Shown here: positions 1-64,000 of the stretch, piece after piece | Position numbering within the stretch: the first letter of the stretch is position 1 | How the letters are laid out: each line of letters begins with the position of its first letter | Sequence record: EU863409 | From: Escherichia phage JS10 | Length of the DNA: 64,000 nt | Strand: one strand, 5' to 3' | Program-made: the position numbers and the translations under genes | Notes under the pieces: generated by a model | What the model saw: the letters and a program-made list of their open reading frames with translations, nothing else | Databases searched by the model: none | Told to the model about the DNA's origin: nothing

Positions 1-777
<777 letters not shown>

Positions 778-806
778 ACAATAAAGCATAACCAAGAGGA
801 TTCAAA

Positions 807-2789
807 ATGGCTTTATTATCACCGGGCATTGAGCTCAAAGAAACGTCCGTACAGAGTACTGTCGTTCGTAACGCAACGGGTCGTGCAGCGCTGGTTGGTA
901 AATTCCAGTGGGGCCCTGCTTTCCAGGTAACTCAGATTACCAATGAAGTTGAACTGGTTGATTTGTTTGGAGGTCCTAATAACGAAGTAGCAGATTACTT
1001 TATGTCTGGTATGAACTTCCTCCAGTATGGTAATGACCTTCGTACAGTTCGTGTCGTTAGTCGCGAATTTGCTAAAAACGCATCTCCTATCGCTGGTAAT
1101 ATTGAAACCACTATTACTACGGCTGGTTCCAACTATGCTGTAGGCGATAAAATTAATATTAAATATAACCAAACTGTAGTCGAATCTGAAGGTCGTGTGA
1201 CTTCTGTAGATACAGACGGTAAAATTCTTTCTGTGTTTATTCCGTCAGCAAAAATTATTGCTTACGCACGTTCTTTAAACCAGTATCCTACCCTAGGCCC
1301 GGCTTGGACTGCTGAAGTTACTTCTGCCTCTTCGGGTGTTTCTGGTACTATTACCGTAGGTAAAATTGTTACGGATTCTGGTATTCTTTTGACCGAAGCC
1401 GAGAATAGTGAAGAAGCTATTACTTCTCTTGAATTCCAAGCGGCCCTTAAGAAATTTGCTATGCCAGGCGTAGTGGCCCTTTATCCTGGTGAAATTGGTT
1501 CTACTCTGGAAGTAGAAATCGTTTCTAAAGCAGCTTATGAAGCTGGTTCTTCTAAAATGTTGGATGTTTATCCTGGCGGCGGTACCCGTGCTTCTATTGC
1601 CAAGGCAGTATTTAATTACGGACCTCAAACAGATGACCAATATGCTATTATCGTTCGTCGTGATGGTGCTATCGTAGAATCCGTCGTACTTTCTACCAAA
1701 GAAGGTGAAAAAGACGTTTACGGTAATAACATTTATCTTGACGATTATTTCGCTAAAGGTACTTCTAATTACATCTATGCTACCTCGTTAAACTGGCCGA
1801 AAGGATTTAGCGGTATCATTAATCTGTCTGGTGGTATTTCCGCTAACGATAAAGTTACTGCAGGTGATTTGATGCAGGGTTGGGATTTGTTTGCTGACCG
1901 TGAAGCACTCCATATTAACCTGCTTATTGCTGGTGCTGTTGCTGGTGAAGGCGATGAAGTGGCTTCTACTGTTCAGAAACACGTTGTGAGTATTGCTGAT
2001 GAACGTCAGGATTGCTTAGCATTTATTTCTCCTCCTAAAGGTCTGTTGGTTAACGTTCCACTGACTCGTGCAGTAGATAACCTTATCGACTGGCGTACCG
2101 GTGCAGGTACTTTCGATGCCAACAACATGAACATCAGTACCACTTATGCCGCTATTGATGGTAACTATAAATATCAATACGACAAATATAACGACGTAAA
2201 CCGTTGGGTACCACTGGCTGCCGATTTGGCTGGTTTGTGTGCACGTACTGATGATGTGTCTCAGCCTTGGATGTCTCCTGCCGGTTATAACCGTGGTCAG
2301 ATTCTTAACGTTCTGAAATTGGCAATTGAACCACGTCAAGCACAACGTGACCGCATGTACCAGGAAGCTATTAACCCAGTTGTTGGTTTTGCTGGTGGTG
2401 ATGGTTTCGTATTGTTTGGTGATAAGACTGCAACTAAAGTTCCATCTCCGATGGACCACATTAACGTTCGCCGTCTGTTCAACATGCTTAAGAAAAATAT
2501 CGGTGATGCCTCTAAATATAAACTGTTTGAATTGAACGATAACTTCACTCGTTCAAGCTTCCGTATGGAAGTTTCTCAGTACTTAGACGGTATTAAGGCA
2601 CTTGGTGGGATTTATGAAGGACGTGTGGTTTGTGATACTACAGTGAACACCCCTGCGGTTATCGACCGTAATGAGTTTATTGCTAATATCTATGTTAAAC
2701 CTGCTCGTTCTATTAACTACATCACGTTGAACTTCGTTGCAACGAGCACTGGTGCTGATTTTGATGAATTGATTGGACCTTTAGTATAA
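807..2789 (+). CDS. 18: tail sheath protein gp18
   Basis: 660 aa (T4 gp18 about 659 aa); gene order 17-18-19; RBS AAGAGGA upstream. Confidence 0.9.
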   Translation: MALLSPGIELKETSVQSTVVRNATGRAALVGKFQWGPAFQVTQITNEVELVDLFGGPNNEVADYFMSGMNFLQYGNDLRTVRVVSREFAKNASPIAGNIETTITTAGSNYAVGDKINIKYNQTVVESEGRVTSVDTDGKILSVFIPSAKIIAYARSLNQYPTLGPAWTAEVTSASSGVSGTITVGKIVTDSGILLTEAENSEEAITSLEFQAALKKFAMPGVVALYPGEIGSTLEVEIVSKAAYEAGSSKMLDVYPGGGTRASIAKAVFNYGPQTDDQYAIIVRRDGAIVESVVLSTKEGEKDVYGNNIYLDDYFAKGTSNYIYATSLNWPKGFSGIINLSGGISANDKVTAGDLMQGWDLFADREALHINLLIAGAVAGEGDEVASTVQKHVVSIADERQDCLAFISPPKGLLVNVPLTRAVDNLIDWRTGAGTFDANNMNISTTYAAIDGNYKYQYDKYNDVNRWVPLAADLAGLCARTDDVSQPWMSPAGYNRGQILNVLKLAIEPRQAQRDRMYQEAINPVVGFAGGDGFVLFGDKTATKVPSPMDHINVRRLFNMLKKNIGDASKYKLFELNDNFTRSSFRMEVSQYLDGIKALGGIYEGRVVCDTTVNTPAVIDRNEFIANIYVKPARSINYITLNFVATSTGADFDELIGPLV

Positions 2790-2914
2790 TCTATTATCCC
2801 AGGCTGTAATATAAAGAACCTAAAACCATTATACCATGTGTTTGGTTACAGCGTACATCACGTAGAATTGCGCCTGGGAGTGATTAACTATAAGGAATAT
2901 GATTTATCAACTGT

Positions 2915-2922
2915 TATAAATA
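2915..2922 (+). promoter_or_regulatory. late promoter box TATAAATA for gene 19
   Basis: exact TATAAATA upstream of gene 19. Confidence 0.5.
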
Positions 2923-2974
2923 AATTAATCAGAACGTTCCTGGTGTGGCCAGGAACTGACTTATGAGGCATCCC

Positions 2975-3466
2975 ATGGAGTTGACAGATATCACTCGTGC
3001 GTTTGAGTCAGGTGACTTTGCACGCCCTAACCTTTTCGAAGTGGAAATTCCATTTCTTGGTAAAAACTTTAGCTTTAAATGTAAAGCAGCACCTATGCCG
3101 GCAGGCATTGTAGAAAAAGTACCGGTTGGCTACATGAACCGTAAAATTAACGTAGCTGGCGACCGTACGTTTGATGATTGGACCATTACCATTTATAACG
3201 ATGACGCCCATGACACCCGTCAGGCAATTGTTGATTGGCAAAACCTCTGCCATGGTATGACCAATGAAATTACAGGTGCAGCACCTGCAGAATATAAGAA
3301 ACAAGCAGTTGTTCGTCAGTTCCATCGTGACGGTAAAACTGTGACTAAAGAAGTTACAATTTATGGCTTATGGCCTACTAACGTTGGTGAAGTCCAGATG
3401 GATTGGGATTCTAACAACGAAGTTGAAACGTTTGAAAGTACGTTCGCTATCGATTGGTGGGAATGA
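2975..3466 (+). CDS. 19: tail tube protein gp19
   Basis: ORF 2963..3466; second ATG (2975) has a GAGG RBS and gives 163 aa; sequence recalls T4 gp19 (TRAFESGDFARPNLF..., C-terminal WPTNVGE...DWDSNNE). Confidence 0.9.
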   Translation: MELTDITRAFESGDFARPNLFEVEIPFLGKNFSFKCKAAPMPAGIVEKVPVGYMNRKINVAGDRTFDDWTITIYNDDAHDTRQAIVDWQNLCHGMTNEITGAAPAEYKKQAVVRQFHRDGKTVTKEVTIYGLWPTNVGEVQMDWDSNNEVETFESTFAIDWWE

Positions 3467-3467
3467 G

Positions 3468-3475
3468 TATAAATA
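3468..3475 (+). promoter_or_regulatory. late promoter box TATAAATA for gene 20
   Basis: exact TATAAATA; followed by hairpin AGGAGC-TTCG-GCTCCT (3485..3500) before the gene 20 ATG. Confidence 0.5.
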
Positions 3476-3523
3476 GAATTATAAAGGAGCTTCGGCTCCT
3501 TATCCCATTCATCGGAGACTCTA

Positions 3524-5101
3524 ATGGCAAACTTTAATACAATATTAAGTTTTCTTAAGCCATGGGCTAATGAAGACGAAAAAGAATATAAACAACAATT
3601 AAATAACAATTTAGAGTCTGTCACTGCACCTAAGCTTGATGATGGCGCTCGCGAAATTGAAACCCAAGAGCAAAATATTCCTTATAACGCTCTTATGCAA
3701 CAAATGTTTGGTAGTAATGAGCCTGAAGTTAAAAACACCAGGGAACTCATTGATACCTACCGTAATTTGATGAACAACTATGAAGTCGATAACGCAGTTC
3801 AAGAAATTGTGTCTGACGCTATTGTCTACGAGGATGATAAAGAAGTAGTTGCATTAAATTTAGACGGGACAGATTTCAGTCAATCAATTAAAGATAAAAT
3901 TTTGGCTGAATTTAGTGAAGTTTTGAATCTTTTAAATTTCCAACGTAAAGGCACCGACCATTTCCAACGTTGGTATGTAGACTCGAGAATATTCTTTCAT
4001 AAAATTATAAACCCTAAAAAAATGAAAGATGGCGTACAAGAGCTTCGACGCTTAGACCCGCGCCAAGTCCAATATATTCGTGAAATTGTTACACGTATGG
4101 AAGATGGTGTTAAAATTGTAGATGGGTACCGCGAGTTTTTCGTTTACGATACTGGTCATGAAAGTTATTGTGCTGATGGACGCATTTATTCAGCTGGGAC
4201 TAAAGTTAAAATTCCTCGTGCTGCTGTAGTTTATGCACATTCTGGGTTATTGGATTGTTGTGGTAAAAACATCATTGGCTATTTGCAACGTGCTATTAAG
4301 CCTGCAAACCAGCTTAAATTGATGGAAGATGCAATGGTCATCTATCGTATTACCCGTGCTCCTGACCGTCGTGTATTTTATATCGATACAGGAAATATGC
4401 CTTCTCGTAAGGCTGCAGCACAAATGCAACATATCATGAACACGATGAAAAACCGTGTGGTATATGATGCTTCGACCGGTAAAATTAAAAACCAGCAACA
4501 TAATATGTCAATGACCGAAGACTATTGGTTGCAACGTCGAGACGGTAAAGCGGTAACAGAAGTTGATACCATGCCTGGTGCCACAGGTATGAGTGATATG
4601 GATGACGTTCTTTATTTCCGCACAGCACTTTATCGTGCGCTGCGTATCCCAGAGTCACGTATCCCTAGTGAATCCAATTCCGGTGTTATGTTTGATGCTG
4701 GTACGGCTATAACTCGTGATGAGTTGAAATTTGCTAAATGGATTCGACAGCTCCAAAATAAATTTGAAGAAATTTTCTTAGACCCATTAAAAACAAACCT
4801 CATTCTTAAAAAGATTATTACAGAAGATGAGTGGGAAAGAGAAATAAATAATATTAAAGTTACGTTCAACCGTGATAGCTATTTCAGTGAAATGAAAGAT
4901 GCGGAAATCATGGAACGCAGAATCAATATGCTAACGATGGCTGAACCATTTATTGGTAAGTATATTTCACATCAAACGGCTATGAAAGATTTCCTTCAGA
5001 TGACTGACGAAGAAATTAATCAAGAAGCTAAGCAAATTGAAGAAGAGTCTAAAGAGGCTCGTTTCCAAAACCCAGATGAAGAAGAAGAAGAGGATTTCTA
5101 A
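3524..5101 (+). CDS. 20: portal vertex protein gp20
   Basis: 525 aa, position between 19 and 67; acidic C-terminus ending EEEEEDF. Confidence 0.9.
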
Positions 5102-5376
5102 TGGAAGATTTAATCGAAGCTATTAAATCAAACGACCTCGTAGCAGTTCGTAAAGCAGCAGGCCCGCTTATCGAATCTCGAGTAGCCGCTTTGATTGAAG
5201 CCCGTAAAGCAGAAATTGCTCGCTCCGTTATGATTGAAGGCGAAGAAGCCGATAAAGATGACGAAGACGAAGATAAAGACGAAAAATCCGATAAAGCAGA
5301 TAAGAAAGACAAAAAAGAATCTGACGATGCGGATGAAGGTGATGACGACGATGATGACGACGAGGACGACGAATAA
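5101..5376 (+). CDS. 67: prohead core protein gp67 (polyacidic C-terminus)
   Basis: 91 aa, start overlaps gene 20 stop (TAATG); D/E-rich tail; position as in T4. Confidence 0.6.
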
Positions 5377-5804
5377 TGTTCCTTATCCCTGATGATTACG
5401 AATTAACTCTAGAAAGCGTAGAGGCCAAAATTCCAGAAGCACAGGGACGTTTTGCTACTCTTTCTGAAGCCCTCGAGAAAAGCGATATAAATAATCTTGT
5501 AGAGAACATGATTGCTGATGGTGATATCGATACAGCTATTGCCATTGCCTCTTTGAATGAAAATATGGCTCTTAACGAATTTATCGTTAAGCATGTCTCT
5601 TCTAAAGGTGAGCTTACTCGTACTAAAGATATTAAAACCCGTCAACGCAACGCTTATCAAACGACTGGGTTGTCTAAAGCAAAACGCCGTCAGATTGCTC
5701 GCAAAGCGTCTAAAACCAAACGTGCTAACCCGTCTACTCAAGTACGTGCTGAACGTAAGCGTAAGAAAGCTCGTTCTAAACGTAAAGCCTTTGGACTTAA
5801 CTAA
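5376..5804 (+). CDS. 68: prohead core protein gp68
   Basis: 142 aa (T4 gp68 about 141 aa); basic C-terminus; position between 67 and 21. Confidence 0.6.
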
Positions 5805-6439
5805 TGAAACCTGAATTGCTCATCGAACATTGGGGACAACCAGGTGAAATTATCGATGGGGTTCCGATGTTGGAATCTCATGATGGAAAAGATTCTGGAC
5901 TTGCCCCGGGCCTTTATATAGAAGGCATATTCATGCAAGCCGAAGTGGTTAACCGTAATAAACGCCTTTATCCAAAACCTATTTTGGAAAAAGCTGTTGC
6001 TGATTATATGGCAGAACAGGTTGCTACTAAACAAGCTTTAGGAGAATTAAATCATCCGCCTCGTGCTAACGTCGACCCTATGCAAGCCGCTATTATTATT
6101 GAAGATATGTGGTGGAAAGGTAATGACGTTTATGGACGTGCTCGTATTATTGAAGGCGACCATGGTCCTGGTGATAAACTAGCTGCTAATATTAGAGCCG
6201 GTTGGGTGCCTGGTGTTAGTTCTCGTGGTCTAGGTTCTTTAACCGAAACCAATAAAGGATATAAGCGTGTAAACGAAGGTTATAAATTAACCGTCGGTGT
6301 TGATGCAGTATGGGGTCCATCTGCTCCTGATGCTTATGTAACTCCTAAACAAATTACAGAATCACAAACGGTAGATACCGATACCAGTGCCGATGACGCC
6401 TTTATGGCTCTCGCAGAGGCCATGAAAAAAGCGTTATAA
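5804..6439 (+). CDS. 21: prohead core scaffold protease gp21
   Basis: 211 aa; N-terminus LLIEHWGQPGEIIDGVPMLESHDGKD matches T4 gp21. Confidence 0.9.
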   Translation: MKPELLIEHWGQPGEIIDGVPMLESHDGKDSGLAPGLYIEGIFMQAEVVNRNKRLYPKPILEKAVADYMAEQVATKQALGELNHPPRANVDPMQAAIIIEDMWWKGNDVYGRARIIEGDHGPGDKLAANIRAGWVPGVSSRGLGSLTETNKGYKRVNEGYKLTVGVDAVWGPSAPDAYVTPKQITESQTVDTDTSADDAFMALAEAMKKAL

Positions 6440-6442
6440 ATA
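6435..6442 (+). promoter_or_regulatory. late promoter box TATAAATA for gene 22
   Basis: exact TATAAATA about 28 bp upstream of the gene 22 ATG. Confidence 0.5.
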
Positions 6443-6469
6443 TTATTATCTAAACAACAGGACTACAAA

Positions 6470-7285
6470 ATGCTTAAAGAACAACTGATTGCCGAAGCAC
6501 AGAATATTGATGCTTCCGTTGCTCTTGACAGTATTTTCGAATCAGTTAATATTTCTCCGGAAGCAAAAGAAACTTTCGGCACTGTATTCGAAGCTACCGT
6601 CAAGCAACACGCCGTTAAACTGGCTGAGTCTCATATCGCTAAAATCGCTGAAAAAGCGGAAGAAGAAGTTGAGAAAAATAAAGAAGAAGCTGAAGAAAAA
6701 GCTGATAAGAAAATCCAAGAAGCTGCCGGTCGTTTCCTTGACCACGTCGCTAAAGAATGGATGGCTGAAAACCAGCTGGCTGTTGATAAAGGTATTAAAG
6801 CCGAACTGTTCGAATCCATGTTGATGGGTATGAAAGAACTGTTTGTTGAACACAATGTGGTTGTTCCAGAAGAAGCAGTGGATGTTGTTGCTGAAATGGA
6901 AGAAGAACTCCAAGAGCAGAAAGATGAAACCGCTCGTCTGTTCGAAGAAGTTGGTAAGCGTGACGCATATATTAATTACGTACAGCGTGAAGTTGCGTTG
7001 ACTGAAGCAACTAAAGACCTGACTGAATCTCAGAAAGAAAAAGTTAGTTCTCTGGTAGAAGGCATGGATTATTCCGATGCATTTGGTAAAAAAATTGGCG
7101 CTATCGTTGAAATGGTTAAAGGCCAGACTGACGTTGAAAAACCAATCACCGAAGCCGCTATAAATAAAACTGAAGACGATGCTGCAGCACTGAATTATAT
7201 TTCGGAAGCAGTTGAAGAAAAAGGCACTAAGCCTACCCTGTCCTTCGCGGACCTGTCTGCAATCGCAGCATCTCGAATTTCTTAA
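6470..7285 (+). CDS. 22: prohead core scaffold protein gp22
   Basis: 271 aa, E/K-rich coiled-coil-like composition, position between 21 and 23. Confidence 0.85.
   Translation: MLKEQLIAEAQNIDASVALDSIFESVNISPEAKETFGTVFEATVKQHAVKLAESHIAKIAEKAEEEVEKNKEEAEEKADKKIQEAAGRFLDHVAKEWMAENQLAVDKGIKAELFESMLMGMKELFVEHNVVVPEEAVDVVAEMEEELQEQKDETARLFEEVGKRDAYINYVQREVALTEATKDLTESQKEKVSSLVEGMDYSDAFGKKIGAIVEMVKGQTDVEKPITEAAINKTEDDAAALNYISEAVEEKGTKPTLSFADLSAIAASRIS
7159..7166 (+). promoter_or_regulatory. candidate late promoter box TATAAATA inside the 3' end of gene 22, upstream of gene 23
   Basis: exact TATAAATA about 140 bp upstream of the gene 23 ATG. Confidence 0.3.
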
Positions 7286-7306
7286 TTTAATAAGGTTATA
7301 CAACAC

Positions 7307-8866
7307 ATGAAAAAGAATGCATTAGTTCAAAAATGGTCCGCTCTGCTGGAAAACGAAGCTCTTCCTGAAATCGTTGGTGCTTCTAAACAAGCTATCATCG
7401 CTAAAATTTTCGAAAACCAGGAACAAGACATCCTGACTGCCCCGGAATACCGTGACGAAAAAATCTCTGAAGCATTTGGTTCTTTCCTGACCGAAGCTGA
7501 AATCGGTGGTGACCACGGTTATGATGCTACCAATATCGCAGCTGGCCAGACCTCTGGTGCTGTAACTCAGATTGGGCCGGCAGTAATGGGTATGGTTCGT
7601 CGTGCTATTCCTCATCTGATTGCTTTTGATATTTGTGGTGTTCAGCCTCTGAATAACCCTACCGGCCAGGTATTTGCACTGCGTGCAGTATACGGTAAAG
7701 ACCCTATCGCTGCTGGCGCTAAAGAAGCTTTCCACCCGATGTATGCTCCGAATGCTATGTTCTCTGGTCAGGGCGCTGCTCAGACTTTTGAAGCACTGGC
7801 TGCAGGTAAAGTTCTGGAAGTTGGTAAAATTTATTCTCACTTCTTCGAAGCTACCGGTGCTGCACACTTCCAGGCTGTTGAAGCCGTAACCGTTGATGCT
7901 GCTGCTACTGATGCCGCTAAACTGGATGTTGCCGTAACCGCTCTGTTGGAAGCTGGTCAGCTGGCTGAATTGGCTGAAGGTATGGCTACTTCTATCGCTG
8001 AACTTCAGGAAGGCTTTAACGGTTCTCAGGATAACCCGTGGAACGAAATGGGCTTCCGTATCGATAAACAAGTTATCGAAGCTAAATCCCGTCAGCTGAA
8101 AGCAAGCTACTCCATCGAACTGGCACAGGACCTTCGTGCAGTACACGGTATGGATGCAGATGCTGAACTGTCCGGTATCCTTGCTACCGAAATTATGCTC
8201 GAAATCAACCGTGAAGTTATCGATTGGATTAACTACTCTGCACAGGTTGGTAAATCTGGTATGACCAACACCGTTGGCGCTAAAGCTGGTGTGTTTGACT
8301 TCCAGGACCCGATTGATATCCGTGGTGCTCGTTGGGCCGGTGAGAGCTTTAAAGCCCTTCTGTTCCAGATTGATAAAGAAGCAGCCGAAATCGCTCGTCA
8401 GACCGGTCGTGGTGCTGGTAACTTCATCATCGCTTCCCGTAACGTAGTTAACGTACTGGCTGCAGTTGATACTTCTGTAAGTTATGCAGCTCAAGGTCTG
8501 GGTCAAGGTTTCAACGTTGACACCACTAAAGCAGTATTTGCCGGTGTTCTTGGTGGTAAATATCGCGTTTACATCGACCAGTATGCCCGTGCTGATTACT
8601 TCACCATCGGTTATAAAGGTTCCAACGAAATGGACGCAGGTATCTACTACGCTCCTTACGTTGCACTTACCCCACTGCGCGGTTCCGATCCGAAGAACTT
8701 CCAGCCGGTAATGGGCTTCAAAACTCGTTACGGTATCGGTATTAACCCGTTCGCTGACCCGTCTGCACAGGCTCCTACCAAACGTATTCAGAGCGGTATG
8801 CCTGACATCGTTAACAGCCTCGGTCTGAATGGTTACTTCCGTCGCGTTTATGTTAAAGGTATCTAA
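7307..8866 (+). CDS. 23: major capsid protein gp23
   Basis: 519 aa; long stretches match T4 gp23 as recalled (QAIIAKIFENQE, GSFLTEAEIGGDHGY, YAPYVALTPLRGSDPKNFQPVMGFKTRYGIGINPFA, YFRRVYVKGI). Confidence 0.97.
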   Translation: MKKNALVQKWSALLENEALPEIVGASKQAIIAKIFENQEQDILTAPEYRDEKISEAFGSFLTEAEIGGDHGYDATNIAAGQTSGAVTQIGPAVMGMVRRAIPHLIAFDICGVQPLNNPTGQVFALRAVYGKDPIAAGAKEAFHPMYAPNAMFSGQGAAQTFEALAAGKVLEVGKIYSHFFEATGAAHFQAVEAVTVDAAATDAAKLDVAVTALLEAGQLAELAEGMATSIAELQEGFNGSQDNPWNEMGFRIDKQVIEAKSRQLKASYSIELAQDLRAVHGMDADAELSGILATEIMLEINREVIDWINYSAQVGKSGMTNTVGAKAGVFDFQDPIDIRGARWAGESFKALLFQIDKEAAEIARQTGRGAGNFIIASRNVVNVLAAVDTSVSYAAQGLGQGFNVDTTKAVFAGVLGGKYRVYIDQYARADYFTIGYKGSNEMDAGIYYAPYVALTPLRGSDPKNFQPVMGFKTRYGIGINPFADPSAQAPTKRIQSGMPDIVNSLGLNGYFRRVYVKGI

Positions 8867-8880
8867 TACCTAACCTTATT

Positions 8881-8902
8881 ATGGGAGACTTCGGTCTCCC
8901 AT
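8881..8902. terminator. hairpin GGGAGAC-TTCG-GTCTCCC between gene 23 and a convergent small ORF
   Basis: perfect 7-9 bp GC-rich stem, TTCG loop, T-rich tract after it on the plus strand. Confidence 0.6.
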
Positions 8903-8915
8903 TCTTGTTTCTGTA

Positions 8916-9182
8916 CTATGCAATCTTAACTCGACGGTTGATGATATCACGGAAGTCAATACGATTTTCTTGGATTTTCAGCCAGTTACCAGATTTGTCT
9001 TTGGTGTGGGTAGAGTATTCACCGTTCCACCAGAAGTCGGTTTCATAAGCCAGAGCTTCGTATTTCTTAACCAATGCATTAACTGCATTACCGTTAGGAT
9101 TGGTACCAAATTTTTCTACCAGAGCTTTGATGTCTTTGTCAAGGTTAGAAAGCGTGGTACGGATAAAGTTTAATTTGTTCAT
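8916..9182 (-). CDS. hypothetical 88-aa early protein in the 23/24 intergenic slot
   Basis: ORF 8916..9197; internal ATG at 9182 preceded by AGGAGA RBS and an early-promoter cassette. Confidence 0.5.
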   Translation of the reverse strand: MNKLNFIRTTLSNLDKDIKALVEKFGTNPNGNAVNALVKKYEALAYETDFWWNGEYSTHTKDKSGNWLKIQENRIDFRDIINRRVKIA

Positions 9183-9192
9183 TTTTAATCTC

Positions 9193-9241
9193 CTCATGTT
9201 TTGATAGGTCTATAGTAACACGTGGGAACCTTGCTGTAAAC
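9193..9241 (-). promoter_or_regulatory. early promoter cassette copy 1 (GTTTACA-N17-TACTATAGACCTATCAA...ATGAGGAG)
   Basis: read on the minus strand; drives the 88-aa ORF. Confidence 0.55.
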
Positions 9242-9247
9242 AACTTT

Positions 9248-9255
9248 TATAAATA
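9248..9255 (+). promoter_or_regulatory. late promoter box TATAAATA for gene 24
   Basis: exact TATAAATA about 29 bp upstream of the gene 24 ATG. Confidence 0.55.
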
Positions 9256-9283
9256 AACATATACCCTCAATAAGGAAAGCGCA

Positions 9284-10567
9284 ATGGCAAAGATTAACGA
9301 ATTACTGCGCGAGTCAACAACTACTACCAGCAACTCATTGGGTCGCCCTAATCTTGTTGCTTTGACCCGTGCTACCACTAAACTAATTTATCGCGATATC
9401 ATCGCTGAACAACGTACTAGTCAGCCTATTGCTGCATTGTATGGTGTCAAATATCTTACCCCTGATAATGAATTCAGTTTCCAAACTGGTGCTGTTTATG
9501 GTGGTGAAGTTGGTTCTAAAGACCGTGAAACTATCCCGGAACTCACAGATAAAGCCCAGGCGATTGCCAAGGGTGACTACTTTAAGTATCAGAATGTGGT
9601 TTATAAGGCTCTTCAAGCAAGCCCACTCGCATCCACTAGCGCTACAGGATTGGCCGATGCTCTTCAAGAAGGTTTGGTGTCATTAACATGTCGTCTGGTT
9701 CCTGATGCAGCCCATACCACTAAATTCGAAGCGAGTAATGTAGAAATCTCTGATGCTGTATTCCAGGTTAATAAATGGAATGCTCCTGTTAAGACCCGTA
9801 AATTGAAGACTGCTTTGACTGTAGAATTGGCACAGGATATGGAATCAAATGGCTTCGACGCCCCTGCATTCTTAGAAGACCTCCTGGCTACAGTAATGGC
9901 AGATGAAATTAATAAAGACGTTCTGCAATCTCTGATAACCGTATCTAAACGCTATAAAGTTACCGGTGTATCTGATAATGGCATCATCGATTTGACTTAT
10001 GATAGTGCTCCGGAATCTGCCCGTAAACTTTATGAAATTGTCTGTGAGATGAATTCTGAAATCCAGAAAACTACTTCTTATTCTGGTACGTTTGTTGTGG
10101 CTTCAAGTCGTGTGGCTGCAATGCTTGCAGGTTCTGGCTGGTTAAAACATAGACCTGAAGATAATAATTGGCTCCCGGAAACTGCCTATGGTTATTTGTT
10201 GAATGGATTACCACTGTTCTGTGACGTTAACAGCCCATTGGATTATGTTATCGTAGGTGTTAAAGAGAACTATGGTGGTAATGAAGTTGTCGGTTCTATT
10301 TTCTATGCCCCATATACAGAAGGCCTGGATTTAGACGACCCAGAACACGTTGGTGCTTATAAGGTTATTGTCGACCCGGATTCATTACAGCCTTCTATTT
10401 CTCTGATGGTTCGTTATGCACTTTCGGCTAACCCATACACCGTAGCTAAAGACGACAAAGAAGCTCGTATTATCGACGCAACCAATATGGATTTAATGGC
10501 GGGCCAGAGTAATATGTCTTATCTGCTTGGTGTTAAACTTCCAGCAATTATTTACGAGGCTGATTAA
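9284..10567 (+). CDS. 24: capsid vertex protein gp24 (copy 1)
   Basis: 427 aa (same length as T4 gp24); gp23-like fold signatures (ELAQD, YYAPY); position after 23. Confidence 0.9.
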   Translation: MAKINELLRESTTTTSNSLGRPNLVALTRATTKLIYRDIIAEQRTSQPIAALYGVKYLTPDNEFSFQTGAVYGGEVGSKDRETIPELTDKAQAIAKGDYFKYQNVVYKALQASPLASTSATGLADALQEGLVSLTCRLVPDAAHTTKFEASNVEISDAVFQVNKWNAPVKTRKLKTALTVELAQDMESNGFDAPAFLEDLLATVMADEINKDVLQSLITVSKRYKVTGVSDNGIIDLTYDSAPESARKLYEIVCEMNSEIQKTTSYSGTFVVASSRVAAMLAGSGWLKHRPEDNNWLPETAYGYLLNGLPLFCDVNSPLDYVIVGVKENYGGNEVVGSIFYAPYTEGLDLDDPEHVGAYKVIVDPDSLQPSISLMVRYALSANPYTVAKDDKEARIIDATNMDLMAGQSNMSYLLGVKLPAIIYEAD

Positions 10568-11850
10568 TGTCTAAGATTATAGACCTAATTAAAGAATCCA
10601 CATTGACGGCTGCCAACTCGGTTGGCCGTCCTGCTCTTCTTTCATACACCCAAGCAACTAATAAACGAATCTTTAAAGCCCTAGTTGCTGAACAAAAAAC
10701 AAGCCAACCTGTTGCCGCTCTGTACGGGGTTCGTGTACTTAATCCTGACGACAAAATGACTTATCTTGGTGGCGCTACATTTGCAGGCCAGATTGGTATG
10801 TCGGAACGTGAAAATATTCCTGAATTTACCGATTCGTCTACAGCTTATGCAGCCGGCGATATGTTCCAGTTTGAAAGTGTAGTGTTTAAAGTTCTAGAAG
10901 CATCTCCTTTCGCCGGAACCACAGAAACCGACCTCGGTGAAGTTATTTCTGAAGCAGTGGCCGCTGGGCATATTCGTATGGTATCAGATGCTGCTATTAC
11001 TTCTAAATTTGAACAAGGCCACCCTGAAATTGCTGAAGCAGGCTTCCGTATTGACAAATGGCAATCTGAAGTTAAATCACGTAAACTGAAAACTTCATTG
11101 ACAGTCGAATTGGCCCAAGACCTAGAATCAAACGGGTTTAATGCTCCTAATTTCGTTGAAAATCTGCTAGGCATTCAAATGGCAGAAGAAATTAATAAGG
11201 ACGTATTACAGTCATTAATTACGGTGAGTTCTCGTTTTAAAGTCCAAGGTGTTTCTGAAAAGGGCGTATTAGACCTTACCAACCCACGTTACGATAATGC
11301 CCAGGACCGTGCTCGTACATTATATTATTACATGTGTGAGATGAACTCTGCCGTCCAACGTCAAACTTCTTTCGCCGGGACTTATGCAGTAGCTAGTTCT
11401 CGTTGTGCTGCTATTCTCGCCGCTTCCGGTTGGGTTGAGAAAAAGGAAGACCAAGACGAATTGGCTTATGGTGTATTAAAGAATGGTCTGCCTCTTTATG
11501 CCGATATGAATAGTCCATGTGATTATGTTATTGTTGGTGTAAATGCTCAGATGGGTGAAGGACAGACGGTCGCATCTTTATATTATGCGCCTTATACGGA
11601 AGGTTTGGATGTGGTTGATGAAGAAGGTGATACTTCAGTAGGTGAATTTAAGGTTATTGTTGACCCAGAAAGCTTACAACCTACAGTAGCATTGCTTGCT
11701 CGTTATGCATTGACTGCAAACCCTTATACCGTCGCTAAGGACGATAAAGAAGCCCGCATTATTGATGGCTCTGATATGGACAAAATGGCTAACCAAAGCC
11801 AGTTGAGTTCTTATCTTGGTGTAAAACTTCCTCCATTGGATAAAAACTAA
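10567..11850 (+). CDS. 24: capsid vertex protein gp24 paralogue (copy 2)
   Basis: 427 aa, collinear with copy 1 (TVELAQDLESNGF, DVLQSLITVS, YTVAKDDKEARIID); start overlaps copy 1 stop (TAATG). Confidence 0.85.
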   Translation: MSKIIDLIKESTLTAANSVGRPALLSYTQATNKRIFKALVAEQKTSQPVAALYGVRVLNPDDKMTYLGGATFAGQIGMSERENIPEFTDSSTAYAAGDMFQFESVVFKVLEASPFAGTTETDLGEVISEAVAAGHIRMVSDAAITSKFEQGHPEIAEAGFRIDKWQSEVKSRKLKTSLTVELAQDLESNGFNAPNFVENLLGIQMAEEINKDVLQSLITVSSRFKVQGVSEKGVLDLTNPRYDNAQDRARTLYYYMCEMNSAVQRQTSFAGTYAVASSRCAAILAASGWVEKKEDQDELAYGVLKNGLPLYADMNSPCDYVIVGVNAQMGEGQTVASLYYAPYTEGLDVVDEEGDTSVGEFKVIVDPESLQPTVALLARYALTANPYTVAKDDKEARIIDGSDMDKMANQSQLSSYLGVKLPPLDKN

Positions 11851-11872
11851 AAAGGGACCTCACGGTCCCTTT
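11851..11872. terminator. bidirectional hairpin AAAGGGACC-TCAC-GGTCCCTTT between convergent gene 24 copy 2 and rnlB
   Basis: perfect 9-bp stem, flanked by A/T runs on both strands. Confidence 0.6.
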
Positions 11873-11877
11873 ACTGT

Positions 11878-12906
11878 TTATTTGGATACTAGTTCAATCC
11901 ATACAGCTCGTAGCGTATCTTTAACGCACTCAACGAGCTGCTTTTTAACTTCAACAGGGTTTTCTGCATCGGTTAATTCTAATTCTTCACGGGCTGCCTC
12001 TTCCAAAATATCTTGGACCGTCAAGCCCATTACCTTTCCAAAATCTTTAGGTGTTACTTCACCAATCTTACTGATAACGTTATTGATACGGTTAACTGTC
12101 ACATAATCTGTGAATTGCCACATCAAGTCCATATCGTCTTGGGACAATACTACTGCAGCCTTAATAGGCTTATCAGATTTTTTCTTCTCGCTGAATTTAG
12201 AGTTCTTACATTTAATCGCTACACGATTTCCATTAGGAAGCCAGATTGGAACATCAGGTTTCAGTACAAAGCCTTCAGCCGTAAATACTTTACCTTCGAC
12301 CTTAGGAATAAAATCGGTTGAGTTAGCAATGGTTAAACCTGCATTATCCACTGCAAAATTGTAATCTGGGATAACAGAATCAAAATCATTCGGCAGTTTA
12401 ATAAGGTCTTCAAAGCTACCTGTGGCTAAGCACGGAGCAACCTTAAACTTATGGATAATACAGAAAGCTTCCATAAGGGTATCAGTTAAAACGGATTCGG
12501 TGCCATCTTCTTTAGTAACACGGATATCAAATACATAAAAGTCTTTATCGCCGTAATCCACATTCTTCTGGATACCCGTACCAGCGAACTCGCCATAAAT
12601 TTGGTACGACTGATAATTAATAGATTCGATTAGATGTTGAACAGATTTAATAGAATCAGCATAGTTCTTAAGTACAATTTCATAGCCATAGAAATCTTCG
12701 GCCGGGAGAATTGGGCCAGTGCGCTTGGCGCACGTGACTGCGTCACGTTCTATGATTAAACTAAAGTTGGTTCCATGAATCTTCTCACGTGCTACCCATT
12801 CACCACCAGTCAAACCATGGGTACGGAGTTTTTCGATAAACTTACTGTTGTAATGGTTTTCCAGACTGCTATATTTCTTGAACATATTATTTGCTTCCAT
12901 AATCAA
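11878..12906 (-). CDS. rnlB: RNA ligase 2 (RnlB)
   Basis: 342 aa; nucleotidyltransferase motif I EKIHGTN; position between 24 and hoc as in T4. Confidence 0.85.
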
Positions 12907-13255
12907 TTTTAACTAATTTACCTTTAAGGTAACCATAATTTGAAGGTTTACAATCAGACATATACATGCTTTCTACCAGAGTGTGGTGCCTAGCATGGTG
13001 TATTTCTGTTTTCCACAACCCTATATTAGTAACTTCTTTGGCCCTTGGCATAACTATAACAAGTCCTAACCAAGATTTCCATATAACAGGACACAAATAC
13101 GGGTCCTTCAATGATGAGAATTCATGTTCTGTTATATTGCAATAGAGTCCAGTTAAAAACAGTTTCCAACTATAGAAGCTTGGTATCTTAATGGCGTATC
13201 GTTTCGTCAGGAAGACCTGCCGGGTTGCACCATTTCTTTTTCTGATAAATGGCAT
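12887..13255 (-). CDS. hypothetical protein with protein-kinase-like motif spacing
   Basis: 122 aa; AIK ... HH ... DCKPSNYG ... KIDYG resemble kinase VAIK / catalytic-loop / DFG motifs; overlaps rnlB start by 20 bp. Confidence 0.4.
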
Positions 13256-13370
13256 AAAACCACCATAATAAATATAATTAAATAGAAGAGCTAGTAATCT
13301 TCTGTCACCAAGCCAAATGGTTTAACGGAAGGACCTAGACCCATTATAACACACCTAAATTTAAAGCATA

Positions 13371-13580
13371 TTACTTTGAACTAGAACGCGCTTTGCGCCG
13401 AACCTTGTTGTTCAATCTTTTACGATAAACAACCTTTTCTTTTGATTTAAATTTCTCTTTGGCTTGTTCTACATCGACCCAAGCTTTAGCCATGTCCTTA
13501 GCAGTACCACCTAATTTTTTAGCAATTTCTATAAAATTTAGTCCAGATTCGTGTAAAAAATGTACTTTAACCTTATCCAT
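13371..13580 (-). CDS. hypothetical small basic protein, possible helix-turn-helix
   Basis: ORF 13371..13619, probable start at MDKVKV (13580); GLNFIEIAKKLGGTAKDMAKAW segment; basic C-terminus. Confidence 0.4.
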   Translation of the reverse strand: MDKVKVHFLHESGLNFIEIAKKLGGTAKDMAKAWVDVEQAKEKFKSKEKVVYRKRLNNKVRRKARSSSK

Positions 13581-13609
13581 AACAATTCTCTTGTTGAGTT
13601 GGTAAAGCC

Positions 13610-13639
13610 ATCTTAACATAGGATTTTTAACTTGTAAAC
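13610..13639 (-). promoter_or_regulatory. candidate sigma70-type early promoter (GTTTACA-N17-TAAGAT) for the small HTH-like ORF
   Basis: -35 GTTTACA and a weak -10 read on the minus strand. Confidence 0.3.
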
Positions 13640-13650
13640 AGGAGTATTAA

Positions 13651-14658
13651 ATGGCAGATTCTATTTTTGGTCATGACGGTCGAGGGACCTTTTCCGGTAT
13701 TGCTTTAAAGGAATCGGATACTGTTATCCCTTTTGAAAAAATTCTTACTAAAGAAAGTCTTATAAACCCGGCAAGATTGGTAGGGAGTAATTCGTATGGC
13801 TTAGGCTTGGTTAGTAAATCCGGAAGAGCTGAAGTTCTGGCCCATTTGGGGATAACCGAAGAAATGTTATCCCCTGGTATCCCTGGCCCTAAAGGTGAAA
13901 GCATTGTAGGACCGAGAGGCCCGGCTGGTCCTGTAGGCCCTGTGGGTCTAAATTGGAAAGGAACATGGAGTGCTGCAACAGCCTATGTTAAGGATGATGC
14001 AGTAGGGTACAATGGGGCTTCTTATTTTTGCGTTCAGGATTCTACCGGTAATAATCCTGCTGAAGAAAACAGCCTTTACTGGGCCTTATTGGCTTCTCAG
14101 GGTGCACAAGGCGAACAGGGTATCCCGGGTAAAGATGGTGAGCAGGGTCCGCAAGGTGTTCAAGGTCCTCCTGGGGTGGATGGGATTGATGGACTTGACG
14201 GAGCTACTGGCCCTCTAGGTCCTCAGGGTCCTCAAGGCGAACCTGGTAAAGATGGCACAGATTTGTTTTCATTCCATAAGTATACCAACGTTGCTGCTGG
14301 GTACGGTGAAATAAAAATACCTGGGGTCGCCAATACGGTTCTTAGAGTTAGATTGGTTAACAACCAAATAGAATACAGCATTTTAAGTAAAGGTGGGACT
14401 ACCCGATATTGTGATTATCACTTTGTTGCTCCTAGTGTTTCGGGTGGAACGGTTACTACCGGTGGCGGAACTAAGACTTTGTCTCCTACAGGCTCATTTG
14501 TTATAGTAAGTGCGGCATATAACGGGCTACGTCCTATTAATATAACCTTAAAGGAATGGGGTTCTAAAACAATTTCAGAAATAACAGTATTTCAACACGG
14601 GCGCAGTGTAGATTCTAATAAACCTATATTGGTTAAAATGGTTAGTTTCCCTTATTAA
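13651..14658 (+). CDS. collagen-like (Gly-X-Y repeat) protein with non-collagen N- and C-terminal domains
   Basis: 335 aa; GIPGPKGESIVGPRGPAGPVGPVG and an uninterrupted run of about 18 G-X-Y triplets (GAQGEQGIPGKDGEQGPQGVQGPPGVDGIDGLDGATGPLGPQGPQGEPGKDG); AGGAG RBS. Confidence 0.8.
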   Translation: MADSIFGHDGRGTFSGIALKESDTVIPFEKILTKESLINPARLVGSNSYGLGLVSKSGRAEVLAHLGITEEMLSPGIPGPKGESIVGPRGPAGPVGPVGLNWKGTWSAATAYVKDDAVGYNGASYFCVQDSTGNNPAEENSLYWALLASQGAQGEQGIPGKDGEQGPQGVQGPPGVDGIDGLDGATGPLGPQGPQGEPGKDGTDLFSFHKYTNVAAGYGEIKIPGVANTVLRVRLVNNQIEYSILSKGGTTRYCDYHFVAPSVSGGTVTTGGGTKTLSPTGSFVIVSAAYNGLRPINITLKEWGSKTISEITVFQHGRSVDSNKPILVKMVSFPY

Positions 14659-14669
14659 TTGGAGGTAGC

Positions 14670-15530
14670 ATGTCTATACAAGTAAATGGACCTCATTATG
14701 AATTGGTTGGGAGAACGGTAACTCTTAGGGCTGTTTTATCTGAATCTTTAACTGACGCTGATATAAAATGGTACAAAAACGGTGTAAACGTTCCATTATT
14801 AGATAAAGAAGACCCGATGTATCTAAATCTTTGGGATGTAGGGTTTCCGGCTTCTGGGACCTATTATGCAATAGCAACCGATAAACTTACACAAGAGGTT
14901 TTTCAAAGCGACGATTTTGTTTTAGAAATAGGAATGGAGCCTAGAGATATAGTTATTTCCGTAGAAAATTTAGATGCTATCGTAAAGGCGGCCATAGGTC
15001 AAAAAGTTTCTTTACAACCTTTAATTTCTATGGGTGCCACGCCCTGGGCTGAAGTCGAGTGTGAATGGTGGAAATACGATAAAATGGTTTCAAATGTAAA
15101 GGATTTGGACGTTGATATAAATCCTTCTATGTACGGGACATATTCACTTAATGTTTCTGCTACCGCTGAAGGAGCCTATAATCCGTATCATGATATAGTT
15201 ACGGTAGATATCATGCCTTTAGATGGTATTTTACCAGAACCTGAAGTGTGTCCTTTTATATACTCGAATGATTTAAATCAATATTTGTCTTATCCTGGTG
15301 GAAGAAATAGGGCTCATATGTGGATAGGTTGGTGGGTATTGGATGAGATAAAAGGAGCCCTTGCTAAAGACCAGGATTGGGCTATCAATATAGAAGATAG
15401 CAATTTTAGGTATAAGTGTGAGCTCATGAAAGTGGCAGAACTTTTGTCACGATATCCTGATGTAGAAATACAGGAATCAAGAAATGGATACATTTTGAAT
15501 AGGAAGCACCTGACATTAAATGTCATATAA
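14670..15530 (+). CDS. Hoc-like paralogue: two Ig-like domains plus Hoc-type C-terminal capsid-binding domain
   Basis: 286 aa; GGAGG RBS 12 bp after the collagen-like gene; C-terminus (WIGWWVLDEI...YPDVEIQESRNGYIL) parallels the C-terminus of the 469-aa Hoc. Confidence 0.7.
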   Translation: MSIQVNGPHYELVGRTVTLRAVLSESLTDADIKWYKNGVNVPLLDKEDPMYLNLWDVGFPASGTYYAIATDKLTQEVFQSDDFVLEIGMEPRDIVISVENLDAIVKAAIGQKVSLQPLISMGATPWAEVECEWWKYDKMVSNVKDLDVDINPSMYGTYSLNVSATAEGAYNPYHDIVTVDIMPLDGILPEPEVCPFIYSNDLNQYLSYPGGRNRAHMWIGWWVLDEIKGALAKDQDWAINIEDSNFRYKCELMKVAELLSRYPDVEIQESRNGYILNRKHLTLNVI

Positions 15531-15531
15531 C

Positions 15532-15561
15532 AAAACGGGAGAGCGAAAGCTCTCCCGTTTT
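15532..15561. terminator. bidirectional hairpin AAAACGGGAGAGC-GAAA-GCTCTCCCGTTTT between the convergent hoc-like and hoc genes
   Basis: perfect 13-bp stem with GAAA loop and U-tracts on both strands. Confidence 0.75.
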
Positions 15562-15574
15562 TATTTAGCCAAAA

Positions 15575-16984
15575 TTAGTAAAAATAAATTATACCTGTGT
15601 CAAGAGCCGAACGATGGATAATTCTTCCATTTCGTGATTCTTGTACATCAACCTCTGGATAATCCGCAACCATTTTTTGAAGAGTGTAGCGATGGAGATA
15701 ATAATTGCTATCTGGGTCATCAGTTTTCCAATCTTTACCTTCAAGTGTCATTTTCTGGATTTCATCCATAACCCACCAACCGGCCCAAATATACGCTGAA
15801 TTACGAACCGGCAGCGGATGGACGTAAGGTAGTTCGCCTTCCGGTTCAGGAGCAACTTTAGGCGTAATTGTTACATTACCAGATTTTTTGACAGTCACAG
15901 GATTATAGTCGGTAGCCGAAACCACAACAGAAACTTCAATAACCTGTGAACCTTCAGCACTTGTATCGACTACTAAAGTATCTGTGGTGCCGGCAACAGG
16001 TGAACCATCTTTCTTCCAAGAATATGCAAAAGTAGCACCAGCAGGCGCACCTGCTACGGTAGCTTTAAAAGAAGCTGGAGTTCCTTCCGGAGTATTAATA
16101 GAGGCCGGCGCTAAAGTAACAGAAACACCTGTCATGGTCTTTTTAGTAATTGTTACACTTCCGGTTTTGGTAACGGTTAAATCGTTATAATCCGTACCTT
16201 TTAGGACTACCGAAACTTCAATAGTGTAAGAACCTACTGTAGATGTATCAACAGCAAGGGTATTACTGCTTTCGCCCGGAATAATAGAACCATTTTTCTT
16301 CCAAGAATAAGTTGCATTTACGCCGGAAGGAGCGCCAACTACATCCGCTTTAAACTGTGCAGATGAGCCTTTCTCTGTACTAATTGAGGCTGGTGTTAAA
16401 GTAACGGAAGCACCTGATATAGTTTTCTTAACAAAAGTTACCGCAATACCTTTAGTAGCTGTAGCCGGGTCATATTCAGGGGCGGTAACAGTAACTTCAC
16501 AGTTCAACGTGTAATTTGCTTCTGCTGCTTCAGTTACAGTAATAGTTTTACCAGTTTGACCTGAAATTACAGTTGTATTACGTTTCCAAACATAAGCCAT
16601 TGTAGCGCCAGCAGGGACACCCGATACGTTAGCAGTAACAACTTGGGATTGACCGATTTCTTTAGAAACGGAAGTAGGGTCTAAGGTCAAAGAAAGAGCC
16701 CCAATGGTCTTATTAGCTACAGTAACTTCAAAAGTTTTTTCAGCTACCTCAGGTTCGCCTTCGGTCGGAGTAGAAGTTGCTACTACTTTTAAAACTTTCT
16801 TACCAGCTGGAGCCGCACCGGTATATCTCAAAACATTGGTGGCCTCTGGATTAGAAGCACCGTCAATGGTCCATACATATGTAACGGTTCCTTCTACAGC
16901 TGCACCTGTTGCGGTAGCAGTGTAGTTGGCGCTTTCGCCTATTTTAATAGACGCAGCGCCGGCTATACTTACAGTAAAAGCCAT
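15575..16984 (-). CDS. hoc: Hoc outer capsid decoration protein, four tandem Ig-like domains plus C-terminal capsid-binding domain
   Basis: 469 aa; four repeats of roughly 90 aa with the pattern TYxWKKNG...Y; C-terminal WAGWWVMDEI...YPEVDVQESRNGRII. Confidence 0.85.
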   Translation of the reverse strand: MAFTVSIAGAASIKIGESANYTATATGAAVEGTVTYVWTIDGASNPEATNVLRYTGAAPAGKKVLKVVATSTPTEGEPEVAEKTFEVTVANKTIGALSLTLDPTSVSKEIGQSQVVTANVSGVPAGATMAYVWKRNTTVISGQTGKTITVTEAAEANYTLNCEVTVTAPEYDPATATKGIAVTFVKKTISGASVTLTPASISTEKGSSAQFKADVVGAPSGVNATYSWKKNGSIIPGESSNTLAVDTSTVGSYTIEVSVVLKGTDYNDLTVTKTGSVTITKKTMTGVSVTLAPASINTPEGTPASFKATVAGAPAGATFAYSWKKDGSPVAGTTDTLVVDTSAEGSQVIEVSVVVSATDYNPVTVKKSGNVTITPKVAPEPEGELPYVHPLPVRNSAYIWAGWWVMDEIQKMTLEGKDWKTDDPDSNYYLHRYTLQKMVADYPEVDVQESRNGRIIHRSALDTGIIYFY

Positions 16985-16993
16985 ATTTTACCC

Positions 16994-17665
16994 TTATTTT
17001 AAAGTTACGAAAGATGAATTACGCGTTTCACGTACTAATACTGAACCATTACGATTAATGTAATAAATCAGACTGAATAGTGTTTGGTGGGCAGATGGGT
17101 GTTGGAAATCTTTAGGGCGTTCTTTCCAATCAGGGGTTTCGGTAATCCATTGATAAATCCACCAAGGCACGGTACAATACCCTGGGTTTTTACCAATGAG
17201 TAAAAGATTAGGGCTAAAGTTTTCAGGCAAAGAGAATACAGGTTTTTCCGATTCAATAACCTTGGTTACGGCCTCTTTGAATTTCTCTTCGACAAACGGA
17301 ACATCTTCTTCAATAATCTCTACCTTAGGAAGTTCGGCTACCTCAATAACTTCAACTACTGCTTCAGGGGCATCAAATAATAGGGTAGCTTCTTCTTTGG
17401 CAGGTTCCGCACCATCAACAAATTCGTTAGCGCCTGTGAGTTCGTCGGCGGCATCAATCAAATCAGAAATAGACAAACCTTCGGTTTCTGGAAGTGGTTC
17501 ATCAGCCAAGGCTTTAAGGCCTTCAGAGATATCGATAATCAAATTATCAAACGAACGGGTTTTCTTAAGTTTTAAACCGAATTGTTCGCCGTATTCGATT
17601 AACTTAGCTTTAGCTTCTTTTTTATCTTCGAGTGCACGAAGCTCTTCAATATATTGAGTATCCAT
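16994..17665 (-). CDS. inh: probable Inh (inhibitor of prohead protease)
   Basis: 223 aa (T4 Inh about 226 aa), between hoc and uvsW as in T4; late promoter upstream on the minus strand. Confidence 0.5.
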   Translation of the reverse strand: MDTQYIEELRALEDKKEAKAKLIEYGEQFGLKLKKTRSFDNLIIDISEGLKALADEPLPETEGLSISDLIDAADELTGANEFVDGAEPAKEEATLLFDAPEAVVEVIEVAELPKVEIIEEDVPFVEEKFKEAVTKVIESEKPVFSLPENFSPNLLLIGKNPGYCTVPWWIYQWITETPDWKERPKDFQHPSAHQTLFSLIYYINRNGSVLVRETRNSSFVTLK

Positions 17666-17684
17666 AATTAGTCTCTTGTTGGTG

Positions 17685-17706
17685 TATAAATATAATTATA
17701 TTTATA
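17685..17706. promoter_or_regulatory. divergent late promoters: TATAAATA (plus, 17685..17692) for uvsW and TATAAATA (minus, 17699..17706) for inh-hoc
   Basis: two exact late boxes in opposite orientation within 22 bp. Confidence 0.55.
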
Positions 17707-17720
17707 ACTGAGAATTAGAC

Positions 17721-19217
17721 ATGCAAATTCAAGTACATTTTGATAATTTTAGTCATGTTCGTGTCGAGTGTGATGAATCCACCTTCTACGAACTCAGAGA
17801 CTATTTCAGCTTTGAAGCTGATGGATATAAATTTAACCCTAAATACCGTTACGGGCAATGGGATGGGAGAATTCGTCTTCTAGATTATAACCGTAAACTT
17901 CCATATGGTCTAGTCCCACAAATTAAAAAATTCGCTGACCAGTTTGAATACTCTCTGTGGATTGACCCACGTATTCTTGAACAGGAAGATATTTCTCGCG
18001 AAGATTTTGACTCATGGGTAGCTTCACAAGAGATTTATTCAGGTTCTACCAAGATTGAGCCGCATTGGTATCAGAATGAAGCCGTATACAACGGTCTGAC
18101 GAAACGTCGTGCAATTCTGAATTTACCTACATCTGCAGGTAAATCATTGATTCAGGCGCTCCTGAGTAGATATTATGTTGAGAACTATGAAGGTAAAATT
18201 CTTATCTTAGTTCCTACTACTGCACTTGTTGACCAGATGATTAATGACTTCATTGATTATCGTTTGTTCCCTAAAGCTGCTATGCTTGGTATTCGTTCAG
18301 GTACTGCTCGTGATTCCGATGCAATGATTTATGTTTCAACTTATCAAACGGCTATTAAACAACCTAAAGAATGGTTTGCTCAGTTTGGTATGTTTATGAA
18401 CGACGAATGCCATTTGGCGACAGGTAAATCAATTTCTACCATCATCGAAGGCCTAACCAATTGTATGTTTAAATTCGGTTTGTCTGGTTCTTTAAAAGAC
18501 GGTAAAGCCAATTTAATGCAATATATGGGTTTGTTTGGTGATGTGTTTAAGCCAGTATCCACTTCGCAGTTAATGGAAGAAGGACAGGTTACAGACCTTA
18601 AAATCAACAGTATTTTCCTTCGTTATCCGGATGAATTCACTGTTAAGATGAAAGGTAAAGATTACCAATCAGAAATAAAGGTCATTACTAAGGCTACTCG
18701 TCGTAATAAATGGGTTGCTAATTTAGCTGTTAAACTCGCTAAGAAAGAAGAGAACGTATTCCTGATGTTTAAAAACATCGAACACGGTAAAACTCTTTTT
18801 GAAATGGTTAAAGAGCAACATAAAGAAGTTTATTACGTATCAGGTGAAGTTAATACCGAAACGCGTAATGCTCTGAAAGTAATGGCGGAAAATGGTAAGG
18901 GTATTATTGTTGTGGCAAGTTATGGTGTGTTCTCTACTGGTATTTCCGTTAAGAACCTTCATCATGTTGTATTTGCTCATCCGGTAAAATCCAAAATCAT
19001 TGTACTCCAGACAATCGGTCGTGTACTCCGTAAACATGCTTCTAAATCAACAGCACAAGTTTGGGACATTATAGACGACATGGGCGTTAAGCCTAAATCA
19101 GCAAATGCTAAAAAGAAATATGTTCATTTGAATTATGCATTAAAACATGCCTTAGAACGTATTCAACGTTATGCTGACGAGAAATTTAATTACGTAATGA
19201 AACAGGTGGATTTATGA
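17721..19217 (+). CDS. uvsW: UvsW DNA/RNA helicase
   Basis: 498 aa; helicase motifs (NLPTSAGKS, DECH); position as in T4. Confidence 0.9.
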   Translation: MQIQVHFDNFSHVRVECDESTFYELRDYFSFEADGYKFNPKYRYGQWDGRIRLLDYNRKLPYGLVPQIKKFADQFEYSLWIDPRILEQEDISREDFDSWVASQEIYSGSTKIEPHWYQNEAVYNGLTKRRAILNLPTSAGKSLIQALLSRYYVENYEGKILILVPTTALVDQMINDFIDYRLFPKAAMLGIRSGTARDSDAMIYVSTYQTAIKQPKEWFAQFGMFMNDECHLATGKSISTIIEGLTNCMFKFGLSGSLKDGKANLMQYMGLFGDVFKPVSTSQLMEEGQVTDLKINSIFLRYPDEFTVKMKGKDYQSEIKVITKATRRNKWVANLAVKLAKKEENVFLMFKNIEHGKTLFEMVKEQHKEVYYVSGEVNTETRNALKVMAENGKGIIVVASYGVFSTGISVKNLHHVVFAHPVKSKIIVLQTIGRVLRKHASKSTAQVWDIIDDMGVKPKSANAKKKYVHLNYALKHALERIQRYADEKFNYVMKQVDL

Positions 19218-19441
19218 AGTCCTTTAAAGAAGTTATCTATGAAGCCTCTATCGAGAGCTTCATGTCTAAAATTAGTTCTTGTCAGACCATGGAAGGTCTG
19301 GAGGAATTAGAGAAGTATTACAAAACTCGTAGTAAGGAAGCCGAACTTCGTGATTCGGATGATATCAGCGTACGCGATGCATTGGCTGGTAAGAGAGCCG
19401 AATTGGAGTCGATGGACGACGAGGAAGAGGAAGATTTCTAA
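19214..19441 (+). CDS. uvsW.1: UvsW.1 (small acidic C-terminal partner of UvsW)
   Basis: 75 aa; ATGA overlap with the uvsW stop; ends DDEEEEDF. Confidence 0.65.
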   Translation: MKSFKEVIYEASIESFMSKISSCQTMEGLEELEKYYKTRSKEAELRDSDDISVRDALAGKRAELESMDDEEEEDF

Positions 19442-19450
19442 ACAAAAAAG

Positions 19451-19470
19451 GCCCAACCTTTCGGAAGGGC
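19451..19470. terminator. imperfect hairpin after uvsW.1
   Basis: GCCCAACC-TTTC-GGAAGGGC with an internal A.A mismatch pair. Confidence 0.3.
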
Positions 19471-19501
19471 CAATAACCATAAAATGGCTATACACACTAG
19501 A

Positions 19502-19669
19502 CTAAAGTAATAATTGTGTTTCGTTCAGCTGTTCTTCAGTGTTTTCCGTAACAGGCATGCTTTGAACGTAATTATAACATGAACCCGGATGAACCGGACC
19601 TTTTTCTGTTTCAACAACCAATGCAGCATCGATTGGAGTTTTACAGACAACGCAAATCTTATCTGACAT
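19502..19669 (-). CDS. hypothetical 55-aa Cys-containing protein (uvsY.-2-like position)
   Basis: translated by hand: MSDKICVVCKTPIDAALVVETEKGPVHPGSCYNYVQSMPVTENTEEQLNETQLLL; AAGGAGA RBS 5 nt upstream; below the ORF-track size cut-off. Confidence 0.45.
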   Translation of the reverse strand: MSDKICVVCKTPIDAALVVETEKGPVHPGSCYNYVQSMPVTENTEEQLNETQLLL

Positions 19670-19697
19670 GATTGTCTCCTTAGTTTAACTTACATAT

Positions 19698-19796
19698 CTA
19701 TTTATTACTTGCTAAAGCGGCATTAATGAATTCTTGGAGAAGTTTCATCTTATCGGCATCTACTTTAATGGGTTTGGTATTTTTAGTACGTCTCAT
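19698..19796 (-). CDS. hypothetical 32-aa ORF translationally coupled to uvsY (uvsY.-1-like position)
   Basis: ATG overlaps the uvsY stop as TAATG; MRRTKNTKPIKVDADKMKLLQEFINAALASNK. Confidence 0.3.
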   Translation of the reverse strand: MRRTKNTKPIKVDADKMKLLQEFINAALASNK

Positions 19797-20230
19797 TATT
19801 TGCCAGCCTCAAATTGTCTCATTTCATGCATGGTCTTAAGGTTAAAACCTCGCGCCTTAATAGCATCCAGTGCTGAACTACAAAAGTCCTGTAATAAGGC
19901 CCAATACTGGATTGATGTATCTATTTTAATCACGCTAGAATCTGCGGCCATTACAGTCTTTAATTCTGACTTCTCGTATTGGTCCATACAAACCTCATCA
20001 CCAGGCTCTCCACGTCCCGTGTAGAAATCTAATCGCTTCTTAAGTGAGGTCTTTTTCTGGATTTCTAATCGCATTATCTCTTTCTTACAATTCGTATACA
20101 GCCTTAGCCATTTGCTGTGCAGCAAAACATTGTTCTGTACTTCATACTGTAAACGAGTCCCATCAATCTTTAAATCTTCATCTAATGCATCTTGGAATGA
20201 TTCCAATTTATATTCAATCTCTTTACTCAT
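19796..20230 (-). CDS. uvsY: UvsY recombination mediator
   Basis: ORF 19796..20263; start at MSKEIEYK with AGGAAA RBS; close match to T4 UvsY as recalled (KWLRLY, KSELKTV, LQYWALLQDFCSSALDAIKARGF, FEAGK). Confidence 0.9.
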   Translation of the reverse strand: MSKEIEYKLESFQDALDEDLKIDGTRLQYEVQNNVLLHSKWLRLYTNCKKEIMRLEIQKKTSLKKRLDFYTGRGEPGDEVCMDQYEKSELKTVMAADSSVIKIDTSIQYWALLQDFCSSALDAIKARGFNLKTMHEMRQFEAGK

Positions 20231-20261
20231 CGCATGTTTCCTGTGTAATAACCATAAGACC

Positions 20262-20290
20262 ATTATACACTATTCATTTGAACAGCAATT
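20262..20290 (-). promoter_or_regulatory. candidate MotA-dependent middle promoter for uvsY
   Basis: minus strand reads aatTGCTGTtca-N-TATAAT; MotA-box-like element 11-14 bp upstream of the -10. Confidence 0.35.
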
Positions 20291-20678
20291 AACCACTCTG
20301 TGAGAGCTGGATTCTAATTTGCTCTAATGTATCCGGGTCATCAACAATACTAAACTGGACGGATACTATAATAGAGTTGTCATCATAAACAGGGGTAACG
20401 CCTACGGCAAGAGCAGAAATTCTGGGTTCGAAGTTCCGCACGGCGGAAACTATATTACGCTTAATGGTATCCGTAATTAATGGGGTAATATTCTCAAATA
20501 GTTGATTACTGATATCACAACCAAATTCAGGCATAAAAGGGCGAGAACCCTTACGAGTGGTAATAATGCCTAACAAACTATTTTTTACTGCACGGGCCCC
20601 TGTAGCTTTAGCGACGTCTCTATTCCAAGACGTCCTCATTTCGGGGTCCAAATCTGAATACATTTTATCGATATTCAT
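20289..20678 (-). CDS. 25: baseplate wedge subunit gp25
   Basis: 129 aa; near-identical stretches to T4 gp25 as recalled (NSLLGIITTRKGSRPF, PEFGCD, SAVRN, PVYDD). Confidence 0.9.
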   Translation of the reverse strand: MNIDKMYSDLDPEMRTSWNRDVAKATGARAVKNSLLGIITTRKGSRPFMPEFGCDISNQLFENITPLITDTIKRNIVSAVRNFEPRISALAVGVTPVYDDNSIIVSVQFSIVDDPDTLEQIRIQLSQSG

Positions 20679-21301
20679 TACATCACCTTAAAGAACTCTT
20701 TAAGTCCCTCAATAACGTGGACGGTATGCTCACCACATTCACAAGAAATAGGTATGGCCAAAATAGGCTTAGGGGCGACTAGAGCATCATAAACTTCTTT
20801 TACATCTTTTTCTGTTATCACAGAATAAAGGTCGTCTAGTTCCGCATCACTTAAATCAGAAAGAAGAAGCTTTTCACCTGCAGAAGTTAAAATATAATCG
20901 ATACATCCTGCAACCATCATAGCCCTATTTTTGTCTTCAAAGAGCTTAGGATATCTGAACACTATTTTAAAGTTGCCGAAGTCCTTAATAATATCAGGCT
21001 CTTTACCTAATGTAGCGCGGGTTAACGTCATAGGGACAACCTGGGAGCGGCCACAACTGCAAACCCACTCACGTTCTATATTCACTTCAGCTAGTGAATG
21101 GGCCCACAGGTTTATCACCAGGAGCTCAGATTCTTGCTTGTTTAAACCACGAGCATCTGTGCAATTCAAAATGAGTTCATTGATAAAGGGCTCTATTCTG
21201 TCTTCTAATTTAGCTTGGAGCAAGTCCTTATACTCTCTGAGGGTAAATGCTCTGCATTTTATGGTCTTGTTTTTAATTTTTACGTCAAAAGTATAATTCA
21301 T
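20678..21301 (-). CDS. 26: baseplate hub subunit gp26
   Basis: 207 aa (T4 gp26 about 208 aa); upstream of 25 with overlapping stop/start; AAGGAGA RBS. Confidence 0.8.
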   Translation of the reverse strand: MNYTFDVKIKNKTIKCRAFTLREYKDLLQAKLEDRIEPFINELILNCTDARGLNKQESELLVINLWAHSLAEVNIEREWVCSCGRSQVVPMTLTRATLGKEPDIIKDFGNFKIVFRYPKLFEDKNRAMMVAGCIDYILTSAGEKLLLSDLSDAELDDLYSVITEKDVKEVYDALVAPKPILAIPISCECGEHTVHVIEGLKEFFKVM

Positions 21302-21319
21302 TGTCTTCTCCTTTAAGCT

Positions 21320-21331
21320 TATTTATAAATA
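21320..21331. promoter_or_regulatory. overlapping divergent late promoters (TATTTATAAATA) for gene 26 (minus) and gene 51 (plus)
   Basis: 12-bp element contains TATAAATA on both strands. Confidence 0.5.
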
Positions 21332-21351
21332 CATCAATAAGAGGATACCCT

Positions 21352-22104
21352 ATGGCTAATATAGTACGTTGCGAAATGCCTGATGGAGTCCACCGATTTA
21401 AACCTTTTACAGTAGCTGATTATCGTGATTTTATTTTGATTCGAAATGATATGAATAATAAATCACCTGAAGAGCAAAAACAAATTTTAGATGAGTTACT
21501 GGAAGAATACTTTGGTGAGTACCCTGTGTCATGGCGCCCATACATGTTTATTGAATTGTATACGTCATCTCTCGGCAAGACCAAAATTCCTATCCGATAC
21601 ACTTGCAGTAAGTGTGAAAAGGATAGACAAGTTTTATTCAATTTGAAGCAGACCAAGTTAGTTAACCCTACAATTGAAGTGGCTGGCTTGAAATTGACAT
21701 TCAAATTCCCTGAAATAGAATATCATGATAAATCTGAATTGATTTTGAATACCCTCCAGACAGTAGAAGATGAAAATGGGGTTTATAACTGGTCAGACCT
21801 TTCTGAAGAAGACCAGTTAGCCGTAATAGATGCTATAGACTTATCTACTTTAGAGGATATAGTCAAACAAACAAGCCCTATTCATTTCGAGCTCAAATAT
21901 GGGTGCTGTAATCGTAGAACAATTACATACACTGACGTTTTAGAAGTGTTTAAACTTATAGTCAATCCGGATGAGATATTTTTATTTTACCAAATAAACC
22001 ATTTACTGGTAAAGAACAATTATTCATTAGAAAGCATTATGCAGATGATTCCAATCGAACGCGGTATTGCTTTGTCTTTGGTTGAAAAGGACCTTAAGAA
22101 ATGA
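21352..22104 (+). CDS. 51: baseplate hub assembly protein gp51
   Basis: ORF 21301..22104; start at MANIVRC (21352) downstream of the late box and an AAGAGGA RBS; 250 aa (T4 gp51 about 249 aa). Confidence 0.7.
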
Positions 22105-23270
22105 GTTCAAAAACTATGCAGCGTGAAGGCTTTCCTAATATTAGTATACGCCTTTACGAAGATTATGACGCCTGGTTAGAGCATCGTTTTGTTGAACTAG
22201 GCGCGACATTTACTACCCTAACAATGCGAGATGGTCTTTATGGTAATAATGAAGGATTGCTCCAGTTTTATGATGCAAAAAACCTTCATACTAAAATGGA
22301 TGGTGAACAAATTATCCAAGTTTCTGTTAAGAATGCCAACTCGGAACGTACCCAATCAAGAATTTACGGAAGTAAACACTTTGCAGTAGGGGTGGATTCT
22401 AAGGGCGACAATATCATAACAATACAACTCGCCCCTATCCACTTTTTAGAAAATCTTAAATTCGGACGTATGTTCTTCCCTAGTGTTCAAGAAACATTAA
22501 CCGAAATGATTGGGGTTATTTATCAAGACCGACCACTCCTTGCACCTCCATTGAACGGGATAAACGTTTATGTTCCTAATGTTCCGTGGTGTGATTCTAT
22601 GGACAGATATATGGAATTTGTACGAGAAGTTGGTATGGCCGTTGAATCCGATAAATTTGTATTTGTCTGGGAAGATATAGATGGTATTTCTATCATGGAC
22701 TACGAATTTATGGTTAATCAAGAGCCTATCAATTTTGTGGTTGGTGAGCCTCGTTTAATAGGCCAATATGTCCAAGATATGGATACTCCTATTGCATTTG
22801 ATTTTGAGTGGTTAACTAAAGCCAACCAACATACCCGAAAACCGTACGAAAATGCTACAGTATATGCCCATTCGTTCCTAGATAAAAACGCCACACGAAT
22901 TACTTTTGGTGACGGGCAAAACAGTATATTGGTTTCTCGTTCAGGTGGATATTCTGATTATACCTACCGAAACGGGTTTGAAGAAGCTGATAGATTGGTT
23001 ACTATGGCCCAGTATGATGGGTACGCTCATTGCAAGGTATATGGGAACTTTGAATTAACTCCGGGTGATAAGATTAACTTCTATGACCCTAAAAACCAAT
23101 TCCAATACGATTTTTATGTAGACGAAGTTATTCATGAAGTGAGTAACAATACATCAATTACAAACCTTTATATGTTTACTAATGGTAAGCCTATTAAGAT
23201 TGAAGAGCCACCGAAGGTTAAAAATGAACTTAAAACTGATACTCCCGATCAAGAAAATAACGCTGGGTGA
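22101..23270 (+). CDS. 27: baseplate hub subunit gp27
   Basis: 389 aa (T4 gp27 about 391 aa); order 51-27-28-29. Confidence 0.85.
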
Positions 23271-23745
23271 TAAAGAGATTTCCATTCCTAAATTGGGTCT
23301 TAAACACCAAAAATTGGTTAAAGATGAAAAAGACCCTTATAAAGCTCTTCATATATTAATGAGTTCCATTTATAAGGGTTTAACTGCAGCCGAAACCGAT
23401 TTCGCTGCTCTTCATCTTTTAGAATTCAACGGACGGCTAAAAGAAAAGGTAACTAAGGATGGGTTTACGTATAACCTAAATGACCTTTATATCTGCCAAC
23501 GTCTTGAATTCCAATTCCAAGGTAAAACATTTAAATTTAAATCACATGAACCGTTCCAAACATTTGGTCCTGTTGATAGTGTATTACAATCTCTTTACCT
23601 TGGGGACGATGTACCAGATTTTCTGGATATGCCTGCCTTTGTTGCTACATGGGCCGACGATATAACTTCTACTGTAGCTATCCCTGGTCCTAATGGTCCT
23701 ATTAAAGGATTGCTTAAAATCATGGATATCTTAAATGAAGAATGA
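23224..23745 (+). CDS. 28: baseplate hub distal subunit gp28
   Basis: ORF 23182..23745; internal start MNLKLIL (23224) gives 173 aa (T4 gp28 about 177 aa). Confidence 0.65.
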
Positions 23746-25471
23746 ATCTAATCAGAATAGTTTTCGTCGCAATAAACTGATTGAAGAAATGGCTCCTCAG
23801 CGTCGTGCTGAGGCGCTAGCCCAAACCCAGAACGACGAATTAGGAAATATAACAGAAGCTTTATCAGAAACCCAGGCGGCGTCTGAATTGCTCTCTGAAG
23901 TTGTTGAAACAAAGTCTAATCAGATTATTAATTCTATAGACCGAGTAGATAAAAGTGTTCAGGATGTTGTCGCCGGAACAGAATTAACGGCTGAAGCTAT
24001 ATCAGAGCAAACCCAACAATCTAAAGCTCTTTCGGATGCATTAAACGAAAAGATTAATAAGCTTTCTAATATGTTGGAGGCTAAATTCTCTGGTATTTCT
24101 ATTCCGCCGGAAGGGAGCTCATTAAAGGTTATTGAAGACTCTATTCCAGAAGAACCTAAGGCCGAAACTCCTAAAGTCCCGGCAGTTATTGAAGATATTC
24201 TTCCGCCTGAAGATAATAAACCTGATGCTGAATTTGTACCAGAGCCTCCTAAAAATTCGGATGAAGGTAAAGAAGGTGATAAGTCTTCTCTTTCCGATAA
24301 AATCGAAGCCCTTACAAAAATAACCGAAAAAGGATTTAAAGCTTCTATAGGCGTCGCTGATAGAATTTCAGGTATGCTTTTTAAGTATACTATTACTGCT
24401 GCTGCAGAAGCCGCTAAACTGGCAGCAGGCCTGGCCCTTTTAATATTTGGTATAGATGCTATTCGCGTATACTTCCAATATTTCATGGACCAATTTAATG
24501 AAGGATGGAAAAAATTTAACGATAAGTTTAAAGAGTGGGGTCCGTTACTTGAAGGATTAATGACATGGGCCAAGAATGCTGAAGCTATGTTTAGCGAAAG
24601 AAATTGGCTAGGTCTGGCTGAAGCTATTATTCGCGGTATGGTTAATCTTACCAAAAATATGGCACAACTGCTAATGCTCGGTATTTCTAAATTGATTTCT
24701 GCTATTTTAAGTAAAATACCGGGTATGGGTGATTTGGCTGAAAACGTAGAGGCATCCGCTTTAATGTCGTATCAACAAAATACCGGAGCCACTTTAGATG
24801 ACGAAGACCAAACTAAAGTAGCCAAGTACCATGATAGACGTTCAGCTGAGGCTTTAGAAACAGCCGAGAAAATGAATAAGAAGTATAAGGGTAAACCTGA
24901 GCTTATAAACCAGGCAGAGAAATACGGTAACCTTACTAAAGAACAAGCCGACCAATTACGCGCTGGTGGAATTGACACAAGCTTCCGTAACCTCCCTGAA
25001 GAAGAACGTTTAGAGTATTTTAAGAAACGTGATAAAGCACAGGCTGATATTATTCGTTTAACTCAAACCGCCGATAATATAATGAAGCCTGATTCTAAAG
25101 ATATCGAAAATGCCAAGGCATTTAAAGCGGATATCGAGAAACAATTGGCTGACCCTATTATGGCTAAAGGTGGAGCACCTAAAGACCTTAATATCCAGCA
25201 ATTACTTGATAAGATGAATAAATCTTTAGAGAAATTTAATGAAGCTGAAAAGCCTAAACCTGCTTCTGTAGCGGAATCTCCTGAAAATACCCAGGTTAAA
25301 AAGGTTGACGAGCAAATGAGAGCAAAGGAAAATGCTAAATATAGTCAGCAAGCTCCAACTCAAATAAATCAGCAAACGAATATCAAGAAAACGAGTAAGA
25401 CTAGTTATAATTTACCACCACAGTCTTCCACTCCTGCTCCTGGTATGCGTCAAGCTACTAAAGTTAATTAG
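23735..25471 (+). CDS. 29: baseplate hub / tail length determinator gp29
   Basis: 578 aa (T4 gp29 about 590 aa); position. Confidence 0.8.
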   Translation: MKNESNQNSFRRNKLIEEMAPQRRAEALAQTQNDELGNITEALSETQAASELLSEVVETKSNQIINSIDRVDKSVQDVVAGTELTAEAISEQTQQSKALSDALNEKINKLSNMLEAKFSGISIPPEGSSLKVIEDSIPEEPKAETPKVPAVIEDILPPEDNKPDAEFVPEPPKNSDEGKEGDKSSLSDKIEALTKITEKGFKASIGVADRISGMLFKYTITAAAEAAKLAAGLALLIFGIDAIRVYFQYFMDQFNEGWKKFNDKFKEWGPLLEGLMTWAKNAEAMFSERNWLGLAEAIIRGMVNLTKNMAQLLMLGISKLISAILSKIPGMGDLAENVEASALMSYQQNTGATLDDEDQTKVAKYHDRRSAEALETAEKMNKKYKGKPELINQAEKYGNLTKEQADQLRAGGIDTSFRNLPEEERLEYFKKRDKAQADIIRLTQTADNIMKPDSKDIENAKAFKADIEKQLADPIMAKGGAPKDLNIQQLLDKMNKSLEKFNEAEKPKPASVAESPENTQVKKVDEQMRAKENAKYSQQAPTQINQQTNIKKTSKTSYNLPPQSSTPAPGMRQATKVN

Positions 25472-25473
25472 GA

Positions 25474-26568
25474 TTGATAATGAAAGTAAAAGAAATTGAC
25501 ATTGACGTAGCCTCCTTATTTAAAGGAGGTTCAAAAACCTCCGCGGGCCAATCTAAAGCTAAACCAGCCCAAACTACGGTAACTGCCCAGTATCCAGCCG
25601 AAAGGGCCTCTGGCAATGATACCTCTACAGATATGGTGTTAAACGATTTATATAAAAATGGATTACTTTTTACGGCATATAATTTTAGCTCTCGCGTATC
25701 ACCTGATTTACGTAACGACCGCTCAAGCCAAATGACCAAAAAGTTTTCAAAAGCTGCAGGTAAACTTACCAGTAATACTGGAGGGTTCAGTGCTGTTAAA
25801 AACCTGTTTAGTAACAACTCTAAAGGAGTTAAATTTGATAGCCAGGCTTTAGCCAATATTTTGCTCCCTCGTTCTAAATCTGATGTTGATTCGGTTACGC
25901 ATAAATTTAATGATGTAGGCGAATCATTAATTACTAAAGGTGGTGGTACTGCTACGGGTATTTTGAGTAACGTTGCCAGTACTGCTGTATTTGGTGCATT
26001 GGAATCTGTAACTAACGGTGTAATGGCCGATTCCGGTGAGCAAATATACACAACCGCACGTAGTATGTATGCAGGACCAGATAACCGTACTAAGGTATTC
26101 ACTTGGGAAATGACCCCTAGAAACGCCCAAGACCTTATTCAGATTATTAAAATATACGAAATCTTTAATTATTATTCTTATGGTGAAACAGGCAACTCTG
26201 CCTTCGCCGGTGAATTAAAAGAGAAGATTGATACTTGGTACCGTTCCACATTTAAAAAAGAAGCTATTGATAACTTTGACGGCAAGCTATTAGGAGAAGG
26301 TATCACAAGTTTCCTTTCTAATGTTATTGTGGTAAGTAACCCAACTATTTGGTATATTCGAAACTTTGGTAATACAAGTTCATATGACGGACGTGAAGAT
26401 ATTTTCGGACCGTGCCAAATCCAAAGTATACGATTTGATAAAACTCCCGACGGACATTTTAATGGTTTGGCTATTGCTCCTAACTTACCATCCACGTTTA
26501 GTTTAGAAGTTACTTTCCGTGAAATCATTACTTTGAACCGTGGCTCACTTTATACGGAAGGATTCTAA
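25474..26568 (+). CDS. 48: baseplate tail tube cap gp48
   Basis: 364 aa (same as T4 gp48); position. Confidence 0.85.
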   Translation: MIMKVKEIDIDVASLFKGGSKTSAGQSKAKPAQTTVTAQYPAERASGNDTSTDMVLNDLYKNGLLFTAYNFSSRVSPDLRNDRSSQMTKKFSKAAGKLTSNTGGFSAVKNLFSNNSKGVKFDSQALANILLPRSKSDVDSVTHKFNDVGESLITKGGGTATGILSNVASTAVFGALESVTNGVMADSGEQIYTTARSMYAGPDNRTKVFTWEMTPRNAQDLIQIIKIYEIFNYYSYGETGNSAFAGELKEKIDTWYRSTFKKEAIDNFDGKLLGEGITSFLSNVIVVSNPTIWYIRNFGNTSSYDGREDIFGPCQIQSIRFDKTPDGHFNGLAIAPNLPSTFSLEVTFREIITLNRGSLYTEGF

Positions 26569-27521
26569 TGTATACTTTACAAGAATTTCAAAACCAGGCA
26601 ATTAATATTGACCTACAAAGGAATAACCTGTTTAGTGTAGTATTTGCTACAGTTCCTTCTTCTAAATCCCAAGCGCTCCTCGACCAGTTCGGTGGAGCTT
26701 TATTTAACAATATCCCGTTGAATACCGATTTGTTTGGAATTACCCAAGGAGATTTAACCCAAGGTGTTACGACATTAGTGACAGCGGGCACTCAGAAGTT
26801 GATTCGTAAGTCCGGCATAAGTAAATATCTGATTGGAGCTATGTCATCCAGGGTTGTGCAGAGCTTACTAGGTGAGTTTGAAGTAGGTACATATCTGATG
26901 GATTTTTTCAATATGGCTTATCCTACGGCAGGTCTTTTAGTCCATGCCGTTAAAATTCCGGATAATACTTTGAACTATGAAATGGATTTGAACCACAACT
27001 CGCCTAATATCAAAATTACCGGAAGAGAATATTCCCCATTGGTATTAAGCTTCCGTATGGATTCTGAAGCTGCTAACTACCGTGCTTTTAATGATTGGGT
27101 CAATAGTGTCCAAGACCCTATTACACAATTAAGAGCATTGCCTGAAGATGTTGAAGCTGACATCCAAGTCAACCTTCATTCTCGTAATGGATTGCCACAT
27201 ACGGTGGTAATGCTTAATGGATGTGTTCCTGTTAGTGTTTCATCGCCGGAATTATCCTATGATGGTGATAACCAAATTGCTTCGTTTGATGTTACATTTG
27301 CTTATAGAAGTGTGCAGACGGGTGCAGTTGGTAAACAAGCTGCTTATGAATGGCTGGAAGATAAAGTCCTTAAAGGCGTAGCAGGTATAAGTGAGAGTAA
27401 CTCATTAAGTGCTTCTGTAGCTAAATTAAGCCGACTTTCAGGAGCTTCTAGTGGATTGACCGGATTGGTTAATACATTTGGTGGGCGTGCTATTAATAAT
27501 GGAATATCCAGGTTGTTATAA
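26568..27521 (+). CDS. 54: baseplate tail tube initiator gp54
   Basis: 317 aa (T4 gp54 about 320 aa); position. Confidence 0.85.
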   Translation: MYTLQEFQNQAINIDLQRNNLFSVVFATVPSSKSQALLDQFGGALFNNIPLNTDLFGITQGDLTQGVTTLVTAGTQKLIRKSGISKYLIGAMSSRVVQSLLGEFEVGTYLMDFFNMAYPTAGLLVHAVKIPDNTLNYEMDLNHNSPNIKITGREYSPLVLSFRMDSEAANYRAFNDWVNSVQDPITQLRALPEDVEADIQVNLHSRNGLPHTVVMLNGCVPVSVSSPELSYDGDNQIASFDVTFAYRSVQTGAVGKQAAYEWLEDKVLKGVAGISESNSLSASVAKLSRLSGASSGLTGLVNTFGGRAINNGISRLL

Positions 27522-27525
27522 CAAA

Positions 27526-27549
27526 AAAGGAGAGCTTACGCTCTCCTTT
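27526..27549. terminator. bidirectional hairpin AAAGGAGAGC-TTAC-GCTCTCCTTT after gene 54
   Basis: perfect 10-bp stem between convergent genes. Confidence 0.7.
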
Positions 27550-27555
27550 AGGGGT

Positions 27556-27846
27556 TTATTTACGGAACGAAATGAAACCTGCTGCGGTCATTAATGGCTG
27601 CTTTTTAACAAAGACCGTGATAGAAATAGGAGCTTCAGATTCAAGCTGACCGGTTACTACACCATTAAAGATATTTTCAGTTTGTTCAGGTTGTGAAAAA
27701 TTTTCAACCGGGCGTAAGTCGAACTGTTTGTCTTCGCCGAAAACTCGGCGTAATTCATTACCGACTGCACTGTCGAACTCTTCAGAAGCAGGGATAACGT
27801 TTTCAACTACCAGTTCTTGACCGTTAAAGCGGAATGTAGATTTCAT
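27556..27846 (-). CDS. hypothetical 96-aa protein (alt.-1-like position)
   Basis: ORF with GAGGAG RBS and an early-promoter cassette upstream. Confidence 0.5.
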   Translation of the reverse strand: MKSTFRFNGQELVVENVIPASEEFDSAVGNELRRVFGEDKQFDLRPVENFSQPEQTENIFNGVVTGQLESEAPISITVFVKKQPLMTAAGFISFRK

Positions 27847-27904
27847 AATGTTCTCCTCATGTTTGTGTAAGGTAATAGTACCACATCCTTGTGGTGTTGT
27901 AAAC
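27844..27904 (-). promoter_or_regulatory. early promoter cassette copy 2, with spacer hairpin ACCACA-TCCT-TGTGGT
   Basis: GTTTACA-N17-TACTAT ... ATGAGGAG-N6-ATG in front of ORF 27556..27846. Confidence 0.55.
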
Positions 27905-30027
27905 TACATTTTGAATTTATTTGGTAAAGAAGAGATGTCCAAAGATGCAGCAAGGATTTCCATAGCCTCATTACTTTCTGAAACAGATTCTGAAACTAGG
28001 AATTCTTTAAACCCATTCATCAATTTAACTTCACCGGTTTCCATCAGATGGTCGCCATCGTAAACGGACTCACTGAGTTCTGAAGGAGATGTCACTGTAG
28101 CTTCCATAAGGTATTTGTGAGATACTCTATCATTCATAGCAAAAGCCGCTACTTTATCAACCTTCAACAATAATCCGCGCGGAAGGATAATTTCTGCTTC
28201 TTCAGAATATTCCGTAAGGTCACCAGGAGCGATAACTTTAACTGCTTCAGCACCTCGAATAACCATACCGATTTCAGCAATCCTGTCTGCAGGGCCTTCA
28301 GGTGCAATTGGATTACCGAACTCATCTTCTTCCCATTCTACCTCTTCATCATCAACTTCACCTACGTCAGATGAACTACCACTAGCCAATTTAAACAACT
28401 CATCGGCGGAGGATAAAGAACCTTCATCACCAACAAAAACTGCTTGGTTGTCGAGGGCCATATAATTTTTACCAAATTCGCCAAAGATGTTAGGCTTTAA
28501 TGAAGCGGACACAAAGTTCTTAAAGTAAAATGTTTTGTTATCAATATTATGGCGTAGAATTTTGTATGGTAAATCCTGGCCACGATACAAAATAGTACCC
28601 TTAGGAAGTTTAATACCCTTAGTAAATGCTGAGTCTAAATCCTTAATCAATTTAATAGCTGTTGTATTGTTTTCGGATTCAGGTTTACCTAAAAGGAATA
28701 AGTTCATAGGAGCATATTCAGCTGCACAATATTCGATAATGGCATTACTTTCGTCTTTTGTCAAGCCCTTAGGTTTAATGAGCTCGCCTGAATAAGCATA
28801 CGCATCGCCAATAGAATCGTTAATTAGTTTATAAACGGCTTCCATAGCGAAAGCAATTCGGGATGCTTTCTCTGAAGGAGACCCCTGAAAACGGGCACTC
28901 AGGTTATTAACAATTCTCTTAATAATATCCAGACTATTGGTAGTATTGATTTGAGAAAGGCCGCTTAAAAGTCTATCGACTTCCGTATTAAAAAACGCCA
29001 TATTATTAGAGTAAATTTCAAACCCTTGTTTATCTCTATTAGCATAATTTAGTTTAAATTTACTATCAGTCATTAAAGCGTGCGTGAGAGCAATGGTGTA
29101 TCTAAAGTTGGCAAGGTCCTCACTCTTAGATTTAAACTGAGAGGCCTGTCGCATTTTAGTAATAGCACCTTTTTTAAAGTTCTGGCTAATCTGCTCAATA
29201 CCTTCGTTCTCAGGGCCTTCGGCCGAGTGAACAGGTACAGAAACTTCAAACTCGTTATAAACCTGCAATTCTTTAGGTGATAAAGTTTCAGGTTCGGCAG
29301 TAGAATACTGCGCTGCTGCAGCCATACGACGGGAAATTTTAGTACGAGAGATAACGGCCTTATCGGTACGTTTCTCTTCAACCTGTGCAATAGATGCCGC
29401 TACGGCTTCGACCTTACTTACGGCCTGTCCGGTTTTCTTAGAAACATAAACTTCACCGACTTTAGACTCAACCTTGGTATAAAGGTCCGCATCAATTTCA
29501 GGCATACCCTTGATATCTTCAATATTAGTGCCACGACGTGCTAAAAGAACGTATGTATGTTTACCACTAAACTGGAACATATCATCAACAACTTTAAACT
29601 TACCACCAGTACGAGCCATAGCCAAACGAGCTAATACACGCTGAACAGTAGGACCCTTACCTTTCATTTTCTTGGTAGGGAAACGGAACAAAACTGCATC
29701 CATTTTAAGTTTACTTACTTGTTCGTATATCGTATCGAAAATAGTATTCAATGCACCAAGAGGGTCAGAACCAAGGCCACCTTTGAGTTCAGCTGGAGCA
29801 CCCTTGCTCGACAAACTCATTAAAATAACATGAACGTATTTGTCGCCAGGCTTAACCATTTTAATAGCGTCTCCTTGAGACGCATAAGATACCATACGAG
29901 CAACAAGATTATCATTACCCGGTGCTTTAATAGAGAAAATCTGTGGGATACCGGAGCCCGGCTTAAGATTTGTTACTGGATAGTTTTTAGCGGAATCACT
30001 ATCAAAAACTTCGTTTAAATTTTCCAT
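27904..30027 (-). CDS. alt: Alt-like ADP-ribosyltransferase, paralogue B
   Basis: 707 aa; N-terminal about 200 aa collinear with paralogue A; ART motifs ILYRGQ (Arg), FVSAS (S-x-S), EEAEIILPRG (E-x-E). Confidence 0.8.
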   Translation of the reverse strand: MENLNEVFDSDSAKNYPVTNLKPGSGIPQIFSIKAPGNDNLVARMVSYASQGDAIKMVKPGDKYVHVILMSLSSKGAPAELKGGLGSDPLGALNTIFDTIYEQVSKLKMDAVLFRFPTKKMKGKGPTVQRVLARLAMARTGGKFKVVDDMFQFSGKHTYVLLARRGTNIEDIKGMPEIDADLYTKVESKVGEVYVSKKTGQAVSKVEAVAASIAQVEEKRTDKAVISRTKISRRMAAAAQYSTAEPETLSPKELQVYNEFEVSVPVHSAEGPENEGIEQISQNFKKGAITKMRQASQFKSKSEDLANFRYTIALTHALMTDSKFKLNYANRDKQGFEIYSNNMAFFNTEVDRLLSGLSQINTTNSLDIIKRIVNNLSARFQGSPSEKASRIAFAMEAVYKLINDSIGDAYAYSGELIKPKGLTKDESNAIIEYCAAEYAPMNLFLLGKPESENNTTAIKLIKDLDSAFTKGIKLPKGTILYRGQDLPYKILRHNIDNKTFYFKNFVSASLKPNIFGEFGKNYMALDNQAVFVGDEGSLSSADELFKLASGSSSDVGEVDDEEVEWEEDEFGNPIAPEGPADRIAEIGMVIRGAEAVKVIAPGDLTEYSEEAEIILPRGLLLKVDKVAAFAMNDRVSHKYLMEATVTSPSELSESVYDGDHLMETGEVKLMNGFKEFLVSESVSESNEAMEILAASLDISSLPNKFKM

Positions 30028-30030
30028 TAT

Positions 30031-32115
30031 TTACCCTTGGATGAATTTTTCTGGTATGTCATAGAGGTCTATGCATGAAGCCAAAAGAGGCAGTACGTCA
30101 AACCGTGTAGATTTAACAAATGAATCAAAAGATACAGGGCTTTCGGAAGTATCGAAGTCATCTTGGTATACGACCAACTCACCGGTTTCCATTAGTACGT
30201 CACCATCATACACTACAGATTCTTGAAGCTCATCCGTCGTCATAACTTCGGCTTGAACGAGTTTTGTATTACTAGATGTCGTTCCGTCATTATTAGAGGC
30301 ATCAGTTATTTTATTAACTTTGACCATCAATCCGCGTGGTAGAATAACTTCAGCTTCTGTTGCTATTCCAAGACTTCCTGGATATACCGCATTAACTTTA
30401 TGGGCTCCATCAATTGCCCATCCTATTTGAACTTTAACGTAATCAGGGTTTTCTTTATACGCTCTTATTTCATTAGGATTAATGGTTATTCCTTCTTCAT
30501 TTTTATCGACTGTCAATTCGTTGCGAACTTCCGGTTCTAAAAGACCAACCCCGGCATGTGTAACACCAAAACGTCCAAAAATGATAGGAGTCAGTGAAGT
30601 AGATACAAAATTTCTAAAATAAAATACCTTATTTTTAACTAGTGCTTCGTATATAGGAGCGGTCATACTCTGTGCACGATAAACTGTAATGCCTTCTGGT
30701 ATACGGTCACCATTTTCAAAAGCTGAATCAAGATTATTAACAGCAGATTCAATAGACCTTTCATTCATTACATCATAGTTCTGAGGATTATAACGTCCTA
30801 AAAGAAGATTATTGATGTCGGTATAACCTGAGCCGCAGTATTCTCTGATGCCGCGCTTTTGTGATGGGGTGTATTTAGAACCATCACGAGCGATAGTAAT
30901 ATCGACCATAATACCACCACCTACACCGGCAAAACTATAAATGCGTTTTTTAATGAACTTGGTCTTGGCCGCTTTCCACTTGGACTCGGTTAATTCATTC
31001 CAGACGTCGTCAGGTTGACCTTTACGAGTTTTGTTATGCATAGCCAGCCATTCGCCTTTATATTCTTCAAAAACCGTATTAATAACAGAGGCATATTTTT
31101 CTAGAGCTTTAACAGATGTCAAAGGTTCGTTTTTGATGGCTGTAAGAATTTTATCTTTAATTTTCTCTTGGATTTCACCTATACCGTGAAGAGGAAACAT
31201 TTTATATTCGTAATGCAATTCTTCAGCAGTGCCTTCAGCTACTATATTAGCAACTTTATTTTTAGCCGCAGGAGAATTGTTATTAGTGACCATTTCCTGT
31301 GCCTCAGGGATTAATGGAGCTGTTGCAGGTTTATTAAAATCTGCTGCAGTAGCTTCATATTTCTTAAACAGTTCACTTTCATTACGATAAGATTCTAAAG
31401 ACTGACTTGCTGCAATAGCGCGACGAGAAATCTTAGTCTTGGTTATAACCATTTTATCAGTGCGACGTTCTTCAACTTTAGCAATACTGCCGGCAATAGC
31501 AGTTTCTTTAGTAACCTGCACACCTTCTTTTTTAGAAATATAAACTTCACCAACATCAGAATCTACCTTAGTATACAATTCGGCATTAATTCCTGGCATA
31601 CCTTTGATATCTTCAATATCAGCTTGTTTACGAACTACTAGGATATAAGTATGTTTACCGGTAAATTGGTACATAGCCGGAACTACTTTGAAGCGTCCAC
31701 CAGTTTTTTGAGTTACCAGACGTTGGATAATCCGTTGGACAATAGGCCCTTGCCCTTTCATTTTCTTGGTTGGAAAACGGAACATCACAGCATCCATACG
31801 AAGCTTTTTAACTTGTTCGAATACTACGTCGAAAATGGTATTAATAGCATCAATAGGAGTAGGGCCTAAGCCGCCTTTAAGTTCGGCTGGAGAACCTTTA
31901 GCCGAAAGGCTCATAAGGATAACGTGGGCGTATTTATCACCTAATTTAACCTGTTTAATAGCATCGCCTTCAGAGGCATAAGATACCATACGAGCAACTA
32001 ATTGGGATTCGACATCACCAATCTTCCAAATCTGGGGTACTTTAAGTTTCGGGTTTAAGTTTACAGTAGGCAGCGTGCCTTCAGACTCAAACACTTCATT
32101 TAATTGTTCGGTCAT
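30031..32115 (-). CDS. alt: Alt-like ADP-ribosyltransferase, paralogue A
   Basis: 694 aa; ART motifs TVYRAQ, FVSTS, ATEAEVILPRG; 3-bp spacer to paralogue B. Confidence 0.8.
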   Translation of the reverse strand: MTEQLNEVFESEGTLPTVNLNPKLKVPQIWKIGDVESQLVARMVSYASEGDAIKQVKLGDKYAHVILMSLSAKGSPAELKGGLGPTPIDAINTIFDVVFEQVKKLRMDAVMFRFPTKKMKGQGPIVQRIIQRLVTQKTGGRFKVVPAMYQFTGKHTYILVVRKQADIEDIKGMPGINAELYTKVDSDVGEVYISKKEGVQVTKETAIAGSIAKVEERRTDKMVITKTKISRRAIAASQSLESYRNESELFKKYEATAADFNKPATAPLIPEAQEMVTNNNSPAAKNKVANIVAEGTAEELHYEYKMFPLHGIGEIQEKIKDKILTAIKNEPLTSVKALEKYASVINTVFEEYKGEWLAMHNKTRKGQPDDVWNELTESKWKAAKTKFIKKRIYSFAGVGGGIMVDITIARDGSKYTPSQKRGIREYCGSGYTDINNLLLGRYNPQNYDVMNERSIESAVNNLDSAFENGDRIPEGITVYRAQSMTAPIYEALVKNKVFYFRNFVSTSLTPIIFGRFGVTHAGVGLLEPEVRNELTVDKNEEGITINPNEIRAYKENPDYVKVQIGWAIDGAHKVNAVYPGSLGIATEAEVILPRGLMVKVNKITDASNNDGTTSSNTKLVQAEVMTTDELQESVVYDGDVLMETGELVVYQDDFDTSESPVSFDSFVKSTRFDVLPLLASCIDLYDIPEKFIQG

Positions 32116-32151
32116 AATAATTCCTCTTTAATAACCGTATTTATGCCATAA

Positions 32152-32167
32152 AAGGCCCGAAGGCCTT
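32152..32167 (-). terminator. hairpin AAGGCC-CGAA-GGCCTT upstream of alt
   Basis: perfect 6-bp stem, U-tract on the minus strand; followed by CATAAATA (32138..32145, 7/8 match to the late box) and an AAGAGGAA RBS. Confidence 0.4.
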
Positions 32168-32336
32168 AAAGTGGTAGCAACGTACGATATACTTCGAATG
32201 TCGGGCCTTTTTCATACCGGTCAAAAGTATCTTTGAAATCAGCAAAAGCTATTTCATCCTCAAACTCGAGGATGATTTGAGAGGCCGCGGTGGTGTTTGT
32301 ATTTGTTACAACAATTGTTTCTAAATAAGCTTTCAT
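32166..32336 (-). CDS. hypothetical small protein
   Basis: ORF 32166..32378; ATG at 32336 lies just after the ligase stop; weak RBS. Confidence 0.3.
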   Translation of the reverse strand: MKAYLETIVVTNTNTTAASQIILEFEDEIAFADFKDTFDRYEKGPTFEVYRTLLPL

Positions 32337-32337
32337 A

Positions 32338-33861
32338 TTATAGTCCAGTTTGAGACCAATCACCAAATACATCTTCAAATGTATCAGCTTCTGTTTTATC
32401 GAAACGCCAACCTTTAATAATTGGAAGGAAAATACCTACAGTATCAGTACGTCCTTTAGAATGAACCCAACCATTACATTCACAGTCAGCAATACGTCCA
32501 ATCAACTTACCTTCACGGGCTTGTTTCATAAGAAGTTCACGGTCTAAATCAGGACGGTCTTCTAATGGAATCAATACCTTTTTACCTGATTTATCTTTCT
32601 TATGGGTAGTATCTTTAAAACCTGAACCACAGTCAGATGTAATTCGACGACACCGCGATACCAGCTCGACACCACCAAGTTTGTTTGGGTCTTTAGAGTG
32701 TTCATAATAACCTACCACTTCTAAAGCGATATCGATTACTTCTTTGAACTTGATAAGATTCTTAGAACGGCGGTTTTCCCAGTAGGAGTCCATGTTCTTA
32801 AGGATAATACCTTCCAGGCCTTGGTCGACATATTTCTTATAAACAACTTTAGCTTCGTCAAGATTATTAACCCATTGGTTTTCGATAGCTTCAACACGCG
32901 TTGTACCATGCAATACGACATTATGAGCAACCATAAGTTCTAAGGCTGCAAAGCGTACATCATACTTATCGCCTTTAATTTTACCTTCGGAATATACGAC
33001 ATCCAATGGGACATAATCCCACGCCTGTAATACCATACCTGCTGCTTCGGTTGGAGTAATAGTTCCTTGAAGAGCCTTGTTAGCCAACCCGTTTGAAGTA
33101 GAACGATCGGCTACGGTTTGGAATTCCTTGGCTTTACTTAATTCAGGAAGTTCCTCATCAAACATACTAAACAAATCATTAGACGCTTTAGGTTCTACTT
33201 TAGGAGTGTGGTAAACTAATTCACCGTCAATCATAACACCATTAGGATGGCGCTGTCGAGCTTCTTCAGTCATGGCCATTAATTCAGCCGCCAAAAGATT
33301 AAGCCCTTGGTATTCATTACCACCGCGAGTAAGGAATGTTACGCCATCGTTACGAACTTCAGCAAAACAACGAGCACCGTCAGCTTTTAATTGGGCGAAC
33401 GCAGGCCATTTAATATTTTTCTTAATCAAATCTTCATCATAAGAACTAGCCAACATTTGAGGTTGTTCAGGGATTAAACCTTTCCAAACCTTGTTAGCAA
33501 TAGAAATCGATGCACCACATTCAAGGTCACGCATCATTACGCGACGTAATACCTCAGCGTCAGGACCCTTAGCATCGGCAATAATTTGGGCAAGCTCTTC
33601 AATAGCAGCATTACCCGTAATCTTACGGGTGGCTAATGTGAACTCGGCGAAATCAAGAAGGTCTTCAAGAGTAATCATACCAAAGGATTGAGACGTAAAT
33701 CCAGGTTCAGGCCACTTTTTAATACCGTAGTTTAAACGACGGGTATAAGCCATACGATATACACGTTTCAGAAGCTCGTTATCCTTTTCACGAGCAATAA
33801 TAGCTTCTTTAGATTTAGTAGAATCAATAGAAGCAATTTCGTTTAAAATATCTAAAATCAT
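32338..33861 (-). CDS. 30: ATP-dependent DNA ligase gp30
   Basis: 507 aa; adenylation motif KADGARC; position next to alt as in T4. Confidence 0.9.
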   Translation of the reverse strand: MILDILNEIASIDSTKSKEAIIAREKDNELLKRVYRMAYTRRLNYGIKKWPEPGFTSQSFGMITLEDLLDFAEFTLATRKITGNAAIEELAQIIADAKGPDAEVLRRVMMRDLECGASISIANKVWKGLIPEQPQMLASSYDEDLIKKNIKWPAFAQLKADGARCFAEVRNDGVTFLTRGGNEYQGLNLLAAELMAMTEEARQRHPNGVMIDGELVYHTPKVEPKASNDLFSMFDEELPELSKAKEFQTVADRSTSNGLANKALQGTITPTEAAGMVLQAWDYVPLDVVYSEGKIKGDKYDVRFAALELMVAHNVVLHGTTRVEAIENQWVNNLDEAKVVYKKYVDQGLEGIILKNMDSYWENRRSKNLIKFKEVIDIALEVVGYYEHSKDPNKLGGVELVSRCRRITSDCGSGFKDTTHKKDKSGKKVLIPLEDRPDLDRELLMKQAREGKLIGRIADCECNGWVHSKGRTDTVGIFLPIIKGWRFDKTEADTFEDVFGDWSQTGL

Positions 33862-34121
33862 TTTACCGTCCTTACAGTTTGTGTACTTCTATTATAAGCT
33901 ACTTCATCTAAAAGCTCATTTAAAGTTTTGTGATACGATATAATACGCTTATCTTTAATATCATATTCAGTAACATACATAAATCCACGCCGAACACATT
34001 GGATAAAGATATCTTCATCTTTGGCTTGGAAATATACAGGATTCAATCGAAGGAATTGTCTAAAGTTTCCATAATCATGGGATTTAGGGATTCCATCAGT
34101 AATAGTATGAACAACAAACAT
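33858..34121 (-). CDS. hypothetical protein (30.1-like position)
   Basis: ORF 33858..34154; ATG at 34121 with GAGG RBS, just after the upstream stop. Confidence 0.4.
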   Translation of the reverse strand: MFVVHTITDGIPKSHDYGNFRQFLRLNPVYFQAKDEDIFIQCVRRGFMYVTEYDIKDKRIISYHKTLNELLDEVAYNRSTQTVRTVK

Positions 34122-34122
34122 A

Positions 34123-34761
34123 TTAACCTCGTGCAATCCATTCAACGGCTGCATTATTACGAAGGGATTCGATTGCTGCGATATCGTCCCATGAATTAAC
34201 CTTTACGGCTAAATTAGGTTTAAAGTCGCGTTCACCACGGGCTAACCAATAAACTTGGATATCCATGAGAATATTAGATGCAGCATCACAGTGGTGAGCC
34301 AAATCGTCAACATAAAACTTAATGCGTTTGCCGTACGTATTTTTAGCTCTTATGAACAGGTCTTCTTTTGATTCTGAATGACCACACATCAGAATCTCCT
34401 TGAATGCGCCAGGGAACAAAGCATTCAAATTGAATTGTCTATTCAGCAGAGCATCAATTGAGTCGCCTAGCGCAGTCACGGCCACAAAATCGAAGTCTTT
34501 TTTGAGCTTGTTGATGTGTTTTAATGCGTCCATGTAAGGGGACAGATAACGAATAAAATCCGACTGATTATATTTCTCAATTAAACGTGCGCCTAATTCG
34601 TCGTCACAATTAAACAGTTCGCCTGGAGATAAGAAACGTTCGTCCTGAATCATATTCAAAATATGTTCTAAAGGCAAATTATATTTCTGTGCGAAATAAG
34701 GCAAGCCGGACTGCCAACTTAAACATACTCCATCGATATCTGTTAAGATAACTGGTTTCAT
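34123..34761 (-). CDS. HAD-superfamily phosphatase-like protein
   Basis: 212 aa; N-terminal LTDIDGV (HAD motif I) and FYVDD near the C-terminus. Confidence 0.55.
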   Translation of the reverse strand: MKPVILTDIDGVCLSWQSGLPYFAQKYNLPLEHILNMIQDERFLSPGELFNCDDELGARLIEKYNQSDFIRYLSPYMDALKHINKLKKDFDFVAVTALGDSIDALLNRQFNLNALFPGAFKEILMCGHSESKEDLFIRAKNTYGKRIKFYVDDLAHHCDAASNILMDIQVYWLARGERDFKPNLAVKVNSWDDIAAIESLRNNAAVEWIARG

Positions 34762-35225
34762 AATAAATCTCTCAATTTGTTTAGGATGTCGATAAACTCT
34801 TTTTCAGTTAGTATTGTATCACATTCTTTGAGGTGGCTTGCCATTGAATGCTTTAAAACCTTACCTTTAGTGGCTTGTAAAGCTTCTCGGAATCCTTTGT
34901 TCTGGAGCGCTGCTTCAAAATACGCACTTTCGTAAAGCTCTTTCCACGCTTCGGAATATCTTGAAAACGGGGTTCCAAGCCAGAACAACGTGCCACGGTC
35001 CTGAGCTCTAGCATAAGCTCGTCCAGCTTTTTGCGCGTCTAACCCGGACATCCTAAATATACGTCTTTGTTGTTCAACATTTTTCACCTTACACCCTTGG
35101 AGGAATCCTTCGAGTCCACCAAATTGGATACCATCCATAACGAAAGGCCATTTAGCAAAGTTACTTAATGCACATGATGGCCACGGAAAGTTACTTCTAA
35201 TTTCTAACTCAGACATCTTTGACAC
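34758..35225 (-). CDS. NADAR/YbiA-family (DUF1768-like) protein, 30.3-like
   Basis: 155 aa; LSNFAKWPFVMDG...F segment resembles E. coli YbiA (DFSNFAAWPIKVDG) as recalled. Confidence 0.5.
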   Translation of the reverse strand: MSKMSELEIRSNFPWPSCALSNFAKWPFVMDGIQFGGLEGFLQGCKVKNVEQQRRIFRMSGLDAQKAGRAYARAQDRGTLFWLGTPFSRYSEAWKELYESAYFEAALQNKGFREALQATKGKVLKHSMASHLKECDTILTEKEFIDILNKLRDLL

Positions 35226-35424
35226 TTATAATTTCAACATCGGCCCAATAACCATAACCCGGCAGTCGGTCTTCAATGGATAAACCACCGTCATGTTTAG
35301 GCATTTTAATTGTCATGATATAAGGTTCTAAATGGTCCGCCGTATGAGGAGAAACATCAGTCACACGATAAGTCACTTCAACCATTTCCGTACCTAACAA
35401 TTTCTGAATCAGTTTCTTAACCAT
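35209..35424 (-). CDS. hypothetical protein
   Basis: 71-aa ORF in a tight minus-strand gene array. Confidence 0.4.
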   Translation of the reverse strand: MVKKLIQKLLGTEMVEVTYRVTDVSPHTADHLEPYIMTIKMPKHDGGLSIEDRLPGYGYWADVEIISVKDV

Positions 35425-35425
35425 A

Positions 35426-35620
35426 TTATCCTCGCTTCAAACATTTGATTACAGACAATTCAGAACCCATGCGCACGTCTTCAGTGCCATCGACCCATAG
35501 GACCGTGTAGGCTTCTTTAATAGTAGCATTACCCAATTTAAAAGCAGGTAAAACCTTTGAAATCATACCAGGAATACCAACGCCTTTTAACTGAACGGTT
35601 TGTGATAAGAATAGTTGCAT
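35426..35620 (-). CDS. hypothetical protein
   Basis: 64-aa ORF in a tight minus-strand gene array. Confidence 0.4.
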   Translation of the reverse strand: MQLFLSQTVQLKGVGIPGMISKVLPAFKLGNATIKEAYTVLWVDGTEDVRMGSELSVIKCLKRG

Positions 35621-35907
35621 TAGAACCTCATCTGAAATCCATGTGATTTAACATTACCGCCGTAGATGTCAGAAGTATTGACTTCGCGGGCAGCGCTAGG
35701 GTCGATGTTAATATCATGGTTGAGCTTAGTGATTGCTAGGGTGTCACGACCATTGACTGTACGGAATTCTACTGGACAAACCACATCAGCATAGGCCTTA
35801 ATGGATTCACGAGTAGGCTGTTTGTCAGCAGGAACATCTTTACCTGCCTTAGAGAAAACAACTTCACAGAAATTTTTACGAGTATCGAAATAAGTGGTCA
35901 TAAACAT
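35620..35907 (-). CDS. hypothetical protein
   Basis: 95-aa ORF; GAGGAAA RBS and an early-promoter cassette upstream. Confidence 0.5.
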   Translation of the reverse strand: MFMTTYFDTRKNFCEVVFSKAGKDVPADKQPTRESIKAYADVVCPVEFRTVNGRDTLAITKLNHDINIDPSAAREVNTSDIYGGNVKSHGFQMRF

Positions 35908-35966
35908 AATATTTTTTCCTCATCAGTTGATAGGTCTATAGTATCATGCCTACTGGAGATGTATAC
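35905..35966 (-). promoter_or_regulatory. early promoter cassette copy 3
   Basis: GTATACA-N16-TACTATAGACCTATCAAC ... ATGAGGAAAAAATATT-ATG. Confidence 0.5.
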
Positions 35967-35983
35967 CCTTTTTTAAAGATTTA

Positions 35984-36001
35984 GAAACAAAAATGGGACT
36001 C
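35984..36001 (-). terminator. hairpin GGGACTC-CGAA-GAGTCCC
   Basis: perfect 7-bp stem, followed by ATTTTT on the minus strand, directly 3' of the 53-aa ORF. Confidence 0.55.
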
Positions 36002-36017
36002 CGAAGAGTCCCATAAC

Positions 36018-36179
36018 TTATGCAATAACTTTACCGAAGCAAGCAGCATCTGCACGCAATACTGCACGAGCACGAGCTTGAAGCTTATCAACTACCTGAT
36101 TGATACGCTTGTTAGACGCACGCTTGTAACCAGCGCGTTTAGAGGTTCCGTCAACTACTTTAACTTCTTTCTTAGCCAT
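36018..36179 (-). CDS. hypothetical 53-aa basic protein
   Basis: translated by hand: MAKKEVKVVDGTSKRAGYKRASNKRINQVVDKLQARARAVLRADAACFGKVIA; AAGAGA RBS; terminator hairpin just 3'. Confidence 0.35.
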   Translation of the reverse strand: MAKKEVKVVDGTSKRAGYKRASNKRINQVVDKLQARARAVLRADAACFGKVIA

Positions 36180-36533
36180 TTTTTAAATCTCTTAAATTAG
36201 GATGCAGGACTTATTGACATTGCCTGCGCAAGCCCTCAAGGGGAACATAGGTTTTAGATATTTAACGACAGGATAACCGTAAACCTCGTCATCATAGCTC
36301 TTATCTGTTGCACACCGTTAGCTTAAAGGTTCCGGGTTCGATTTCTCGAGGATAAGATATATACTGATGGATATATAGGCCTTGAGGCGTACTCCCGATT
36401 GGCCATCACCTCGGGGTAGCATGCACTTGCCGCTATAAAATACCATTCAAGAGGTACACCGTAAAACTGCTGTGGTCTTAAAACTATAATGATTCGCAAA
36501 TCATTAATCAGACAGTTCGACGGCTCCTCGATT

Positions 36534-36782
36534 TTACTTCAGGGTAATAATAAAATGACGTACTGCTTTACGAGCTGCTGAAGCCAAAGGCTTAGCATAT
36601 TTCAGTTCATCTTTTGCTTCCAGTTCAGCAGCCAGAGCGGCCTGAGCCGGATTAAGATGTTTGAAATAACGCAGGATTTCCAGTGCTTCGGCTTCAACAT
36701 CAATAGATGCGCCGTAGTTTTCGTGACCGTTGTTCCAAGCGTTGCGTTGCAGTTCAAGAGCGTGATTCAGATGTTTGTTCAT
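36534..36782 (-). CDS. rIII: rIII (lysis inhibition accessory protein)
   Basis: ORF 36534..36836; internal start MNKHLNHALE gives 82 aa (the T4 rIII length); next to gene 31 as in T4. Confidence 0.65.
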   Translation of the reverse strand: MNKHLNHALELQRNAWNNGHENYGASIDVEAEALEILRYFKHLNPAQAALAAELEAKDELKYAKPLASAARKAVRHFIITLK

Positions 36783-36920
36783 TTTAAATTCTCGATTCGA
36801 GATAAAGATTGGTGGACACGTTCTTCTGAATTTCACTTCCTTTCGGCAAGTCTCTCAGTTGTAGTCCACCGCTTAGGATTCTCCGGTTAACTAACTAGTC
36901 CGGCAGCCAATCCATATTAT

Positions 36921-36928
36921 TATTTATA
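36921..36928 (-). promoter_or_regulatory. late-promoter-like TATAAATA on the minus strand between 31 and rIII
   Basis: exact box on the minus strand, about 140 bp upstream of the rIII ATG. Confidence 0.35.
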
Positions 36929-37252
36929 TCACTTATAAAGACACGGAATAGCTTTATAGTGACAGGTAACGAATTTCTGTTTAATTTCTTTAGGCTGTTT
37001 AATACCTAATGCAACTAAAGGATGTGGCACGTTAGCAATCTTACCAACAGGAAGTGGAGTCAAATCACCTACTTCACAAAAACCTTCAGGGACATCGGGT
37101 CCTACAGAATAAATTTCACAAAGTTCAGGGATTTCACCTTGATGAAGTTTGCCAATAACGATACCAGATGCAGTAGTTTCTTCATCACCAGCTTGTTTTG
37201 GTTCGGAAACGAGAATAACATATTCTCCGACCGCTTTAATAGGAAGTTCCAT
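36929..37252 (-). CDS. 31: co-chaperonin gp31 (GroES analogue)
   Basis: 107 aa; near-identical to T4 gp31 as recalled ([56 protein letters not shown]). Confidence 0.92.
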
Positions 37253-37310
37253 ATTTAATCCATGTTGTTTTGTTGATAGATTAATAATAACACGCTATTC
37301 TTAAAGCATA

Positions 37311-37577
37311 TTACAGGACAAGCAGAGTTTCAGTCTGAAGCCCATTAATAGAAATCAGTTTATCGAAACGGAACGAGCGCCAGTCATTAACCTTGGTATC
37401 AAATACACGAATATAATTAACCGGTTCTTTATTAGCTTCTGGGCCCGGTGCTTGAATTTCTTTATACGGGAGAAGGTCCAGGTCGCGAGTACATGTCATA
37501 CGACGAACGCTACCATCCGCCTTTTCAAACAGAACTTCGTGAGTACCCCACGGACAGAATAGTCTTAGCTTTTTCAC
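37311..37577 (-). CDS. hypothetical protein (31.1-like position)
   Basis: 88-aa ORF. Confidence 0.4.
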   Translation of the reverse strand: MKKLRLFCPWGTHEVLFEKADGSVRRMTCTRDLDLLPYKEIQAPGPEANKEPVNYIRVFDTKVNDWRSFRFDKLISINGLQTETLLVL

Positions 37578-37613
37578 GGAGTCGAATAGTTTCTTGTTCA
37601 GTTAAAATCATAA

Positions 37614-37847
37614 TTATTCCAGAATAGTTTTAATAGTGGTTGCATTACGCTCTTTTAGAGCTCTTAATAGGCTATGGCAATTATCAAGAATAGGCACCGT
37701 TTTGTATTTCATGTTGGCATAAACCCACTCAGATTTATAGTACGATTTCCATCGAGAGAAAAAGTACTTTTTGTATTCTACTGAATAGGCTACTAAGCTT
37801 TCACCTTTTGAATTCAGACCTGAAAACTTAACTAGACGAAATTTCAT
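37614..37847 (-). CDS. hypothetical protein (31.2-like position)
   Basis: 77-aa ORF. Confidence 0.4.
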   Translation of the reverse strand: MKFRLVKFSGLNSKGESLVAYSVEYKKYFFSRWKSYYKSEWVYANMKYKTVPILDNCHSLLRALKERNATTIKTILE

Positions 37848-38392
37848 TATTCACCACAATAGTTTTGAATTGATTCCCAGTTCAGAGAACGGAGACCGGT
37901 ACGGTTATACTGGATAACTTCGATGCCGGATTCACGGAGGATATCATCCCACCCTTCAGGATTTCGGTCATAGAGTTCAGCATAAACCAGCGTTTTAATT
38001 CCGGACTGCGCAATAGACTTAGCACAATCTGCACATGGGGACAGTGTCACATACATCGTAGCACCGTCAATAGAACTTCCTGTACGAGCTGCGAACAGGA
38101 TAGCATTCAGTTCAGCATGGATTTCATTTTTGGATGACCATGCGGCATGAGCCATACGATGTTCTTTAAGAAGAATCGATTTATGGGACATTCGTGCCGT
38201 GTCATACACAACACGAGTCCAGTCCTGTTCCACTGCATGGTCACAACAGTTAACACCACCAGACGGAGAACCATTATACCCTGTAGAAATAATGCGACCA
38301 TTCTTTTCAATAACCGCGCCCACTTTCCATGAACAACATTTTGATTCCTGAGAAATCAGATAGGCAATCTGAAGATATGTACTTGCTTTCAT
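37847..38392 (-). CDS. cd: dCMP deaminase
   Basis: 181 aa; zinc-binding deaminase motifs HAELNA and PCADC; position as in T4. Confidence 0.9.
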   Translation of the reverse strand: MKASTYLQIAYLISQESKCCSWKVGAVIEKNGRIISTGYNGSPSGGVNCCDHAVEQDWTRVVYDTARMSHKSILLKEHRMAHAAWSSKNEIHAELNAILFAARTGSSIDGATMYVTLSPCADCAKSIAQSGIKTLVYAELYDRNPEGWDDILRESGIEVIQYNRTGLRSLNWESIQNYCGE

Positions 38393-38622
38393 TCTACGAA
38401 CACTCGCTGCGCTTCGACCAGACCATCAGAACCAAGTTTTAACTGGGTAATCTGGCCGCCATTTTTAGGATTAACGATAACCAATACCGCACGTGGTGAT
38501 TCCTGGATTACTCGCAGAGTCGCATCAGGAAAACGTACAGAAACCTTATTAATCAGGGCCTGAGCAAATTCTTTAACTTTAACTTGAAACTGCTCTACAG
38601 TAATAGGTTGTTCGCTCAGCAT
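38389..38622 (-). CDS. hypothetical protein (cd.1-like position)
   Basis: 77-aa ORF overlapping neighbours by 4 bp. Confidence 0.4.
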   Translation of the reverse strand: MLSEQPITVEQFQVKVKEFAQALINKVSVRFPDATLRVIQESPRAVLVIVNPKNGGQITQLKLGSDGLVEAQRVFVE

Positions 38623-39176
38623 TAGATGGTCTCCAACTTAAGTTGTTTGGTAGTGGTAGCTTGGGTAACGTCGCCTTTAACAATATAACACACTTGGTGG
38701 AACGAACTGGTCAAAAGCTCTTCGGCTTGACGGTCGGCTTGTTCCTTTGTGTTATGGCGAGAATGAACTTCAATCTTACCATTTTTAATGATAAGCACTT
38801 TCCAATCCGCGGTGGCTTTTACCGGTTTAGGTCCACCATTTTCAGAAATACTCACCGAGGCCAGTGGACGTACTACTTCAATAAAGTATTCGAATTCATG
38901 GCCAAAAAGGCCTGTTGAATTAAAAAGAACAGCATTTACATCATCAGGATTACCTGTGATTTTGCTCGGGTCGACAAACATCATCTCGTCATATACACGA
39001 ATTCGGCTTACACGTTCACGCCCATTATGGTAATCAATTTCAACTTCAAACGGATTCATACCTACATACTTGGCAAAAGCTGTATTGAGGCCATAAGAGC
39101 CGTTATTAGTGAATTTGTTTTTAGTGTATTCGCTAATGAACTTATAAAACTTACGCTCTTCAAAGAACTTACCCAT
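38622..39176 (-). CDS. hypothetical 184-aa protein
   Basis: ORF 38622..39287; start at MGKFFEE (39176) downstream of an early-promoter cassette and ATGAGGAAATCGAA-ATG. Confidence 0.5.
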   Translation of the reverse strand: MGKFFEERKFYKFISEYTKNKFTNNGSYGLNTAFAKYVGMNPFEVEIDYHNGRERVSRIRVYDEMMFVDPSKITGNPDDVNAVLFNSTGLFGHEFEYFIEVVRPLASVSISENGGPKPVKATADWKVLIIKNGKIEVHSRHNTKEQADRQAEELLTSSFHQVCYIVKGDVTQATTTKQLKLETI

Positions 39177-39236
39177 TTCGATTTCCTCATTTGTTTCGGT
39201 AGGACTACTATACCACAGTCCTACCATGATGTAAAC
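39174..39236 (-). promoter_or_regulatory. early promoter cassette copy 4, with 9-bp stem GGTAGGACT/AGTCCTACC
   Basis: GTTTACA-N17-TATAGT ... ATGAGGAAATCGAA-ATG. Confidence 0.5.
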
Positions 39237-39238
39237 AC

Positions 39239-39517
39239 TTAAATTGCTTCGACAACTACCGTTTGTTTCTGGAAGTCCATTTTGCATGAAATAGCCAAAA
39301 TGTGGTCATCAATTTTAAATGGAACAATTGCAAATGCTGCACCAGTCGTGAGTTGGACAGTGATTGCATCAACTGCATCCGGGAACATGATTTCCAGAAT
39401 AGCAGACAAACGTCCGTGCACTTTTAATTCAGTCGACGTGTCGACAGGTTCGTATAGGTAATCAGATACAATCTGACTAAAAACCACTTTAACAATTTCA
39501 GAATAAGTAGGGAACAT
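39239..39517 (-). CDS. hypothetical protein
   Basis: 92-aa ORF, GAGG RBS. Confidence 0.45.
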   Translation of the reverse strand: MFPTYSEIVKVVFSQIVSDYLYEPVDTSTELKVHGRLSAILEIMFPDAVDAITVQLTTGAAFAIVPFKIDDHILAISCKMDFQKQTVVVEAI

Positions 39518-39524
39518 AATTACC

Positions 39525-39740
39525 TCAGTGTACTGTATGGACCTTCACGTTAACAATAAACCGGTCAACGACTTCAGTCAGAGGAACGAACTCAACATAG
39601 TACTCACCTTTGTAACGTTCATTCAGGTCATTACGAAGGGCTGCTAGTGAGTTAATGAGGGTAGGAGACATATTAAGCCCTACCAGTTTCTGAAGCTCTT
39701 TATAAGCTTCTTCTTCAACTTCATGGTGTTTGTTATACAT
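39525..39740 (-). CDS. hypothetical protein (start uncertain)
   Basis: ORF 39525..39845; the upstream part overlaps the next ORF in another frame, so the internal ATG at 39740 is proposed. Confidence 0.3.
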   Translation of the reverse strand: MYNKHHEVEEEAYKELQKLVGLNMSPTLINSLAALRNDLNERYKGEYYVEFVPLTEVVDRFIVNVKVHTVH

Positions 39741-39929
39741 AATGTTTTTCCAAGAAGGCAAGGAGTTCTGGCGCCGATTTAAAAATACCACCATCGACCC
39801 TGTCTTCATCTCTATAGTCCATAACATCCAGGCCAATACGTCCATCAGTTAAAGGCCATACGCTGAAGAAAAAGCATTTACGTTTTTCAATTTCTTCGAT
39901 TGTACGAAAAATCTTTTCGATATTATTCA

Positions 39930-39930
<1 letters not shown>
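39733..39930 (-). CDS. hypothetical protein, translationally coupled to pseT
   Basis: ORF 39733..39960; ATG at 39930 overlaps the pseT stop (TAATG); GGGGA RBS. Confidence 0.35.
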
Positions 39931-41151
<1,221 letters not shown>

Positions 41152-41155
<4 letters not shown>

Positions 41156-41613
41156 ACACCAAGCTCCTTATAAAGCTCTTCACGGCAGGTTTTAAGGATT
41201 TTACCAGTTTCATAAGCAACACTTTCAGGAACATCGCCGAGGGTTACTGCGGATTGCATTTGACCATGGCGCTTAGCTGCGTATTCAAAACTTTTTACTA
41301 GCTCACGAATACGTTCTTTTTCTTCATAAAGCGATTGGTTTTCTTTATAGCACGCCGTAACATCTAAGATTGAATTCCACACATCAGAAGGAATAGGTTT
41401 GGACAATTTCAACACTCGGCTCGGGAAATCATTCCATGGGGCATAGTATTCAACTTCTGTAATAACTCCACCTTTACATTCTGTAATAAAAAATCGAGCT
41501 TTACCTTCCAAAGGTGTTTTACGGCAAGAACCAATTCGGGCCAGATTTTGGAAGAATTCGTCTTTACACTTCATGATATTATTAGCGTTCTCAACATACC
41601 ATAATATTTTCAT
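41152..41613 (-). CDS. hypothetical protein
   Basis: ORF 41152..41649; ATG at 41613 with GAGGAA RBS. Confidence 0.4.
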
Positions 41614-41780
41614 ATCCAATTCCTCAATTTTTATAATCCGTAGGAGCATTATACTCTGCTCCCAAGAGTTTGTAAACTACTTTCCAAAAATGCCATTCAT
41701 ACACAGGCTGAACACGATACCAAAGCAAAAACATGCAGCACCGAATTTAAAAACATCCCACCCATCGATACAGGCTTCAA

Positions 41781-42071
41781 TCATTTGCACTTCTCCTCTT
41801 TTAGTCCAGAACGATAATAACATAACATAGATTTCTGGTCTTGTACATATCTTTTTACGTCGTTCAACCAAATGCGATGTTCTTGCGAGTCTTCAAACGG
41901 CATTCCAACCCAGGCCTTACCATCGATTACCTTAACCTGCCATTTAACATTATGTTCGGCAATAGGTTGTGGCCATGAAGGGTGGAGTTGTTGTTTAGGC
42001 GCTACAGGAACATCCTGGGCACATCCAACTAACAAGCCAATAGATAACATTACAGCAGTCAATTTAATCAT
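41781..42071 (-). CDS. outer-membrane spanin (o-spanin, Rz1-like lipoprotein; pseT.2 equivalent)
   Basis: 96 aa; signal peptide with lipobox LLVGC; Pro-rich mature N-terminus; directly follows the i-spanin candidate with ATGA overlap. Confidence 0.55.
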   Translation of the reverse strand: MIKLTAVMLSIGLLVGCAQDVPVAPKQQLHPSWPQPIAEHNVKWQVKVIDGKAWVGMPFEDSQEHRIWLNDVKRYVQDQKSMLCYYRSGLKEEKCK

Positions 42072-42421
42072 TCTGTGATGCTCCTGAAGTCTTGGGTAAA
42101 GGAATCGAAGGACTTGTTGATTTGTTTTTCGACCAATCCTGGCTTACTTGCCACCACGTGCGCCTTCTTCGAATCTTTACGGAGCTTTTCATTTTCTGCC
42201 TTAATTTTATCCATTCGGGCATTCATTTCAGTAGTACGGAATTCAATATCCGAGTATTGACCACGAAGGTCCTCTACAGCTTCGGCGTTCTGTTTAGCTG
42301 TTTGCTGGGTTGTTTTCAGTTCTTCAGTTAATGTATCAATACGGCTTGATTGATACGAAATAAAACCGTAAGCACCTACTGCAATGGCCCCAGCTAAAAG
42401 GTAAATACTTAATTTAGACAT
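42068..42421 (-). CDS. inner-membrane spanin (i-spanin, Rz-like; pseT.3 equivalent)
   Basis: 117 aa; N-terminal transmembrane segment IYLLAGAIAVGAYGFI followed by charged coiled-coil-like sequence. Confidence 0.55.
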   Translation of the reverse strand: MSKLSIYLLAGAIAVGAYGFISYQSSRIDTLTEELKTTQQTAKQNAEAVEDLRGQYSDIEFRTTEMNARMDKIKAENEKLRKDSKKAHVVASKPGLVEKQINKSFDSFTQDFRSITE

Positions 42422-42909
42422 TTGGTAATAATCTCGATGATGTCATCACGTGACAGGGAGTTGATAAGAACCGTTTTAGGGTTTTCACACTGGATTTTAT
42501 ACGTTTCGAACATCACGCACAATTCTTCAGCGGTATGGTAAGGGCTCGAAATGCCAAGGCGATTAAACTTGTCGCTTAATGGGTCGCAAATCAAATAAAA
42601 TGTGATTCCTGCGATTTTGACATTAGGTTGGCTGATATTAATGAATATCTCAGCATCATACTTAGAAAGGTTGTTTTGGAGAAACTCAACCATAGAGTTA
42701 ACAGCTTCAGGCATGGCTTCACGCTTTTCTTCTGCATAACGGGTAGAGTATTCTTTTTGCTTAATTTTCTTTTTAGCATTTTTAGCTAAAGTAACACGAA
42801 GATCGGTTAGGTACCCTACTGCACGAGAACCTTTAAAAACTTGGATACCGTCAGTAGAGTCACCAAAAGCTTTAACAACCATTTCGTTGGTAATCATTTG
42901 CATATTCAT
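42409..42909 (-). CDS. hypothetical early protein (Alc-like by position and size only)
   Basis: 166 aa, between rnlA and the spanins where T4 has alc (about 167 aa); no motif recognised. Confidence 0.3.
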   Translation of the reverse strand: MNMQMITNEMVVKAFGDSTDGIQVFKGSRAVGYLTDLRVTLAKNAKKKIKQKEYSTRYAEEKREAMPEAVNSMVEFLQNNLSKYDAEIFINISQPNVKIAGITFYLICDPLSDKFNRLGISSPYHTAEELCVMFETYKIQCENPKTVLINSLSRDDIIEIITKCLN

Positions 42910-42968
42910 TTTGTTTTCTCCTCATTAGTTGGTAAGTCTATACTAACACATCATGAGGAGATGTAAAC
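42907..42968 (-). promoter_or_regulatory. early promoter cassette copy 5, with inverted repeat CTCCTCAT/ATGAGGAG
   Basis: GTTTACA-N16-TAGTATAGACTTACCAAC ... ATGAGGAGAAAACAAA-ATG. Confidence 0.5.
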
Positions 42969-44116
42969 TACTCTATTACAATTTCTTTCAAATATTTTTC
43001 AGGGATTTGGGCCTTATGATTTTTCAAGAACACAGAGTTAATCTGGTCCATGACCGTATCATAATTAATACCGTCTACGTACGCCTGCATAAGAATAGAG
43101 AACAGCCCTGGGAAGTCTTTGAGGATTAACTGACCGGTGACAGCATAGTCTTTACGGTCACGGCCCTTGAGCTGAGAATACGCTGCTTCTAACAAAGCCA
43201 AGGACTGTTCTAAGTAGTCTAAATGGATACGTTCAAATGCATTGATTTTCTCGATAGCAAATGAATCAGTGCTGAACAAACCTCGGAGGTCATCGGTTCC
43301 ACCAGCCACTACAACTTCAAACAAACGTTCGTTGTTGTTAATGGAATCTTTGGTATGATGCAGTGCGCTATACCAAGCGGTTTTGAGTTTAAAGAACGTG
43401 CCATCTTTAAGTACAAAGATAAAGCCTTCAATACCCTCTTGTTTACGGATATTGTCAACAAAATCACCTTCGGTGAGTTCATAGCTTTTAACCAAATGCT
43501 TACGCAGAGCGCCATCTTTAAACAGTTCAGCGTAAGGGATATATTCACCCGTTTCGTTATTACGAACGTTCAGTAAGATAAGGTTTGTTTCTTGGTAAGC
43601 CAGCACAATACGGTTAGTAGGCGAAACATACTCGAGGTTACATGTATAGCCTGCTTTAGTAATTTCTTCTAAACGAGCAGCGAAGGCCTCGTTTTCAGGG
43701 AGTCGAAGGAAACGTAAAGAATCGTGTACCATCGACGAGTGGATAGAGCCTTTAGATTTAACAGAAAGATATTGTCTGTCCATGAAGGTAGAAATCAAGG
43801 AACCATCTTCCTTAGCCATTACGAGGTCGATATTTTCTTGTGATAAATCTAAACCAATAGTCAATGGGTTTTCATCGAGATTAAAGAACTTTTGCATAGG
43901 ACGAGCCGCGATACGTACAGGACCGTTCTCGTCCATTTCAAACATAATGCCTCGGCACTCTAGTGCGCCGTCTTCCAACCAATCACTGTACGATGCATAG
44001 TTATAACTAAAGATGCGATAGTTGACTCCTAGCGCACTCTGGAAGTCTTTAAAGAAGAACTTAGATTTAGTTGAGTTTTTAACCAAAGTCATCAAGTTAT
44101 CATATAATTCAATCAT
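42968..44116 (-). CDS. rnlA: RNA ligase 1 (RnlA)
   Basis: 382 aa; matches T4 Rnl1 as recalled (YRIFSYNYASYSDW, ALECRGIMFEMD, motif I KEDGSL). Confidence 0.9.
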   Translation of the reverse strand: MIELYDNLMTLVKNSTKSKFFFKDFQSALGVNYRIFSYNYASYSDWLEDGALECRGIMFEMDENGPVRIAARPMQKFFNLDENPLTIGLDLSQENIDLVMAKEDGSLISTFMDRQYLSVKSKGSIHSSMVHDSLRFLRLPENEAFAARLEEITKAGYTCNLEYVSPTNRIVLAYQETNLILLNVRNNETGEYIPYAELFKDGALRKHLVKSYELTEGDFVDNIRKQEGIEGFIFVLKDGTFFKLKTAWYSALHHTKDSINNNERLFEVVVAGGTDDLRGLFSTDSFAIEKINAFERIHLDYLEQSLALLEAAYSQLKGRDRKDYAVTGQLILKDFPGLFSILMQAYVDGINYDTVMDQINSVFLKNHKAQIPEKYLKEIVIE

Positions 44117-44526
44117 TGCTTTATCCTATGTTGGGTATTCCAAGGTGGATTAAATTTCTTTATGAACATTGGCTCTTCAAGAGACATGGTCTCAACTGAC
44201 ATAGTTCCAAGTTCGTTAGTCATCGACAGATTAAAGCACTGTCTAGCATAGAACTCTACCTTTTTACCTGCCATTAATGCTTCATGAATCAGAATGGACT
44301 TGGTCGAATCCGACGTTTGGTCCTTACGATTAATAGCGGTTCGGTAGTAGTTGATGCGCTTACGAAGATTTTTAGTCTTCCCGATGTAGACTAGTATATC
44401 ATCAACCGCTATAGCATATATGACATTTTGTTTATTTGGAACCGTGATAGGGGCTATAGTAGCATCTGTTTGGAGCTCCAGTGTAACGTACTTGATAAAG
44501 CTAAATTCATCTGCGATTTCTTTCAT
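44113..44526 (-). CDS. denA: endonuclease II (DenA), GIY-YIG nuclease
   Basis: ORF 44113..44550; start at MKEIADE gives 137 aa; GIY-YIG core VIYAIAVDDILVYIGKTKNLRKRINYY; position between rnlA and nrdB. Confidence 0.8.
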   Translation of the reverse strand: MKEIADEFSFIKYVTLELQTDATIAPITVPNKQNVIYAIAVDDILVYIGKTKNLRKRINYYRTAINRKDQTSDSTKSILIHEALMAGKKVEFYARQCFNLSMTNELGTMSVETMSLEEPMFIKKFNPPWNTQHRIKQ

Positions 44527-44553
44527 AGCAATAAGGGGCCGAAGCCCCATTCC

Positions 44554-45693
44554 TTAAAAATATTTCTTGTATGACGCCATTACTTTTTCATCGACATCAT
44601 TATCAATTTGTGCTACAAGGTAAGAACTGATTTCCACTTCCTGAGGAGCGGCCTGTACAGCATCAGAGTTCAGGTATTCGCGAATCCAAGGATATGGATG
44701 GCGAGTAGGAGCATCAGTAATAGGACACGGTAAGCCACATTGCTTCATACGAGAAACTGTCAGGTAATCGACAAAAGCACCCATGTTCTGAGTATTTAAT
44801 CCAGGGCAAGTACCATCTTTGAACAGGTGGCCAGCCCACTCTTTTTCTTGTCGGTTAACTTCCATGAAAATATCAACTGCTTCTTGTTCACACTCTTGAG
44901 CAATTTTAACCCATTCATCACCATCAGTACCAAGCTGGAGTTGACGAATAATATATTGGGTGCCTTTAAGGTGAAGCTGTTCATCACGTGCAATGAACTT
45001 CATAATCTTAGCATTACCTTCCATGATTTCCATATTCTTATGGAAGTTAAAGGTACATGCAAAAGATACATAAAAACGAATAGCTTCCAATGCGTTGATT
45101 ACATGGAGGCAGAGGTAAAGAGAACGCATTAGTTCGTATTTGGCCTGTTTTACGCCTTCGCTAAACTCATGATATTCTTCTAAAGCATTCTGGTAAAGTC
45201 GGGTTTTCTCAATAACATCATCATAATAACGACCAATAGATTCAGCACGTTTCATGATAGCTTCATCTAACAGAATTTCATCAAATACCTTAGATGGGTC
45301 TGTATAGAGGTTACGCATGATATGGGTATATGAACGAGAGTGAATAGTTTCACTAAAGGTCCATGTAGCAACCCACGTATCAAGGCTAGGGTCTGAAATC
45401 AATGCTTGGAGTGCAGCAGAAGGAGCACGTCCCTGGATACTATCCAGAAGTGATTGATACTTCAGGTTATTGGTAAAAATATTTTGCTGGAATTGTGGAA
45501 GCTTATTAAACTGGGCCGCATCCATCATCAAGTTAACTTCCTCTGGACGCCAGAAGAAACTCAACTGCTTTTCACAAAGCTCTTCGAATACTTTATGACG
45601 CTGGATATCGTAACGAGCAATACCCAATCCTGAACCAAAGAACATCGGTTCGACTAAAACATCAACTGGGGTAGTATTAAAAACTGTAGACAT
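44554..45693 (-). CDS. nrdB: ribonucleotide reductase small subunit NrdB (uninterrupted)
   Basis: 379-aa continuous ORF; position. Confidence 0.9.
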   Translation of the reverse strand: MSTVFNTTPVDVLVEPMFFGSGLGIARYDIQRHKVFEELCEKQLSFFWRPEEVNLMMDAAQFNKLPQFQQNIFTNNLKYQSLLDSIQGRAPSAALQALISDPSLDTWVATWTFSETIHSRSYTHIMRNLYTDPSKVFDEILLDEAIMKRAESIGRYYDDVIEKTRLYQNALEEYHEFSEGVKQAKYELMRSLYLCLHVINALEAIRFYVSFACTFNFHKNMEIMEGNAKIMKFIARDEQLHLKGTQYIIRQLQLGTDGDEWVKIAQECEQEAVDIFMEVNRQEKEWAGHLFKDGTCPGLNTQNMGAFVDYLTVSRMKQCGLPCPITDAPTRHPYPWIREYLNSDAVQAAPQEVEISSYLVAQIDNDVDEKVMASYKKYF

Positions 45694-45708
45694 GTTATTC
45701 TCATTTGT

Positions 45709-45726
45709 TAGTGACTCATCCGTGAG
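45709..45726 (-). promoter_or_regulatory. hairpin TGACTCA-NNNN-TGAGTCA between nrdA and nrdB
   Basis: perfect 7-bp inverted repeat about 15 nt upstream of the nrdB RBS. Confidence 0.3.
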
Positions 45727-45746
45727 TCAATTATAATCAGATTTTA

Positions 45747-48002
45747 TTAAAGCTTACAAGCTGCACAATCATCGGCTTTAGGAGTTTCGATTTCATAATC
45801 GTCAGTACCAGAGCCATCACGGGTGTTATGATAGTAAAGGTTCTTACCACCAAAGTACCAGAAATATAACAGGTCATCAAGCATTACTGACATAGGAACT
45901 TTTCCTTTCTCATAATTCTGAGGGTCGTAATACGTATTCGCTGATGCTGATTGGCAAACCCATTTCAACATAATTGCCACTTGGGTAAGATAAGGTTTAT
46001 TACCTTTCTTAGCGAGGCTCCAAGCGTAATCATAAAGGCCTTGGTTATGTTCTACATTAGGAACTACCTGACGGAAGTTACCTTCTTTAGATTCTTTAAT
46101 ACTTACCGGACCACGCGGAGGTTCGATACCGTTGGTAGAGTTGGAAACCTGGCTGCTTGACTCGCATGGCATAAGTGCTGATAATGTGCTATTACGGATG
46201 CCATGTTTAGCCAAGTCTTCCCGCAACGCCGACCAGTCACAAACATAGTTTGGGGCTGCGATTTGGTCAATCTTTTTATTGTACCAGTCGATAGGAAGCT
46301 CGCCTCGAGACCACTTAGTGTCTGAATAATACTCGCAAGGTCCTTTTTCTTCGGCCAACTTGATTGATGCTCGGATAAGTCCATACTGTAATCTCTCAAA
46401 CAGTTCATGAGTTAAATCGTTTGCGTCTTCATAAGAAGCAAAGTTGCTTGCCAGCCATGCTGCGTAGTTAGTAACACCCACACCAAGGTTACGACGTTTC
46501 TTAGCCTTAAGAGCTTCAGGAACAGGATAATCTTGGTAGTCTAACAAGTTATCAAGTGCACGTACCTGTACTTCAGCAAGTTCGTTGATTTTGTCTTGGT
46601 CTTGCCAATCGAAGTTATCCAATACGAATGCAGACAGAGTACATAAACCAATTTCAGCATCAGGACTATTCACATCGGTAGTCGGGATGGCAATTTCACA
46701 ACACAAGTTGCTCTGACGAATAGGAGCTTTCTCACGAATGAATGGCGTGAAGTTGTTAGTGTTATCAACGAATTGAGGATAAATTCGTGCAGTGCCTGAA
46801 CGTTCGGTCATGAACAATTCAAAGAGGTCGCGTGCTTTAATACGTTTCTTACGAATACTAGGGTCTTTTTCTGCGGCTTCATACAATTCACGGAAACGTT
46901 CTTGGTCTTCAAAATAAGAATAATAAAGCTCGCCACCCATTTCATGAGGACTAAACAGGGTAATATAATCATTCTTACCGAAACGTTCCATCATCAGGTC
47001 GTTTAACTGGATTCCGTAGTCCATATGACGAATACGGTTTTCATCGACACCTTTGTTGTTTTTCAGAACGAGCAGATTTTCAACTTCCAAATGCCAAATA
47101 GGATAATAAGCAGTAGCAGCGCCGCCACGGATTCCACCTTGTGAACATGATTTAACAGCAGTCTGGAAATGTTTCCAGAATGGAATAACACCAGTATGTT
47201 TGACTTCACCCATGCCAATACGAGAACCTTCAGCACGAATCATACCAACGTTAATACCAATACCTGCACGTTTAGAAATGTATTCAATTATTGAGTTTGC
47301 AGTTTTGTTAATAGATTTCAGTGAGTCACCTGCTTCAATAACAACACAAGAACTAAATTGACGGGTTGGAGTACGTGCACCAGCCATAATAGGAGTAGGC
47401 AACGAAACCTGACGAGTACTTACAGCGTCATAAAAACGAATAATATGTGCTAAACGGTTGCCCGGCTCGTCTTGGTGTAAGGCCATACCAATACACATTA
47501 TAGCGAACTGAGGAGTTTCGTAGATTTTACCTGTTGTTTTATCTTTAACCAGATATTTCTCTTTAAGCTGCATTGCACCAGCATAGGTTAATTCGAAATC
47601 GCGTTCATGCTTGATATGAGATTCCAGGAAAGTAATTTCTTCTGCAGAATATCGAGACAACAATTCAGGGTCATATTTACCTTCGTTAACACAATAGGAA
47701 ATATGGTCGATAAAACTGCGTGGTTCAAACTGGCCATAAACTTCTTTACGCAGTGCAAACATCAATTGCTTTGCAGCAACATACTGATAGTCAGGCTCTT
47801 CAACCGAGATAAGGTTGGCCGCTACCTTAACAGTCAGATTTTGGATATCTTTGGTAGTCATACCATCACGAAGGTGGGTTTTGATTTCTTCGTATAATTC
47901 ATAGGGGTCGATTTGGGTTCCTTCACAGCCCCAAGTCAGAACTTTAATAATTTTTTGTGCGTCAAAATCTTGGGATACACCACTACTTTTTTGTACTTGC
48001 AT
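45747..48002 (-). CDS. nrdA: ribonucleotide reductase large subunit NrdA
   Basis: 751 aa (T4 NrdA about 754 aa); position. Confidence 0.95.
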   Translation of the reverse strand: MQVQKSSGVSQDFDAQKIIKVLTWGCEGTQIDPYELYEEIKTHLRDGMTTKDIQNLTVKVAANLISVEEPDYQYVAAKQLMFALRKEVYGQFEPRSFIDHISYCVNEGKYDPELLSRYSAEEITFLESHIKHERDFELTYAGAMQLKEKYLVKDKTTGKIYETPQFAIMCIGMALHQDEPGNRLAHIIRFYDAVSTRQVSLPTPIMAGARTPTRQFSSCVVIEAGDSLKSINKTANSIIEYISKRAGIGINVGMIRAEGSRIGMGEVKHTGVIPFWKHFQTAVKSCSQGGIRGGAATAYYPIWHLEVENLLVLKNNKGVDENRIRHMDYGIQLNDLMMERFGKNDYITLFSPHEMGGELYYSYFEDQERFRELYEAAEKDPSIRKKRIKARDLFELFMTERSGTARIYPQFVDNTNNFTPFIREKAPIRQSNLCCEIAIPTTDVNSPDAEIGLCTLSAFVLDNFDWQDQDKINELAEVQVRALDNLLDYQDYPVPEALKAKKRRNLGVGVTNYAAWLASNFASYEDANDLTHELFERLQYGLIRASIKLAEEKGPCEYYSDTKWSRGELPIDWYNKKIDQIAAPNYVCDWSALREDLAKHGIRNSTLSALMPCESSSQVSNSTNGIEPPRGPVSIKESKEGNFRQVVPNVEHNQGLYDYAWSLAKKGNKPYLTQVAIMLKWVCQSASANTYYDPQNYEKGKVPMSVMLDDLLYFWYFGGKNLYYHNTRDGSGTDDYEIETPKADDCAACKL

Positions 48003-48068
48003 AATTTCCTCAATATGTTAGGTTCTACATCTATAATAACATAGAACCTGTTAAGCATGGACTGATAT

Positions 48069-48464
48069 TTATAGGTCTTCTAATGAGAACGTATCTTTGA
48101 AAAGTTTGTTAACAACCAGGGCTATCACATCCCCATGACAGTCCTTAGGTTTACAGGTACACGCTATTCGCATACCTCTAAGGGTTTCAAGGTGTTCTCT
48201 TTTAATTTCACCTGATTTTATTTTAGCAATAAAGTATTCTTTAAAGTTCTTGATGTTTTCCTCACGAGTCCCATCTTTAAATGGATTACCCCACATAGTT
48301 CCACGCTGGATATTGACATCAAAATCTTCTTTATACTTGTTAACAACTCTACAGACTCTCATTATAGCACCAAATTCAGCCCAATCATAATAACCAAAAA
48401 TAAGGTACCAGCGATTTGAATTTTCATACAGCCATCTTAGCCTTAATAGTAGGGTGTGATTCAT
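48069..48464 (-). CDS. hypothetical protein with WGNPF ... C-x-C ... CHGD motifs (DUF4326-like); start uncertain
   Basis: ORF 48069..48479; candidate starts at 48464 or 48362; overlaps the td 3' end. Confidence 0.4.
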   Translation of the reverse strand: MNHTLLLRLRWLYENSNRWYLIFGYYDWAEFGAIMRVCRVVNKYKEDFDVNIQRGTMWGNPFKDGTREENIKNFKEYFIAKIKSGEIKREHLETLRGMRIACTCKPKDCHGDVIALVVNKLFKDTFSLEDL

Positions 48465-49280
48465 AACCTTTAAGAACAAAATCAGACGGCTTCATTGAAT
48501 CAATCCAAGACAGTTGTGTCTTAGTGTCCCAAAGAATAAACTCTTCCGGTAAATCAATCTCGAGTTCACAAAGATCTTTAGGTTCGCGACGAAGAACTTC
48601 TTGGCATTGTTCAACGTGATTAGAATAGATGTGCGTATTGCCGCCTGAGAACACTAAATCGCCAGGAATAAGATTACACATCTTAGCTACAATATGCACA
48701 AGAGCGGCGTAAGAGGCGATATTAAATGGCAATCCTAAGAACACGTCAACAGAACGTTGGTACCACTGGAGGTCAAGATGGCCGTTACGAACGTTGAACT
48801 GATAAAAACAATGACATGGCGGAAGAGCCATCTGGTTGATTTCAGCCGGGTTCCATGCGGATACGATTTGACGTCGGTCATTAGGCATCTTTTTAATACG
48901 GTTGATAATTTCTACAACCTGGTCGACACCACCAAAATCTCGCCATTGTTTCCCATATACAGGACCGAGTTCGCCGCTATGATAACCTAGGTCTTTGGCC
49001 TGATTTTCATAGTTCTCGTCCCAAATAGTTTTACCGTCAATTAATGAACCGTGAGTACGGAAACGAAGGTCGTTAACGTTTGTTGAACCCGAAAGGAACC
49101 AAAGGAGCTCAGCAATACAGGCTTTCCATGCTAATTTTTTAGTTGTTACTGCAGGAAAGCCTTTAGTTAAATCAAAACGTAATTTAGTACCGAACAGTGC
49201 AATTGTACCGGTGCCGGTACGGTCGTCGGTTTCGTAGCCATTTTCCAGGATATCTTTAATTAAAAATTGATATTGTTTCA

Positions 49281-49293
<13 letters not shown>
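48424..49293 (-). CDS. td: thymidylate synthase (uninterrupted)
   Basis: 289-aa continuous ORF; ThyA-like sequence throughout. Confidence 0.95.
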
Positions 49294-50402
<1,109 letters not shown>

Positions 50403-50403
<1 letters not shown>

Positions 50404-50648
50404 TATAGCACCTCAACATGTGTGATATCGTTTGGCCAAATGATGTCATGATGGTTATAATAGGAAATATCTCCCTTAACAAAACGATAATTATTACCAC
50501 GGCCTTGCTCCCAGGCCAAAGATACCTTATGGAGGTTTTCATAACGGTCCCTGACCCAAAAGGATTCGTCATATGCTGTATTATTATAAAGTCTATCCAA
50601 TTCTGCTTCGGTACCAGTAAACTCTTTTAAATTGATAGTAATTTGCAT
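50403..50648 (-). CDS. hypothetical protein
   Basis: ORF 50403..50789; start at MQITINL (50648) with GAGGAAAA RBS. Confidence 0.45.
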
Positions 50649-50658
50649 TATATTTTCC

Positions 50659-50898
50659 TCACGCTTTCTTAGCGATTTTCCAGTCAGCTTTAAATTGGTC
50701 AACATCAGAATGGTGAATCCAGAAACCAGATGAGCTACCATCTTCATAAAGAGGACAACCATCACACTCATCTTTCCAGCCCATTTCACACAAAGCTTGT
50801 TCGGCTTTTTCCAGAGCTTCCGGATTGTTACCTTGGATTGTAAAGTACCATTTGCCTTTAACTTCAGAATCTTTAATTGATTCGCGTTGTAATTTCAT
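50659..50898 (-). CDS. hypothetical protein
   Basis: 79-aa ORF with an early-promoter cassette upstream. Confidence 0.5.
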   Translation of the reverse strand: MKLQRESIKDSEVKGKWYFTIQGNNPEALEKAEQALCEMGWKDECDGCPLYEDGSSSGFWIHHSDVDQFKADWKIAKKA

Positions 50899-50954
50899 TT
50901 TATTCTCCTCAAGTTGATAAGGCTATAGTATCACTACCATAGCCTTAGGTAAAC
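50896..50954 (-). promoter_or_regulatory. early promoter cassette copy 6, with 8-bp stem AAGGCTAT/ATAGCCTT
   Basis: GTTTAC-N18-TACTATAGCCTTATCAAC ... GAGGAGAAT ... ATG. Confidence 0.5.
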
Positions 50955-50956
50955 AC

Positions 50957-51184
50957 TTATTTTTGAATTAAGCCCATATAAAATTCAGCGTCTTCAGCAT
51001 GCATACCATCGCAATATTCATCAGCCATAAAGCGGGTAAGGTCTTCAAGAGGACCTTGGACTTCAATTTGCATACTACAGAATTGTGTGTCTTTGATATA
51101 AGTCATAGTCAAAGAAGGATAACGATTACGGATAACTTCGTAGGTGTATTCAAAATCAACGATATCAATATTAACCTTAGCCAT
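50957..51184 (-). CDS. hypothetical protein
   Basis: ORF 50957..51202; start at MAKVNID with GAGGAAAA RBS; early-promoter cassette upstream. Confidence 0.5.
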
Positions 51185-51245
51185 TTTATTTTCCTCACTC
51201 ATTAGTTGATAGGTCTATAGTATCATGCCTATAGACCATGTAAAC
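51182..51245 (-). promoter_or_regulatory. early promoter cassette copy 7, with 9-bp stem GGTCTATAG/CTATAGACC
   Basis: GTTTACA-N16-TACTATAGACCTATCAAC ... ATGAGTGAGGAAAATAAA-ATG. Confidence 0.55.
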
Positions 51246-51247
51246 AT

Positions 51248-51508
51248 TTATTTTTGAATTTTATCAAGCCATTTACCAAGTTTAATCATTTCTTTGGTAG
51301 CTTTTTCCATACTTCTGAATTTAACCAGTAAGGGTTGAGCATCAACACCCATAACTAAGGTGGTTACAAGACTATGTTCGCCTACAAGCCATAACGAATA
51401 CGTTTGGATATCGAGGCCGTAATTTCGGTCTTTATGAACTCGTACACCCATCACTTCAAATTTCTCACTGGCTTTTTCTACTGCATCCAGGAAATCATCT
51501 TTAGTCAT
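51248..51508 (-). CDS. hypothetical protein
   Basis: ORF 51248..51571; start at MTKDDF (51508), just after the upstream stop. Confidence 0.4.
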   Translation of the reverse strand: MTKDDFLDAVEKASEKFEVMGVRVHKDRNYGLDIQTYSLWLVGEHSLVTTLVMGVDAQPLLVKFRSMEKATKEMIKLGKWLDKIQK

Positions 51509-51509
51509 G

Positions 51510-51893
51510 TTAGGCCTTAAAAGTTTTTTGCAAAAGTTCAATAATTTGGTCGACGTTCTGTTCAGTGACAATGCAATGGATTTGGGTCACGCCGGTCTTA
51601 GTAACAGGTTTGTCAACTTCATCTTGTCCATCATATTCACGGAAGCAATAGAACTCATCTTCATGCAATTCAAAATATTCCTCTAGTGTTCCGTCTGCAC
51701 TAAAAATCTTGCCATTAGCACATTTGATTTTAGTTACAAATTTATCCCCATCTGTGGTCGTTGTATCCTTTACTTCAAACCACCCACCATTTTCTTGGAT
51801 AATATCGACCATATCATTATTATTGATAGGGGTGATATTAATAAAAGCTTTGATACACTCAGGGCGAAGTTCGTATTTTTTACCAATTTTCAT
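51510..51893 (-). CDS. hypothetical protein, tandem paralogue 2
   Basis: ORF 51510..51908; shares a C-terminal pattern with 51898..52269 (EYFEL.E.EF..F.E.DG ... TF). Confidence 0.5.
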   Translation of the reverse strand: MKIGKKYELRPECIKAFINITPINNNDMVDIIQENGGWFEVKDTTTTDGDKFVTKIKCANGKIFSADGTLEEYFELHEDEFYCFREYDGQDEVDKPVTKTGVTQIHCIVTEQNVDQIIELLQKTFKA

Positions 51894-51897
51894 TTTT

Positions 51898-52269
51898 TTA
51901 AATTCCAAAGGTAGCTTTAATCAAGGCAACAACTTCTGCCGCATTTTTGTGGTTTACCTGTACATGGATAGTTTGGGTATCAACGGCAGGAGCATCGCCA
52001 TCAACTTCCAGGAAGTGACAGAATTCCCATTCACCGAGTTCAAAGTACTCATCAGCACCGCCCATACTATTCAGGATGGTGCCATCTTTCATTTCAACTT
52101 TTTCAACAAAATAATCACCTTCAATATAACTCATATCCAGGACTTTGAAGGAATTGCCATGTTGTTCCAACAATCTGACTATGCACGAATTATAATTATC
52201 ATCAGGACTACCAGCGATGAATTGTTTTTTGGCAGCAGGGTCTAATACGTAAAATTTACCAATTTCCAT
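51898..52269 (-). CDS. hypothetical protein, tandem paralogue 1
   Basis: 123 aa; early-promoter cassette and GAGGAAA RBS upstream. Confidence 0.5.
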   Translation of the reverse strand: MEIGKFYVLDPAAKKQFIAGSPDDNYNSCIVRLLEQHGNSFKVLDMSYIEGDYFVEKVEMKDGTILNSMGGADEYFELGEWEFCHFLEVDGDAPAVDTQTIHVQVNHKNAAEVVALIKATFGI

Positions 52270-52327
52270 TTTTATTTCCTCATGTAGTTGATAGGACTAT
52301 AGTATCATGTTTAAAGGCATTGTAAAC
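52267..52327 (-). promoter_or_regulatory. early promoter cassette copy 8
   Basis: GTTTACA-N16-TACTATAGTCCTATCAAC ... ATGAGGAAATAAAA-ATG. Confidence 0.55.
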
Positions 52328-52343
52328 CATTAAATGCCAAAAA

Positions 52344-52363
52344 GGGAAGACCGAAGTCTTCCC
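52344..52363 (-). terminator. rho-independent terminator after gene 32 (GGGAAGAC-CGAA-GTCTTCCC)
   Basis: perfect 8-bp stem followed by TTTTTGG on the minus strand. Confidence 0.7.
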
Positions 52364-52379
52364 ATTATAAATCAATAAC

Positions 52380-53285
52380 TTATAGACCAGCTAACAGGTC
52401 GTCCAGACCATCGTCATCAGAAGGACTTACTGATGGCTCAGGAGTAGTGGAACGGGTCGGTGTAGACGGTTTGGAATCATATGCATCAAGGTCTGCACTG
52501 AATGCGTCCAGGTCATCACCAATCTTATCAGCAGCTGCAGAAGCTTTAGCGGCAGCACCACCAAGAGCAGCAGTACCAACAACTTTCTTAAACTTGGCTT
52601 CGTTAGTTTCAAAGGATTTGAACTCGAGCAGTTTAGAAAGGTCGTGCATTTCTTCCATCAATTTAGCTTGGTAAGCTTCATCATTGATGTTAGGAATTTC
52701 AGACTGACCCATGAATTTGGAATCGTCGTAGTTTTTGAAGTCACCAACTTTCTTAGATTTCAGTACGAAGTTAGCACCATCAAACGGACACGTTACGTCA
52801 ACCGGCACTTCACCAATATCAGTATCAACTTCAACCATCTGGTTGATTTTATCCATAATTTTCTGACCGAAACGGAATTTAAACACTTTACCTTCGTTAG
52901 CAGGCACTGCACTATCCTTAATAACAAGGATATTAGCCCAGAAGGAAGTTTTACGTTTCATCAGTTTGTATTCGGCGTTATTAGTATTATACGTATCGTT
53001 CTGGTTCATGTATTTACATACAGGACAAGAATCGAAATCACCGTGAGTAGACGTACAGTTTTCAATATACCATTGACCATTTTTCTTAAAGCCGTGGTTA
53101 ACGAGCTTAACGAATGGAGATGGATTTTCTTCGTTTTTCGAAGGTAGGAAACGAATTACCGCAGTACCAACACCATTGTCATCTTTCAATTTCCATTCAG
53201 CTTTATCATCGGAAGAGAAAGAAGAACCACCTTTCATTGCAGACAGTTGAGCAGCCAGTTGGGAAGGGTCTTTACGTTTGAACAT
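52380..53285 (-). CDS. 32: single-stranded DNA-binding protein gp32
   Basis: 301 aa (same as T4 gp32); acidic C-terminal tail. Confidence 0.95.
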
Positions 53286-53375
53286 ATTATTTACCTTAGC
53301 AGATTTTAGCAGTTGTATTTTATTAACAGTTTTTAACAGATTGAGTTAGTATATTAACACATTTAATATGAAGCA
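53286..53375 (-). promoter_or_regulatory. gene 32 5' leader, candidate translational operator
   Basis: 90-nt A/U-rich leader with repeated UUAAA/UAAAA elements, read on the minus strand. Confidence 0.4.
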
Positions 53376-54029
53376 TTAAAACTTACAAGATTTGATAGTT
53401 TCAATGAACAATTTACGAGCTTCTAAATTATCGATTATAAGAATTTTCTTATAAGCATTTAATTTAGTCGAATACTTAGACCACACTAAATCGTTGGTCT
53501 GTTCATCATGTTTATTTATTATATCCATAAATGAATCAAGCAAAATAAACGTTTCGAATGAAATAACATTCGATTGAAGGAGCTTAAAAATATAGCTCGA
53601 GTTAACTTTTTTATTATATTCAAAAATTTCAGAAAGCGCTTGAACTTCCACTTTCTTACTGAAATAATAGATGTTTTTGATATCATCCTCAAAAACTTGT
53701 TTTATTCTTTTAAGTCTACCGATATATTCTCGGTAAAAGACTAAGGCGTCAGCATCACTGATGTCGCCAATCCATGCGTCTTGGTTAGCCACCAAGTTAC
53801 TCATGAAGATAAGAGCAAGCTCTTTCAAAGTGTATTTATCACTCAATTTCTCGAAGAAATATTTGTCACGACGTTTTTGGTAAGCCGTATCAGAGATTCG
53901 CATGACCCAGTTATATTTTATAACGTCGTATTTGGCGTTGAAGTGATGTTTGAGCATTAAGTATAGTGAATATACGCTCTTACCATTCACCATACGATTA
54001 TTGTTTGGTGGCATGCGAATCTTAATCAT
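53376..54029 (-). CDS. 59: helicase loader gp59
   Basis: 217 aa (same as T4 gp59); position between 33 and 32. Confidence 0.85.
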   Translation of the reverse strand: MIKIRMPPNNNRMVNGKSVYSLYLMLKHHFNAKYDVIKYNWVMRISDTAYQKRRDKYFFEKLSDKYTLKELALIFMSNLVANQDAWIGDISDADALVFYREYIGRLKRIKQVFEDDIKNIYYFSKKVEVQALSEIFEYNKKVNSSYIFKLLQSNVISFETFILLDSFMDIINKHDEQTNDLVWSKYSTKLNAYKKILIIDNLEARKLFIETIKSCKF

Positions 54030-54328
54030 AACAAGAAATCCAGGGTATTAGTTTTTTGCGTTCGTGCCATTGAAGGCCGAAGCAAGTTATCATCAATGGC
54101 CTCGTTCATAATTTTATCAATAATTCCTGCAGGCAAATAACGAGCAAAGTTACCTTCAGGGATGCTGTTCTCTTCCAACCATGCGGTAGCCGCTTCGAGG
54201 TAACTACAACCTTCAGCCTCAACAAAGGCCTCAATATCAAGGCCATTCTGTTGTTTATTTACCAATACATGGACAGGTTCAGAAGCGGTATTAACCGCTC
54301 CATCAAAATCATTCAAAGATTGTGTCAT
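54026..54328 (-). CDS. 33: late transcription co-activator gp33
   Basis: 100 aa, acidic; position between dsbA and 59. Confidence 0.65.
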   Translation of the reverse strand: MTQSLNDFDGAVNTASEPVHVLVNKQQNGLDIEAFVEAEGCSYLEAATAWLEENSIPEGNFARYLPAGIIDKIMNEAIDDNLLRPSMARTQKTNTLDFLL

Positions 54329-54587
54329 ACAGTTCTACCACTTCAGTTTTTTCGTCTTCGAAACGTTCACGAGTGCCTTTATGATACAGGGAGAACAGCT
54401 GGTTAAACATTTTACCGTCTACACCAAGTTCGGTCTTAGCACGGTCTTTGATATCTTTAATTTCGTCACCATATGCTTCCATTTTTAATTTGGTATCGGA
54501 AGCAGTTTTAATCAATTGGGCTAGGGTATTACCATGTTCTTCTTGGTTGAATTCAACTTTCACTTTTTCTTTAGCCATTATATTCAC
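54309..54587 (-). CDS. dsbA: DsbA (double-stranded DNA-binding protein)
   Basis: 92 aa (T4 DsbA about 89 aa); position next to rnh. Confidence 0.7.
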   Translation of the reverse strand: MNIMAKEKVKVEFNQEEHGNTLAQLIKTASDTKLKMEAYGDEIKDIKDRAKTELGVDGKMFNQLFSLYHKGTRERFEDEKTEVVELYDTIFE

Positions 54588-54588
54588 C

Positions 54589-55536
54589 TTAATAAAAATC
54601 AGCTACTGTAGCAGTTAGTTTAGACAAACCTGATTTAACGAAATAAGGATAAACTTTAGATTTCGAAGGTTTGTCATACGTATTATATCTTTCAGTAATT
54701 AAAGCAACAATATCATCTGGGATAAAGTCCATATCAATTAAGATTTGGTTTTCACAGAAACGTTCATATTGTTCCTCAGTAAGAAGTGTTTTAATTATAT
54801 CATGGTCATAATAATTCAGAGCAATTGCTTCAAGTTCCTTGGCACGAGTGCTAGGAGTACGTTCGCCTTCAACCATTGTCAACCAATAATCACCACGAAC
54901 TTTAATACTTGCAACGTTGTCCTTGCGGTCACCTTTAATAACCTTAGTCACGCAATCAAGCAGAGCATCACCAGATTTTGTTTTGACGAATTTTTTCTGC
55001 ATTGGAGACCATTGTTTTACACCAGGGAATTTATGAAGTTGGGTAAAGTCACCATCAGAAGAGCCAATCATAACAGGATGGCCTAAAGCCGTAAGGATGC
55101 GAGTCAATACAGCAATATGGTCATCAGCCTCGATTGTATCGATATTCATAACAATATAAGGCATGTTTTGTTCAAGCTCATCCACAATAATATGCATTGC
55201 AGTGAATAAGCCTTCCCAATCAAATGGTGATTCGTCACGTGCCTTGGCACGGTTTTTCTTATAATAAGAAGAATATCGACGACGCCAATAACCTGATTTA
55301 GAGTTATCAACACAAATGATTAATTGGTTGTAACCTTGTTTTTTAAAGTCTTTAATGTTTTTCTTAATTGAATTCAACACGAGGTGTCGAAGCATTGCTG
55401 TGGTTACTTTAGGAAATCCAGCGTTTTCACCAAATTCTTGGAAGGCTGCCGCCATAATGATTTGGCTGAAATCCAGGAGTAAAAATCCGTCTTTTTGTTG
55501 GTCTTCTTCAGGAAGTAAAAAATCTAAATCGTTCAT
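54589..55536 (-). CDS. rnh: RNase H (5'-3' flap exonuclease)
   Basis: 315 aa (T4 RNase H about 305 aa); acidic FEN-family clusters; position upstream of gene 34. Confidence 0.85.
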   Translation of the reverse strand: MNDLDFLLPEEDQQKDGFLLLDFSQIIMAAAFQEFGENAGFPKVTTAMLRHLVLNSIKKNIKDFKKQGYNQLIICVDNSKSGYWRRRYSSYYKKNRAKARDESPFDWEGLFTAMHIIVDELEQNMPYIVMNIDTIEADDHIAVLTRILTALGHPVMIGSSDGDFTQLHKFPGVKQWSPMQKKFVKTKSGDALLDCVTKVIKGDRKDNVASIKVRGDYWLTMVEGERTPSTRAKELEAIALNYYDHDIIKTLLTEEQYERFCENQILIDMDFIPDDIVALITERYNTYDKPSKSKVYPYFVKSGLSKLTATVADFY

Positions 55537-55567
55537 ATGAACCTCTGTCCAATTAGTGTAGAAGGTT

Positions 55568-55596
55568 ATTATATCATGGCCCTGGAAGAAGTAAAC
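55568..55596 (-). promoter_or_regulatory. candidate early promoter for rnh (GTTTAC-N17-TATAAT)
   Basis: minus strand reads GTTTAC ttcttccagggccatga TATAAT about 30 bp upstream of the rnh ATG. Confidence 0.45.
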
Positions 55597-55603
55597 ACTT
55601 TGC

Positions 55604-55611
55604 TATAAATA
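55604..55611 (+). promoter_or_regulatory. late promoter box TATAAATA for gene 34
   Basis: exact TATAAATA about 33 bp upstream of the gene 34 ATG. Confidence 0.55.
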
Positions 55612-55643
55612 GTTCTATACCCTGAAAACGAAAAGGAAATAAA

Positions 55644-58600
55644 ATGGCTGATATTTTAAAACCTGCATTCCGTGCTACATCCGGACTCGATGCTGCGGGC
55701 GAGAAAGTTATCAATGTTGCCAAAGCCGATTACAATGTACTAGATGATGGCGTCAACGTTGAATTCTTTATAGATGAGAACACCATCCAGGCGTACGACG
55801 AGACGCGCGGATATAAGAAAGGGTTTGCCGTAATCCATGACCAACGTATTTGGGTTGCTCAACGTGATATCGCTGCACCATCTGGAACTTTTGTACCCGG
55901 TTATTGGACTGCTACCCGTACTGACCCTAAATGGATTACAGTAGCATCTCCTACGCGCCAGTTGGCTTCCGGTGAATATATTGCGGTGGACTCAGCTGCT
56001 AGCTTTACTACATTTACTCTGCCTCCTAACCCTACTGATGGTGATACCATTGTAATCAAGGATATCGGTGGCCGTGTAGGTTATAATGAAATCAAGGTTC
56101 AATCTAGTTCTGCTCCAGGCGGCGGTAATCAGAAAATTGTTCGATTTGGTAACCAGTTCTCTGAAACTCTGATAACCAAACCTTTTTCTTATAACATGCT
56201 TATCTTTGCTAACCGTCTTTGGCATTTCTGGGAAGCAGGTAACGAAGAACGTGGTATTCGCGTAGAGCCTAATACTGCACAGTTCCAAGCTCAAGCGGGT
56301 GATAACGTTTTACGTCGTTATACTTCAGGTGCAGTAATTAAATTTACTCTTCCTAAGTATGCGAACCAAGGTGATATGGTTAAAACCGTAGATATCGATG
56401 GTCTTGGAAGTAAGTTCCACTTAATCGTTGAAACCTTTGATGCATCGTCTTCATTAGGTAAGCCTGGTCAGCATAGCATGGAATTCCGTACCTCTGGTGA
56501 TGGGTTCTTTGTTTATAACTCTGTTGAAAAAGTGTGGTATGTTTGGGACGGTGACCGCCAAACTCGACTGCGTGTTATTCGTGATGACGTAGAACTTTTG
56601 GCTAACGAAAGTATTATTGTTTTTGGTCCTAATAACACAACTCCACAAACTATTAATATCACTTTACCTACTAGCGTAGCACAAGGCGATACTATTAAAA
56701 TCGCATTGAACTATCTTCGTAAAGCACAGACAGTAAATATTAAGGCTGCTGTAGGTGATAAAATTGCTTCTTCGGTCCAATTGCTCCAGTTCCCTAAACG
56801 TTCTGAATATCCACCAGATACTGAATGGGTGTTGAATGACGTATTGACCTTTAATGGTAATATAAGTTATACCCCGGTTATTGAACTGAGTTATATCGAA
56901 GACACCACTACAGGCGGTAAATATTGGGTTGTTGCCCAGAACGTTCCTACGGTAGAACGTGTGGATTCTAAGGATGATTTAACTCGTGCTCGTCTTGGTG
57001 TTATTGCCCTTGCGTCTCAGACCCAGGCAAACGTCGACCATGAAAATAATCCTGAAAAAGAACTTGCAATTACTCCGCAGACTTTAGCTAATCGTGTTGC
57101 CACTGAAACTCGTCGTGGTATTGCTCGTATTGCTACGACTGCTCAGGTGAACCAAGACACCACTTTCGCTTTCCAGGATGATTTGATTATTTCTCCTAAG
57201 AAATTAAACGAACGTACTGCAACCGAAACTCGTCGTGGTGTAGCCGAAATTGCTACGCAACAGGAAACTGATGCTGGTGTTGACGATACCACCATTATTA
57301 CTCCTAAGAAGCTACAGACGCGCCAGGGCACTGAAAGTCTTTCAGGTATTGTAAAATATACCTCTACGGTAGACACCACTCCTGCGACTGCTAGGGACAC
57401 TGTAGGTACTAACGTTTATAATAAGAACGTAGGCAATTTGGTTATTTCTCCTAAAGCTTTAGACCAATATAAAGCTACTCAAGCCCAACAAGGTACGGTA
57501 TATCTTTCTACCCAGTCAGAAGTTAATACCGGACAATCTGCTAGCGGATTTGCTAACAGTGCAGTTTCTCCTGAAACGTTGCATGCCCGTGTGGCTCTTG
57601 ATACTCGTACAGGGTTAATTGAAATTGCTACGCAAGTAGAGACAGATACTGGAACAGATTATACTCGTGCGGTAACGCCTAAAACGTTAAATGATAGGAA
57701 AGCTACGGAAGGATTGACTGGTATTGCTAGAATTGCAACCCAAGAAGAATTTGATGCAGGCACGTTAGATAATGTTATTTCAACTCCGTTGAAAATTAAA
57801 ACAAGACTTAATGATACTGCTAGAACTTCTGTCTCAGCAGCCAGCGGTTTGATTGAATCAGGAACCTTATGGAACCATTATACACTAGATATTAGAGAAG
57901 CAAATGAGACCCAACGTGGTACCGCTCGTCTGGCTACCCAGACCGAAGTCAATGTTGGCACCGATGACAAAACCATCATCACTCCTTTGAAATTACACTC
58001 TAAAAAATCTACTGAAAGTTCTGAAGGTATTATTCGTGTTGCAACGAATACCGAAACCACTGCAGGAACTTCTAAAGTTCTGGCTGTAAGCCCTTCTGGT
58101 TTAAAATATGTAGTACAGTCCGAAACCACTTGGGAAGCTACTGCACTTCGCCGTGGATTTGTTAAATTGACCGAAGGTGCTTTGACTTACTCAGGAAATA
58201 AAGTTACCGGTTCTGGTGTTAAATTTAACTCAGGTACAGGCCTTTATGAGAACGACGATACTGTTCTGAATGCAGCCAACTATCCTAAAACAGGTTATGC
58301 GGTTTCATCTTACGAGATGAATAAAACTTTACAGAACTTTTTACCTATAAATGCTACGGCTGTGAACTCCGAGAAATTGGATGGCCTGGATTCACTTCAG
58401 TTCATTCGTAGAGACGTCGACCAAACGGTTAATGGTTCTTTAACCCTAACCAAACAATTGAACCTGGCAGCCCCTCTGGTGTCTTCTAGTACTGCTACAT
58501 TTACGGATGTTACAGCTACTAATTCTACCTTTGGTACAGTGAACGTTGTTAACGGAACTAATAAATGGAAAATAACATCTCCATCTACTGGAACTACGTT

Positions 58601-59612
58601 AACTATCGGCGATACTACTAACGTATTGACATTAAACACTGCTACAGGTAATGTTGCTGCACTTAATAACCTTAGCGCTGGTAATGATGTTCAGGCCAAA
58701 AATAACTTTGTGTTAAATGGAAGAACTATCGCAACCACCACTGGTGAAGCTTCTGGTGCTACATTGTCTTTAGGCGATAACTCACAGAATTTAGTGCTCA
58801 AAACTCTTGATGCTGGTAATATCGTAGCTAATGGTGGCGGTGCTTATAAAGTTCTTACCGAGAAAAACGCAGTAGAAATTGTAGACAGAAACTTTGTTAA
58901 CCAAGCCGGTGATACAATGTCCGGTGTACTCCGTGTGAATGCCCCGGTTCGTGTATTTGGTACTAAGCCTACATTAGCTTCTCAGGTTCCTACGGCAGAG
59001 ACAGTTGGCTTCTGGTCTGTTGATATCAATGACGAGGCTACTTATAGTAAGTTCCCTGGTTATTGGACTATGAAGACCAAACGTCAAGTTAATATTGACA
59101 CGGTCCAAACTAAACCTGCTGGTGTTTCTGATGAGATATGGAATGCTTCTGGTTGGTTAACAGAAACCGGTGCATTTAGTTCTCCGGCCATTCGTTATCG
59201 TAACGAAGACGGTAGTTTTGGTGATGAAGTTCTTGGTACGTCTGGTCAGAAATTACGTGGTGCTTGGTTTGATTATTCTGTTCGTGATAAGGAAGTTAAA
59301 TATCCTGGTACATTAACTCAGTTTGGTAATACGTTAGATTCATGTTATCAGGATTGGGTGTGTTATCCTACAGGACTGAATGGCGGTACTATTCGCTATA
59401 CCCGCACCTGGCAGAAGAATAAAAACGCATGGACTACGTTCTCAATGGTCTATACGGCAGATAACCCTCCTTCTGCGGAAGATGTTGGTGCACTGCCGGC
59501 AGATAACGCTACAATGGGTAACATTACAATCCTCGATTGGTTGCGTATTGGTAACGTTCGCATTATTCCTGACCCAGTCACTAAATCCGTTAAGTTTGAG
59601 TGGATTGAATAA
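55644..59612 (+). CDS. 34: long tail fibre proximal subunit gp34
   Basis: 1322 aa; matches T4 gp34 as recalled (TETRRGIARIATTAQVN, TETRRGVAEIATQQE, LDGLDSLQFIRRD, C-terminal VKFEW); position. Confidence 0.9.
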   Translation: MADILKPAFRATSGLDAAGEKVINVAKADYNVLDDGVNVEFFIDENTIQAYDETRGYKKGFAVIHDQRIWVAQRDIAAPSGTFVPGYWTATRTDPKWITVASPTRQLASGEYIAVDSAASFTTFTLPPNPTDGDTIVIKDIGGRVGYNEIKVQSSSAPGGGNQKIVRFGNQFSETLITKPFSYNMLIFANRLWHFWEAGNEERGIRVEPNTAQFQAQAGDNVLRRYTSGAVIKFTLPKYANQGDMVKTVDIDGLGSKFHLIVETFDASSSLGKPGQHSMEFRTSGDGFFVYNSVEKVWYVWDGDRQTRLRVIRDDVELLANESIIVFGPNNTTPQTINITLPTSVAQGDTIKIALNYLRKAQTVNIKAAVGDKIASSVQLLQFPKRSEYPPDTEWVLNDVLTFNGNISYTPVIELSYIEDTTTGGKYWVVAQNVPTVERVDSKDDLTRARLGVIALASQTQANVDHENNPEKELAITPQTLANRVATETRRGIARIATTAQVNQDTTFAFQDDLIISPKKLNERTATETRRGVAEIATQQETDAGVDDTTIITPKKLQTRQGTESLSGIVKYTSTVDTTPATARDTVGTNVYNKNVGNLVISPKALDQYKATQAQQGTVYLSTQSEVNTGQSASGFANSAVSPETLHARVALDTRTGLIEIATQVETDTGTDYTRAVTPKTLNDRKATEGLTGIARIATQEEFDAGTLDNVISTPLKIKTRLNDTARTSVSAASGLIESGTLWNHYTLDIREANETQRGTARLATQTEVNVGTDDKTIITPLKLHSKKSTESSEGIIRVATNTETTAGTSKVLAVSPSGLKYVVQSETTWEATALRRGFVKLTEGALTYSGNKVTGSGVKFNSGTGLYENDDTVLNAANYPKTGYAVSSYEMNKTLQNFLPINATAVNSEKLDGLDSLQFIRRDVDQTVNGSLTLTKQLNLAAPLVSSSTATFTDVTATNSTFGTVNVVNGTNKWKITSPSTGTTLTIGDTTNVLTLNTATGNVAALNNLSAGNDVQAKNNFVLNGRTIATTTGEASGATLSLGDNSQNLVLKTLDAGNIVANGGGAYKVLTEKNAVEIVDRNFVNQAGDTMSGVLRVNAPVRVFGTKPTLASQVPTAETVGFWSVDINDEATYSKFPGYWTMKTKRQVNIDTVQTKPAGVSDEIWNASGWLTETGAFSSPAIRYRNEDGSFGDEVLGTSGQKLRGAWFDYSVRDKEVKYPGTLTQFGNTLDSCYQDWVCYPTGLNGGTIRYTRTWQKNKNAWTTFSMVYTADNPPSAEDVGALPADNATMGNITILDWLRIGNVRIIPDPVTKSVKFEWIE

Positions 59613-59620
59613 GAGGTATT

Positions 59621-60742
59621 ATGGAAAGATTTATGGCAGAATTTGGACAAGGATATGTCCAGGTTCCTACATTATCTGAAAACAATGCTGTAAGGTATAA
59701 ACTTAGTATAGCTGGTAGTTGTACTAAGTCTACTAAAAAAGCGTATGTTAAATTTCAAGATGGGGACTTCGGTCCCCAGAATTTTCAAAATGGACTAAAC
59801 CTTATAGAAATTGATGTTAGTGCCGAACCTAAAGTGGTGGCTAACAAAACTTATAGCTTTACAAAAGATTTTGATGTTATCTCTGAAGCTTTTATTACTT
59901 ACATAAGTTCAATACCAGCCAATAGAATAGTTTGTTTAGTATCTTCTGGTAGATTAAATGCTTCACAAAATCTTATTGATTGGTTCCGTGCAGCAGGAAG
60001 TACCGCATTTCCATCTAAATGGCTAATAGACCGCTTCGAGCCGTCTTATTCAGCCTTTTACGTGTCCGGTAGAAATACTATAGTGATGGAACACGTCCTT
60101 TATAATGATGGGGTGTTTGTTGAAGATGTTTCTACACCATTAGAAGTCGTTTTTGACGATATCAGTGATGTAGGCGGGACCGGGTATCCTATAAGAATAG
60201 TAGAAGATGAAAACACTTATCTAAGTAATGGTGGAGAAGAAATAAAACGTTTCCCTACCGAATCTCCTACTACTCCTTGCGCCGATTATAACATGAAGCC
60301 TGGGGAATTCTTTTATCTTAAATTCCAAATGATGTGTGACCAGGAATTAAAAGATTTAGGGACCTCTCAGATGTCTGTTAGATTTTTTAATGCCTCAGGT
60401 GCTTTAACAGGGTCGGTTAATATGGAAGTTCCACCTAATGTCCCTGCTGGGTCTTGGATGACTTTTGAGCGGGTAATTGAAGTTCCTGCTAATACTGAAA
60501 CATTTACATTGTATGCAAGAAAAACAGTGGCCGATGGAGTCGGCGGTGTACGTAATGTGATGTTTGGGGAAGTATCAGAGCCAGAATCACAGCCTAAATC
60601 AGCCGAATTTGGTGTAAATGGTATTCGTATGAATTTCGGTACCGAAACTAAGAATATGGGTACTACCATAGCCCAGTTATACGATAAAACAGGTACTAAA
60701 CCGGGACAGGTTTGGGTGTCTGAATTTAGAGAAAAATATTAA
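59621..60742 (+). CDS. 35: long tail fibre hinge protein gp35
   Basis: 373 aa (T4 gp35 about 372 aa); TAAGAGGTATT-ATG junction after gene 34. Confidence 0.8.
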   Translation: MERFMAEFGQGYVQVPTLSENNAVRYKLSIAGSCTKSTKKAYVKFQDGDFGPQNFQNGLNLIEIDVSAEPKVVANKTYSFTKDFDVISEAFITYISSIPANRIVCLVSSGRLNASQNLIDWFRAAGSTAFPSKWLIDRFEPSYSAFYVSGRNTIVMEHVLYNDGVFVEDVSTPLEVVFDDISDVGGTGYPIRIVEDENTYLSNGGEEIKRFPTESPTTPCADYNMKPGEFFYLKFQMMCDQELKDLGTSQMSVRFFNASGALTGSVNMEVPPNVPAGSWMTFERVIEVPANTETFTLYARKTVADGVGGVRNVMFGEVSEPESQPKSAEFGVNGIRMNFGTETKNMGTTIAQLYDKTGTKPGQVWVSEFREKY

Positions 60743-60760
60743 GGAACCTTCGGGTTCCTT
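60741..60760 (+). terminator. hairpin AAGGAACC-TTCG-GGTTCCTT after gene 35
   Basis: perfect 8-bp stem, TTCG loop, followed by TTTTCGTTTTC. Confidence 0.65.
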
Positions 60761-60818
60761 TTTCGTTTTCTACAGCCATAAATATATAAAAAGGCTATAA
60801 CTCCCAAAGGAAACTCAA

Positions 60819-61466
60819 ATGGCAGATTTAAAATTAGGTTCTACAGCAGGAGGTTCGGTATTATGGCACCAAGGTAATTTTCCTTTAACGCCTGTATCAA
60901 ACGACCTTCTTTACAAAACATATAAAGTTTACACCGAGTATAATAAACCTCAAGCAGTTGATAACGATTTCGTTTCAAAAGCTAACGGTGGTAATTATCA
61001 GAACAACGTGTATTTTGAAAAAGGTTTGACCTTTAATGATACTAATGGATATGGTATTAAATTAGGAGCAAGAACCGCCGGAGCCCCTTTCACAGCTTCT
61101 TTCCGTATTAAAGGTGCTTTTGGATATGAAACGGAAGATGGTACTCCGTTTATGATATTTGACCCAAGTACAGTAGTAGGTGCTAAACGCCTCACAGTAA
61201 TGGGTGATTCATTATTCCGTCAAGTTTATGACGAATCAGGTCGTGTATTCAGCCCAGGCAACACCCCTACTAAAGCTCAAGTAGGATTATCGTTAGTAGA
61301 TAACGCAAAACAGGTCCAAATAAATAATACTAACATGCAAACAATGACCGGAGTACTTGCTGCTCCTAACTTTATTTCGCTGAATCCGGCCTCTGACGCA
61401 GGACACGTTCCTCGTTTTGACCAGATTGTCATTAAAGATTCTATTCAAGATTTTGGTTATTATTAA
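60819..61466 (+). CDS. 36: long tail fibre distal subunit gp36
   Basis: 215 aa (T4 gp36 about 221 aa); CATAAATA about 35 bp upstream (7/8 match to the late box). Confidence 0.8.
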   Translation: MADLKLGSTAGGSVLWHQGNFPLTPVSNDLLYKTYKVYTEYNKPQAVDNDFVSKANGGNYQNNVYFEKGLTFNDTNGYGIKLGARTAGAPFTASFRIKGAFGYETEDGTPFMIFDPSTVVGAKRLTVMGDSLFRQVYDESGRVFSPGNTPTKAQVGLSLVDNAKQVQINNTNMQTMTGVLAAPNFISLNPASDAGHVPRFDQIVIKDSIQDFGYY

Positions 61467-61474
61467 GAGGCATT

Positions 61475-64000
61475 ATGGCTACTTTAAAGCAAATCCAATT
61501 TAAAAGAAGTAAAGTGGCCGGTGTACGTCCGACACCGGCCCAGTTGGCTGAAGGCGAACTGGCTATTAACTTAAAGGACCGTTTACTTTTTACTAAAGAC
61601 GATACTGGAGCGATTATCGACCTTGGCTTTGCTAAAGGTGGTAATATCGACGGAAACGTTATTCATAACGGTAACTACAACCAGACCGGCGATTACACTC
61701 TTACGGGTGTATTTACTCAAATAGGTGATTTTAATCTCAACGGTATTGCTCGCGTAACTCGTGATATTATTGCTGCAGGTCAGATAATGACACACGGTGG
61801 CGAACTTATTTCTAAGAGCGCCTCAACTTCTCACCTTCGTTTCTTTGACGGTAATGATCGCGAACGTGGCATTATTTTTTCTCCTAATAATGCAGGAGCA
61901 ACCAACCAAATAGTTAATATTCGCGTACAGGATTATTCTACTGCAAGCGAAAGCACTTATGCATTTTCAGGTAATGGTTTATTTTCTTCTCCTGAAGTTT
62001 TTGGATGGAAATCCGTATCAACTCCAGTAATTTATACTAATAAAGTTATTACCAATGGTAAAGTTGCTGGCGATTACGATATATCTTCATTATCAAATAA
62101 CACTCCATTGGCAGAAAGCGAAACGGCTATTAACCACCTCCGTGTTATGCGAAATGCTGTAGGAGCAGGTATTTTCCACGAAGTTAATGTTAATGACGGA
62201 ATAGCCTGGTATTCCGGAGATGGCTTAGACACTTATCTTTGGTCGTTTACCTGGTCCGGTGGATTGAAAGCCGGTCATTCTATTTCTGTAGGTCTTCCAG
62301 GTGGCCCTAAAGGATATTCTGAATTAGGGACGGCTTCAATTGCTCTTGGTGACAATAACACTGGTTTGAAATGGAAACAAGACGGCCAGTTCCATACAGT
62401 TAATAATGGAGCTTATACTTTACTTACAACTCCGACTGAAGTTACAAGCCTTAAACAGTTAGTTGCGGGTTATTCAACCAACGGTTCTGATTTAATTCTT
62501 CCTACAACTCAAAACTATCCATTAGTTATTGTTAATACTACTAATGATAAAAACGGCTTCGGCGACGGTCAAACTCTTTTAGGTTATCACCAAAGCGGTA
62601 AATATCACCATTATTTTCGTGGTAAAGGCGTAACAAACGTTAATACCGATGGTGGGTTGTTGGTTACTCCTGGTAACGTTGAAGTCCGTGGTGGTTCTGT
62701 TAATATTGACGGTCGTGGTAACGCTTCCACTGTGCTTTTTAAAGGAAGTACCTCAGGATATAGTTCAGTTGATAATATAGAGCTCAAAGGTTGGGGTGAC
62801 ACTTTTAATACGGTAGGTGGTTCTCGTAAAAACGTATTGGAAACATCTGATGCTACCGGCTGGATGCACTATATTCAACGAAATACGGCAGGTAAAGTCG
62901 AATCTTATTTAAACGGCACGATGAACATCGCCGAAGGATTGTCTGTCAGTCAAGATACATCCTTAAAACGCAATCTGTATGTTTCCAATGAAATTAAAGT
63001 CCGCGCTGCTAGTGGTCTTCGTATTTGGAATGATAAGTATGGTGTTATTTTTCGAAATTCAGAAGACCAGCTGCATATTATCCCAACCAATGTTAATGCT
63101 GGTGAAAGTGGCGGATTAGGTCCATTACGCCCATTAAGTATTATGCTAGACACCGGTCGGGTTAAAATCCCTAACTTAGAAGCAGACCAGGTTTCTTTTA
63201 AGGGCACCGGTGTATTGGAATTCCCTAATAGTAGCGGCGCATCTTATGCCAACCAGAACACGACTAAAGCTCCGTTGTATCAAGCACTTGATGCTGCAAC
63301 TCAAGCATTTTACCCTATTACTAAGCAGAAAAATGTTGATTCGAACGTAACTGTTACTCAAGGTATGGACCGAGCTACAAGTGAATATCGAATTGTTGCT
63401 CAAGGTGATTTGCTTGGTGATGGTGATGCTACAGGATTAAAATATTGGCGCTTTACCAAAGAAGGTAACTTCATGGCTCAGAACCGCTTATATGCAGGTA
63501 CAGCTTTCATGAATACTGATGGTAATATTGCAGGTTCTATTTGGAACAAGTATAGCGGTGCTACTAACCTTGACGCAGCGGTGAGTACTCGTGTGGCTAA
63601 AGAAGGCGACACAATGACAGGCCGCTTAACTCTTAAAACCAATTCAGACGCTATTGTTATTGATTATCCGGCAGATGAAGCTGGTTATGTTAAGGGTAAA
63701 AAAGGTGGTGTTGATAACTGGTATGTAGGTAATGGTGGTGCTGATAACGGTTTAGCCTTCTGGAGCTTCCAATCCCAAGGTGGTATTAATATCACCCATA
63801 ATGGTGAGGTTGTTTTATCTCCACAAGGTGCTTCAGTATTCAATATAAACCGAGACCGTATTTATATGAACGGTTCCAACTGGATTGCACATAAATCTGG
63901 TGCATGGGGTGACCAATGGGGCTTAGAAGCACCTTATTTCCTTGAGTTTGGTAGTGTGGGTGAAGACAGTTATTATCCCATTATTAAAGGCCGATCTGTA
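61475..64000 (+). CDS. 37: long tail fibre distal subunit gp37, N-terminal about 840 aa (continues beyond window)
   Basis: open frame from ATG 61475 to the window end; N-terminus MATLKQIQFKRSKVAGVRPTPAQLAEGELAINLKDR matches T4 gp37 as recalled. Confidence 0.85.
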   Translation, partial: MATLKQIQFKRSKVAGVRPTPAQLAEGELAINLKDRLLFTKDDTGAIIDLGFAKGGNIDGNVIHNGNYNQTGDYTLTGVFTQIGDFNLNGIARVTRDIIAAGQIMTHGGELISKSASTSHLRFFDGNDRERGIIFSPNNAGATNQIVNIRVQDYSTASESTYAFSGNGLFSSPEVFGWKSVSTPVIYTNKVITNGKVAGDYDISSLSNNTPLAESETAINHLRVMRNAVGAGIFHEVNVNDGIAWYSGDGLDTYLWSFTWSGGLKAGHSISVGLPGGPKGYSELGTASIALGDNNTGLKWKQDGQFHTVNNGAYTLLTTPTEVTSLKQLVAGYSTNGSDLILPTTQNYPLVIVNTTNDKNGFGDGQTLLGYHQSGKYHHYFRGKGVTNVNTDGGLLVTPGNVEVRGGSVNIDGRGNASTVLFKGSTSGYSSVDNIELKGWGDTFNTVGGSRKNVLETSDATGWMHYIQRNTAGKVESYLNGTMNIAEGLSVSQDTSLKRNLYVSNEIKVRAASGLRIWNDKYGVIFRNSEDQLHIIPTNVNAGESGGLGPLRPLSIMLDTGRVKIPNLEADQVSFKGTGVLEFPNSSGASYANQNTTKAPLYQALDAATQAFYPITKQKNVDSNVTVTQGMDRATSEYRIVAQGDLLGDGDATGLKYWRFTKEGNFMAQNRLYAGTAFMNTDGNIAGSIWNKYSGATNLDAAVSTRVAKEGDTMTGRLTLKTNSDAIVIDYPADEAGYVKGKKGGVDNWYVGNGGADNGLAFWSFQSQGGINITHNGEVVLSPQGASVFNINRDRIYMNGSNWIAHKSGAWGDQWGLEAPYFLEFGSVGEDSYYPIIKGRSV

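Follow-up and report, generated by a model that had tools for sequence, protein, structure and literature searches.

In phage T4 the slot between genes 23 and 24 is occupied by segD, as the preliminary description of this DNA correctly stated. In the window (the whole stretch that was analysed, 64,000 nucleotides from Escherichia phage JS10, sequence record EU863409) the slot holds a short minus-strand open reading frame (ORF) of 88 aa, which had been described as an early gene standing in place of the endonuclease and running antisense toward the major capsid gene. The question raised by this locus is whether the ORF is a true gene and, if it is, whether it acts through its RNA, as part of a homing element, or through a protein of its own.

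A protein-coding gene between genes 23 and 24

The region shares 99% identity with Escherichia phage Esco_phi_B-01 and about 94% with JS98, which places the phage in Dhakavirus, among the JS98-like T-even phages. The elements of the locus are arranged as follows.

7307-8866, plus strand: gene 23 (major capsid)
8881-8902, folding on both strands: hairpin ATGGGAGAC-TTCG-GTCTCCCAT, with a 9-bp stem and a TTCG loop
8916-9182, minus strand: the 88-aa ORF between gene 23 and gene 24a (stop codon at 8916-8918)
9190-9195, minus strand: Shine-Dalgarno sequence GAGGAG, 7 nt 5' of the ATG at 9182 (read directly)
9201-9211, minus strand: conserved leader AGACCTATCAA, directly 3' of the -10 element
9212-9241, minus strand: T4-type early promoter GTTTAC-N15-TGT-TACTAT (exact match)
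9248-9255, plus strand: late promoter TATAAATA of gene 24a (read directly)
9284-10567, plus strand: gene 24a (vertex)
10567-11850, plus strand: second gene 24 paralogue

The minus-strand frame is free of stops over 8916-9197, equivalent to 93 aa, and translation from the conserved start, the ATG at 9182, yields a product of 88 aa (MNKLNF...VKIA). An alternative ATG at 9197 overlaps the GAGGAG Shine-Dalgarno sequence and is absent from TU01. The ORF ends 14 nt short of the hairpin and overlaps the coding sequence of neither gene 23 nor gene 24. Its orientation, which had been termed antisense, is opposite to that of its neighbours, but there is no overlap with either of them.

An ORF of this length is not unusual: mechanical translation of the window yields 119 ORFs of at least 80 aa, and such numbers are what would speak for a chance ORF in an intergenic spacer. 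The credibility of this ORF comes solely from conservation and selection. Pairwise Nei-Gojobori comparisons with JS98, G28, mobillu and IME08 give dN/dS values of 0.03-0.10, and pairs of distant homologues give 0.16-0.31. A tblastn search matches 129 phage records, and in 128 of these the match spans at least 80% of the query. The match to the phrog_6003 HMM is full-length (E 2.2e-49, residues 1-88 on positions 1-88 of the 90 in the profile). The AlphaFold2 model, computed from an alignment of 19 sequences, has a pLDDT of 93.5 and consists of two helices (residues 3-25 and 31-48), a beta hairpin (52-71) and a closing helix (77-87); the BFVD model of a 41%-identical homologue superposes on it with a TM-score of 0.90. 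Purifying selection, the full-length PHROG match, the confidently predicted fold and the conserved promoter and Shine-Dalgarno sequence together refute a chance origin, to which we would give a negligible probability. The 88-aa ORF is a true, selected, protein-coding gene, as the preliminary description had supposed.

The gene is also already known. The identical protein has been deposited for JS10 as EpJS10_0170 (ACL78396.1, 'hypothetical protein'), JS98 orf173 (YP_001595302) and VR7ORF190c are homologues within phrog_6003, and every one of the named cluster members listed is called 'hypothetical' or 'uncharacterized'. More than 100 coliphage genomes carry the gene as a hypothetical protein, so that its recognition here is correct but ordinary.

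Two damaged copies were seen. That of 310Ecol104PP (P0007, OR062946.1 88911-89255) leaves the frame after residue 43 and encodes a 64-aa product, and that of mogra (P0022) is a 51-aa C-terminal fragment of a Mosigvirus-type protein. The frameshifted and the split copy may represent loss of the gene, or errors of sequencing or annotation.

The two gene 24 paralogues of the window are in tandem, 57% identical, with a one-base overlap at their junction. They are named 24a and 24b in IME08 and are both called gene 24 in JS98; a tandem gene 24 is also found in VR7 and in two metagenomic T-even contigs, and a single copy is present in TU01, mobillu, G28 and T4. A connection between the presence of the ORF and the gene 24 duplication was considered and rejected, TU01, mobillu and G28 having the ORF and one gene 24.

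The early promoter, the late promoter and the gene 23 hairpin

The early-promoter cassette that had been reported upstream of the ORF was recovered as an exact T4-type pattern. It comprises a -35 element (GTTTAC, 9241-9236), an 18-nt spacer ending in TGT, which provides an extended -10, and a -10 element (TACTAT, 9217-9212). Read as a sigma-70 promoter, the same site is TTTACA-17-TACTAT with the TG (9240-9212, minus strand). A generic sigma-70 scan over 6400-12000 returned 11 sites against 9.8 expected and is thus no better than chance; the pattern GTTTAC-N15-TGN-TANNAT occurs at five sites in the window, all of them on the minus strand, against 0.54 expected. The alignment shows the promoter to be conserved in JS98, IME08, mobillu, TU01, VR7 and T4, that is, in four genera. 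It fits TTTACW-N17-TAYWAT, the consensus of the early promoters of PeSL modules in T4-type phages (Comeau et al. 2014, PMC4122927). The GenBank record of SA35RD annotates the homologous site as a T4-like early promoter, together with the same layout of early promoter, late promoter and terminator.

The conserved leader follows the -10 element directly, and we infer a transcription start near 9205. Matches to TACTATAGACCTATCAA are also found at 35943-35927 and 51222-51206, with related forms at other early promoter sites. A scripted search of the window recovered nine minus-strand sites that share promoter and leader (TACTAT-AGaCCTATCAA...ATGAGGAG...ATG), the complete form being GTTTAC-N17/18-TACTAT-AGaCCTATCAAc...ATGAGGAG...ATG; the G of the -35 element lies at 9241, 13639, 27904, 39236, 42968, 50954, 51245, 52327 and 55596. 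Since promoter and leader recur together at nine sites, the cassette is a real, repeated unit, and by its sequence a standardised early expression cassette recurs through the window. Expression of the ORF would accordingly be expected early in infection, to judge from its promoter type. The GGAG within the Shine-Dalgarno sequence is the motif that is cut by T4 RegB in early mRNAs.

On the other strand, the late promoter of gene 24a occupies AT-rich sequence immediately upstream of the early -35 element, so that the two promoters diverge back to back. As had been noted earlier, the two signals meet: the late promoter at 9248-9255 abuts the early promoter and overlaps its -35/UP region. The sequence TATTTAT(A) is conserved in seven of seven aligned phages, T4 being one base shorter in the adjoining A-run.

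The hairpin adjoining gene 23 was proposed to be a bidirectional terminator. This is half true, because the T-rich tail is present only on the plus strand (8903-8912). The hairpin itself has a predicted energy of -15 to -18 kcal/mol (z -3.4/-4.4) and folds equally well on the minus strand, where it is followed by AUAAUAAGGUUAGG and has no U-tract; a bidirectional terminator would carry a U-tract on both strands, and the minus-strand tail is AUAAUAAGG. The hairpin adjoins gene 23 whether or not the slot is filled, with stem-preserving changes between phages. Since it is kept in the empty slot of T2 and has its TTCG loop and T-tail on the plus strand, its primary role is that of an intrinsic terminator for gene 23. 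For the ORF transcript, on the minus strand, it is likely to serve as the 3' end or as a stabiliser. The JS98 hairpin resembles that of the window in having a T-tract in the gene 23 direction only. In VR7 the hairpin next to gene 23 has A-runs and T-runs on both sides, including a T-run in the ORF direction, and would therefore terminate the ORF transcript too. Elsewhere in the window, a hairpin with T-runs on both strands lies at 11851-11872, between gene 24b and a convergent RNA ligase gene; it scores on both strands and, unlike the gene 23 hairpin, is a genuine two-way terminator.

These signals bear on the suggestion that the early transcript regulates the capsid genes, either by reading through into the 3' end of gene 23 as an antisense RNA or by interfering with the late promoter of gene 24, so that capsid expression is tuned and the ORF is secondary. 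Because the minus strand has no U-tract after the hairpin, it is physically plausible that transcription continues into gene 23 in antisense, and the overlap of the early -35/UP region with the late promoter would provide a point of interference. The remaining observations argue against such a role. Synonymous change in the ORF is far above non-synonymous change, and the constraint is therefore on the protein. The cassette is missing from T2 and from many other T-even phages that retain genes 23 and 24, including sampled Klebsiella phages, homologues of the ORF in other phage groups do not lie beside capsid genes, and the VR7 hairpin bears its T-run in the very direction in which read-through would have to occur. 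No Rfam family was matched within 8700-9400. Early and late transcription are, moreover, separated in time in T4, and the ORF transcript and that of gene 23 could have no sequence in common other than the terminator hairpin. We regard the proposed antisense role as very unlikely and unsupported; antisense read-through into gene 23 would be a side effect and not a selected function.

Variation of the slot and its relation to segD

A comparison of the slot across related phages had been recommended. The survey was sampled from 1472 records that match the flanks, and individual records were read in addition. The ORF is present in about 129 of the approximately 1470 flank-matching records, and four states of the slot between genes 23 and 24 can be distinguished:

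Empty: T2 (an 83-bp spacer with only the hairpin and TATAAATA, the early promoter being absent); also several Tequatrovirus and Klebsiella phages among those sampled
ORF only: JS98, VR7, TU01, SA35RD, G28, metagenomic T-even contigs, and the window
ORF and segD: IME08, mobillu
segD only: T4, Gravdalen

The ORF has the same position and orientation in Dhakavirus, Gaprivervirus, Mosigvirus and some Tequatrovirus. For the capsid and head module the gene is dispensable, and its presence varies among T-even phages.

Comparison of close relatives reveals how the slot changes. Between the two Mosigvirus phages mobillu and TU01, identity is 98-100% through genes 23 and 24 and drops to 54-62% within the ORF, while the mobillu ORF is 97% identical to that of the window and the mobillu stretch of ORF and segD is 90-96% identical to that of IME08. 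The left breakpoint between mobillu and TU01 is located in the segment that separates the -10 element from the Shine-Dalgarno sequence. G28 is a similar case: away from the slot its genes 23 and 24 match those of T4 at 95-100% identity, whereas across the intergenic cassette it matches JS98 at 95-99%. Phages of different genera exchange the cassette as a module, either on its own or with segD downstream on its promoter. The Dhakavirus-type cassette, with or without segD, was seen in Mosigvirus and Tequatrovirus backbones, the swaps being sharp.

Such exchanges recall the PeSL modules, promoter-early stem-loop cassettes which flank exchangeable ORFans of T4-type phages (PMC2839356; PMC4122927) and whose crossovers have been mapped to positions like that of the mobillu/TU01 breakpoint (Arbiol et al. 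2010, PMC2839356). The ORF unit likewise combines a strong sigma-70-type early promoter with a stem-loop terminator, and its non-essential ORFan has been inserted, deleted or replaced between close relatives (mobillu/TU01, G28/T4), with a crossover in the regulatory region. However, this locus does not have the composite motif that defines a PeSL: upstream of the promoter are the late promoter and leader of gene 24, with no stem-loop, and the only stem-loop lies on the 3' side of the ORF and is the pre-existing terminator of gene 23. The cassette also lies within the conserved head module and not in a hyperplastic region, and the G28 exchange has its boundaries not in PeSLs but within or close to the ends of genes 23 and 24.

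A second comparison, by analogy only, is with the morons of lambdoid phages, which are autonomous units of promoter, gene and terminator inserted between conserved genes. The ORF unit too is an independent unit between two conserved late genes, with a presence/absence polymorphism; morons, in contrast, are expressed from the repressed prophage, whereas the ORF is an early lytic gene of a virulent phage.

The slot survey also alters the view of the ORF as the counterpart of segD. The T4 gene shares with the ORF its slot, its orientation and a homologous upstream promoter region, but the proteins are unrelated: that of segD has 223 aa and is a free-standing homing endonuclease of the GIY-YIG type, and the 88-aa protein has no GIY-YIG match. 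Because IME08 and mobillu carry both genes, the ORF is not an alternative occupant to segD, and that part of the preliminary description falls. In these two phages the ATG of segD lies 3 nt past the ORF stop, only the last ORF codons are altered, and there is no separate promoter between the two genes; segD sits behind the ORF, within the ORF transcription unit. T4, which lacks the ORF, retains ATTTAC-N15-TGA-TATTAT directly upstream of segD, aligned with 9212-9240 of the window. In sigma-70 terms this site is TTTACA-17-TATTAT with the TG (3754-3782 of the T4 NC_000866 extract, minus strand), with 10 of 12 matches. T4 thus appears, from this alignment, to have lost the ORF, leaving segD on the ORF promoter. 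The consensus match and the homology suggest that segD took over an early transcription unit that was already in place, and that the site is a candidate segD promoter in T4. In a review of 2010 no segD-specific promoter could be identified (PMC2988022).

The close association of the two genes could instead mean that the ORF belongs to the segD homing element or travels with it, being spread by the endonuclease gene, needed for it, or providing it with an insertion or expression site. The 3-nt spacing in IME08 and mobillu, where segD has no promoter of its own and only the end of the ORF is changed, would fit this reading, as would the joint entry of ORF and segD into the Mosigvirus background and the presence of the same promoter directly upstream of segD in T4. 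It is difficult to reconcile, however, with JS98, G28, VR7, TU01 and the window, which have the ORF in a slot without segD, with T4 and Gravdalen, which have segD without the ORF, and with the occurrence of the family in another subfamily, where no endonuclease is annotated nearby. The relation looks one-way, with segD exploiting the ORF transcription unit, and we consider a role of the ORF as part or passenger of the homing element unlikely.

The 88-aa protein: relatives and probable role

The protein is small and basic (pI 9.5), and a basic pI of 9.5-9.8 was obtained for 11 of 11 homologues computed, being kept down to 28-32% identity. Its size and charge, the position of its gene between genes 23 and 24, and an L-V-E motif at residues 21-23 raise the possibility of a head-related function, either as an internal protein that enters the head along with the DNA, like those of T4, or as an assembly factor. 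T4 internal proteins carry an N-terminal capsid-targeting sequence that ends in a conserved L/I-x-E cleavage site, and show late or dual expression. For the ORF, by contrast, only an early-type promoter was found, and the gene is oriented opposite to the late head operon; the LxE motif is not conserved (LVN in VR7, LVD in the homologue P0019, LNA in ABPH49); and residues 3-25 form an integral helix of the predicted fold. The gene is, in addition, missing from T2 and T4. Assignment to the T4 internal proteins of the IPI-III type was rejected on the unconserved LVE at 21-23, the structural helix at the N-terminus and the finding of an early-type promoter only, and a head function of any kind seems highly improbable.

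Profile searches of the protein, which had been proposed earlier, matched phrog_6003 only and returned nothing functionally informative. None of 19 family members has a Pfam or NCBIfam match at E < 0.001, in agreement with the earlier remark that GIY-YIG and HNH signatures are lacking: neither domain was found with these profiles in the 19 members. The best Pfam hit is DUF5380 (E 0.075-0.12), far under its cut-off. PADLOC gave a single marginal JAB match, in one family member, the best hits in a sequence search of the PDB were de novo helical bundles (E 0.12), and BFVD contained no informative relative. A HMMER profile search of 1.84 billion representative proteins yielded nine matches, all of which are family members or artefacts; a chimeric fragment (P0023) and two spurious repeat proteins (P0025 and P0026) were set aside. 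The JGI label 'curcumin reductase' on P0019 is likewise spurious, the E-value against that model being 0.047. A literature search found nothing naming orf173, phrog_6003 or their accession numbers.

The distribution of the family is narrower than that of its flanks. Nearly every carrier is an Escherichia or Shigella phage, whereas hundreds of phages of Klebsiella, Enterobacter and Aeromonas match in the flanks. Homologues with 38-41% identity occur in Vequintavirinae-like phages, which belong to another subfamily, far from capsid genes (ABPH49, 2501-2767 of locus L007; 4001-4264 of locus L014). There they lie inside runs of small hypothetical ORFs on the same strand.

Taken with the slot variation, these properties make it probable that the feature is an early accessory gene which forms a unit of its own, can be exchanged and encodes a small, basic and presumably host-directed protein. 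The unit of approximately 340 bp would consist of an early promoter, the standard GAGGAG leader, the 88-codon gene and a 3' end at the gene 23 hairpin, inserted between the terminator of gene 23 and the late promoter of gene 24. Host RNA polymerase would transcribe it right after infection, from near 9205, into an RNA of about 325 nt that is ended or stabilised at the hairpin, and expression would be brief. The functional product would be the protein, small, basic, well folded and of a family confined to large coliphages, which most likely binds a component of the host within minutes of the start of infection, in host take-over or in counter-defence.

A host-directed role is the most likely one by analogy with other early, non-essential, laterally mobile genes of T-even phages and given the restriction of the family to coliphages. 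The near-confinement of carriers to Escherichia and Shigella phages, the location of the Vequintavirinae-like relatives in runs of small ORFs and the conserved basic pI are compatible with it. Against this reading, no homologue with an assigned role emerged from the profile, structure or literature searches, and the conserved basic charge fits binding to nucleic acid or to phage components equally well.

It is tempting to combine the two strands of the analysis, such that the ORF defines a structurally new, coliphage-restricted family of early host-directed effectors and its cassette is at the same time an unrecognised expression signal of segD, which would share a transcript with the ORF ahead of it in IME08 and mobillu and, after loss of the ORF, would be expressed straight from the cassette promoter in T4. 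We put this forward as a possibility that is, as a whole, doubtful. If the cassette does serve as the segD signal, it would answer the puzzle of the missing promoter in the 2010 review (PMC2988022).

The observation that began this work is thus confirmed and its first interpretation partly supported, and the feature itself is an ordinary one. The slot illustrates how T-even phages exchange small accessory units with sharp boundaries inside a conserved structural module; the four-state picture, the sharp module exchanges and the candidate segD promoter are by-products of the comparison. The practical value is modest, the ORFan protein being a reasonable candidate for early-gene screens against E. 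coli defence systems or host targets.

Among the distant relatives, the ABPH49 record is titled as an Acinetobacter phage, and the GC content of its homologue gene is about 50%.

Follow-up and report, generated by a model that had tools for sequence, protein, structure and literature searches.

T4-type early promoters of Escherichia phage JS10 and their spacer-encoded hairpins, which probably silence downstream genes on read-through transcripts

We analyzed a 64,000-nt stretch of Escherichia phage JS10 (sequence record EU863409; hereafter, the window), which is ∼97% identical to Dhakavirus JS98/MN04 and represents a JS98-like T4-type coliphage. The initial annotation of this DNA had described at least eight early-promoter cassettes upstream of small minus-strand ORFs. 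A sequence check located all eight at the coordinates given, and the family was extended to at least 11 members within the window by the addition of 13578-13639, 41611-41677 and 55534-55596. All members lie on the minus strand, 5' of early-region ORFs. The cassettes and associated features are listed below; individual cassettes are referred to by their upstream coordinate.

9180..9241, minus strand: early promoter cassette of an 88-aa ORF (JS98 orf173 homologue) in the genes 23/24 interval, PWM score 51.0 bits; −35 at 9236-9241, TGn/−10 at 9212-9220, predicted +1 at 9205, ATG at 9180-9182
13578..13639, minus strand: divergent member preceding a 69-aa gp24.3-like ORF (GTTTACA, TGTTAAGAT, GGCTTTACCAAC)
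27844..27904, minus strand: early promoter cassette of alt.-3; a T4 early promoter occupies the same position
35905..35966, minus strand: early promoter cassette of 30.6
35993..36014, minus strand: intrinsic terminator of canonical form (stem of 9 bp, UUCG loop, T-run); the 35966 promoter lies 27 nt downstream
37250..37310, minus strand: MotA-box middle-type promoter of gene 31 (TGCTTTA N12 TATTAT, then the TCTATCAAC start block)
39174..39236, minus strand: early promoter cassette of the 184-aa orf212 homologue; the matching cd.3/cd.2 junction of T4 has Pe133295
41611..41677, minus strand: divergent member preceding a 153-aa ORF (GTTTACA N17 TATAAT, without TGn)
42907..42968, minus strand: early promoter cassette of alc, class A hairpin
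50896..50954, minus strand: early promoter cassette of frd.1, class B hairpin
51182..51245, minus strand: early promoter cassette of frd.3, class B hairpin
52267..52327, minus strand: early promoter cassette of frd.2a
52344..52363, minus strand: intrinsic terminator of canonical form past gene 32 (stem of 8 bp, UUCG loop, T-run); the 52327 promoter lies 17 nt downstream
55534..55596, minus strand: ninth clear member, rnh (GTTTAC, TGATATAAT, AACCTTCTACAC), PWM score 28.7 bits, missed by the initial annotation

On the minus strand the cassettes are ordered as follows: an A/T-rich region, GTTTAC, a spacer, TGnTAnnnT, AGACCT, the predicted +1 A in ATCAAC, a leader of 20-28 nt, the SD and ATG. The consensus of the 11 aligned members is ATTTTAAnAnAAnTGTTTACAT...CATGnTACTATAGnCCTATCAACTnAnTGAGGAAATTAAAATG, and an A-rich UP-like region (consensus ATTTTAAnAnAAnT) directly precedes GTTTAC. 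The GT(T/A)TAC −35 element is found in all 11 members, its G, T, T, A and C being invariant, and is followed after 14-15 nt by the extended −10 TGn (10 of 11) and the TAnnnT −10 hexamer (11 of 11); TG and TA...T are invariant or nearly so. The −35 and −10 elements are about 17 nt apart, the promoters reading TTTACA-N16/17-TACTAT. From the sequence and T4 conventions, the predicted +1 is the A of ATCAAC, 7 nt past the −10, at about 9205, 27868, 35931, 39200, 42933, 50918, 51210 and 52292 in the eight sites originally reported. The SD includes GGAG in four window leaders; most window leaders have GAGGAA without GGAG.

With up to three mismatches allowed, the 18-mer TACTATAGACCTATCAAC has six minus-strand and two plus-strand occurrences in the window, where 0.13 would be expected for both strands together. 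A two-block PWM, whose training set of JS98 promoters contained orthologues of these sites, gave nine matches of 28-51 bits in the window, all nine on the minus strand, and no matches in 10 shuffled windows. A generic sigma-70 scan of the window detected 53 promoter-like sites versus 51.9 expected, i.e. no excess, and placed the family sites only 9-10 of 12 in rank. Thus, the similarity goes far beyond chance and does not reduce to the generic sigma-70 consensus, since the 18-mer and the PWM are in excess and the sigma-70 scan is not. No Rfam family matched the window at its gathering score. In the JS98 genome, 49 of 54 pattern matches fall on the early-gene strand, ∼36 of them with an SD and ATG downstream; the JS98 total is ∼36 such promoters genome-wide, on the early-gene strand throughout. 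The family is upheld by multiple alignment (11 window members) and by motif scans extended to JS98 and T4.

The same block is found in T4, whose 29 such promoters carry it as TGGTACTAT-ACAACT-ATCAACTAC, and 17-18 of the JS98 promoters have a T4 counterpart in front of the same gene. Pe133295, named in the T4 record, coincides exactly with the 7th nucleotide past the −10 of the promoter that we located at 133331. T4 early promoters consist of UP, −35, TGn and −10 elements with additional consensus regions (Hinton 2010, PMC2988021), and the logos of the T4-type early consensus show GTTTAC at −36 to −31, an A-rich segment at −40 to −44 and C at −3 to −1 (Nolan et al. 2006, PMC1524935). The sites are T4-type early promoters, a known kind of element. 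Their earlier designation as early-promoter cassettes of a T4-type phage is borne out, as far as sequence can tell, by the anatomy, the T4 block and the 17-18 shared positions.

The 12 positions past the −10 hold about 10.6 bits in JS98, a conservation that extends beyond RNA polymerase contacts. This block had been described as a conserved transcribed segment and possibly a common leader. The part from A-TCAAC onward would indeed be transcribed, given the predicted +1, but the AGACCT half lies upstream of the predicted start site and would thus be an untranscribed discriminator. Because T4 early promoters and several MotA-type middle promoters have the block as well, it represents a start-region consensus rather than a cassette-specific leader. 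It seems highly improbable that a phage factor, such as an activity that ends early-promoter firing after minutes, uses the AGACCTATCAAC block as its operator or RNA target. Besides the extent of its conservation, such a target would accord with the description of the early shut-off mechanism as unknown (Hinton 2010, PMC2988021) and with the specificity of the exact 21-mer variant to Dhakavirus-sized contigs (5-9 copies each). However, the CTAYCAAC block also follows several MotA-box middle promoters, which are still active past early shut-off, and it is devoid of dyad symmetry. Moreover, the T4 and JS98 variants differ chiefly in the discriminator, as predicted by start-region preference and concerted drift.

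Roughly two in three promoters also contain a hairpin with its 5' arm in the promoter spacer; such a hairpin is therefore confined to RNA that has been read through from promoters further upstream. The 11 cassettes comprise four with strong internal stem-loops, one with a weak stem-loop internal to the spacer, one with a hairpin at 41676, two with stem-loops as upstream terminators and three without (9241, 13639 and 55596 have no hairpin of any sort). By folding z-score, no significant internal hairpin was detected at 9241 (z +1.0), 35966 or 52327. The earlier statement that spacers form perfect stem-loops applies to 27904, the only case of a hairpin wholly inside the spacer (CCACAAGGATGTGG, z −1.4), but in the strong hairpins (39236, 42968, 50954 and 51245; z −2.7 to −3.8) a spacer arm pairs with the −10/+1 region or the SD. 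Class B in the window includes 39236 (GGTAGGACT...AGTCCTACC across the −10, −16.2 kcal/mol, z −2.7), 41676 (GGGAGCA...TGCTCC, surrounding the −10), 50954 (TAAGGCTAT...ATAGCCTTA, z −3.45) and 51245 (GGTCTATAG...CTATAGACC, z −2.8), the last with an upstream ORF whose stop codon is 3 nt ahead of the −35.

Class A is represented by alc (42968), in which the spacer segment TCTCCTCAT (42953-42961) pairs with the SD ATGAGGAGA (42916-42924) at −17.6 kcal/mol (z −3.8), and the predicted +1, 42933, falls within the hairpin loop. Among 24 distinct alc promoter types from many genera, the own pairing gives −12.9 kcal/mol versus −7.4 kcal/mol for permuted pairings (0/10000), and compensation is seen in at least 10 different pairs of arms. 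In JS98, own spacer/leader and spacer/−10-+1 duplexes both beat permuted pairings (0/5000 in each class), as do own-spacer duplexes in T4 (0/5000). The complementarity of the spacer to its own SD (alc) or −10/+1 region is thus specific and compensated. SD pairing scores of −10 kcal/mol or lower are reached by 12 of 35 JS98 and 8 of 29 T4 promoters. At orthologous JS98/T4 positions, class A strength is correlated (rho 0.68, p 0.003) and class B strength is uncorrelated (rho 0.15). The sense RNA folds more stably than the antisense in T4 (p 2e-4, 13% G-U pairs); in JS98 the two are equally stable, so the inverted repeats there may also act at the DNA level.

The internal stem-loops could instead be terminators or attenuators of upstream transcription, as has been put forward, and tested, for one of the RB49 PeSLs, a reading that we consider unlikely. 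Reporter evidence exists for the RB49 PeSL211/210 stem-loop (PMC2839356; PMC4122927), the hairpins are intergenic and formed in read-through RNA only, and canonical terminators lie just upstream of 35966 and 52327, both of which lack an internal hairpin; a conserved terminator that follows gene 32 was noted previously (Nolan et al. 2006, PMC1524935). Nevertheless, the internal stems are followed by TATCAAC or GAAACA, and no U-run is present directly 3' of any of them, only 36014-35993 and 52363-52344 qualifying as intrinsic terminators. In addition, class A helices span loops of 23-30 nt, pair precisely with the SD and co-vary across genera, all of which would be superfluous for a simple terminator. 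The function of class B is the weakest part of our interpretation, because the U-tract is absent and hairpin strengths at orthologous positions of JS98 and T4 do not correlate.

The ORFs behind the cassettes had also been regarded as likely horizontally shuffled. It is possible, though doubtful, that the cassettes are PeSL-type mobile modules that owe their ∼60-bp similarity mainly to mutual recombination, the ORFs behind them being recently shuffled accessory genes. The promoters are closer to paralogues in their own genome (0.83/0.79 identity) than to positional orthologues (0.66), a 28-nt stretch is identical in 35966 and 51245, and the arms GGTAGGACT/AGTCCTACC recur at non-orthologous promoters (39236 in the window and alc of Yersinia phage TG1). 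Gene content around some cassettes varies as well. At 35966, a deletion of 30.7-30.8 relative to JS98, IME341, 04086 and LHE83 has its junction at 35922-35934, in the −10/SD interval, where RB49 PeSL crossovers were mapped (PMC2839356; PMC4122927). At the 50954 position, relatives carry promoter-ORF-promoter versus a single promoter here; the 153-aa ORF behind 41676 is missing or replaced in relatives, and the frd.2a ORF behind 52327 is missing in IME341, 04086 and LHE83. Compared with JS98, an insertion of 1.9 kb adjoins the upstream edge of 13639, and the frd.2/frd.3 order is unlike that in T4. However, across the early region (28 kb), by our count only 4 of ∼17 indel events versus relatives end 12 bp or less from a cassette. 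Position alone predicts ∼1 such event and placement at random gene junctions ∼6, so that the count is no higher than gene junctions would give; three other events are homing-endonuclease insertions. Most genes behind the cassettes, among them alc, rnh, alt.-3, 30.6, frd.1 and frd.3, are conserved T4 genes in syntenic positions, and the conservation of the start-region block in T4 and downstream of middle promoters points to functional constraint. Shuffling is supported for some indel junctions in or at cassettes and not for most of the genes behind them.

Taken together, we favor, with a probability of about 80%, the interpretation that the cassettes combine early promoters fused to a leader and SD, a start-region consensus and hairpins confined to read-through RNA. 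The sequences show the family itself, its distribution over the genome, the positions it shares with T4 and the specific, compensated complementarity; that the promoters are active, where they start and what the two hairpin classes do is inferred from sequence and T4 conventions. The sigma-70-dependent UP/GTTTAC −35/TGn/−10 promoters, each joined to a 20-28 nt leader and the SD of the next early gene, would fire right after infection and seize host RNA polymerase, with transcription most likely beginning at the A of ATCAAC, 7 nt past the −10. AGACCT and ATCAAC would constitute the Dhakavirus variant of a T-even early start-region consensus, with selection and/or promoter-promoter recombination maintaining its uniformity inside each genome. 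In many cassettes the hairpin probably silences the downstream gene on transcripts begun further upstream. In class A (alc), the spacer would serve as an anti-SD that prevents translation of the downstream gene on read-through RNA, and the promoter's own transcript, starting in the loop, would have its SD free. RegB cutting of the read-through RNA is probably also blocked; regB is encoded by JS98, and shielding of GGAG from RegB by secondary structure is described in the literature. In class B, pairing of the spacer with the −10/+1 region would form an intergenic hairpin that probably attenuates or stabilizes the upstream RNA. The promoters themselves offer little that is new, and the hairpin logic is moderately new.

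The cassettes share with T4 early promoters the GTTTAC −35, TGn, the TAnnnT −10, the A-rich upstream region, C at −3/−2 and the CTATCAAC start block, as well as the strand and the positions before alc, alt.-3, cd.3/cd.2, frd.3, regB, denV and others. They differ in the lineage consensus, which is TACTAT-AGACCT here and TACTAT-ACAACT in T4, and in their more uniform spacers (TCTCCtnTAGnCA).

The resemblance to PeSLs (Arbiol et al. 2010, PMC2839356; Comeau et al. 2014, PMC4122927) that was noticed initially is confirmed: both have an A/T-rich region, an early promoter (of the T4/PST type TTTACW-N17-TAYWAT), a stem-loop located in the −35/−10 interval or overlapping the −10, an SD and ATG, and some indel junctions fall between the −10 and the SD. 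PeSL-like sequences were previously noted in JS98; mini-circles from neighboring PeSLs and stem-loop termination in reporters were shown experimentally for RB49/phi1 only (PMC2839356; PMC4122927). Unlike RB49-type PeSLs, the cassettes have neither a near-perfect TTGACA-N17-TATAAT nor polyG/polyC stems, their stems being of mixed sequence, and our indel count shows no statistical enrichment at them relative to random gene junctions. A large class of stems here pairs with the SD, a role undiscussed in the PeSL papers; the word 'translation' is absent from the text of Arbiol et al. 2010 (PMC2839356).

The RegB endoribonuclease targets GG*AGRAYARAA in SD regions of early genes, and the SD of the frd.1 leader, GGAGAATAAAA, is an exact match to this consensus; since most window leaders have GAGGAA without GGAG, RegB targeting is possible for a subset only. 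A close parallel to the hairpin logic is the translational control of T4 e, soc, 49 and I-TevI by a promoter inside a hairpin (Uzan and Miller 2010, PMC3014915), in which the SD is held in a helix on long transcripts and the in-helix promoter gives a shorter, translatable RNA without the 5' arm. The alc cassette has the same arrangement, with a paired SD and the 5' arm of the helix upstream of the predicted start of the internal promoter. However, the T4 genes rely on a late gp55-dependent TATAAATA promoter and are expressed late only, whereas here an early sigma-70 promoter provides the 5' arm from its own spacer and would limit expression to the promoter-proximal early transcript.

The window has a G+C content of 40%. 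Between 49.0 and 53.5 kb it shares 97% identity with the Escherichia phages MN04 and JS98 (Dhakavirus, Tevenvirinae, Straboviridae); the JS98 equivalent of a window coordinate x is roughly x+94,900, in unchanged orientation. Late genes 17/18 are followed by 23, 24, hoc, baseplate genes and alt, then by a 28-kb minus-strand early block (alt, 30, 31, cd, pseT, alc, rnlA, denA, nrdAB, td, frd, 32, 59, 33, rnh), and the tail-fibre genes 34-37 close the window. Several features of this layout were recorded by comparison with JS98:

9284-11850, containing a tandem pair of gp24-like paralogues (427 aa each, ~65% DNA identity), as in JS98
12887-13255, minus strand, 122-aa ORF of phrog_4301 (unknown function), inserted between rnlB and a gp24.3-like ORF and missing in JS98
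13643-15585, 1.9-kb insertion relative to JS98 between hoc and the promoter at 13639, with two plus-strand ORFs that resemble an extra pair of fibre-like late genes; one, of 335 aa, contains collagen triple-helix repeats and has a weak CBM_5_12-like match, and the other, of 286 aa, matches nothing in Pfam
15575-16984, 469-aa ORF with Ig-like domains at the hoc position; its identity to JS98 hoc (282 aa) is only 82% over the part that aligns, and a further part is unalignable
27904-32115, containing a tandem pair of alt-like paralogues (707 and 694 aa), as in JS98

All eight minus-strand promoter cassettes of the initial annotation (upstream ends at 9241, 27904, 35966, 39236, 42968, 50954, 51245 and 52327) were found as described, and three members were added:

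13578-13639, before the gp24.3-like ORF
41611-41677, GTTTACA-N17-TATAAT, before a 153-aa ORF (the 41676 site, picked up by a generic sigma-70/terminator scan)
55534-55596, before rnh

A MAFFT alignment of the eight sites and the three further members shows an invariant GT-TAC, a near-invariant TG and TA...T, with the consensus ATTTTAAnAnAAnT-GTTTACAT-...-CATGnTACTAT-AGnCCT-ATCAAC-...-TGAGGA-...-ATG. Allowing up to three mismatches, the 18-mer TACTATAGACCTATCAAC has six minus-strand and two plus-strand occurrences, where 0.13 would be expected on both strands combined. A two-block weight matrix, trained on JS98 promoters that include orthologues of the window sites, yielded nine matches of 28-51 bits, every one of them minus-strand; ten shuffled windows gave none. 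The similarity does not reduce to the generic sigma-70 consensus, the alternative named in the initial annotation, since a generic scan of the window counted 53 promoter-like sites against 51.9 expected, which is no excess, and scored the real cassettes only 9-10 of 12. Terminator-like sites were likewise not in excess in a generic scan of the window, and a known leader RNA family was ruled out, as searching the entire window against Rfam gave no matches. Every ORF downstream of the cassettes belongs to an existing family in the PHROG search. The cassettes are T4-type early promoters, a known kind of element that had been outlined for JS98 before, and the small minus-strand ORFs behind them can be annotated as standard T4-type early genes, each behind a predicted strong promoter of its own. 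The motif can also fix start codons (e.g. 39176, 41613, 51184 and 9182) in place of longer mechanical ORFs.

The same family is present genome-wide in JS98 and common to T4. The pattern (GTTTAC, up to one mismatch)-N14-17-TGnTAnnnT occurs 54 times in JS98, with 49 occurrences on the early-gene strand. In approximately 36, an SD and ATG follow within 70 nt, and TACTAT-AGACCT-ATCAAC is found in most. Across the 126 kb of T4 examined there are 29 such promoters, with the consensus TGGTACTAT-ACAACT-ATCAACTAC, and 17-18 promoters stand before orthologous genes in the two phages. The exact Dhakavirus 21-mer TGATACTATAGACCTATCAAC was found in only about eight IMG/VR contigs, almost all of 155-172 kb, in 5-9 copies per contig, all on the same strand. 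T4 early promoters have reportedly been compiled by Miller et al. in 2003. They are of the UP/-35/TGn/-10 type with 'additional regions of consensus' (Hinton 2010, PMC2988021), with GTTTAC at -36..-31, an A-rich stretch at -40..-44 and C at -3..-1 (Nolan 2006, PMC1524935).

The start site was placed using the T4 RefSeq record, in which the early promoter Pe133295, between cd.2 and cd.3, corresponds exactly to the seventh base 3' of the -10 of the promoter located at 133331. Applied to the window promoters, this rule predicts a +1 at 9205, 13603, 27868, 35931, 39200, 41641, 42933, 50918, 51210, 52292 and about 55561, which is A in 10 of 11 cases, and leaders of 20-28 nt. It follows from the rule that AGACCT is an untranscribed discriminator and that the RNA contains only the part from AUCAAC on. 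Conservation over the 12 positions that follow the -10 amounts to ~10.6 bits in JS98 and ~6.8 bits in T4. The same block, as nnnnCTAYCAAC, is carried by several MotA-box middle-type promoters, and likewise by several JS98 MotA-box candidates; one example lies in the window:

37250-37310, MotA-box middle-type promoter before gene 31, TGCTTTA-N12-TATTAT followed by the early-promoter start block TCTATCAAC

The initial description of the block as a conserved transcribed segment, and possibly a common leader, therefore needs correction: a cassette-specific leader was rejected on the naming of Pe133295, the seven-nucleotide rule and the sharing of the block with T4 and middle promoters. It reads as a start-region preference rather than an early-specific operator.

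The cassettes were also said to resemble the mobile promoter-early stem-loop (PeSL) elements, defined by an A/T-rich region, an early promoter, a stem-loop in one of five positions, an SD and an ATG. The published anatomy does apply to the window cassettes, whose hexamers fit the PST/T4 type (TTTACW-N17-TAYWAT), and PeSL-like sequences in JS98 were mentioned as early as 2010 (Arbiol et al., PMC2839356). The further proposal that they mark horizontally shuffled genes holds only in part. In its favor, several observations point to recombination at the cassettes. Genes 30.7-30.8, present in JS98, IME341, 04086 and LHE83, are missing from the window, with the deletion junction at 35922-35934, between the -10 and SD of the 35966 cassette, which is the zone of the mapped RB49 PeSL crossovers. 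At 50954 the window has a single promoter where relatives have promoter-ORF-promoter, and the ORFs after 41676 and 52327 are missing or replaced in relatives. The 35966 and 51245 cassettes have 28 identical bases in common, and promoter identity is higher with own-genome paralogues (0.83 in JS98, 0.79 in T4) than with positional orthologues (only 0.66). However, of ~17 separate indels or replacements (≥40 bp) counted by hand in the early region, only four touch a cassette, against about one expected by position and about six at random gene junctions, given a cassette at roughly every fifth junction; three further events are homing-endonuclease insertions. Being above the positional but not the gene-junction null, this count was not accepted as evidence that proves mobility. 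Most genes downstream of the window cassettes are conserved T4 ones (alc, rnh, alt.-3, 30.6, frd.1, frd.3). Taken with the positions shared by JS98 and T4 and the PHROG memberships, these counts argue that the cassettes do not as a rule mark shuffled ORFs, and their mobility is only partly supported.

In T4, the alt.-3 and alc promoters (at 123093 and 136336 of the record) are near-identical from -35 to SD (promoter identity 0.98), which suggests promoter-to-promoter gene conversion in that phage; their window counterparts are unlike each other.

Spacer stem-loops had been proposed for several cassettes. Folding detected a spacer-internal hairpin at 27904, a weak one (z -1.4), and none at 9241, 35966 and 52327; the strong structures, confined to 39236, 42968, 50954 and 51245 (z -2.7 to -3.8), instead pair the spacer with the -10/discriminator or the SD. 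In class A the spacer is reverse-complementary to the SD region, and in class B one arm of the helix lies in the spacer and the other in the -10 end and the discriminator:

42968 (alc), minus strand, class A, TCTCCTCAT/ATGAGGAGA, -17.6 kcal/mol
51245, minus strand, class B, GGTCTATAG/CTATAGACC
50954, minus strand, class B, TAAGGCTAT/ATAGCCTTA
39236, minus strand, class B, GGTAGGACT/AGTCCTACC

Class B spacers co-vary with the block variant of their own promoter. The alc promoter of Yersinia phage TG1 has arms (GGTAGGACT/AGTCCTACC) identical to those of the window orf212 promoter (39207-39236), in another genus and at a non-orthologous position. Just upstream of the 35966 and 52327 cassettes, at 17-27 nt, the generic scan picked up canonical terminators with a UUCG loop and a T-run. 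Three terminator-like early-strand hairpins, all with a UUCG tetraloop, were noted at 44535-44548, 35993-36014 and 52344-52363.

Genome-wide, both kinds of pairing are stronger between a promoter's own spacer and own target than in permuted sets. Class A duplexes score -7.35 against -6.04 after permutation in JS98 and -8.04 against -5.72 in T4, and class B duplexes -5.99 against -4.04 and -4.47 against -2.55, respectively (0 of 5000 permutations in each case). Class A strength at orthologous JS98 and T4 positions is correlated (rho 0.68, p 0.003), and the arms themselves are unlike at regB, alc, motB.2, the ndd region and nrdC.8. Upstream regions of alc were gathered from phages of more than ten genera, which needed an alignment-based search; a single-protein search in IMG/VR reached Dhakaviruses only. 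Among 24 distinct alc promoter types, own pairing is -12.9 vs -7.4 kcal/mol when permuted (0 of 10,000), 14 types reach -14 kcal/mol or lower, and the compensating arm pairs are of at least ten kinds, e.g. TCTCCATTTGGTT/AACCAAATGGAGA, ATCCTCATCAG/CTGATGAGGAT and CCTCGTTTGTT/AACAAACGAGG. Mosigvirus has a spacer-internal hairpin at alc, and Tegunavirus and an Acinetobacter phage have a class B hairpin. In three T4-like IMG/VR contigs (L078, L081, L097), a G/C-rich hairpin over the -35 (GGGGTGTACAAGCCCC) followed by a T-rich run precedes alc, an RB49-PeSL-like arrangement unlike the anti-SD type. The predicted promoter-embedded anti-SD pairing is well supported statistically and by covariation. 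Sense RNA folds better than antisense in T4 (p 2e-4), which together with the G-U pairs points to selection on the sense RNA; as a general test of RNA-level selection this asymmetry was discarded, being absent in JS98.

Because the 5' arm of the helix lies upstream of the predicted start site, the helices can form only in read-through RNA from upstream promoters. On such RNA, class A pairing would most likely sequester the SD and could also shield it from RegB, which requires an unpaired GGAG; the transcript of the gene's own promoter would begin in the loop and be translatable. GGAG is present in four window leaders, that of frd.1 (GGAGAATAAAA) exactly matching the RegB consensus GGAGRAYARAA, and JS98 encodes regB. 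Class B hairpins, which lack a U-run, may serve as attenuators or stabilize RNA, the least secure step of the scheme. We tentatively propose, with a probability of about 0.35, that in T-even-type phages many early-promoter spacers act as an anti-SD for the gene they drive, which would be translatable and RegB-sensitive only on its own early transcript and silent on read-through from upstream early or middle promoters. This would be a gene-by-gene 'immediate-early only' switch, maintained in many genera through compensatory changes (alc, regB, motB.2, denV and others).

The promoters themselves are textbook. The novelty of the embedded pairing is uncertain: no description of such a switch was found in reviews and the PeSL papers, and the older primary T4 literature may contain one. 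The systematic and compensated spacer-SD pairing suggests that T-even phages couple the choice of transcription start to translatability at many early genes, which, if true, would account for part of the 'additional consensus' of early promoters. Synthetic phage circuits could be designed by the same simple rule. The established helix logic of T4 e, soc, 49 and I-TevI uses a late promoter (Uzan & Miller 2010, PMC3014915), whereas the one predicted here uses an early promoter; the anti-SD early promoters would thus be the mirror image of those late-promoter hairpins.

Follow-up and report, generated by a model that had tools for sequence, protein, structure and literature searches.

In bacteriophage T4, the product of a single gene 24 fills all 11 vertices, whereas the phage described here maintains two gp24 paralogues in tandem. 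The attachment of T4 gp24 to the prohead vertices is thought to activate the prohead protease, the mature protein (gp24*) begins at residue 11, and its N-arm lies inside the prohead before it comes to the outer surface on expansion, touching neighbouring subunits (PMC9958956). The older gp23-to-gp24 duplication shares a principle with the present pair, namely a tandem duplicate of a shell protein that is kept as a specialist for a lattice position (PMC9958956, PMC3012670). The gp23/gp24 split is far deeper (~20-27% identity) and its division of labour has been demonstrated, whereas the division between the two gp24 copies (57% identity) is one that we infer.

The closest described locus is that of phage JS98. 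The pair is already present in GenBank as 24a/24b (JS98), 24(1)/24(2) (VR7) and head vertex protein I/II (Salmonella phage CGG4-1), all of which denote the locus analysed here. The duplication would be expected to have been noted in the JS98 genome paper (Zuber et al. 2007, J Bacteriol 189:8206). It is not new, having been annotated at least since the JS98 record and in many later ones, and as a sequence feature the pair is ordinary; the original prediction overrated its novelty. Full-text searches of the searchable literature found no paper discussing or testing the second gp24 and no proteomic or structural paper on a phage with two gp24s. The F48 paper makes no mention of vertex genes, and a PDB search with both copies returned gp24 structures from T4 only.

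We analysed a stretch of 64,000 nucleotides (the window) from Escherichia phage JS10 (EU863409), a T4-like, JS98/Bp7-like coliphage of the genus Dhakavirus that falls in the Bp7/NC-G/Esco_phi_B-01 subgroup (94-98% nucleotide identity). Genes in the window follow the order 20-67-68-21-22-23-(ORF)-24A-24B-rnlB. According to the ORF listing of the window, copy A occupies 9284..10567 and copy B 10567..11850, both on the plus strand and both encoding 427 aa, which bears out the prediction of two consecutive, collinear gp24 paralogues. The JS98-type locus has the same arrangement of gene 23, a small reverse ORF, 24A, 24B and a convergent rnlB, and its genes abut likewise; with protein identities of 94% for A and 91% for B, the window shows no essential difference from JS98.

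Aligned by BLASTP, A and B share 57% identity and 77% positives over their full length (501 bits, E=0), a similarity far beyond chance, and their nucleotide identity is ~60%. The three shared motifs named in advance, TVELAQD[ML]ESNGF, DVLQSLITVS and YTVAKDDKEARIID, were each located in both copies. Pfam family PF07068 (Gp23/Gp24) matches A with 329.7 bits and B with 326.2 bits against a cut-off of 24.4 (both ~1e-97), and the T4 gp24 structure 1YUE is matched end to end (residues 1-424) by A (E=2.9e-199) and by B (E=5.4e-152). In the same structure search, gp23 chains gave matches of ~1e-10 to 1e-11 only. The proposed identity checks place A, the T4-like copy, at 70% and B, the divergent paralogue, at 58% identity to T4 gp24, and the gp23 of the window at ~27% identity to each over roughly 250-285 aa. 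That gp23 is the 519-aa major capsid protein encoded at 7307..8866 (+), with a PF07068 match of 3.9e-122 and the annotation of major head protein in relatives; it is paralogous to both gp24 copies and older than either. The architecture of A and B is of the gp24 type: at ~427 aa, they run collinear with T4 gp24 from end to end and lack the N-terminal propeptide of 65 residues that gp23 has. On this sequence evidence, A and B are assigned to the T4 gp24 family of capsid vertex proteins, and their predicted HK97-like fold is not in doubt because they are 58-70% identical to 1YUE. As judged from sequence, the likeness to T4 gp24 (1YUE, 5VF3, 7VS5) extends to family, length, fold, gene position, late expression and the N-terminal cleavage motif; the single gene 24 of T4, as had been stated, is confirmed.

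The two genes appear to be expressed as a unit. A terminator-like hairpin followed by a T-run (8881..8902, +; 9-bp stem, 5 GC pairs) lies 3' of gene 23 and parts it from the gp24 genes. A T4-type late promoter box, TATAAATA, is found at 9248..9255 (+), 29 nt ahead of the start codon (ATG) of copy A, and is the sole box with 0-1 mismatch from the end of gene 23 to the start of B, against a background in which the late promoter motif is enriched across the window (17 observed vs 6.8 expected). A late promoter belonging to B alone was considered and rejected, since TATAAATA does not occur within A at up to one mismatch; a 1-mismatch variant, TATGAATA, at 11505 lies within B, downstream of its start. 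Sequences resembling Shine-Dalgarno sites can be read upstream of each gene, AAGGA for A (9272..9276, +) and, inside the 3' end of A, GAGG for B (10556..10559, +). The predicted TAATG overlap at the joint was recovered at 10565..10569 (+), where the TAA of A (10565-10567) and the ATG of B (10567-10569) have one base in common, and it implies translational coupling of A and B. Abutting or overlapping A-B joints also occur in STP4-a, CIP9, Marfa, VR7, CGG4-1 and metagenomic contigs. Directly 3' of the B stop, a terminator-like hairpin detected on both strands (11851..11872) is common to copy B and the convergent rnlB (11878-12906, minus strand; Pfam RNA_ligase and T4_Rnl2_C). A and B are thus read as one putative late two-gene operon, with a single TATAAATA promoter, coupled translation and terminators on both sides.

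Tandem pairs of this kind recur in more than 100 genomes, as the proposed survey of related T4-like phages revealed. Orthologues of B were found in 112 of 1451 phage records, in Dhaka-, Gapriver-, Gelderland-, Kanagawa- and Marfavirus, and also in Erwinia phage FBB1-like contigs, and in every locus inspected an A-type gene adjoins B immediately upstream. At ≥80% identity, A has orthologues in 90 records and B in 90 records, and the comparison of these record counts gave no sign of a genome that has one of the two genes alone. A collection of 5.8 billion proteins yielded six divergent B-type matches at 66-70% identity (Erwinia phage FBB1, SRA contigs); the contigs of four were inspected, and all four lineages have the gp24A-gp24B tandem, with gp23 ahead of it in each contig that is long enough to include that stretch.

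Both copies are under strong purifying selection. Measured against the JS98 orthologues, copy A has a dN/dS of 0.062 and copy B one of 0.058, compared with 0.043 between T4 and Mosigvirus gp24, which contradicts the earlier suggestion that the pair is under diversification. Column conservation over the HK97-like body and C-terminus is 0.85 in A and in B, and in deep comparisons B is the more conserved (67-71%, against 62-64% for A). Since strong purifying selection maintains both, the two genes appear to be functional and not redundant.

The proposal of a recent duplication also fails. A and B differ at saturated synonymous sites (pS=0.74, dN=0.37), their identity stays within 52-57% in all nine lineages, and their orthologues form separate clades with 100% support, each spanning at least five genera. 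Distances among A copies and among B copies are correlated (r=0.96), that is, the two trees co-diverge. Gene conversion between the copies was rejected, as a sliding-window pS scan found no patch of low divergence between them. The sequences show an ancient, stably inherited tandem, a characteristic of the JS98-like branch within the Tevenvirinae. All trees are neighbour-joining only, and some of their deep nodes have 60-76% support.

As to origin, we have weighed the view that B is no duplicate of the resident gene but a xenologue, acquired from some T4-like phage of more distant kinship and later passed from lineage to lineage as a cassette. We regard this as unlikely, while recognising that several observations point towards it; it concerns origin only and is compatible with two non-redundant vertex proteins. 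The B clade (100% support) branches below all single-copy Tevenvirinae gp24s, and B keeps several states (25L, 26S, 32N, 56R and 267F) in common with the Krischvirus and Slopekvirus outgroups. The gp23 tree disagrees with the gp24 trees, the gp23 of STP4-a is 91% identical to that of Merlin, which indicates recombination in the gp23-gp24 region, phage 04086 has a swapped gp24-rnlB segment, and Jiaodavirus gp24 appears to be a mosaic of A-type and B-type. Because its tree is poorly resolved as well as incongruent, gp23 was abandoned as a proxy for the species tree and kept only to show recombination. Against capture, a B-type gp24 standing alone turned up neither in 50,697 phage records nor in the four inspected divergent B-type contigs. 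Moreover, the A copies of FBB1-like lineages fall outside T4 and JS98-type A (96% support) and their B copies join the JS98-type B clade as its sister group, placements that fit an old duplication with later losses. Parsimony-informative sites favour a basal B by 12 vs 2; homoplasy on the A branch (4/14) predicts ~9 such sites for the longer B branch, so this excess is largely as expected, is not decisive alone and was not accepted as firm proof of an outside origin. Since T4 is placed between two-copy lineages in the trees, its single-copy state may be secondary, and the textbook single gene 24 may be derived through loss of a second copy.

The invariant residues specific to B are concentrated in the N-arm. 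Copy A begins MAKINELLRE↓STTT (the arrow marks the predicted cut), nearly identical to T4 and with the LxE↓S motif kept, and copy B begins MSKIIDLIKE↓STLT. The prohead-protease motif [L/I]-x-E↓S is present at residues 8-11 in 9/9 B sequences and in all A sequences and lines up with the point where mature T4 gp24* begins (5VF3 chain); the first 10 residues of both proteins are predicted to be removed by the gp21 prohead protease. Beyond the motif, 8 of the 15 B-diagnostic positions lie within T4 residues 25-72, the N-arm (Fisher p=3.6e-4), and copy B carries the N-arm signature of its clade, LLSYTQATNKRIF. Residues diagnostic of A/B (T4 numbering) include 34 L/R, 57 Y/V, 72 Y/F, 244 P/Q, 359 A/E and 415 L/Y. 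B is set apart from all other gp24s mainly by its N-arm.

We propose that A and B are vertex proteins that are not redundant with each other and may each belong to a different class of vertex in the prolate head, and we give this reading a probability of roughly 0.72. Copy A would be the T4-type gp24 and copy B a separate, old gp24 lineage; transcribed late from the one promoter, with B coupled to A through the TAATG, the two would yield HK97-fold vertex subunits trimmed by gp21. We infer that both proteins are in the virion and that they divide the labour between vertices, through sub-functionalisation in which A pentamers and B pentamers would occupy different subsets of the 11 non-portal vertices. 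Given the 5-fold symmetry of the head, these vertices comprise a lone apical one and two rings with five each, and A and B might conceivably be assigned to different classes among them. Alternatively, A and B may act at different steps of prohead completion. A more specific version, which we advance tentatively and regard as more probably wrong than right, would have a shell of three HK97-fold proteins, with gp23 hexamers and position-specific A and B pentons at different vertex symmetry classes, whose distinct N-arms read the different local hexamer environments, and with the single gp24 of T4 secondarily simplified; B might then hold, for example, the lone apical vertex across from the portal, or else one of the two rings.

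The two copies might instead be interchangeable, forming heteropentamers or occupying vertices at random, with the second copy adding only dosage or robustness. Their equal length, shared fold and protease motif and their ~57% identity with highly conserved core blocks would suit such a role, and co-transcription with coupled translation means that they are made together. We nevertheless think interchangeability quite improbable. Redundant copies are not normally kept so long, each copy retains an invariant signature distinct from that of the other in at least five genera, with dN/dS of ~0.06, and the 90-vs-90 record comparison showed no genome with either member alone. One gene is enough for T4 and most relatives, so dosage is not limiting in general.

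It is less probable still that B is not part of the finished shell, acting only in the prohead (in vertex seeding or capping, or as a trigger of gp21) or drawing off host defences that sense capsid proteins, as a decoy or substitute target. The B-specific changes do gather in the N-terminal segment, the part that points into the prohead until expansion, and the protease activation attributed to T4 gp24 at prohead vertices also speaks for such a role. Against this, B is collinear with T4 gp24 over residues 1-424, and its body and C-terminus are as conserved as those of A, which matches the need of a lattice subunit and exceeds that of a decoy; no defence-related genes were found around B in the window. 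The notion that one copy is decaying or that the pair was made by assembly can be dismissed: a search for inactivating changes found none, both ORFs are intact and full length with dN/dS of ~0.06, no point in its favour emerged, more than 100 independently sequenced genomes, as well as metagenomic contigs, contain the same pair, and copies with only ~60% nucleotide identity are too different to result from a collapsed or duplicated assembly.

One genome counts against two non-redundant vertex proteins. Phage 04086 (OR842557) has a Dhakavirus-like backbone, with 95% nucleotide identity in the gp22-gp23 region, and a single divergent gp24 without B. Provided that the record is sound, one gp24 is able to serve a lattice of the Dhakavirus type; 04086 is either a segment replacement or an assembly chimera. 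Its gp24 had been considered as an A/B fusion, which was rejected, as a sliding-window comparison found it A/T4-like throughout.

The significance of the pair is that a phage group with a T4-sized head keeps two vertex proteins, both strongly constrained and seemingly essential, where T4 needs only one. Should the pentons prove position-specific, they would illustrate, in a natural system, how the vertices of a prolate capsid can specialise, and would bear on how the boundary between cap and midsection is marked and how head length is fixed in T4-like heads. There is also a practical side, as Dhaka- and Gelderlandviruses have uses in phage therapy and, on the model of T4, as platforms for display.

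A further likeness is offered by the second Hoc-like proteins of Muldoon and PG7 (Fokine et al. 2023, PMC10385173), which are also paralogues at the capsid surface within one T4-like genome. The difference is that Hoc is a dispensable decoration protein at hexamer centres, whereas gp24 is a subunit of the lattice and essential. A strict link of gp24B to a pair of collagen-like and short-Hoc genes was considered and rejected, as JS98 and STP4-a have B without such genes at the locus. The window itself carries two Hoc-like genes.

The window carries two tandem, collinear gp24 homologues of 427 aa on the plus strand, an upstream T4-type ORF (gp24A, hereafter A; 9284..10567) and a divergent downstream paralogue abutting it (gp24B, hereafter B; 10567..11850). 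The ORFs themselves and their full-length identity of 57% (BLASTP; 77% positives, 501 bits, E=0) confirm the two gp24 copies of the original prediction; the TAATG stop/start overlap described there is present (10565-10569, plus strand; one base is common to A's TAA and B's ATG), and the three motifs it quoted were found in both A and B. Both proteins match Pfam PF07068 alike (~1e-97) and align end to end with the crystal structure of T4 gp24 (1YUE; E=2.9e-199 for A, E=5.4e-152 for B), the only gp24 found in a PDB search with A and B, and gp23 chains are matched only at ~1e-10 to 1e-11. A multiple alignment puts identity to T4 gp24 at 70% for A and 58% for B, and each shows ~27% identity to the window's gp23 (gene 23, 7307..8866), an older relative. 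The T4 record holds a single gene 24, as had been stated.

Identities of the segment 7300-12000 to Escherichia phage Esco_phi_B-01 (98.3%), to NC-G, UP19, Bp7, QL01 and WG01 (94-97%) and to JS98 (89.5%) place the window in Dhakavirus. The vertex pair is already known as annotation, since database records label two vertex genes: '24a' and '24b' in JS98, '24(1)' and '24(2)' in VR7, 'head vertex protein I' and 'II' in CGG4-1, and 'capsid vertex protein I/II' in other records with the pair. A full-text search, beyond whose reach the likely primary papers lie, found no paper discussing or testing the second gp24 copy. Surveying related T4-like genomes by tblastn with B as query, we found gp24 homologues in 1451 phage records and B orthologues (at least 77% identity, E<=1e-180) in 112 of them; the fetched representatives belong to five genera (Dhakavirus, Gaprivervirus, Gelderlandvirus, Kanagawavirus and Marfavirus). 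A threshold of at least 80% identity leaves 90 records with a B orthologue and 90 with an A orthologue, as expected if the two strictly co-occur. In a collection of 5.8 billion proteins, B-type proteins of 66-70% identity come from Erwinia phage FBB1 and several SRA-derived contigs (FBB1-like lineages). The B-type gene lies directly behind an A-type gp24 in all four distant lineages looked up, with gp23 ahead of the tandem wherever the contig extends far enough; no stand-alone B-type gene was found in the phage records by tblastn or in these four lineages.

The flanking signals suggest that A and B form a late two-gene operon with translational coupling. A terminator-like hairpin (8881-8902) follows gene 23, and the late-promoter box TATAAATA at 9248-9255 (plus strand), 29 nt upstream of A's ATG, is the sole box with at most one mismatch in the interval from gene 23's end to B's start; the one other near-match, TATGAATA at 11505, lies within B, past its start. 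Putative plus-strand ribosome-binding sites were read ahead of A (AAGGA) and, for B, within the 3' end of A (GAGG), and a bidirectional hairpin (11851-11872, both strands) directly after B is common to the convergent rnlB. Across the whole window, the T4 late-promoter box TATAAATA has 17 copies where 6.8 are expected, a count reached by no shuffle; nine plus-strand copies lie at 268-9255, upstream of head and neck genes.

The simplest reading of the gp24 trees is that the duplication predates the T4/JS98 split and that B was then lost in the T4, Mosig-, Moon- and Karamvirus lines. In these neighbour-joining trees (distance trees only, 200 bootstraps), the B clade has 100% support and the A clade of the JS98-type phages, a Tevenvirinae branch with both copies, 99%; the two clades are congruent inside: Marfa, (CIP9, (STP4-a, (JS98, window))). 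The B clade is positioned below every single-copy Tevenvirinae gp24. FBB1-like A copies fall outside the T4 group, 04086 and JS98-type A together (96% support) and FBB1-like B copies form the sister group of JS98-type B, placements that nest single-copy T4 between two-copy lineages. B retains the outgroup states 25L, 26S, 32N, 56R and 267F, where all non-B Tevenvirinae share a derived residue; the parsimony-site excess for a basal B (12 vs 2) is near the homoplasy expectation for a longer branch. We suggest that T4 came to its single gene 24 by secondary simplification.

Spread of B by cassette transfer is a possible alternative to early duplication with later loss, because the region recombines. 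The gp23 tree disagrees with the gp24 trees: gp23 of STP4-a (L003) is 91% identical to that of the Moonvirus Merlin (L009), pairing with it at 100% bootstrap, whereas STP4-a gp24A and gp24B cluster with their JS98 and CIP9 counterparts, a sign that Tevenvirinae genera have recombined between genes 23 and 24. The paralogy of A and B proposed in the original prediction stands, but its suggestion of a recent duplication does not: pS between A and B is saturated at 0.74 (dN=0.37; Nei-Gojobori), no 30-codon window has low pS, and within-genome A-B identity is 52-57% in nine of nine lineages examined. The lack of any low-pS window likewise rules out gene conversion between the copies, and a decaying second copy is ruled out by dN/dS values (window vs JS98) of 0.062 for A and 0.058 for B, with 0.043 for T4 vs Mosigvirus gp24. 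Neither copy is in decay, and A and B co-diverge as a unit (A-A vs B-B pairwise identities, r=0.96), B being the more conserved in deep comparisons (67-71% identity vs 62-64% for A).

Fifteen positions are diagnostic of B, being invariant in nine B sequences and differing from the otherwise conserved residue in 15 non-B Tevenvirinae gp24s; T4 residues 25-72 contain eight of these positions (Fisher p=3.6e-4). The block LVALTRATTKLIY, near-invariant in non-B proteins, has LLS[YF]T[QK]ATNKRIF as its B counterpart. The protease motif [L/I]-x-E|S, aligned with the residue at which mature gp24* begins in 5VF3, is present in all A and B sequences. The N-terminal region of T4 gp24* lies disordered in the prohead interior and on expansion reaches the outer surface as an N-arm binding neighbouring subunits, and activation of T4 gp21 is thought to be triggered by gp24 attaching to prohead vertices (PMC9958956). 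Retention over a long time, invariant signatures specific to each copy and strict co-occurrence argue that A and B, which would both be late-expressed, processed vertex subunits of the HK97 fold, are not redundant. The prolate head has 11 gp24 vertices, which fall under 5-fold symmetry into three classes (one apical, two rings of five). Given this geometry of the T4 head, we propose that A pentamers and B pentamers may serve different vertex classes, or else different prohead-completion steps, and that the N-arm would read its local surroundings.

A weak counter-indication comes from phage 04086 (L010, OR842557; labelled Dhakavirus, locus 3142-5818), which has a single A/T4-like gp24 without B. 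Identity to the window is 95% in the gp22-gp23 region, 92-95% in the flanks and only 74-78% across the segment spanning the small ORF, gp24 and rnlB, which reflects either natural replacement of this segment or chimeric assembly. If the record is no assembly chimera, one gp24 suffices for a Dhakavirus-type lattice. The record is sparsely annotated, with gp23 annotated short, and has an extra stretch of ~680 bp after gene 23. The interest of the pair is modest, lying in the structural roles of its two members and in the possible simplification of T4.

Between gene 23 and A, a 93-aa minus-strand ORF (8916-9197) without a Pfam match occupies the slot of the homing endonuclease segD in T4 and CGG4-1. 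It has a homologue in JS98 and VR7 (orf173), it seems to be missing from dhaeg and CLB_P2 (matches split, 94% query coverage only), and UP19 has a homing endonuclease in the g23-g24 spacer, which is a variable insertion site. Three capsid-surface-type genes lie further downstream: a collagen-repeat protein of 335 aa that weakly matches CBM5/12 (13651-14658, plus strand), a short Hoc-like protein of 286 aa (14670-15530, plus strand) and a convergent Hoc of 469 aa that contains Ig and PKD repeats (15575-16984, minus strand). Unlike the window, JS98 lacks the collagen-repeat and short Hoc-like genes at this locus. Homologues of both lie directly downstream of gp24B, on its strand, in four FBB1-like contigs (L014, 4890-6427; L016, 5326-6841; L017, 2676-4506; L018, 2634-4140), the collagen-like proteins being 43-48% identical to the window's over ~185 aa. 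A head-surface gene module may travel with the vertex genes; not all two-copy phages have it.

The single gp24 of Jiaodavirus (Klebsiella phage vB_KpnM_5N, L006, 4001-5281) looks mosaic and may be a recombinant of A-type and B-type genes: its N-terminal ~110 alignment columns (~70 residues) are A/T4-like (88% vs 51% to B), its middle third is nearer the B clade (57-77% vs 40-70% to A), and its C-terminus is A/T4-like once more. Two further minus-strand ORFs lie beyond rnlB in the window, one of 82 aa matching DUF2774 (13371-13619; 5.7e-30) and, between it and rnlB, one of 122 aa without a Pfam family (12887-13255).

Follow-up and report, generated by a model that had tools for sequence, protein, structure and literature searches.

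To our knowledge, the alpha-F helix anchors the hydrophobic spines in all characterized protein kinases. The atypical RIO, Bud32 and archaeal Ark1 kinases, which have chains of 173-270 residues, retain a helical C-lobe core, and OspG keeps helices after its DFG motif. OspG and NleH are active kinases without subdomains VIII-XI (PMC12756638). Among phages, the T7 gp0.7 kinase (T7K) and JSS1_004 are made before late gene expression. T7K has a DPV motif and a C-terminal DNA-binding domain and broadly disarms host defences by phosphorylation, and phage kinases have been described as acting broadly against defence (PMC13645617). The kinases that a 2026 survey reported from the BASEL coliphages were limited to T7K homologues and P1 Doc (PMC13645617).

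The locus described here lies in a 64,000-nucleotide stretch of Escherichia phage JS10 (sequence record EU863409), which we refer to as the window. It encodes a small protein, called the mini-kinase below, that is predicted to be a minimal protein-kinase-like domain (Table 1). The OspG/NleH effector group is the nearest precedent, since both lack subdomains VIII-XI. Unlike OspG, however, the phage protein stops two to four residues past the DFG-type Gly, has 122 residues compared with 169 in the solved OspG chain, and has a bacterial rather than a eukaryotic host; it has no detectable sequence relationship to OspG or NleH. It also has no significant sequence similarity to RIO, Bud32 or Ark1, which, unlike the phage protein, are cellular housekeeping proteins. 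Compared with the eukaryotic-type Ser/Thr kinases (TTK/Mps1, PKA, KIN28 and PknB being the best matches), it is less than half as long, its similarity is below significance, and it has no HRD His/Arg, a glycine-rich loop with a single Gly, no APE motif and no helices alpha-F to alpha-I. T7K, which has a much larger kinase domain, offers by analogy a plausible biological role for the mini-kinase. Relationship to T7K was rejected after the family profile was compared with the T7K-like PBECO4 gp319 (hhalign probability 0.6%, 11 columns aligned). Note that Asteriusvirus jumbo phages carry a T7 gp0.7-like kinase gene and a mini-kinase gene ∼3.5 kb apart (462-1136 and 3983-4354 of the PBECO4 locus); the two, both of kinase type but unrelated, share a cluster of small genes.

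Table 1. Features of the mini-kinase gene, its product and its surroundings, with positions in the window.
Feature	Position	Strand	Remark
ORF	12887..13255	-	122 aa, 14.3 kDa, pI 9.7; PHROG 4301 member; stand-alone minimal protein-kinase-like domain (predicted)
ORF stop TAA	12887..12889	-	one base ahead of rnlB ATG (AGCAAATAATATGTTC)
G9-A-T11-R12	13220..13231	-	glycine-rich-loop position, between strands 1 and 2
A21-I22-K23	13187..13195	-	strand 3; VAIK-type ATP-phosphate-binding lysine (predicted); K23 invariant, followed by invariant P25
N40-I-T-E43	13127..13138	-	in long helix 30-47 (alpha-C equivalent); N40 and E43 invariant
D101-C-K103-P-S-N106	12938..12955	-	catalytic-loop equivalent (D-x-K-x-x-N), just ahead of strand 107-110
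D118-Y-G120	12896..12904	-	DFG-equivalent metal-binding Asp (predicted; invariant), directly past strand 113-116
rnlB	11878..12885	-	RNA ligase 2, 335 aa; downstream gene, same predicted transcription unit as ORF
Shine-Dalgarno-like GGTGG	13260..13264	-	putative; 4 nt ahead of ATG at 13255
T4-type middle promoter (predicted)	13343..13368	-	TGCTTTA (MotA-box consensus), 13 nt, TATAAT; upstream of ORF and rnlB
Terminator-like hairpin	11851..11872	-	9 bp stem, T run; 3' of rnlB, shared with convergent gp24 gene

A first-pass annotation of the window had described a 122-aa ORF adjoining rnlB and had offered a minimal or degenerate kinase-like fold, or else a chance resemblance, as the explanation of its kinase-like motifs. 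Translation of the minus strand reproduced the product quoted there, and the rnlB ATG was found at 12885, one base past the ORF stop. Alignment with phage JS98 identifies this ATG as the true rnlB start and rules out the TTG at 12906, an automatic call that would make rnlB overlap the mini-kinase ORF. The junction therefore reads TAA-T-ATG, and the two genes are predicted from this arrangement to be translationally coupled. The region from 11800 to 13700 is 87-93% identical to JS98-like T4-type coliphages of the genus Dhakavirus, of which three sequenced records carry the ORF and most, JS98 included, do not; in JS98 precisely this ORF is missing and the identical upstream sequence directly abuts the rnlB ATG. 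The ORF is intact in phages NC-G (97.5% identity) and IME341 (∼94%). Pairwise dN/dS among these three orthologues was 0.04-0.08, and the ORF is therefore taken as a protein-coding gene under strong purifying selection. The viral structure set (BFVD) lists the IME341 protein as an entry of only 54 aa (A0A2S1GRP3), whereas IME341 DNA encodes an intact 122-aa ORF (5001-5369 of the locus examined); the shorter length is probably an annotation artefact in that record.

The protein matched the PHROG 4301 profile with E=2.7e-40 (139 bits; residues 3-121 on profile positions 39-168). This family carries no functional annotation. Profile searches yielded 781 relatives in a set of 5.8 billion proteins and at least 1,405 representatives at 50% identity, 868 of them with E-values below 1e-10. 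The 263 family proteins that were retrieved have a median length of 125 aa; a DYG motif was recognizable in 241, and in 88% of these 241 no more than 5 residues follow the DFG-type Asp, 3 being the most frequent number. Short length is thus the native state of the family, not the result of truncation. Values for pI range from 5.5 to 9.8. Carriers include T4-like phages (Dhakavirus and some Tequatrovirus), Asteriusvirus and other jumbo phages of Escherichia, Erwinia, Aeromonas, Ralstonia, Pseudomonas, Klebsiella and Shewanella, one N4-like phage, one FelixO1-like phage and other uncultured tailed-phage contigs; a member is also encoded by BASEL phage Bas45 (PaulHMueller). Species genomes of bacteria and archaea (185,579) were scanned twice with patterns; these scans, which required exact patterns and so were not exhaustive, gave 0 and 3 loci, all three on short MAG contigs, and the family looks essentially phage-borne. 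One viral contig has two tandem, overlapping mini-kinase paralogues (L017: 4640-5002 and 4992-5378), and tblastn matched at two sites in Aeromonas phage PS1 and at two in Shewanella phage SXP01.

An AlphaFold2 model computed from a 121-sequence alignment had a pLDDT of 91.9 and a pTM of 0.83. It contains strands at residues 5-8, 12-16, 20-25, 67-70, 107-110 and 113-116 and helices at 30-47, 78-89 and 95-98, and it shows the N-lobe expected of the PKL fold, a five-stranded antiparallel sheet with an alpha-C helix followed by a hinge. The C-lobe consists of one main helix (78-89), the short helix 95-98, the catalytic loop and a beta-hairpin. When the model was compared with the PDB using Foldseek, the best 50 matches were all to the TTK/Mps1 kinase domain (E ∼1e-4, probability 1.0), with query-normalized TM-scores of 0.54-0.61. 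Structural matches were almost exclusively protein-kinase-like, with tabulated values of 9.3 for JAK, 9.2 for APH(2''), 8.9 for BRAF and TTK, 8.5 for PknB, 8.3 for Rio2, 8.0 for Bud32, 7.9 for Rio1 and Ark1 and 7.3 for OspG. Among viral models, family members matched best, followed by annotated Ser/Thr kinases of giant viruses and herpesviruses; RP12 ORF186 was among these matches. The kinase-like fold suggested in the first-pass annotation is thereby supported: a high-confidence model gave a kinase-like fold, with Rio, Bud32 and APH among its matches, rather than an unrelated one, and profile searches did not place the protein in a non-enzymatic family. The predicted fold appears to be the ATP-binding and catalytic half of a protein kinase.

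The motifs fall where a kinase would have them. In the model K23 is in strand 3, E43 in the long helix, D101-N106 in the loop before strand 107-110 and D118 right after strand 113-116. The Lys-to-Glu, Asp-to-Asn and Asn-to-DFG-Asp spacings are 20, 5 and 12, compared with 19, 5 and 13 in PKA. Residues K23, P25, F33, N40, P56, G108 and D118 are invariant in the 121 homologues, and G9, T11, R12, V14, W30, G36, E43, L54, C55, G64, M69, V115 and Y119 are conserved in at least 90%. Among 144 more divergent members, R12, K23, N40, E43 and D118 are still invariant and K103 is retained in at least 90%, with a mean column identity across the family of only 11%. The model and the alignment together make E43 a candidate salt-bridge partner of K23. 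Position 101 is always acidic (D in 106 of 121 homologues, E in 15), and position 106 is N in 106 of the 121 (88%) and S in the other 15. The loop at the glycine-rich position has G9 as its sole conserved Gly and reads G-x-T-R-x-V instead of GxGxxG, G9 and R12 being about invariant and T11 93% conserved in family alignments; G9 aligns with PKA G52 and V14 with V57. Some subgroups deviate at D-x-K-x-x-N, reading E-N-K-x-D-S in one case and C-E-Y-I/V-P-x-N in another, which means that not every member has the catalytic-loop Lys and Asn.

The AIK, DCKPSN and DYG motifs that the first-pass annotation had listed in this order were checked by translation, and they are conserved columns of the whole family, not features of one sequence. 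Its longer HH...DCKPSNYG segment held up in part. DCKPSN is the conserved catalytic-loop equivalent, but the histidines (H86, H87, H90 and H91) are unconserved and do not correspond to the HRD histidine, the residue preceding D101 being G, Y or S in the family; the HH part of the resemblance, judged from these alignments, is chance. We used the ordered pattern [AVI][IVLM]K..E..D.K..N..D[FYL]G to estimate how often such a series arises by chance. One match was obtained in 500,000 composition-matched shuffles (∼2e-6), and this ORF alone matched among the 278 six-frame segments of the window.

Sequence comparisons with known kinases were carried out at several levels. The ORF itself matched no family in Pfam, NCBIfam or PADLOC, the 121 members gave no kinase match in Pfam or NCBIfam, and searches of the PDB with phmmer and with the family profile gave no significant sequence match. 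No kinase model was matched significantly, the best kinase E-values being 0.03-0.2. When the family was aligned by hhalign with seven classical kinases, one collinear 110-column alignment was obtained (E=0.034 for this single comparison; the kinase sequences serve as an alignment aid only). It pairs G9, V14, K23 and E43 with PKA G52, V57, K72 and E91, and D101, K103, N106 and D118 with PKA D166, K168, N171 and D184. A profile of 144 diverse members gave 25 sub-threshold matches to PDB sequences, 23 of which were kinases, including TTK (E=0.16) and MAP3K8; D-a-K-p-d-N-f-G...V-a-i-D-Y-G aligned with HSDLKPAN...DFG of TTK. RP12 ORF186, a relative of 209 aa whose motif, TDLKPSN, is near-canonical, matched mostly kinases (KIN28 at 0.06, JNK2 and PKA at ∼0.4-0.5) and gave a Pfam ABC1 kinase-like match over the catalytic loop (E=0.025). 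Weak but consistent, these comparisons, none significant alone, fix the residue correspondences when taken together with the predicted fold. As a separate observation, weak Pfam matches to DUF3440, a domain of PAPS-reductase-like proteins, were found in 10 of the 121 members (best E=0.0012); in member P0016 the match covers residues 18-65, from the beta-3 Lys to the beta-4 region, on profile positions 57-104 of 182.

Hanks subdomains I-VII are present and none of VIII-XI. The protein ends two residues past G120, four past D118, and it lacks all that follows DFG in a complete kinase, namely an activation segment, an APE motif, a P+1 loop and helices alpha-F to alpha-I. Among the features of the PKL fold, we thus found the beta-3 Lys/alpha-C Glu pair, the acidic base and Asn of the catalytic loop and the DFG-type Asp, and we found neither a significant match to a curated kinase model nor an activation segment with a helical C-lobe core from alpha-F onward. 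Because alpha-F is absent, it cannot be taken for granted that the half-domain is stable and active in isolation. The gene is not one part of a split kinase, since the downstream gene is a complete RNA ligase 2. Longer relatives were considered as a source of the missing lobe and rejected; the tails of OBP_197 (273 aa), Kc263 gp027 (267 aa), RP12 ORF186 and others are unrelated, partly of low complexity and without a Pfam match. Domain fusion was likewise rejected, the N- and C-terminal extensions of longer members being unrelated, of low complexity or zinc-ribbon-like, with no kinase C-lobe.

The sequence at 13343-13368 has the MotA-box consensus known from T4 middle promoters, correctly spaced from a perfect -10 element. 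A strict MotA-box and TATAAT pattern gave two matches in the window (0.02 expected). One lies upstream of the mini-kinase gene, and the identical promoter sequence is found in JS98 directly upstream of rnlB; the other, at 54682-54706 (-), TGCTTTAATTACTGAAAGATATAAT, is probably another middle promoter. The arrangement of promoter, GGTGG and hairpin terminator suggests that the ORF and rnlB form a middle-mode operon read from a MotA-type promoter. Two more divergent orthologues (63-64% identical) lie 2-4 nt upstream of rnlB in other T4-like contigs with duplicated gp24, in one of which RnlB and gp24 are 76% and 91% identical to those of the window. Since these orthologues share the position, the rnlB linkage is old within this T4-like clade, and it is limited to it. 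What lies between rnlB and 24.3 varies: in T4 it is the unrelated 24.2 (Y10B; L036, 1151-1429), in JS98 there is nothing, in the window it is the mini-kinase, and in one metagenomic relative 24.2 and the mini-kinase lie side by side (L040, 1240-1491). Homology to T4 24.2 was rejected (hhalign probability 0.08%).

Elsewhere the contexts are different. One Tequatrovirus member lies in the hypervariable ipI-to-tRNA region, members in jumbo phages and in an N4-like phage lie within arrays of small unknown genes, another member is alone on the opposite strand beside an HNH endonuclease gene, and another is inside a structural module. All-against-all comparison of 570 neighboring ORFs from ∼19 non-redundant loci revealed no conserved partner gene, and the only recurrent neighbors were Tad2-like and glutaredoxin genes, at three loci each. 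The Tad2-like genes (Pfam PF11195, which we take to be the anti-Thoeris sponge family) are within 3 kb of the mini-kinase gene at L008/L009 4274-4546, L017 3559-3879 and L025 1098-1373; two of these three loci are from related jumbo phages. Overlapping small ORFs downstream in PaulHMueller, PBECO4 and phi G17 were considered as a partner gene and are not convincingly homologous. Because contexts vary and no partner is conserved, we regard the mini-kinase as a stand-alone accessory gene of variable regions.

Other features of the window near this locus were recorded. Tandem paralogues of gp24 (capsid vertex), 427 aa each, are encoded at 9284-10567 and 10567-11850 (+), as in JS98. Two plus-strand genes, at 13651-14658 (+) and 14670-15530 (+), lie between the 24.3-like gene and an Ig-domain Hoc-like gene (15575-16984 (-), 469 aa), and JS98 and NC-G lack both. 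In the 335-aa protein of this pair Pfam recognizes a collagen triple-helix repeat (E=1.2e-10), a CBM_5_12-like segment is also present, and the C-terminal region of the 286-aa protein (WIGWWVLDEI...ESRNGYILNRKHL) resembles the Hoc-like C-terminus. Both may be extra capsid-decoration proteins.

The reading that we favor, with a probability of about 0.6, is that the mini-kinase is an active minimal ATP-dependent phosphotransferase or ATPase, a free-standing protein-kinase-like domain that would serve as an accessory host-takeover factor. An enzyme is preferred to a pure binder because the residues for Mg-ATP binding and phosphoryl transfer are invariant in a family with so low a mean column identity. 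Mg-ATP would bind between the sheet and the remnant of the catalytic loop, where K23, held by E43, would bind the alpha and beta phosphates, N106 and D118 would bind Mg2+, and D101 would act on the acceptor. At the tip of the glycine loop, contact with the gamma phosphate is probably made by T11 and R12, two residues specific to the family. The reaction would yield either a phosphorylated molecule of the host or the phage or nothing more than hydrolyzed ATP. With the activation segment, the P+1 loop and the alpha-F to alpha-I platform absent, the acceptor site should be open, and the protein may accept many substrates, may phosphorylate a small molecule or nucleic acid, or may need a partner to make it active, as OspG does. 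Catalysis, substrate and biological role are what we infer for the mini-kinase; its scatter through the variable regions of unrelated phages suggests an accessory host-takeover or counter-defence gene.

The same fold could also belong to a pseudokinase or nucleotide-binding protein that acts by binding and not by phosphotransfer, and such a protein could sequester a nucleotide or a nucleotide-derived immune signal, or dock onto and block a host protein. Absence of the alpha-F structural core and replacement of the catalytic-loop Lys and Asn in subgroups speak for this explanation; many small phage anti-defence proteins are binders, and the Tad2-like sponge genes found within 3 kb at three loci hint at anti-defence neighborhoods. 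Pseudokinases, however, typically lose at least one position needed for Mg-ATP chemistry, and full retention is unusual, whereas the K23-E43 pair, the acid at position 101 and D118 vary little or not at all even though the family is very divergent; we consider binding alone plausible but less likely. The position beside rnlB raises another explanation, an RNA-directed kinase that would work with RNA ligase 2 in RNA repair or modification by supplying or marking phosphorylated ends or 2'-OH groups. An RnlB link of this kind, a special case of the main explanation, is possible but weakly supported. Being confined to one clade, the linkage could stem from one insertion in an ancestor, in every other context examined members had neither an RNA ligase gene nor an RNA-repair gene beside them, and the Tequatrovirus member occupies a different slot. 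The spread in family pI and the absence of Ark1 from the top structural matches also count against it, and we regard an RNA-directed role as improbable.

A more skeptical explanation would hold that the ORF is a remnant, either a truncated or a split fragment of a longer kinase gene, or that a non-kinase resembles a kinase by chance. The protein is far shorter than any characterized kinase and has no significant sequence match to kinase models, as a remnant or an accident might. Against this, length and C-terminal end are common to more than 1,400 clusters, dN/dS is 0.04-0.08, the downstream gene is a complete rnlB and not a C-lobe, OBP, Kc263 and RP12 owe their greater length to unrelated extensions of low complexity, the motif pattern would arise by chance with a probability of ∼2e-6, and structural matches are almost entirely kinases. 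We give this explanation very little credence. A gene fragment and the chance resemblance that the first-pass annotation had kept as its alternative are both effectively excluded by the cluster count, dN/dS, the common C-terminal end and the shuffles.

In the literature searched, no description of this family and no experimental data on it were found. A kinase name has been applied to a few jumbo-phage members by automated or depositor annotation, and for this reason the fold assignment is not wholly unprecedented: Kc263 gp027 is annotated as 'serine/threonine-protein kinase', AH04_186 as 'serine/threonine kinase' and pEa_SNUABM_5 gp070 as 'STE family protein kinase catalytic domain containing protein', and RP12 ORF186 is labeled 'Protein kinase domain-containing protein' in UniProt. 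What is new is one very large phage family, natively ending at DFG, in which the full catalytic residue set is conserved, and the kinase-like assignment is new information for PHROG 4301.

If the model is correct, no smaller kinase-type fold than that of this family may be known; the atypical kinases of small size that it matched (Ark1, OspG and Bud32) have chains of 169-216 residues. A bolder version of our reading holds that the 14-kDa subdomain I-VII polypeptide is a self-sufficient, active kinase and the smallest enzyme with the protein-kinase fold, with which thousands of phages phosphorylate host targets or immune signaling molecules, alone or completed by the host; we put this forward tentatively, at less than even odds. 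Should the protein be a self-sufficient kinase, the alpha-F-centered C-lobe, deemed the structural core of every kinase, would be dispensable. If active, the protein would lower the minimum size known for the protein-kinase fold to about 115-125 residues and would be a natural example of a bare ATP-binding and catalytic core; its small size could suit use as a protein-engineering scaffold. An active family would also be a second large phage kinase family besides T7K, and PHROG 4301, with at least 1,400 sequence clusters, gains a testable biochemical hypothesis.
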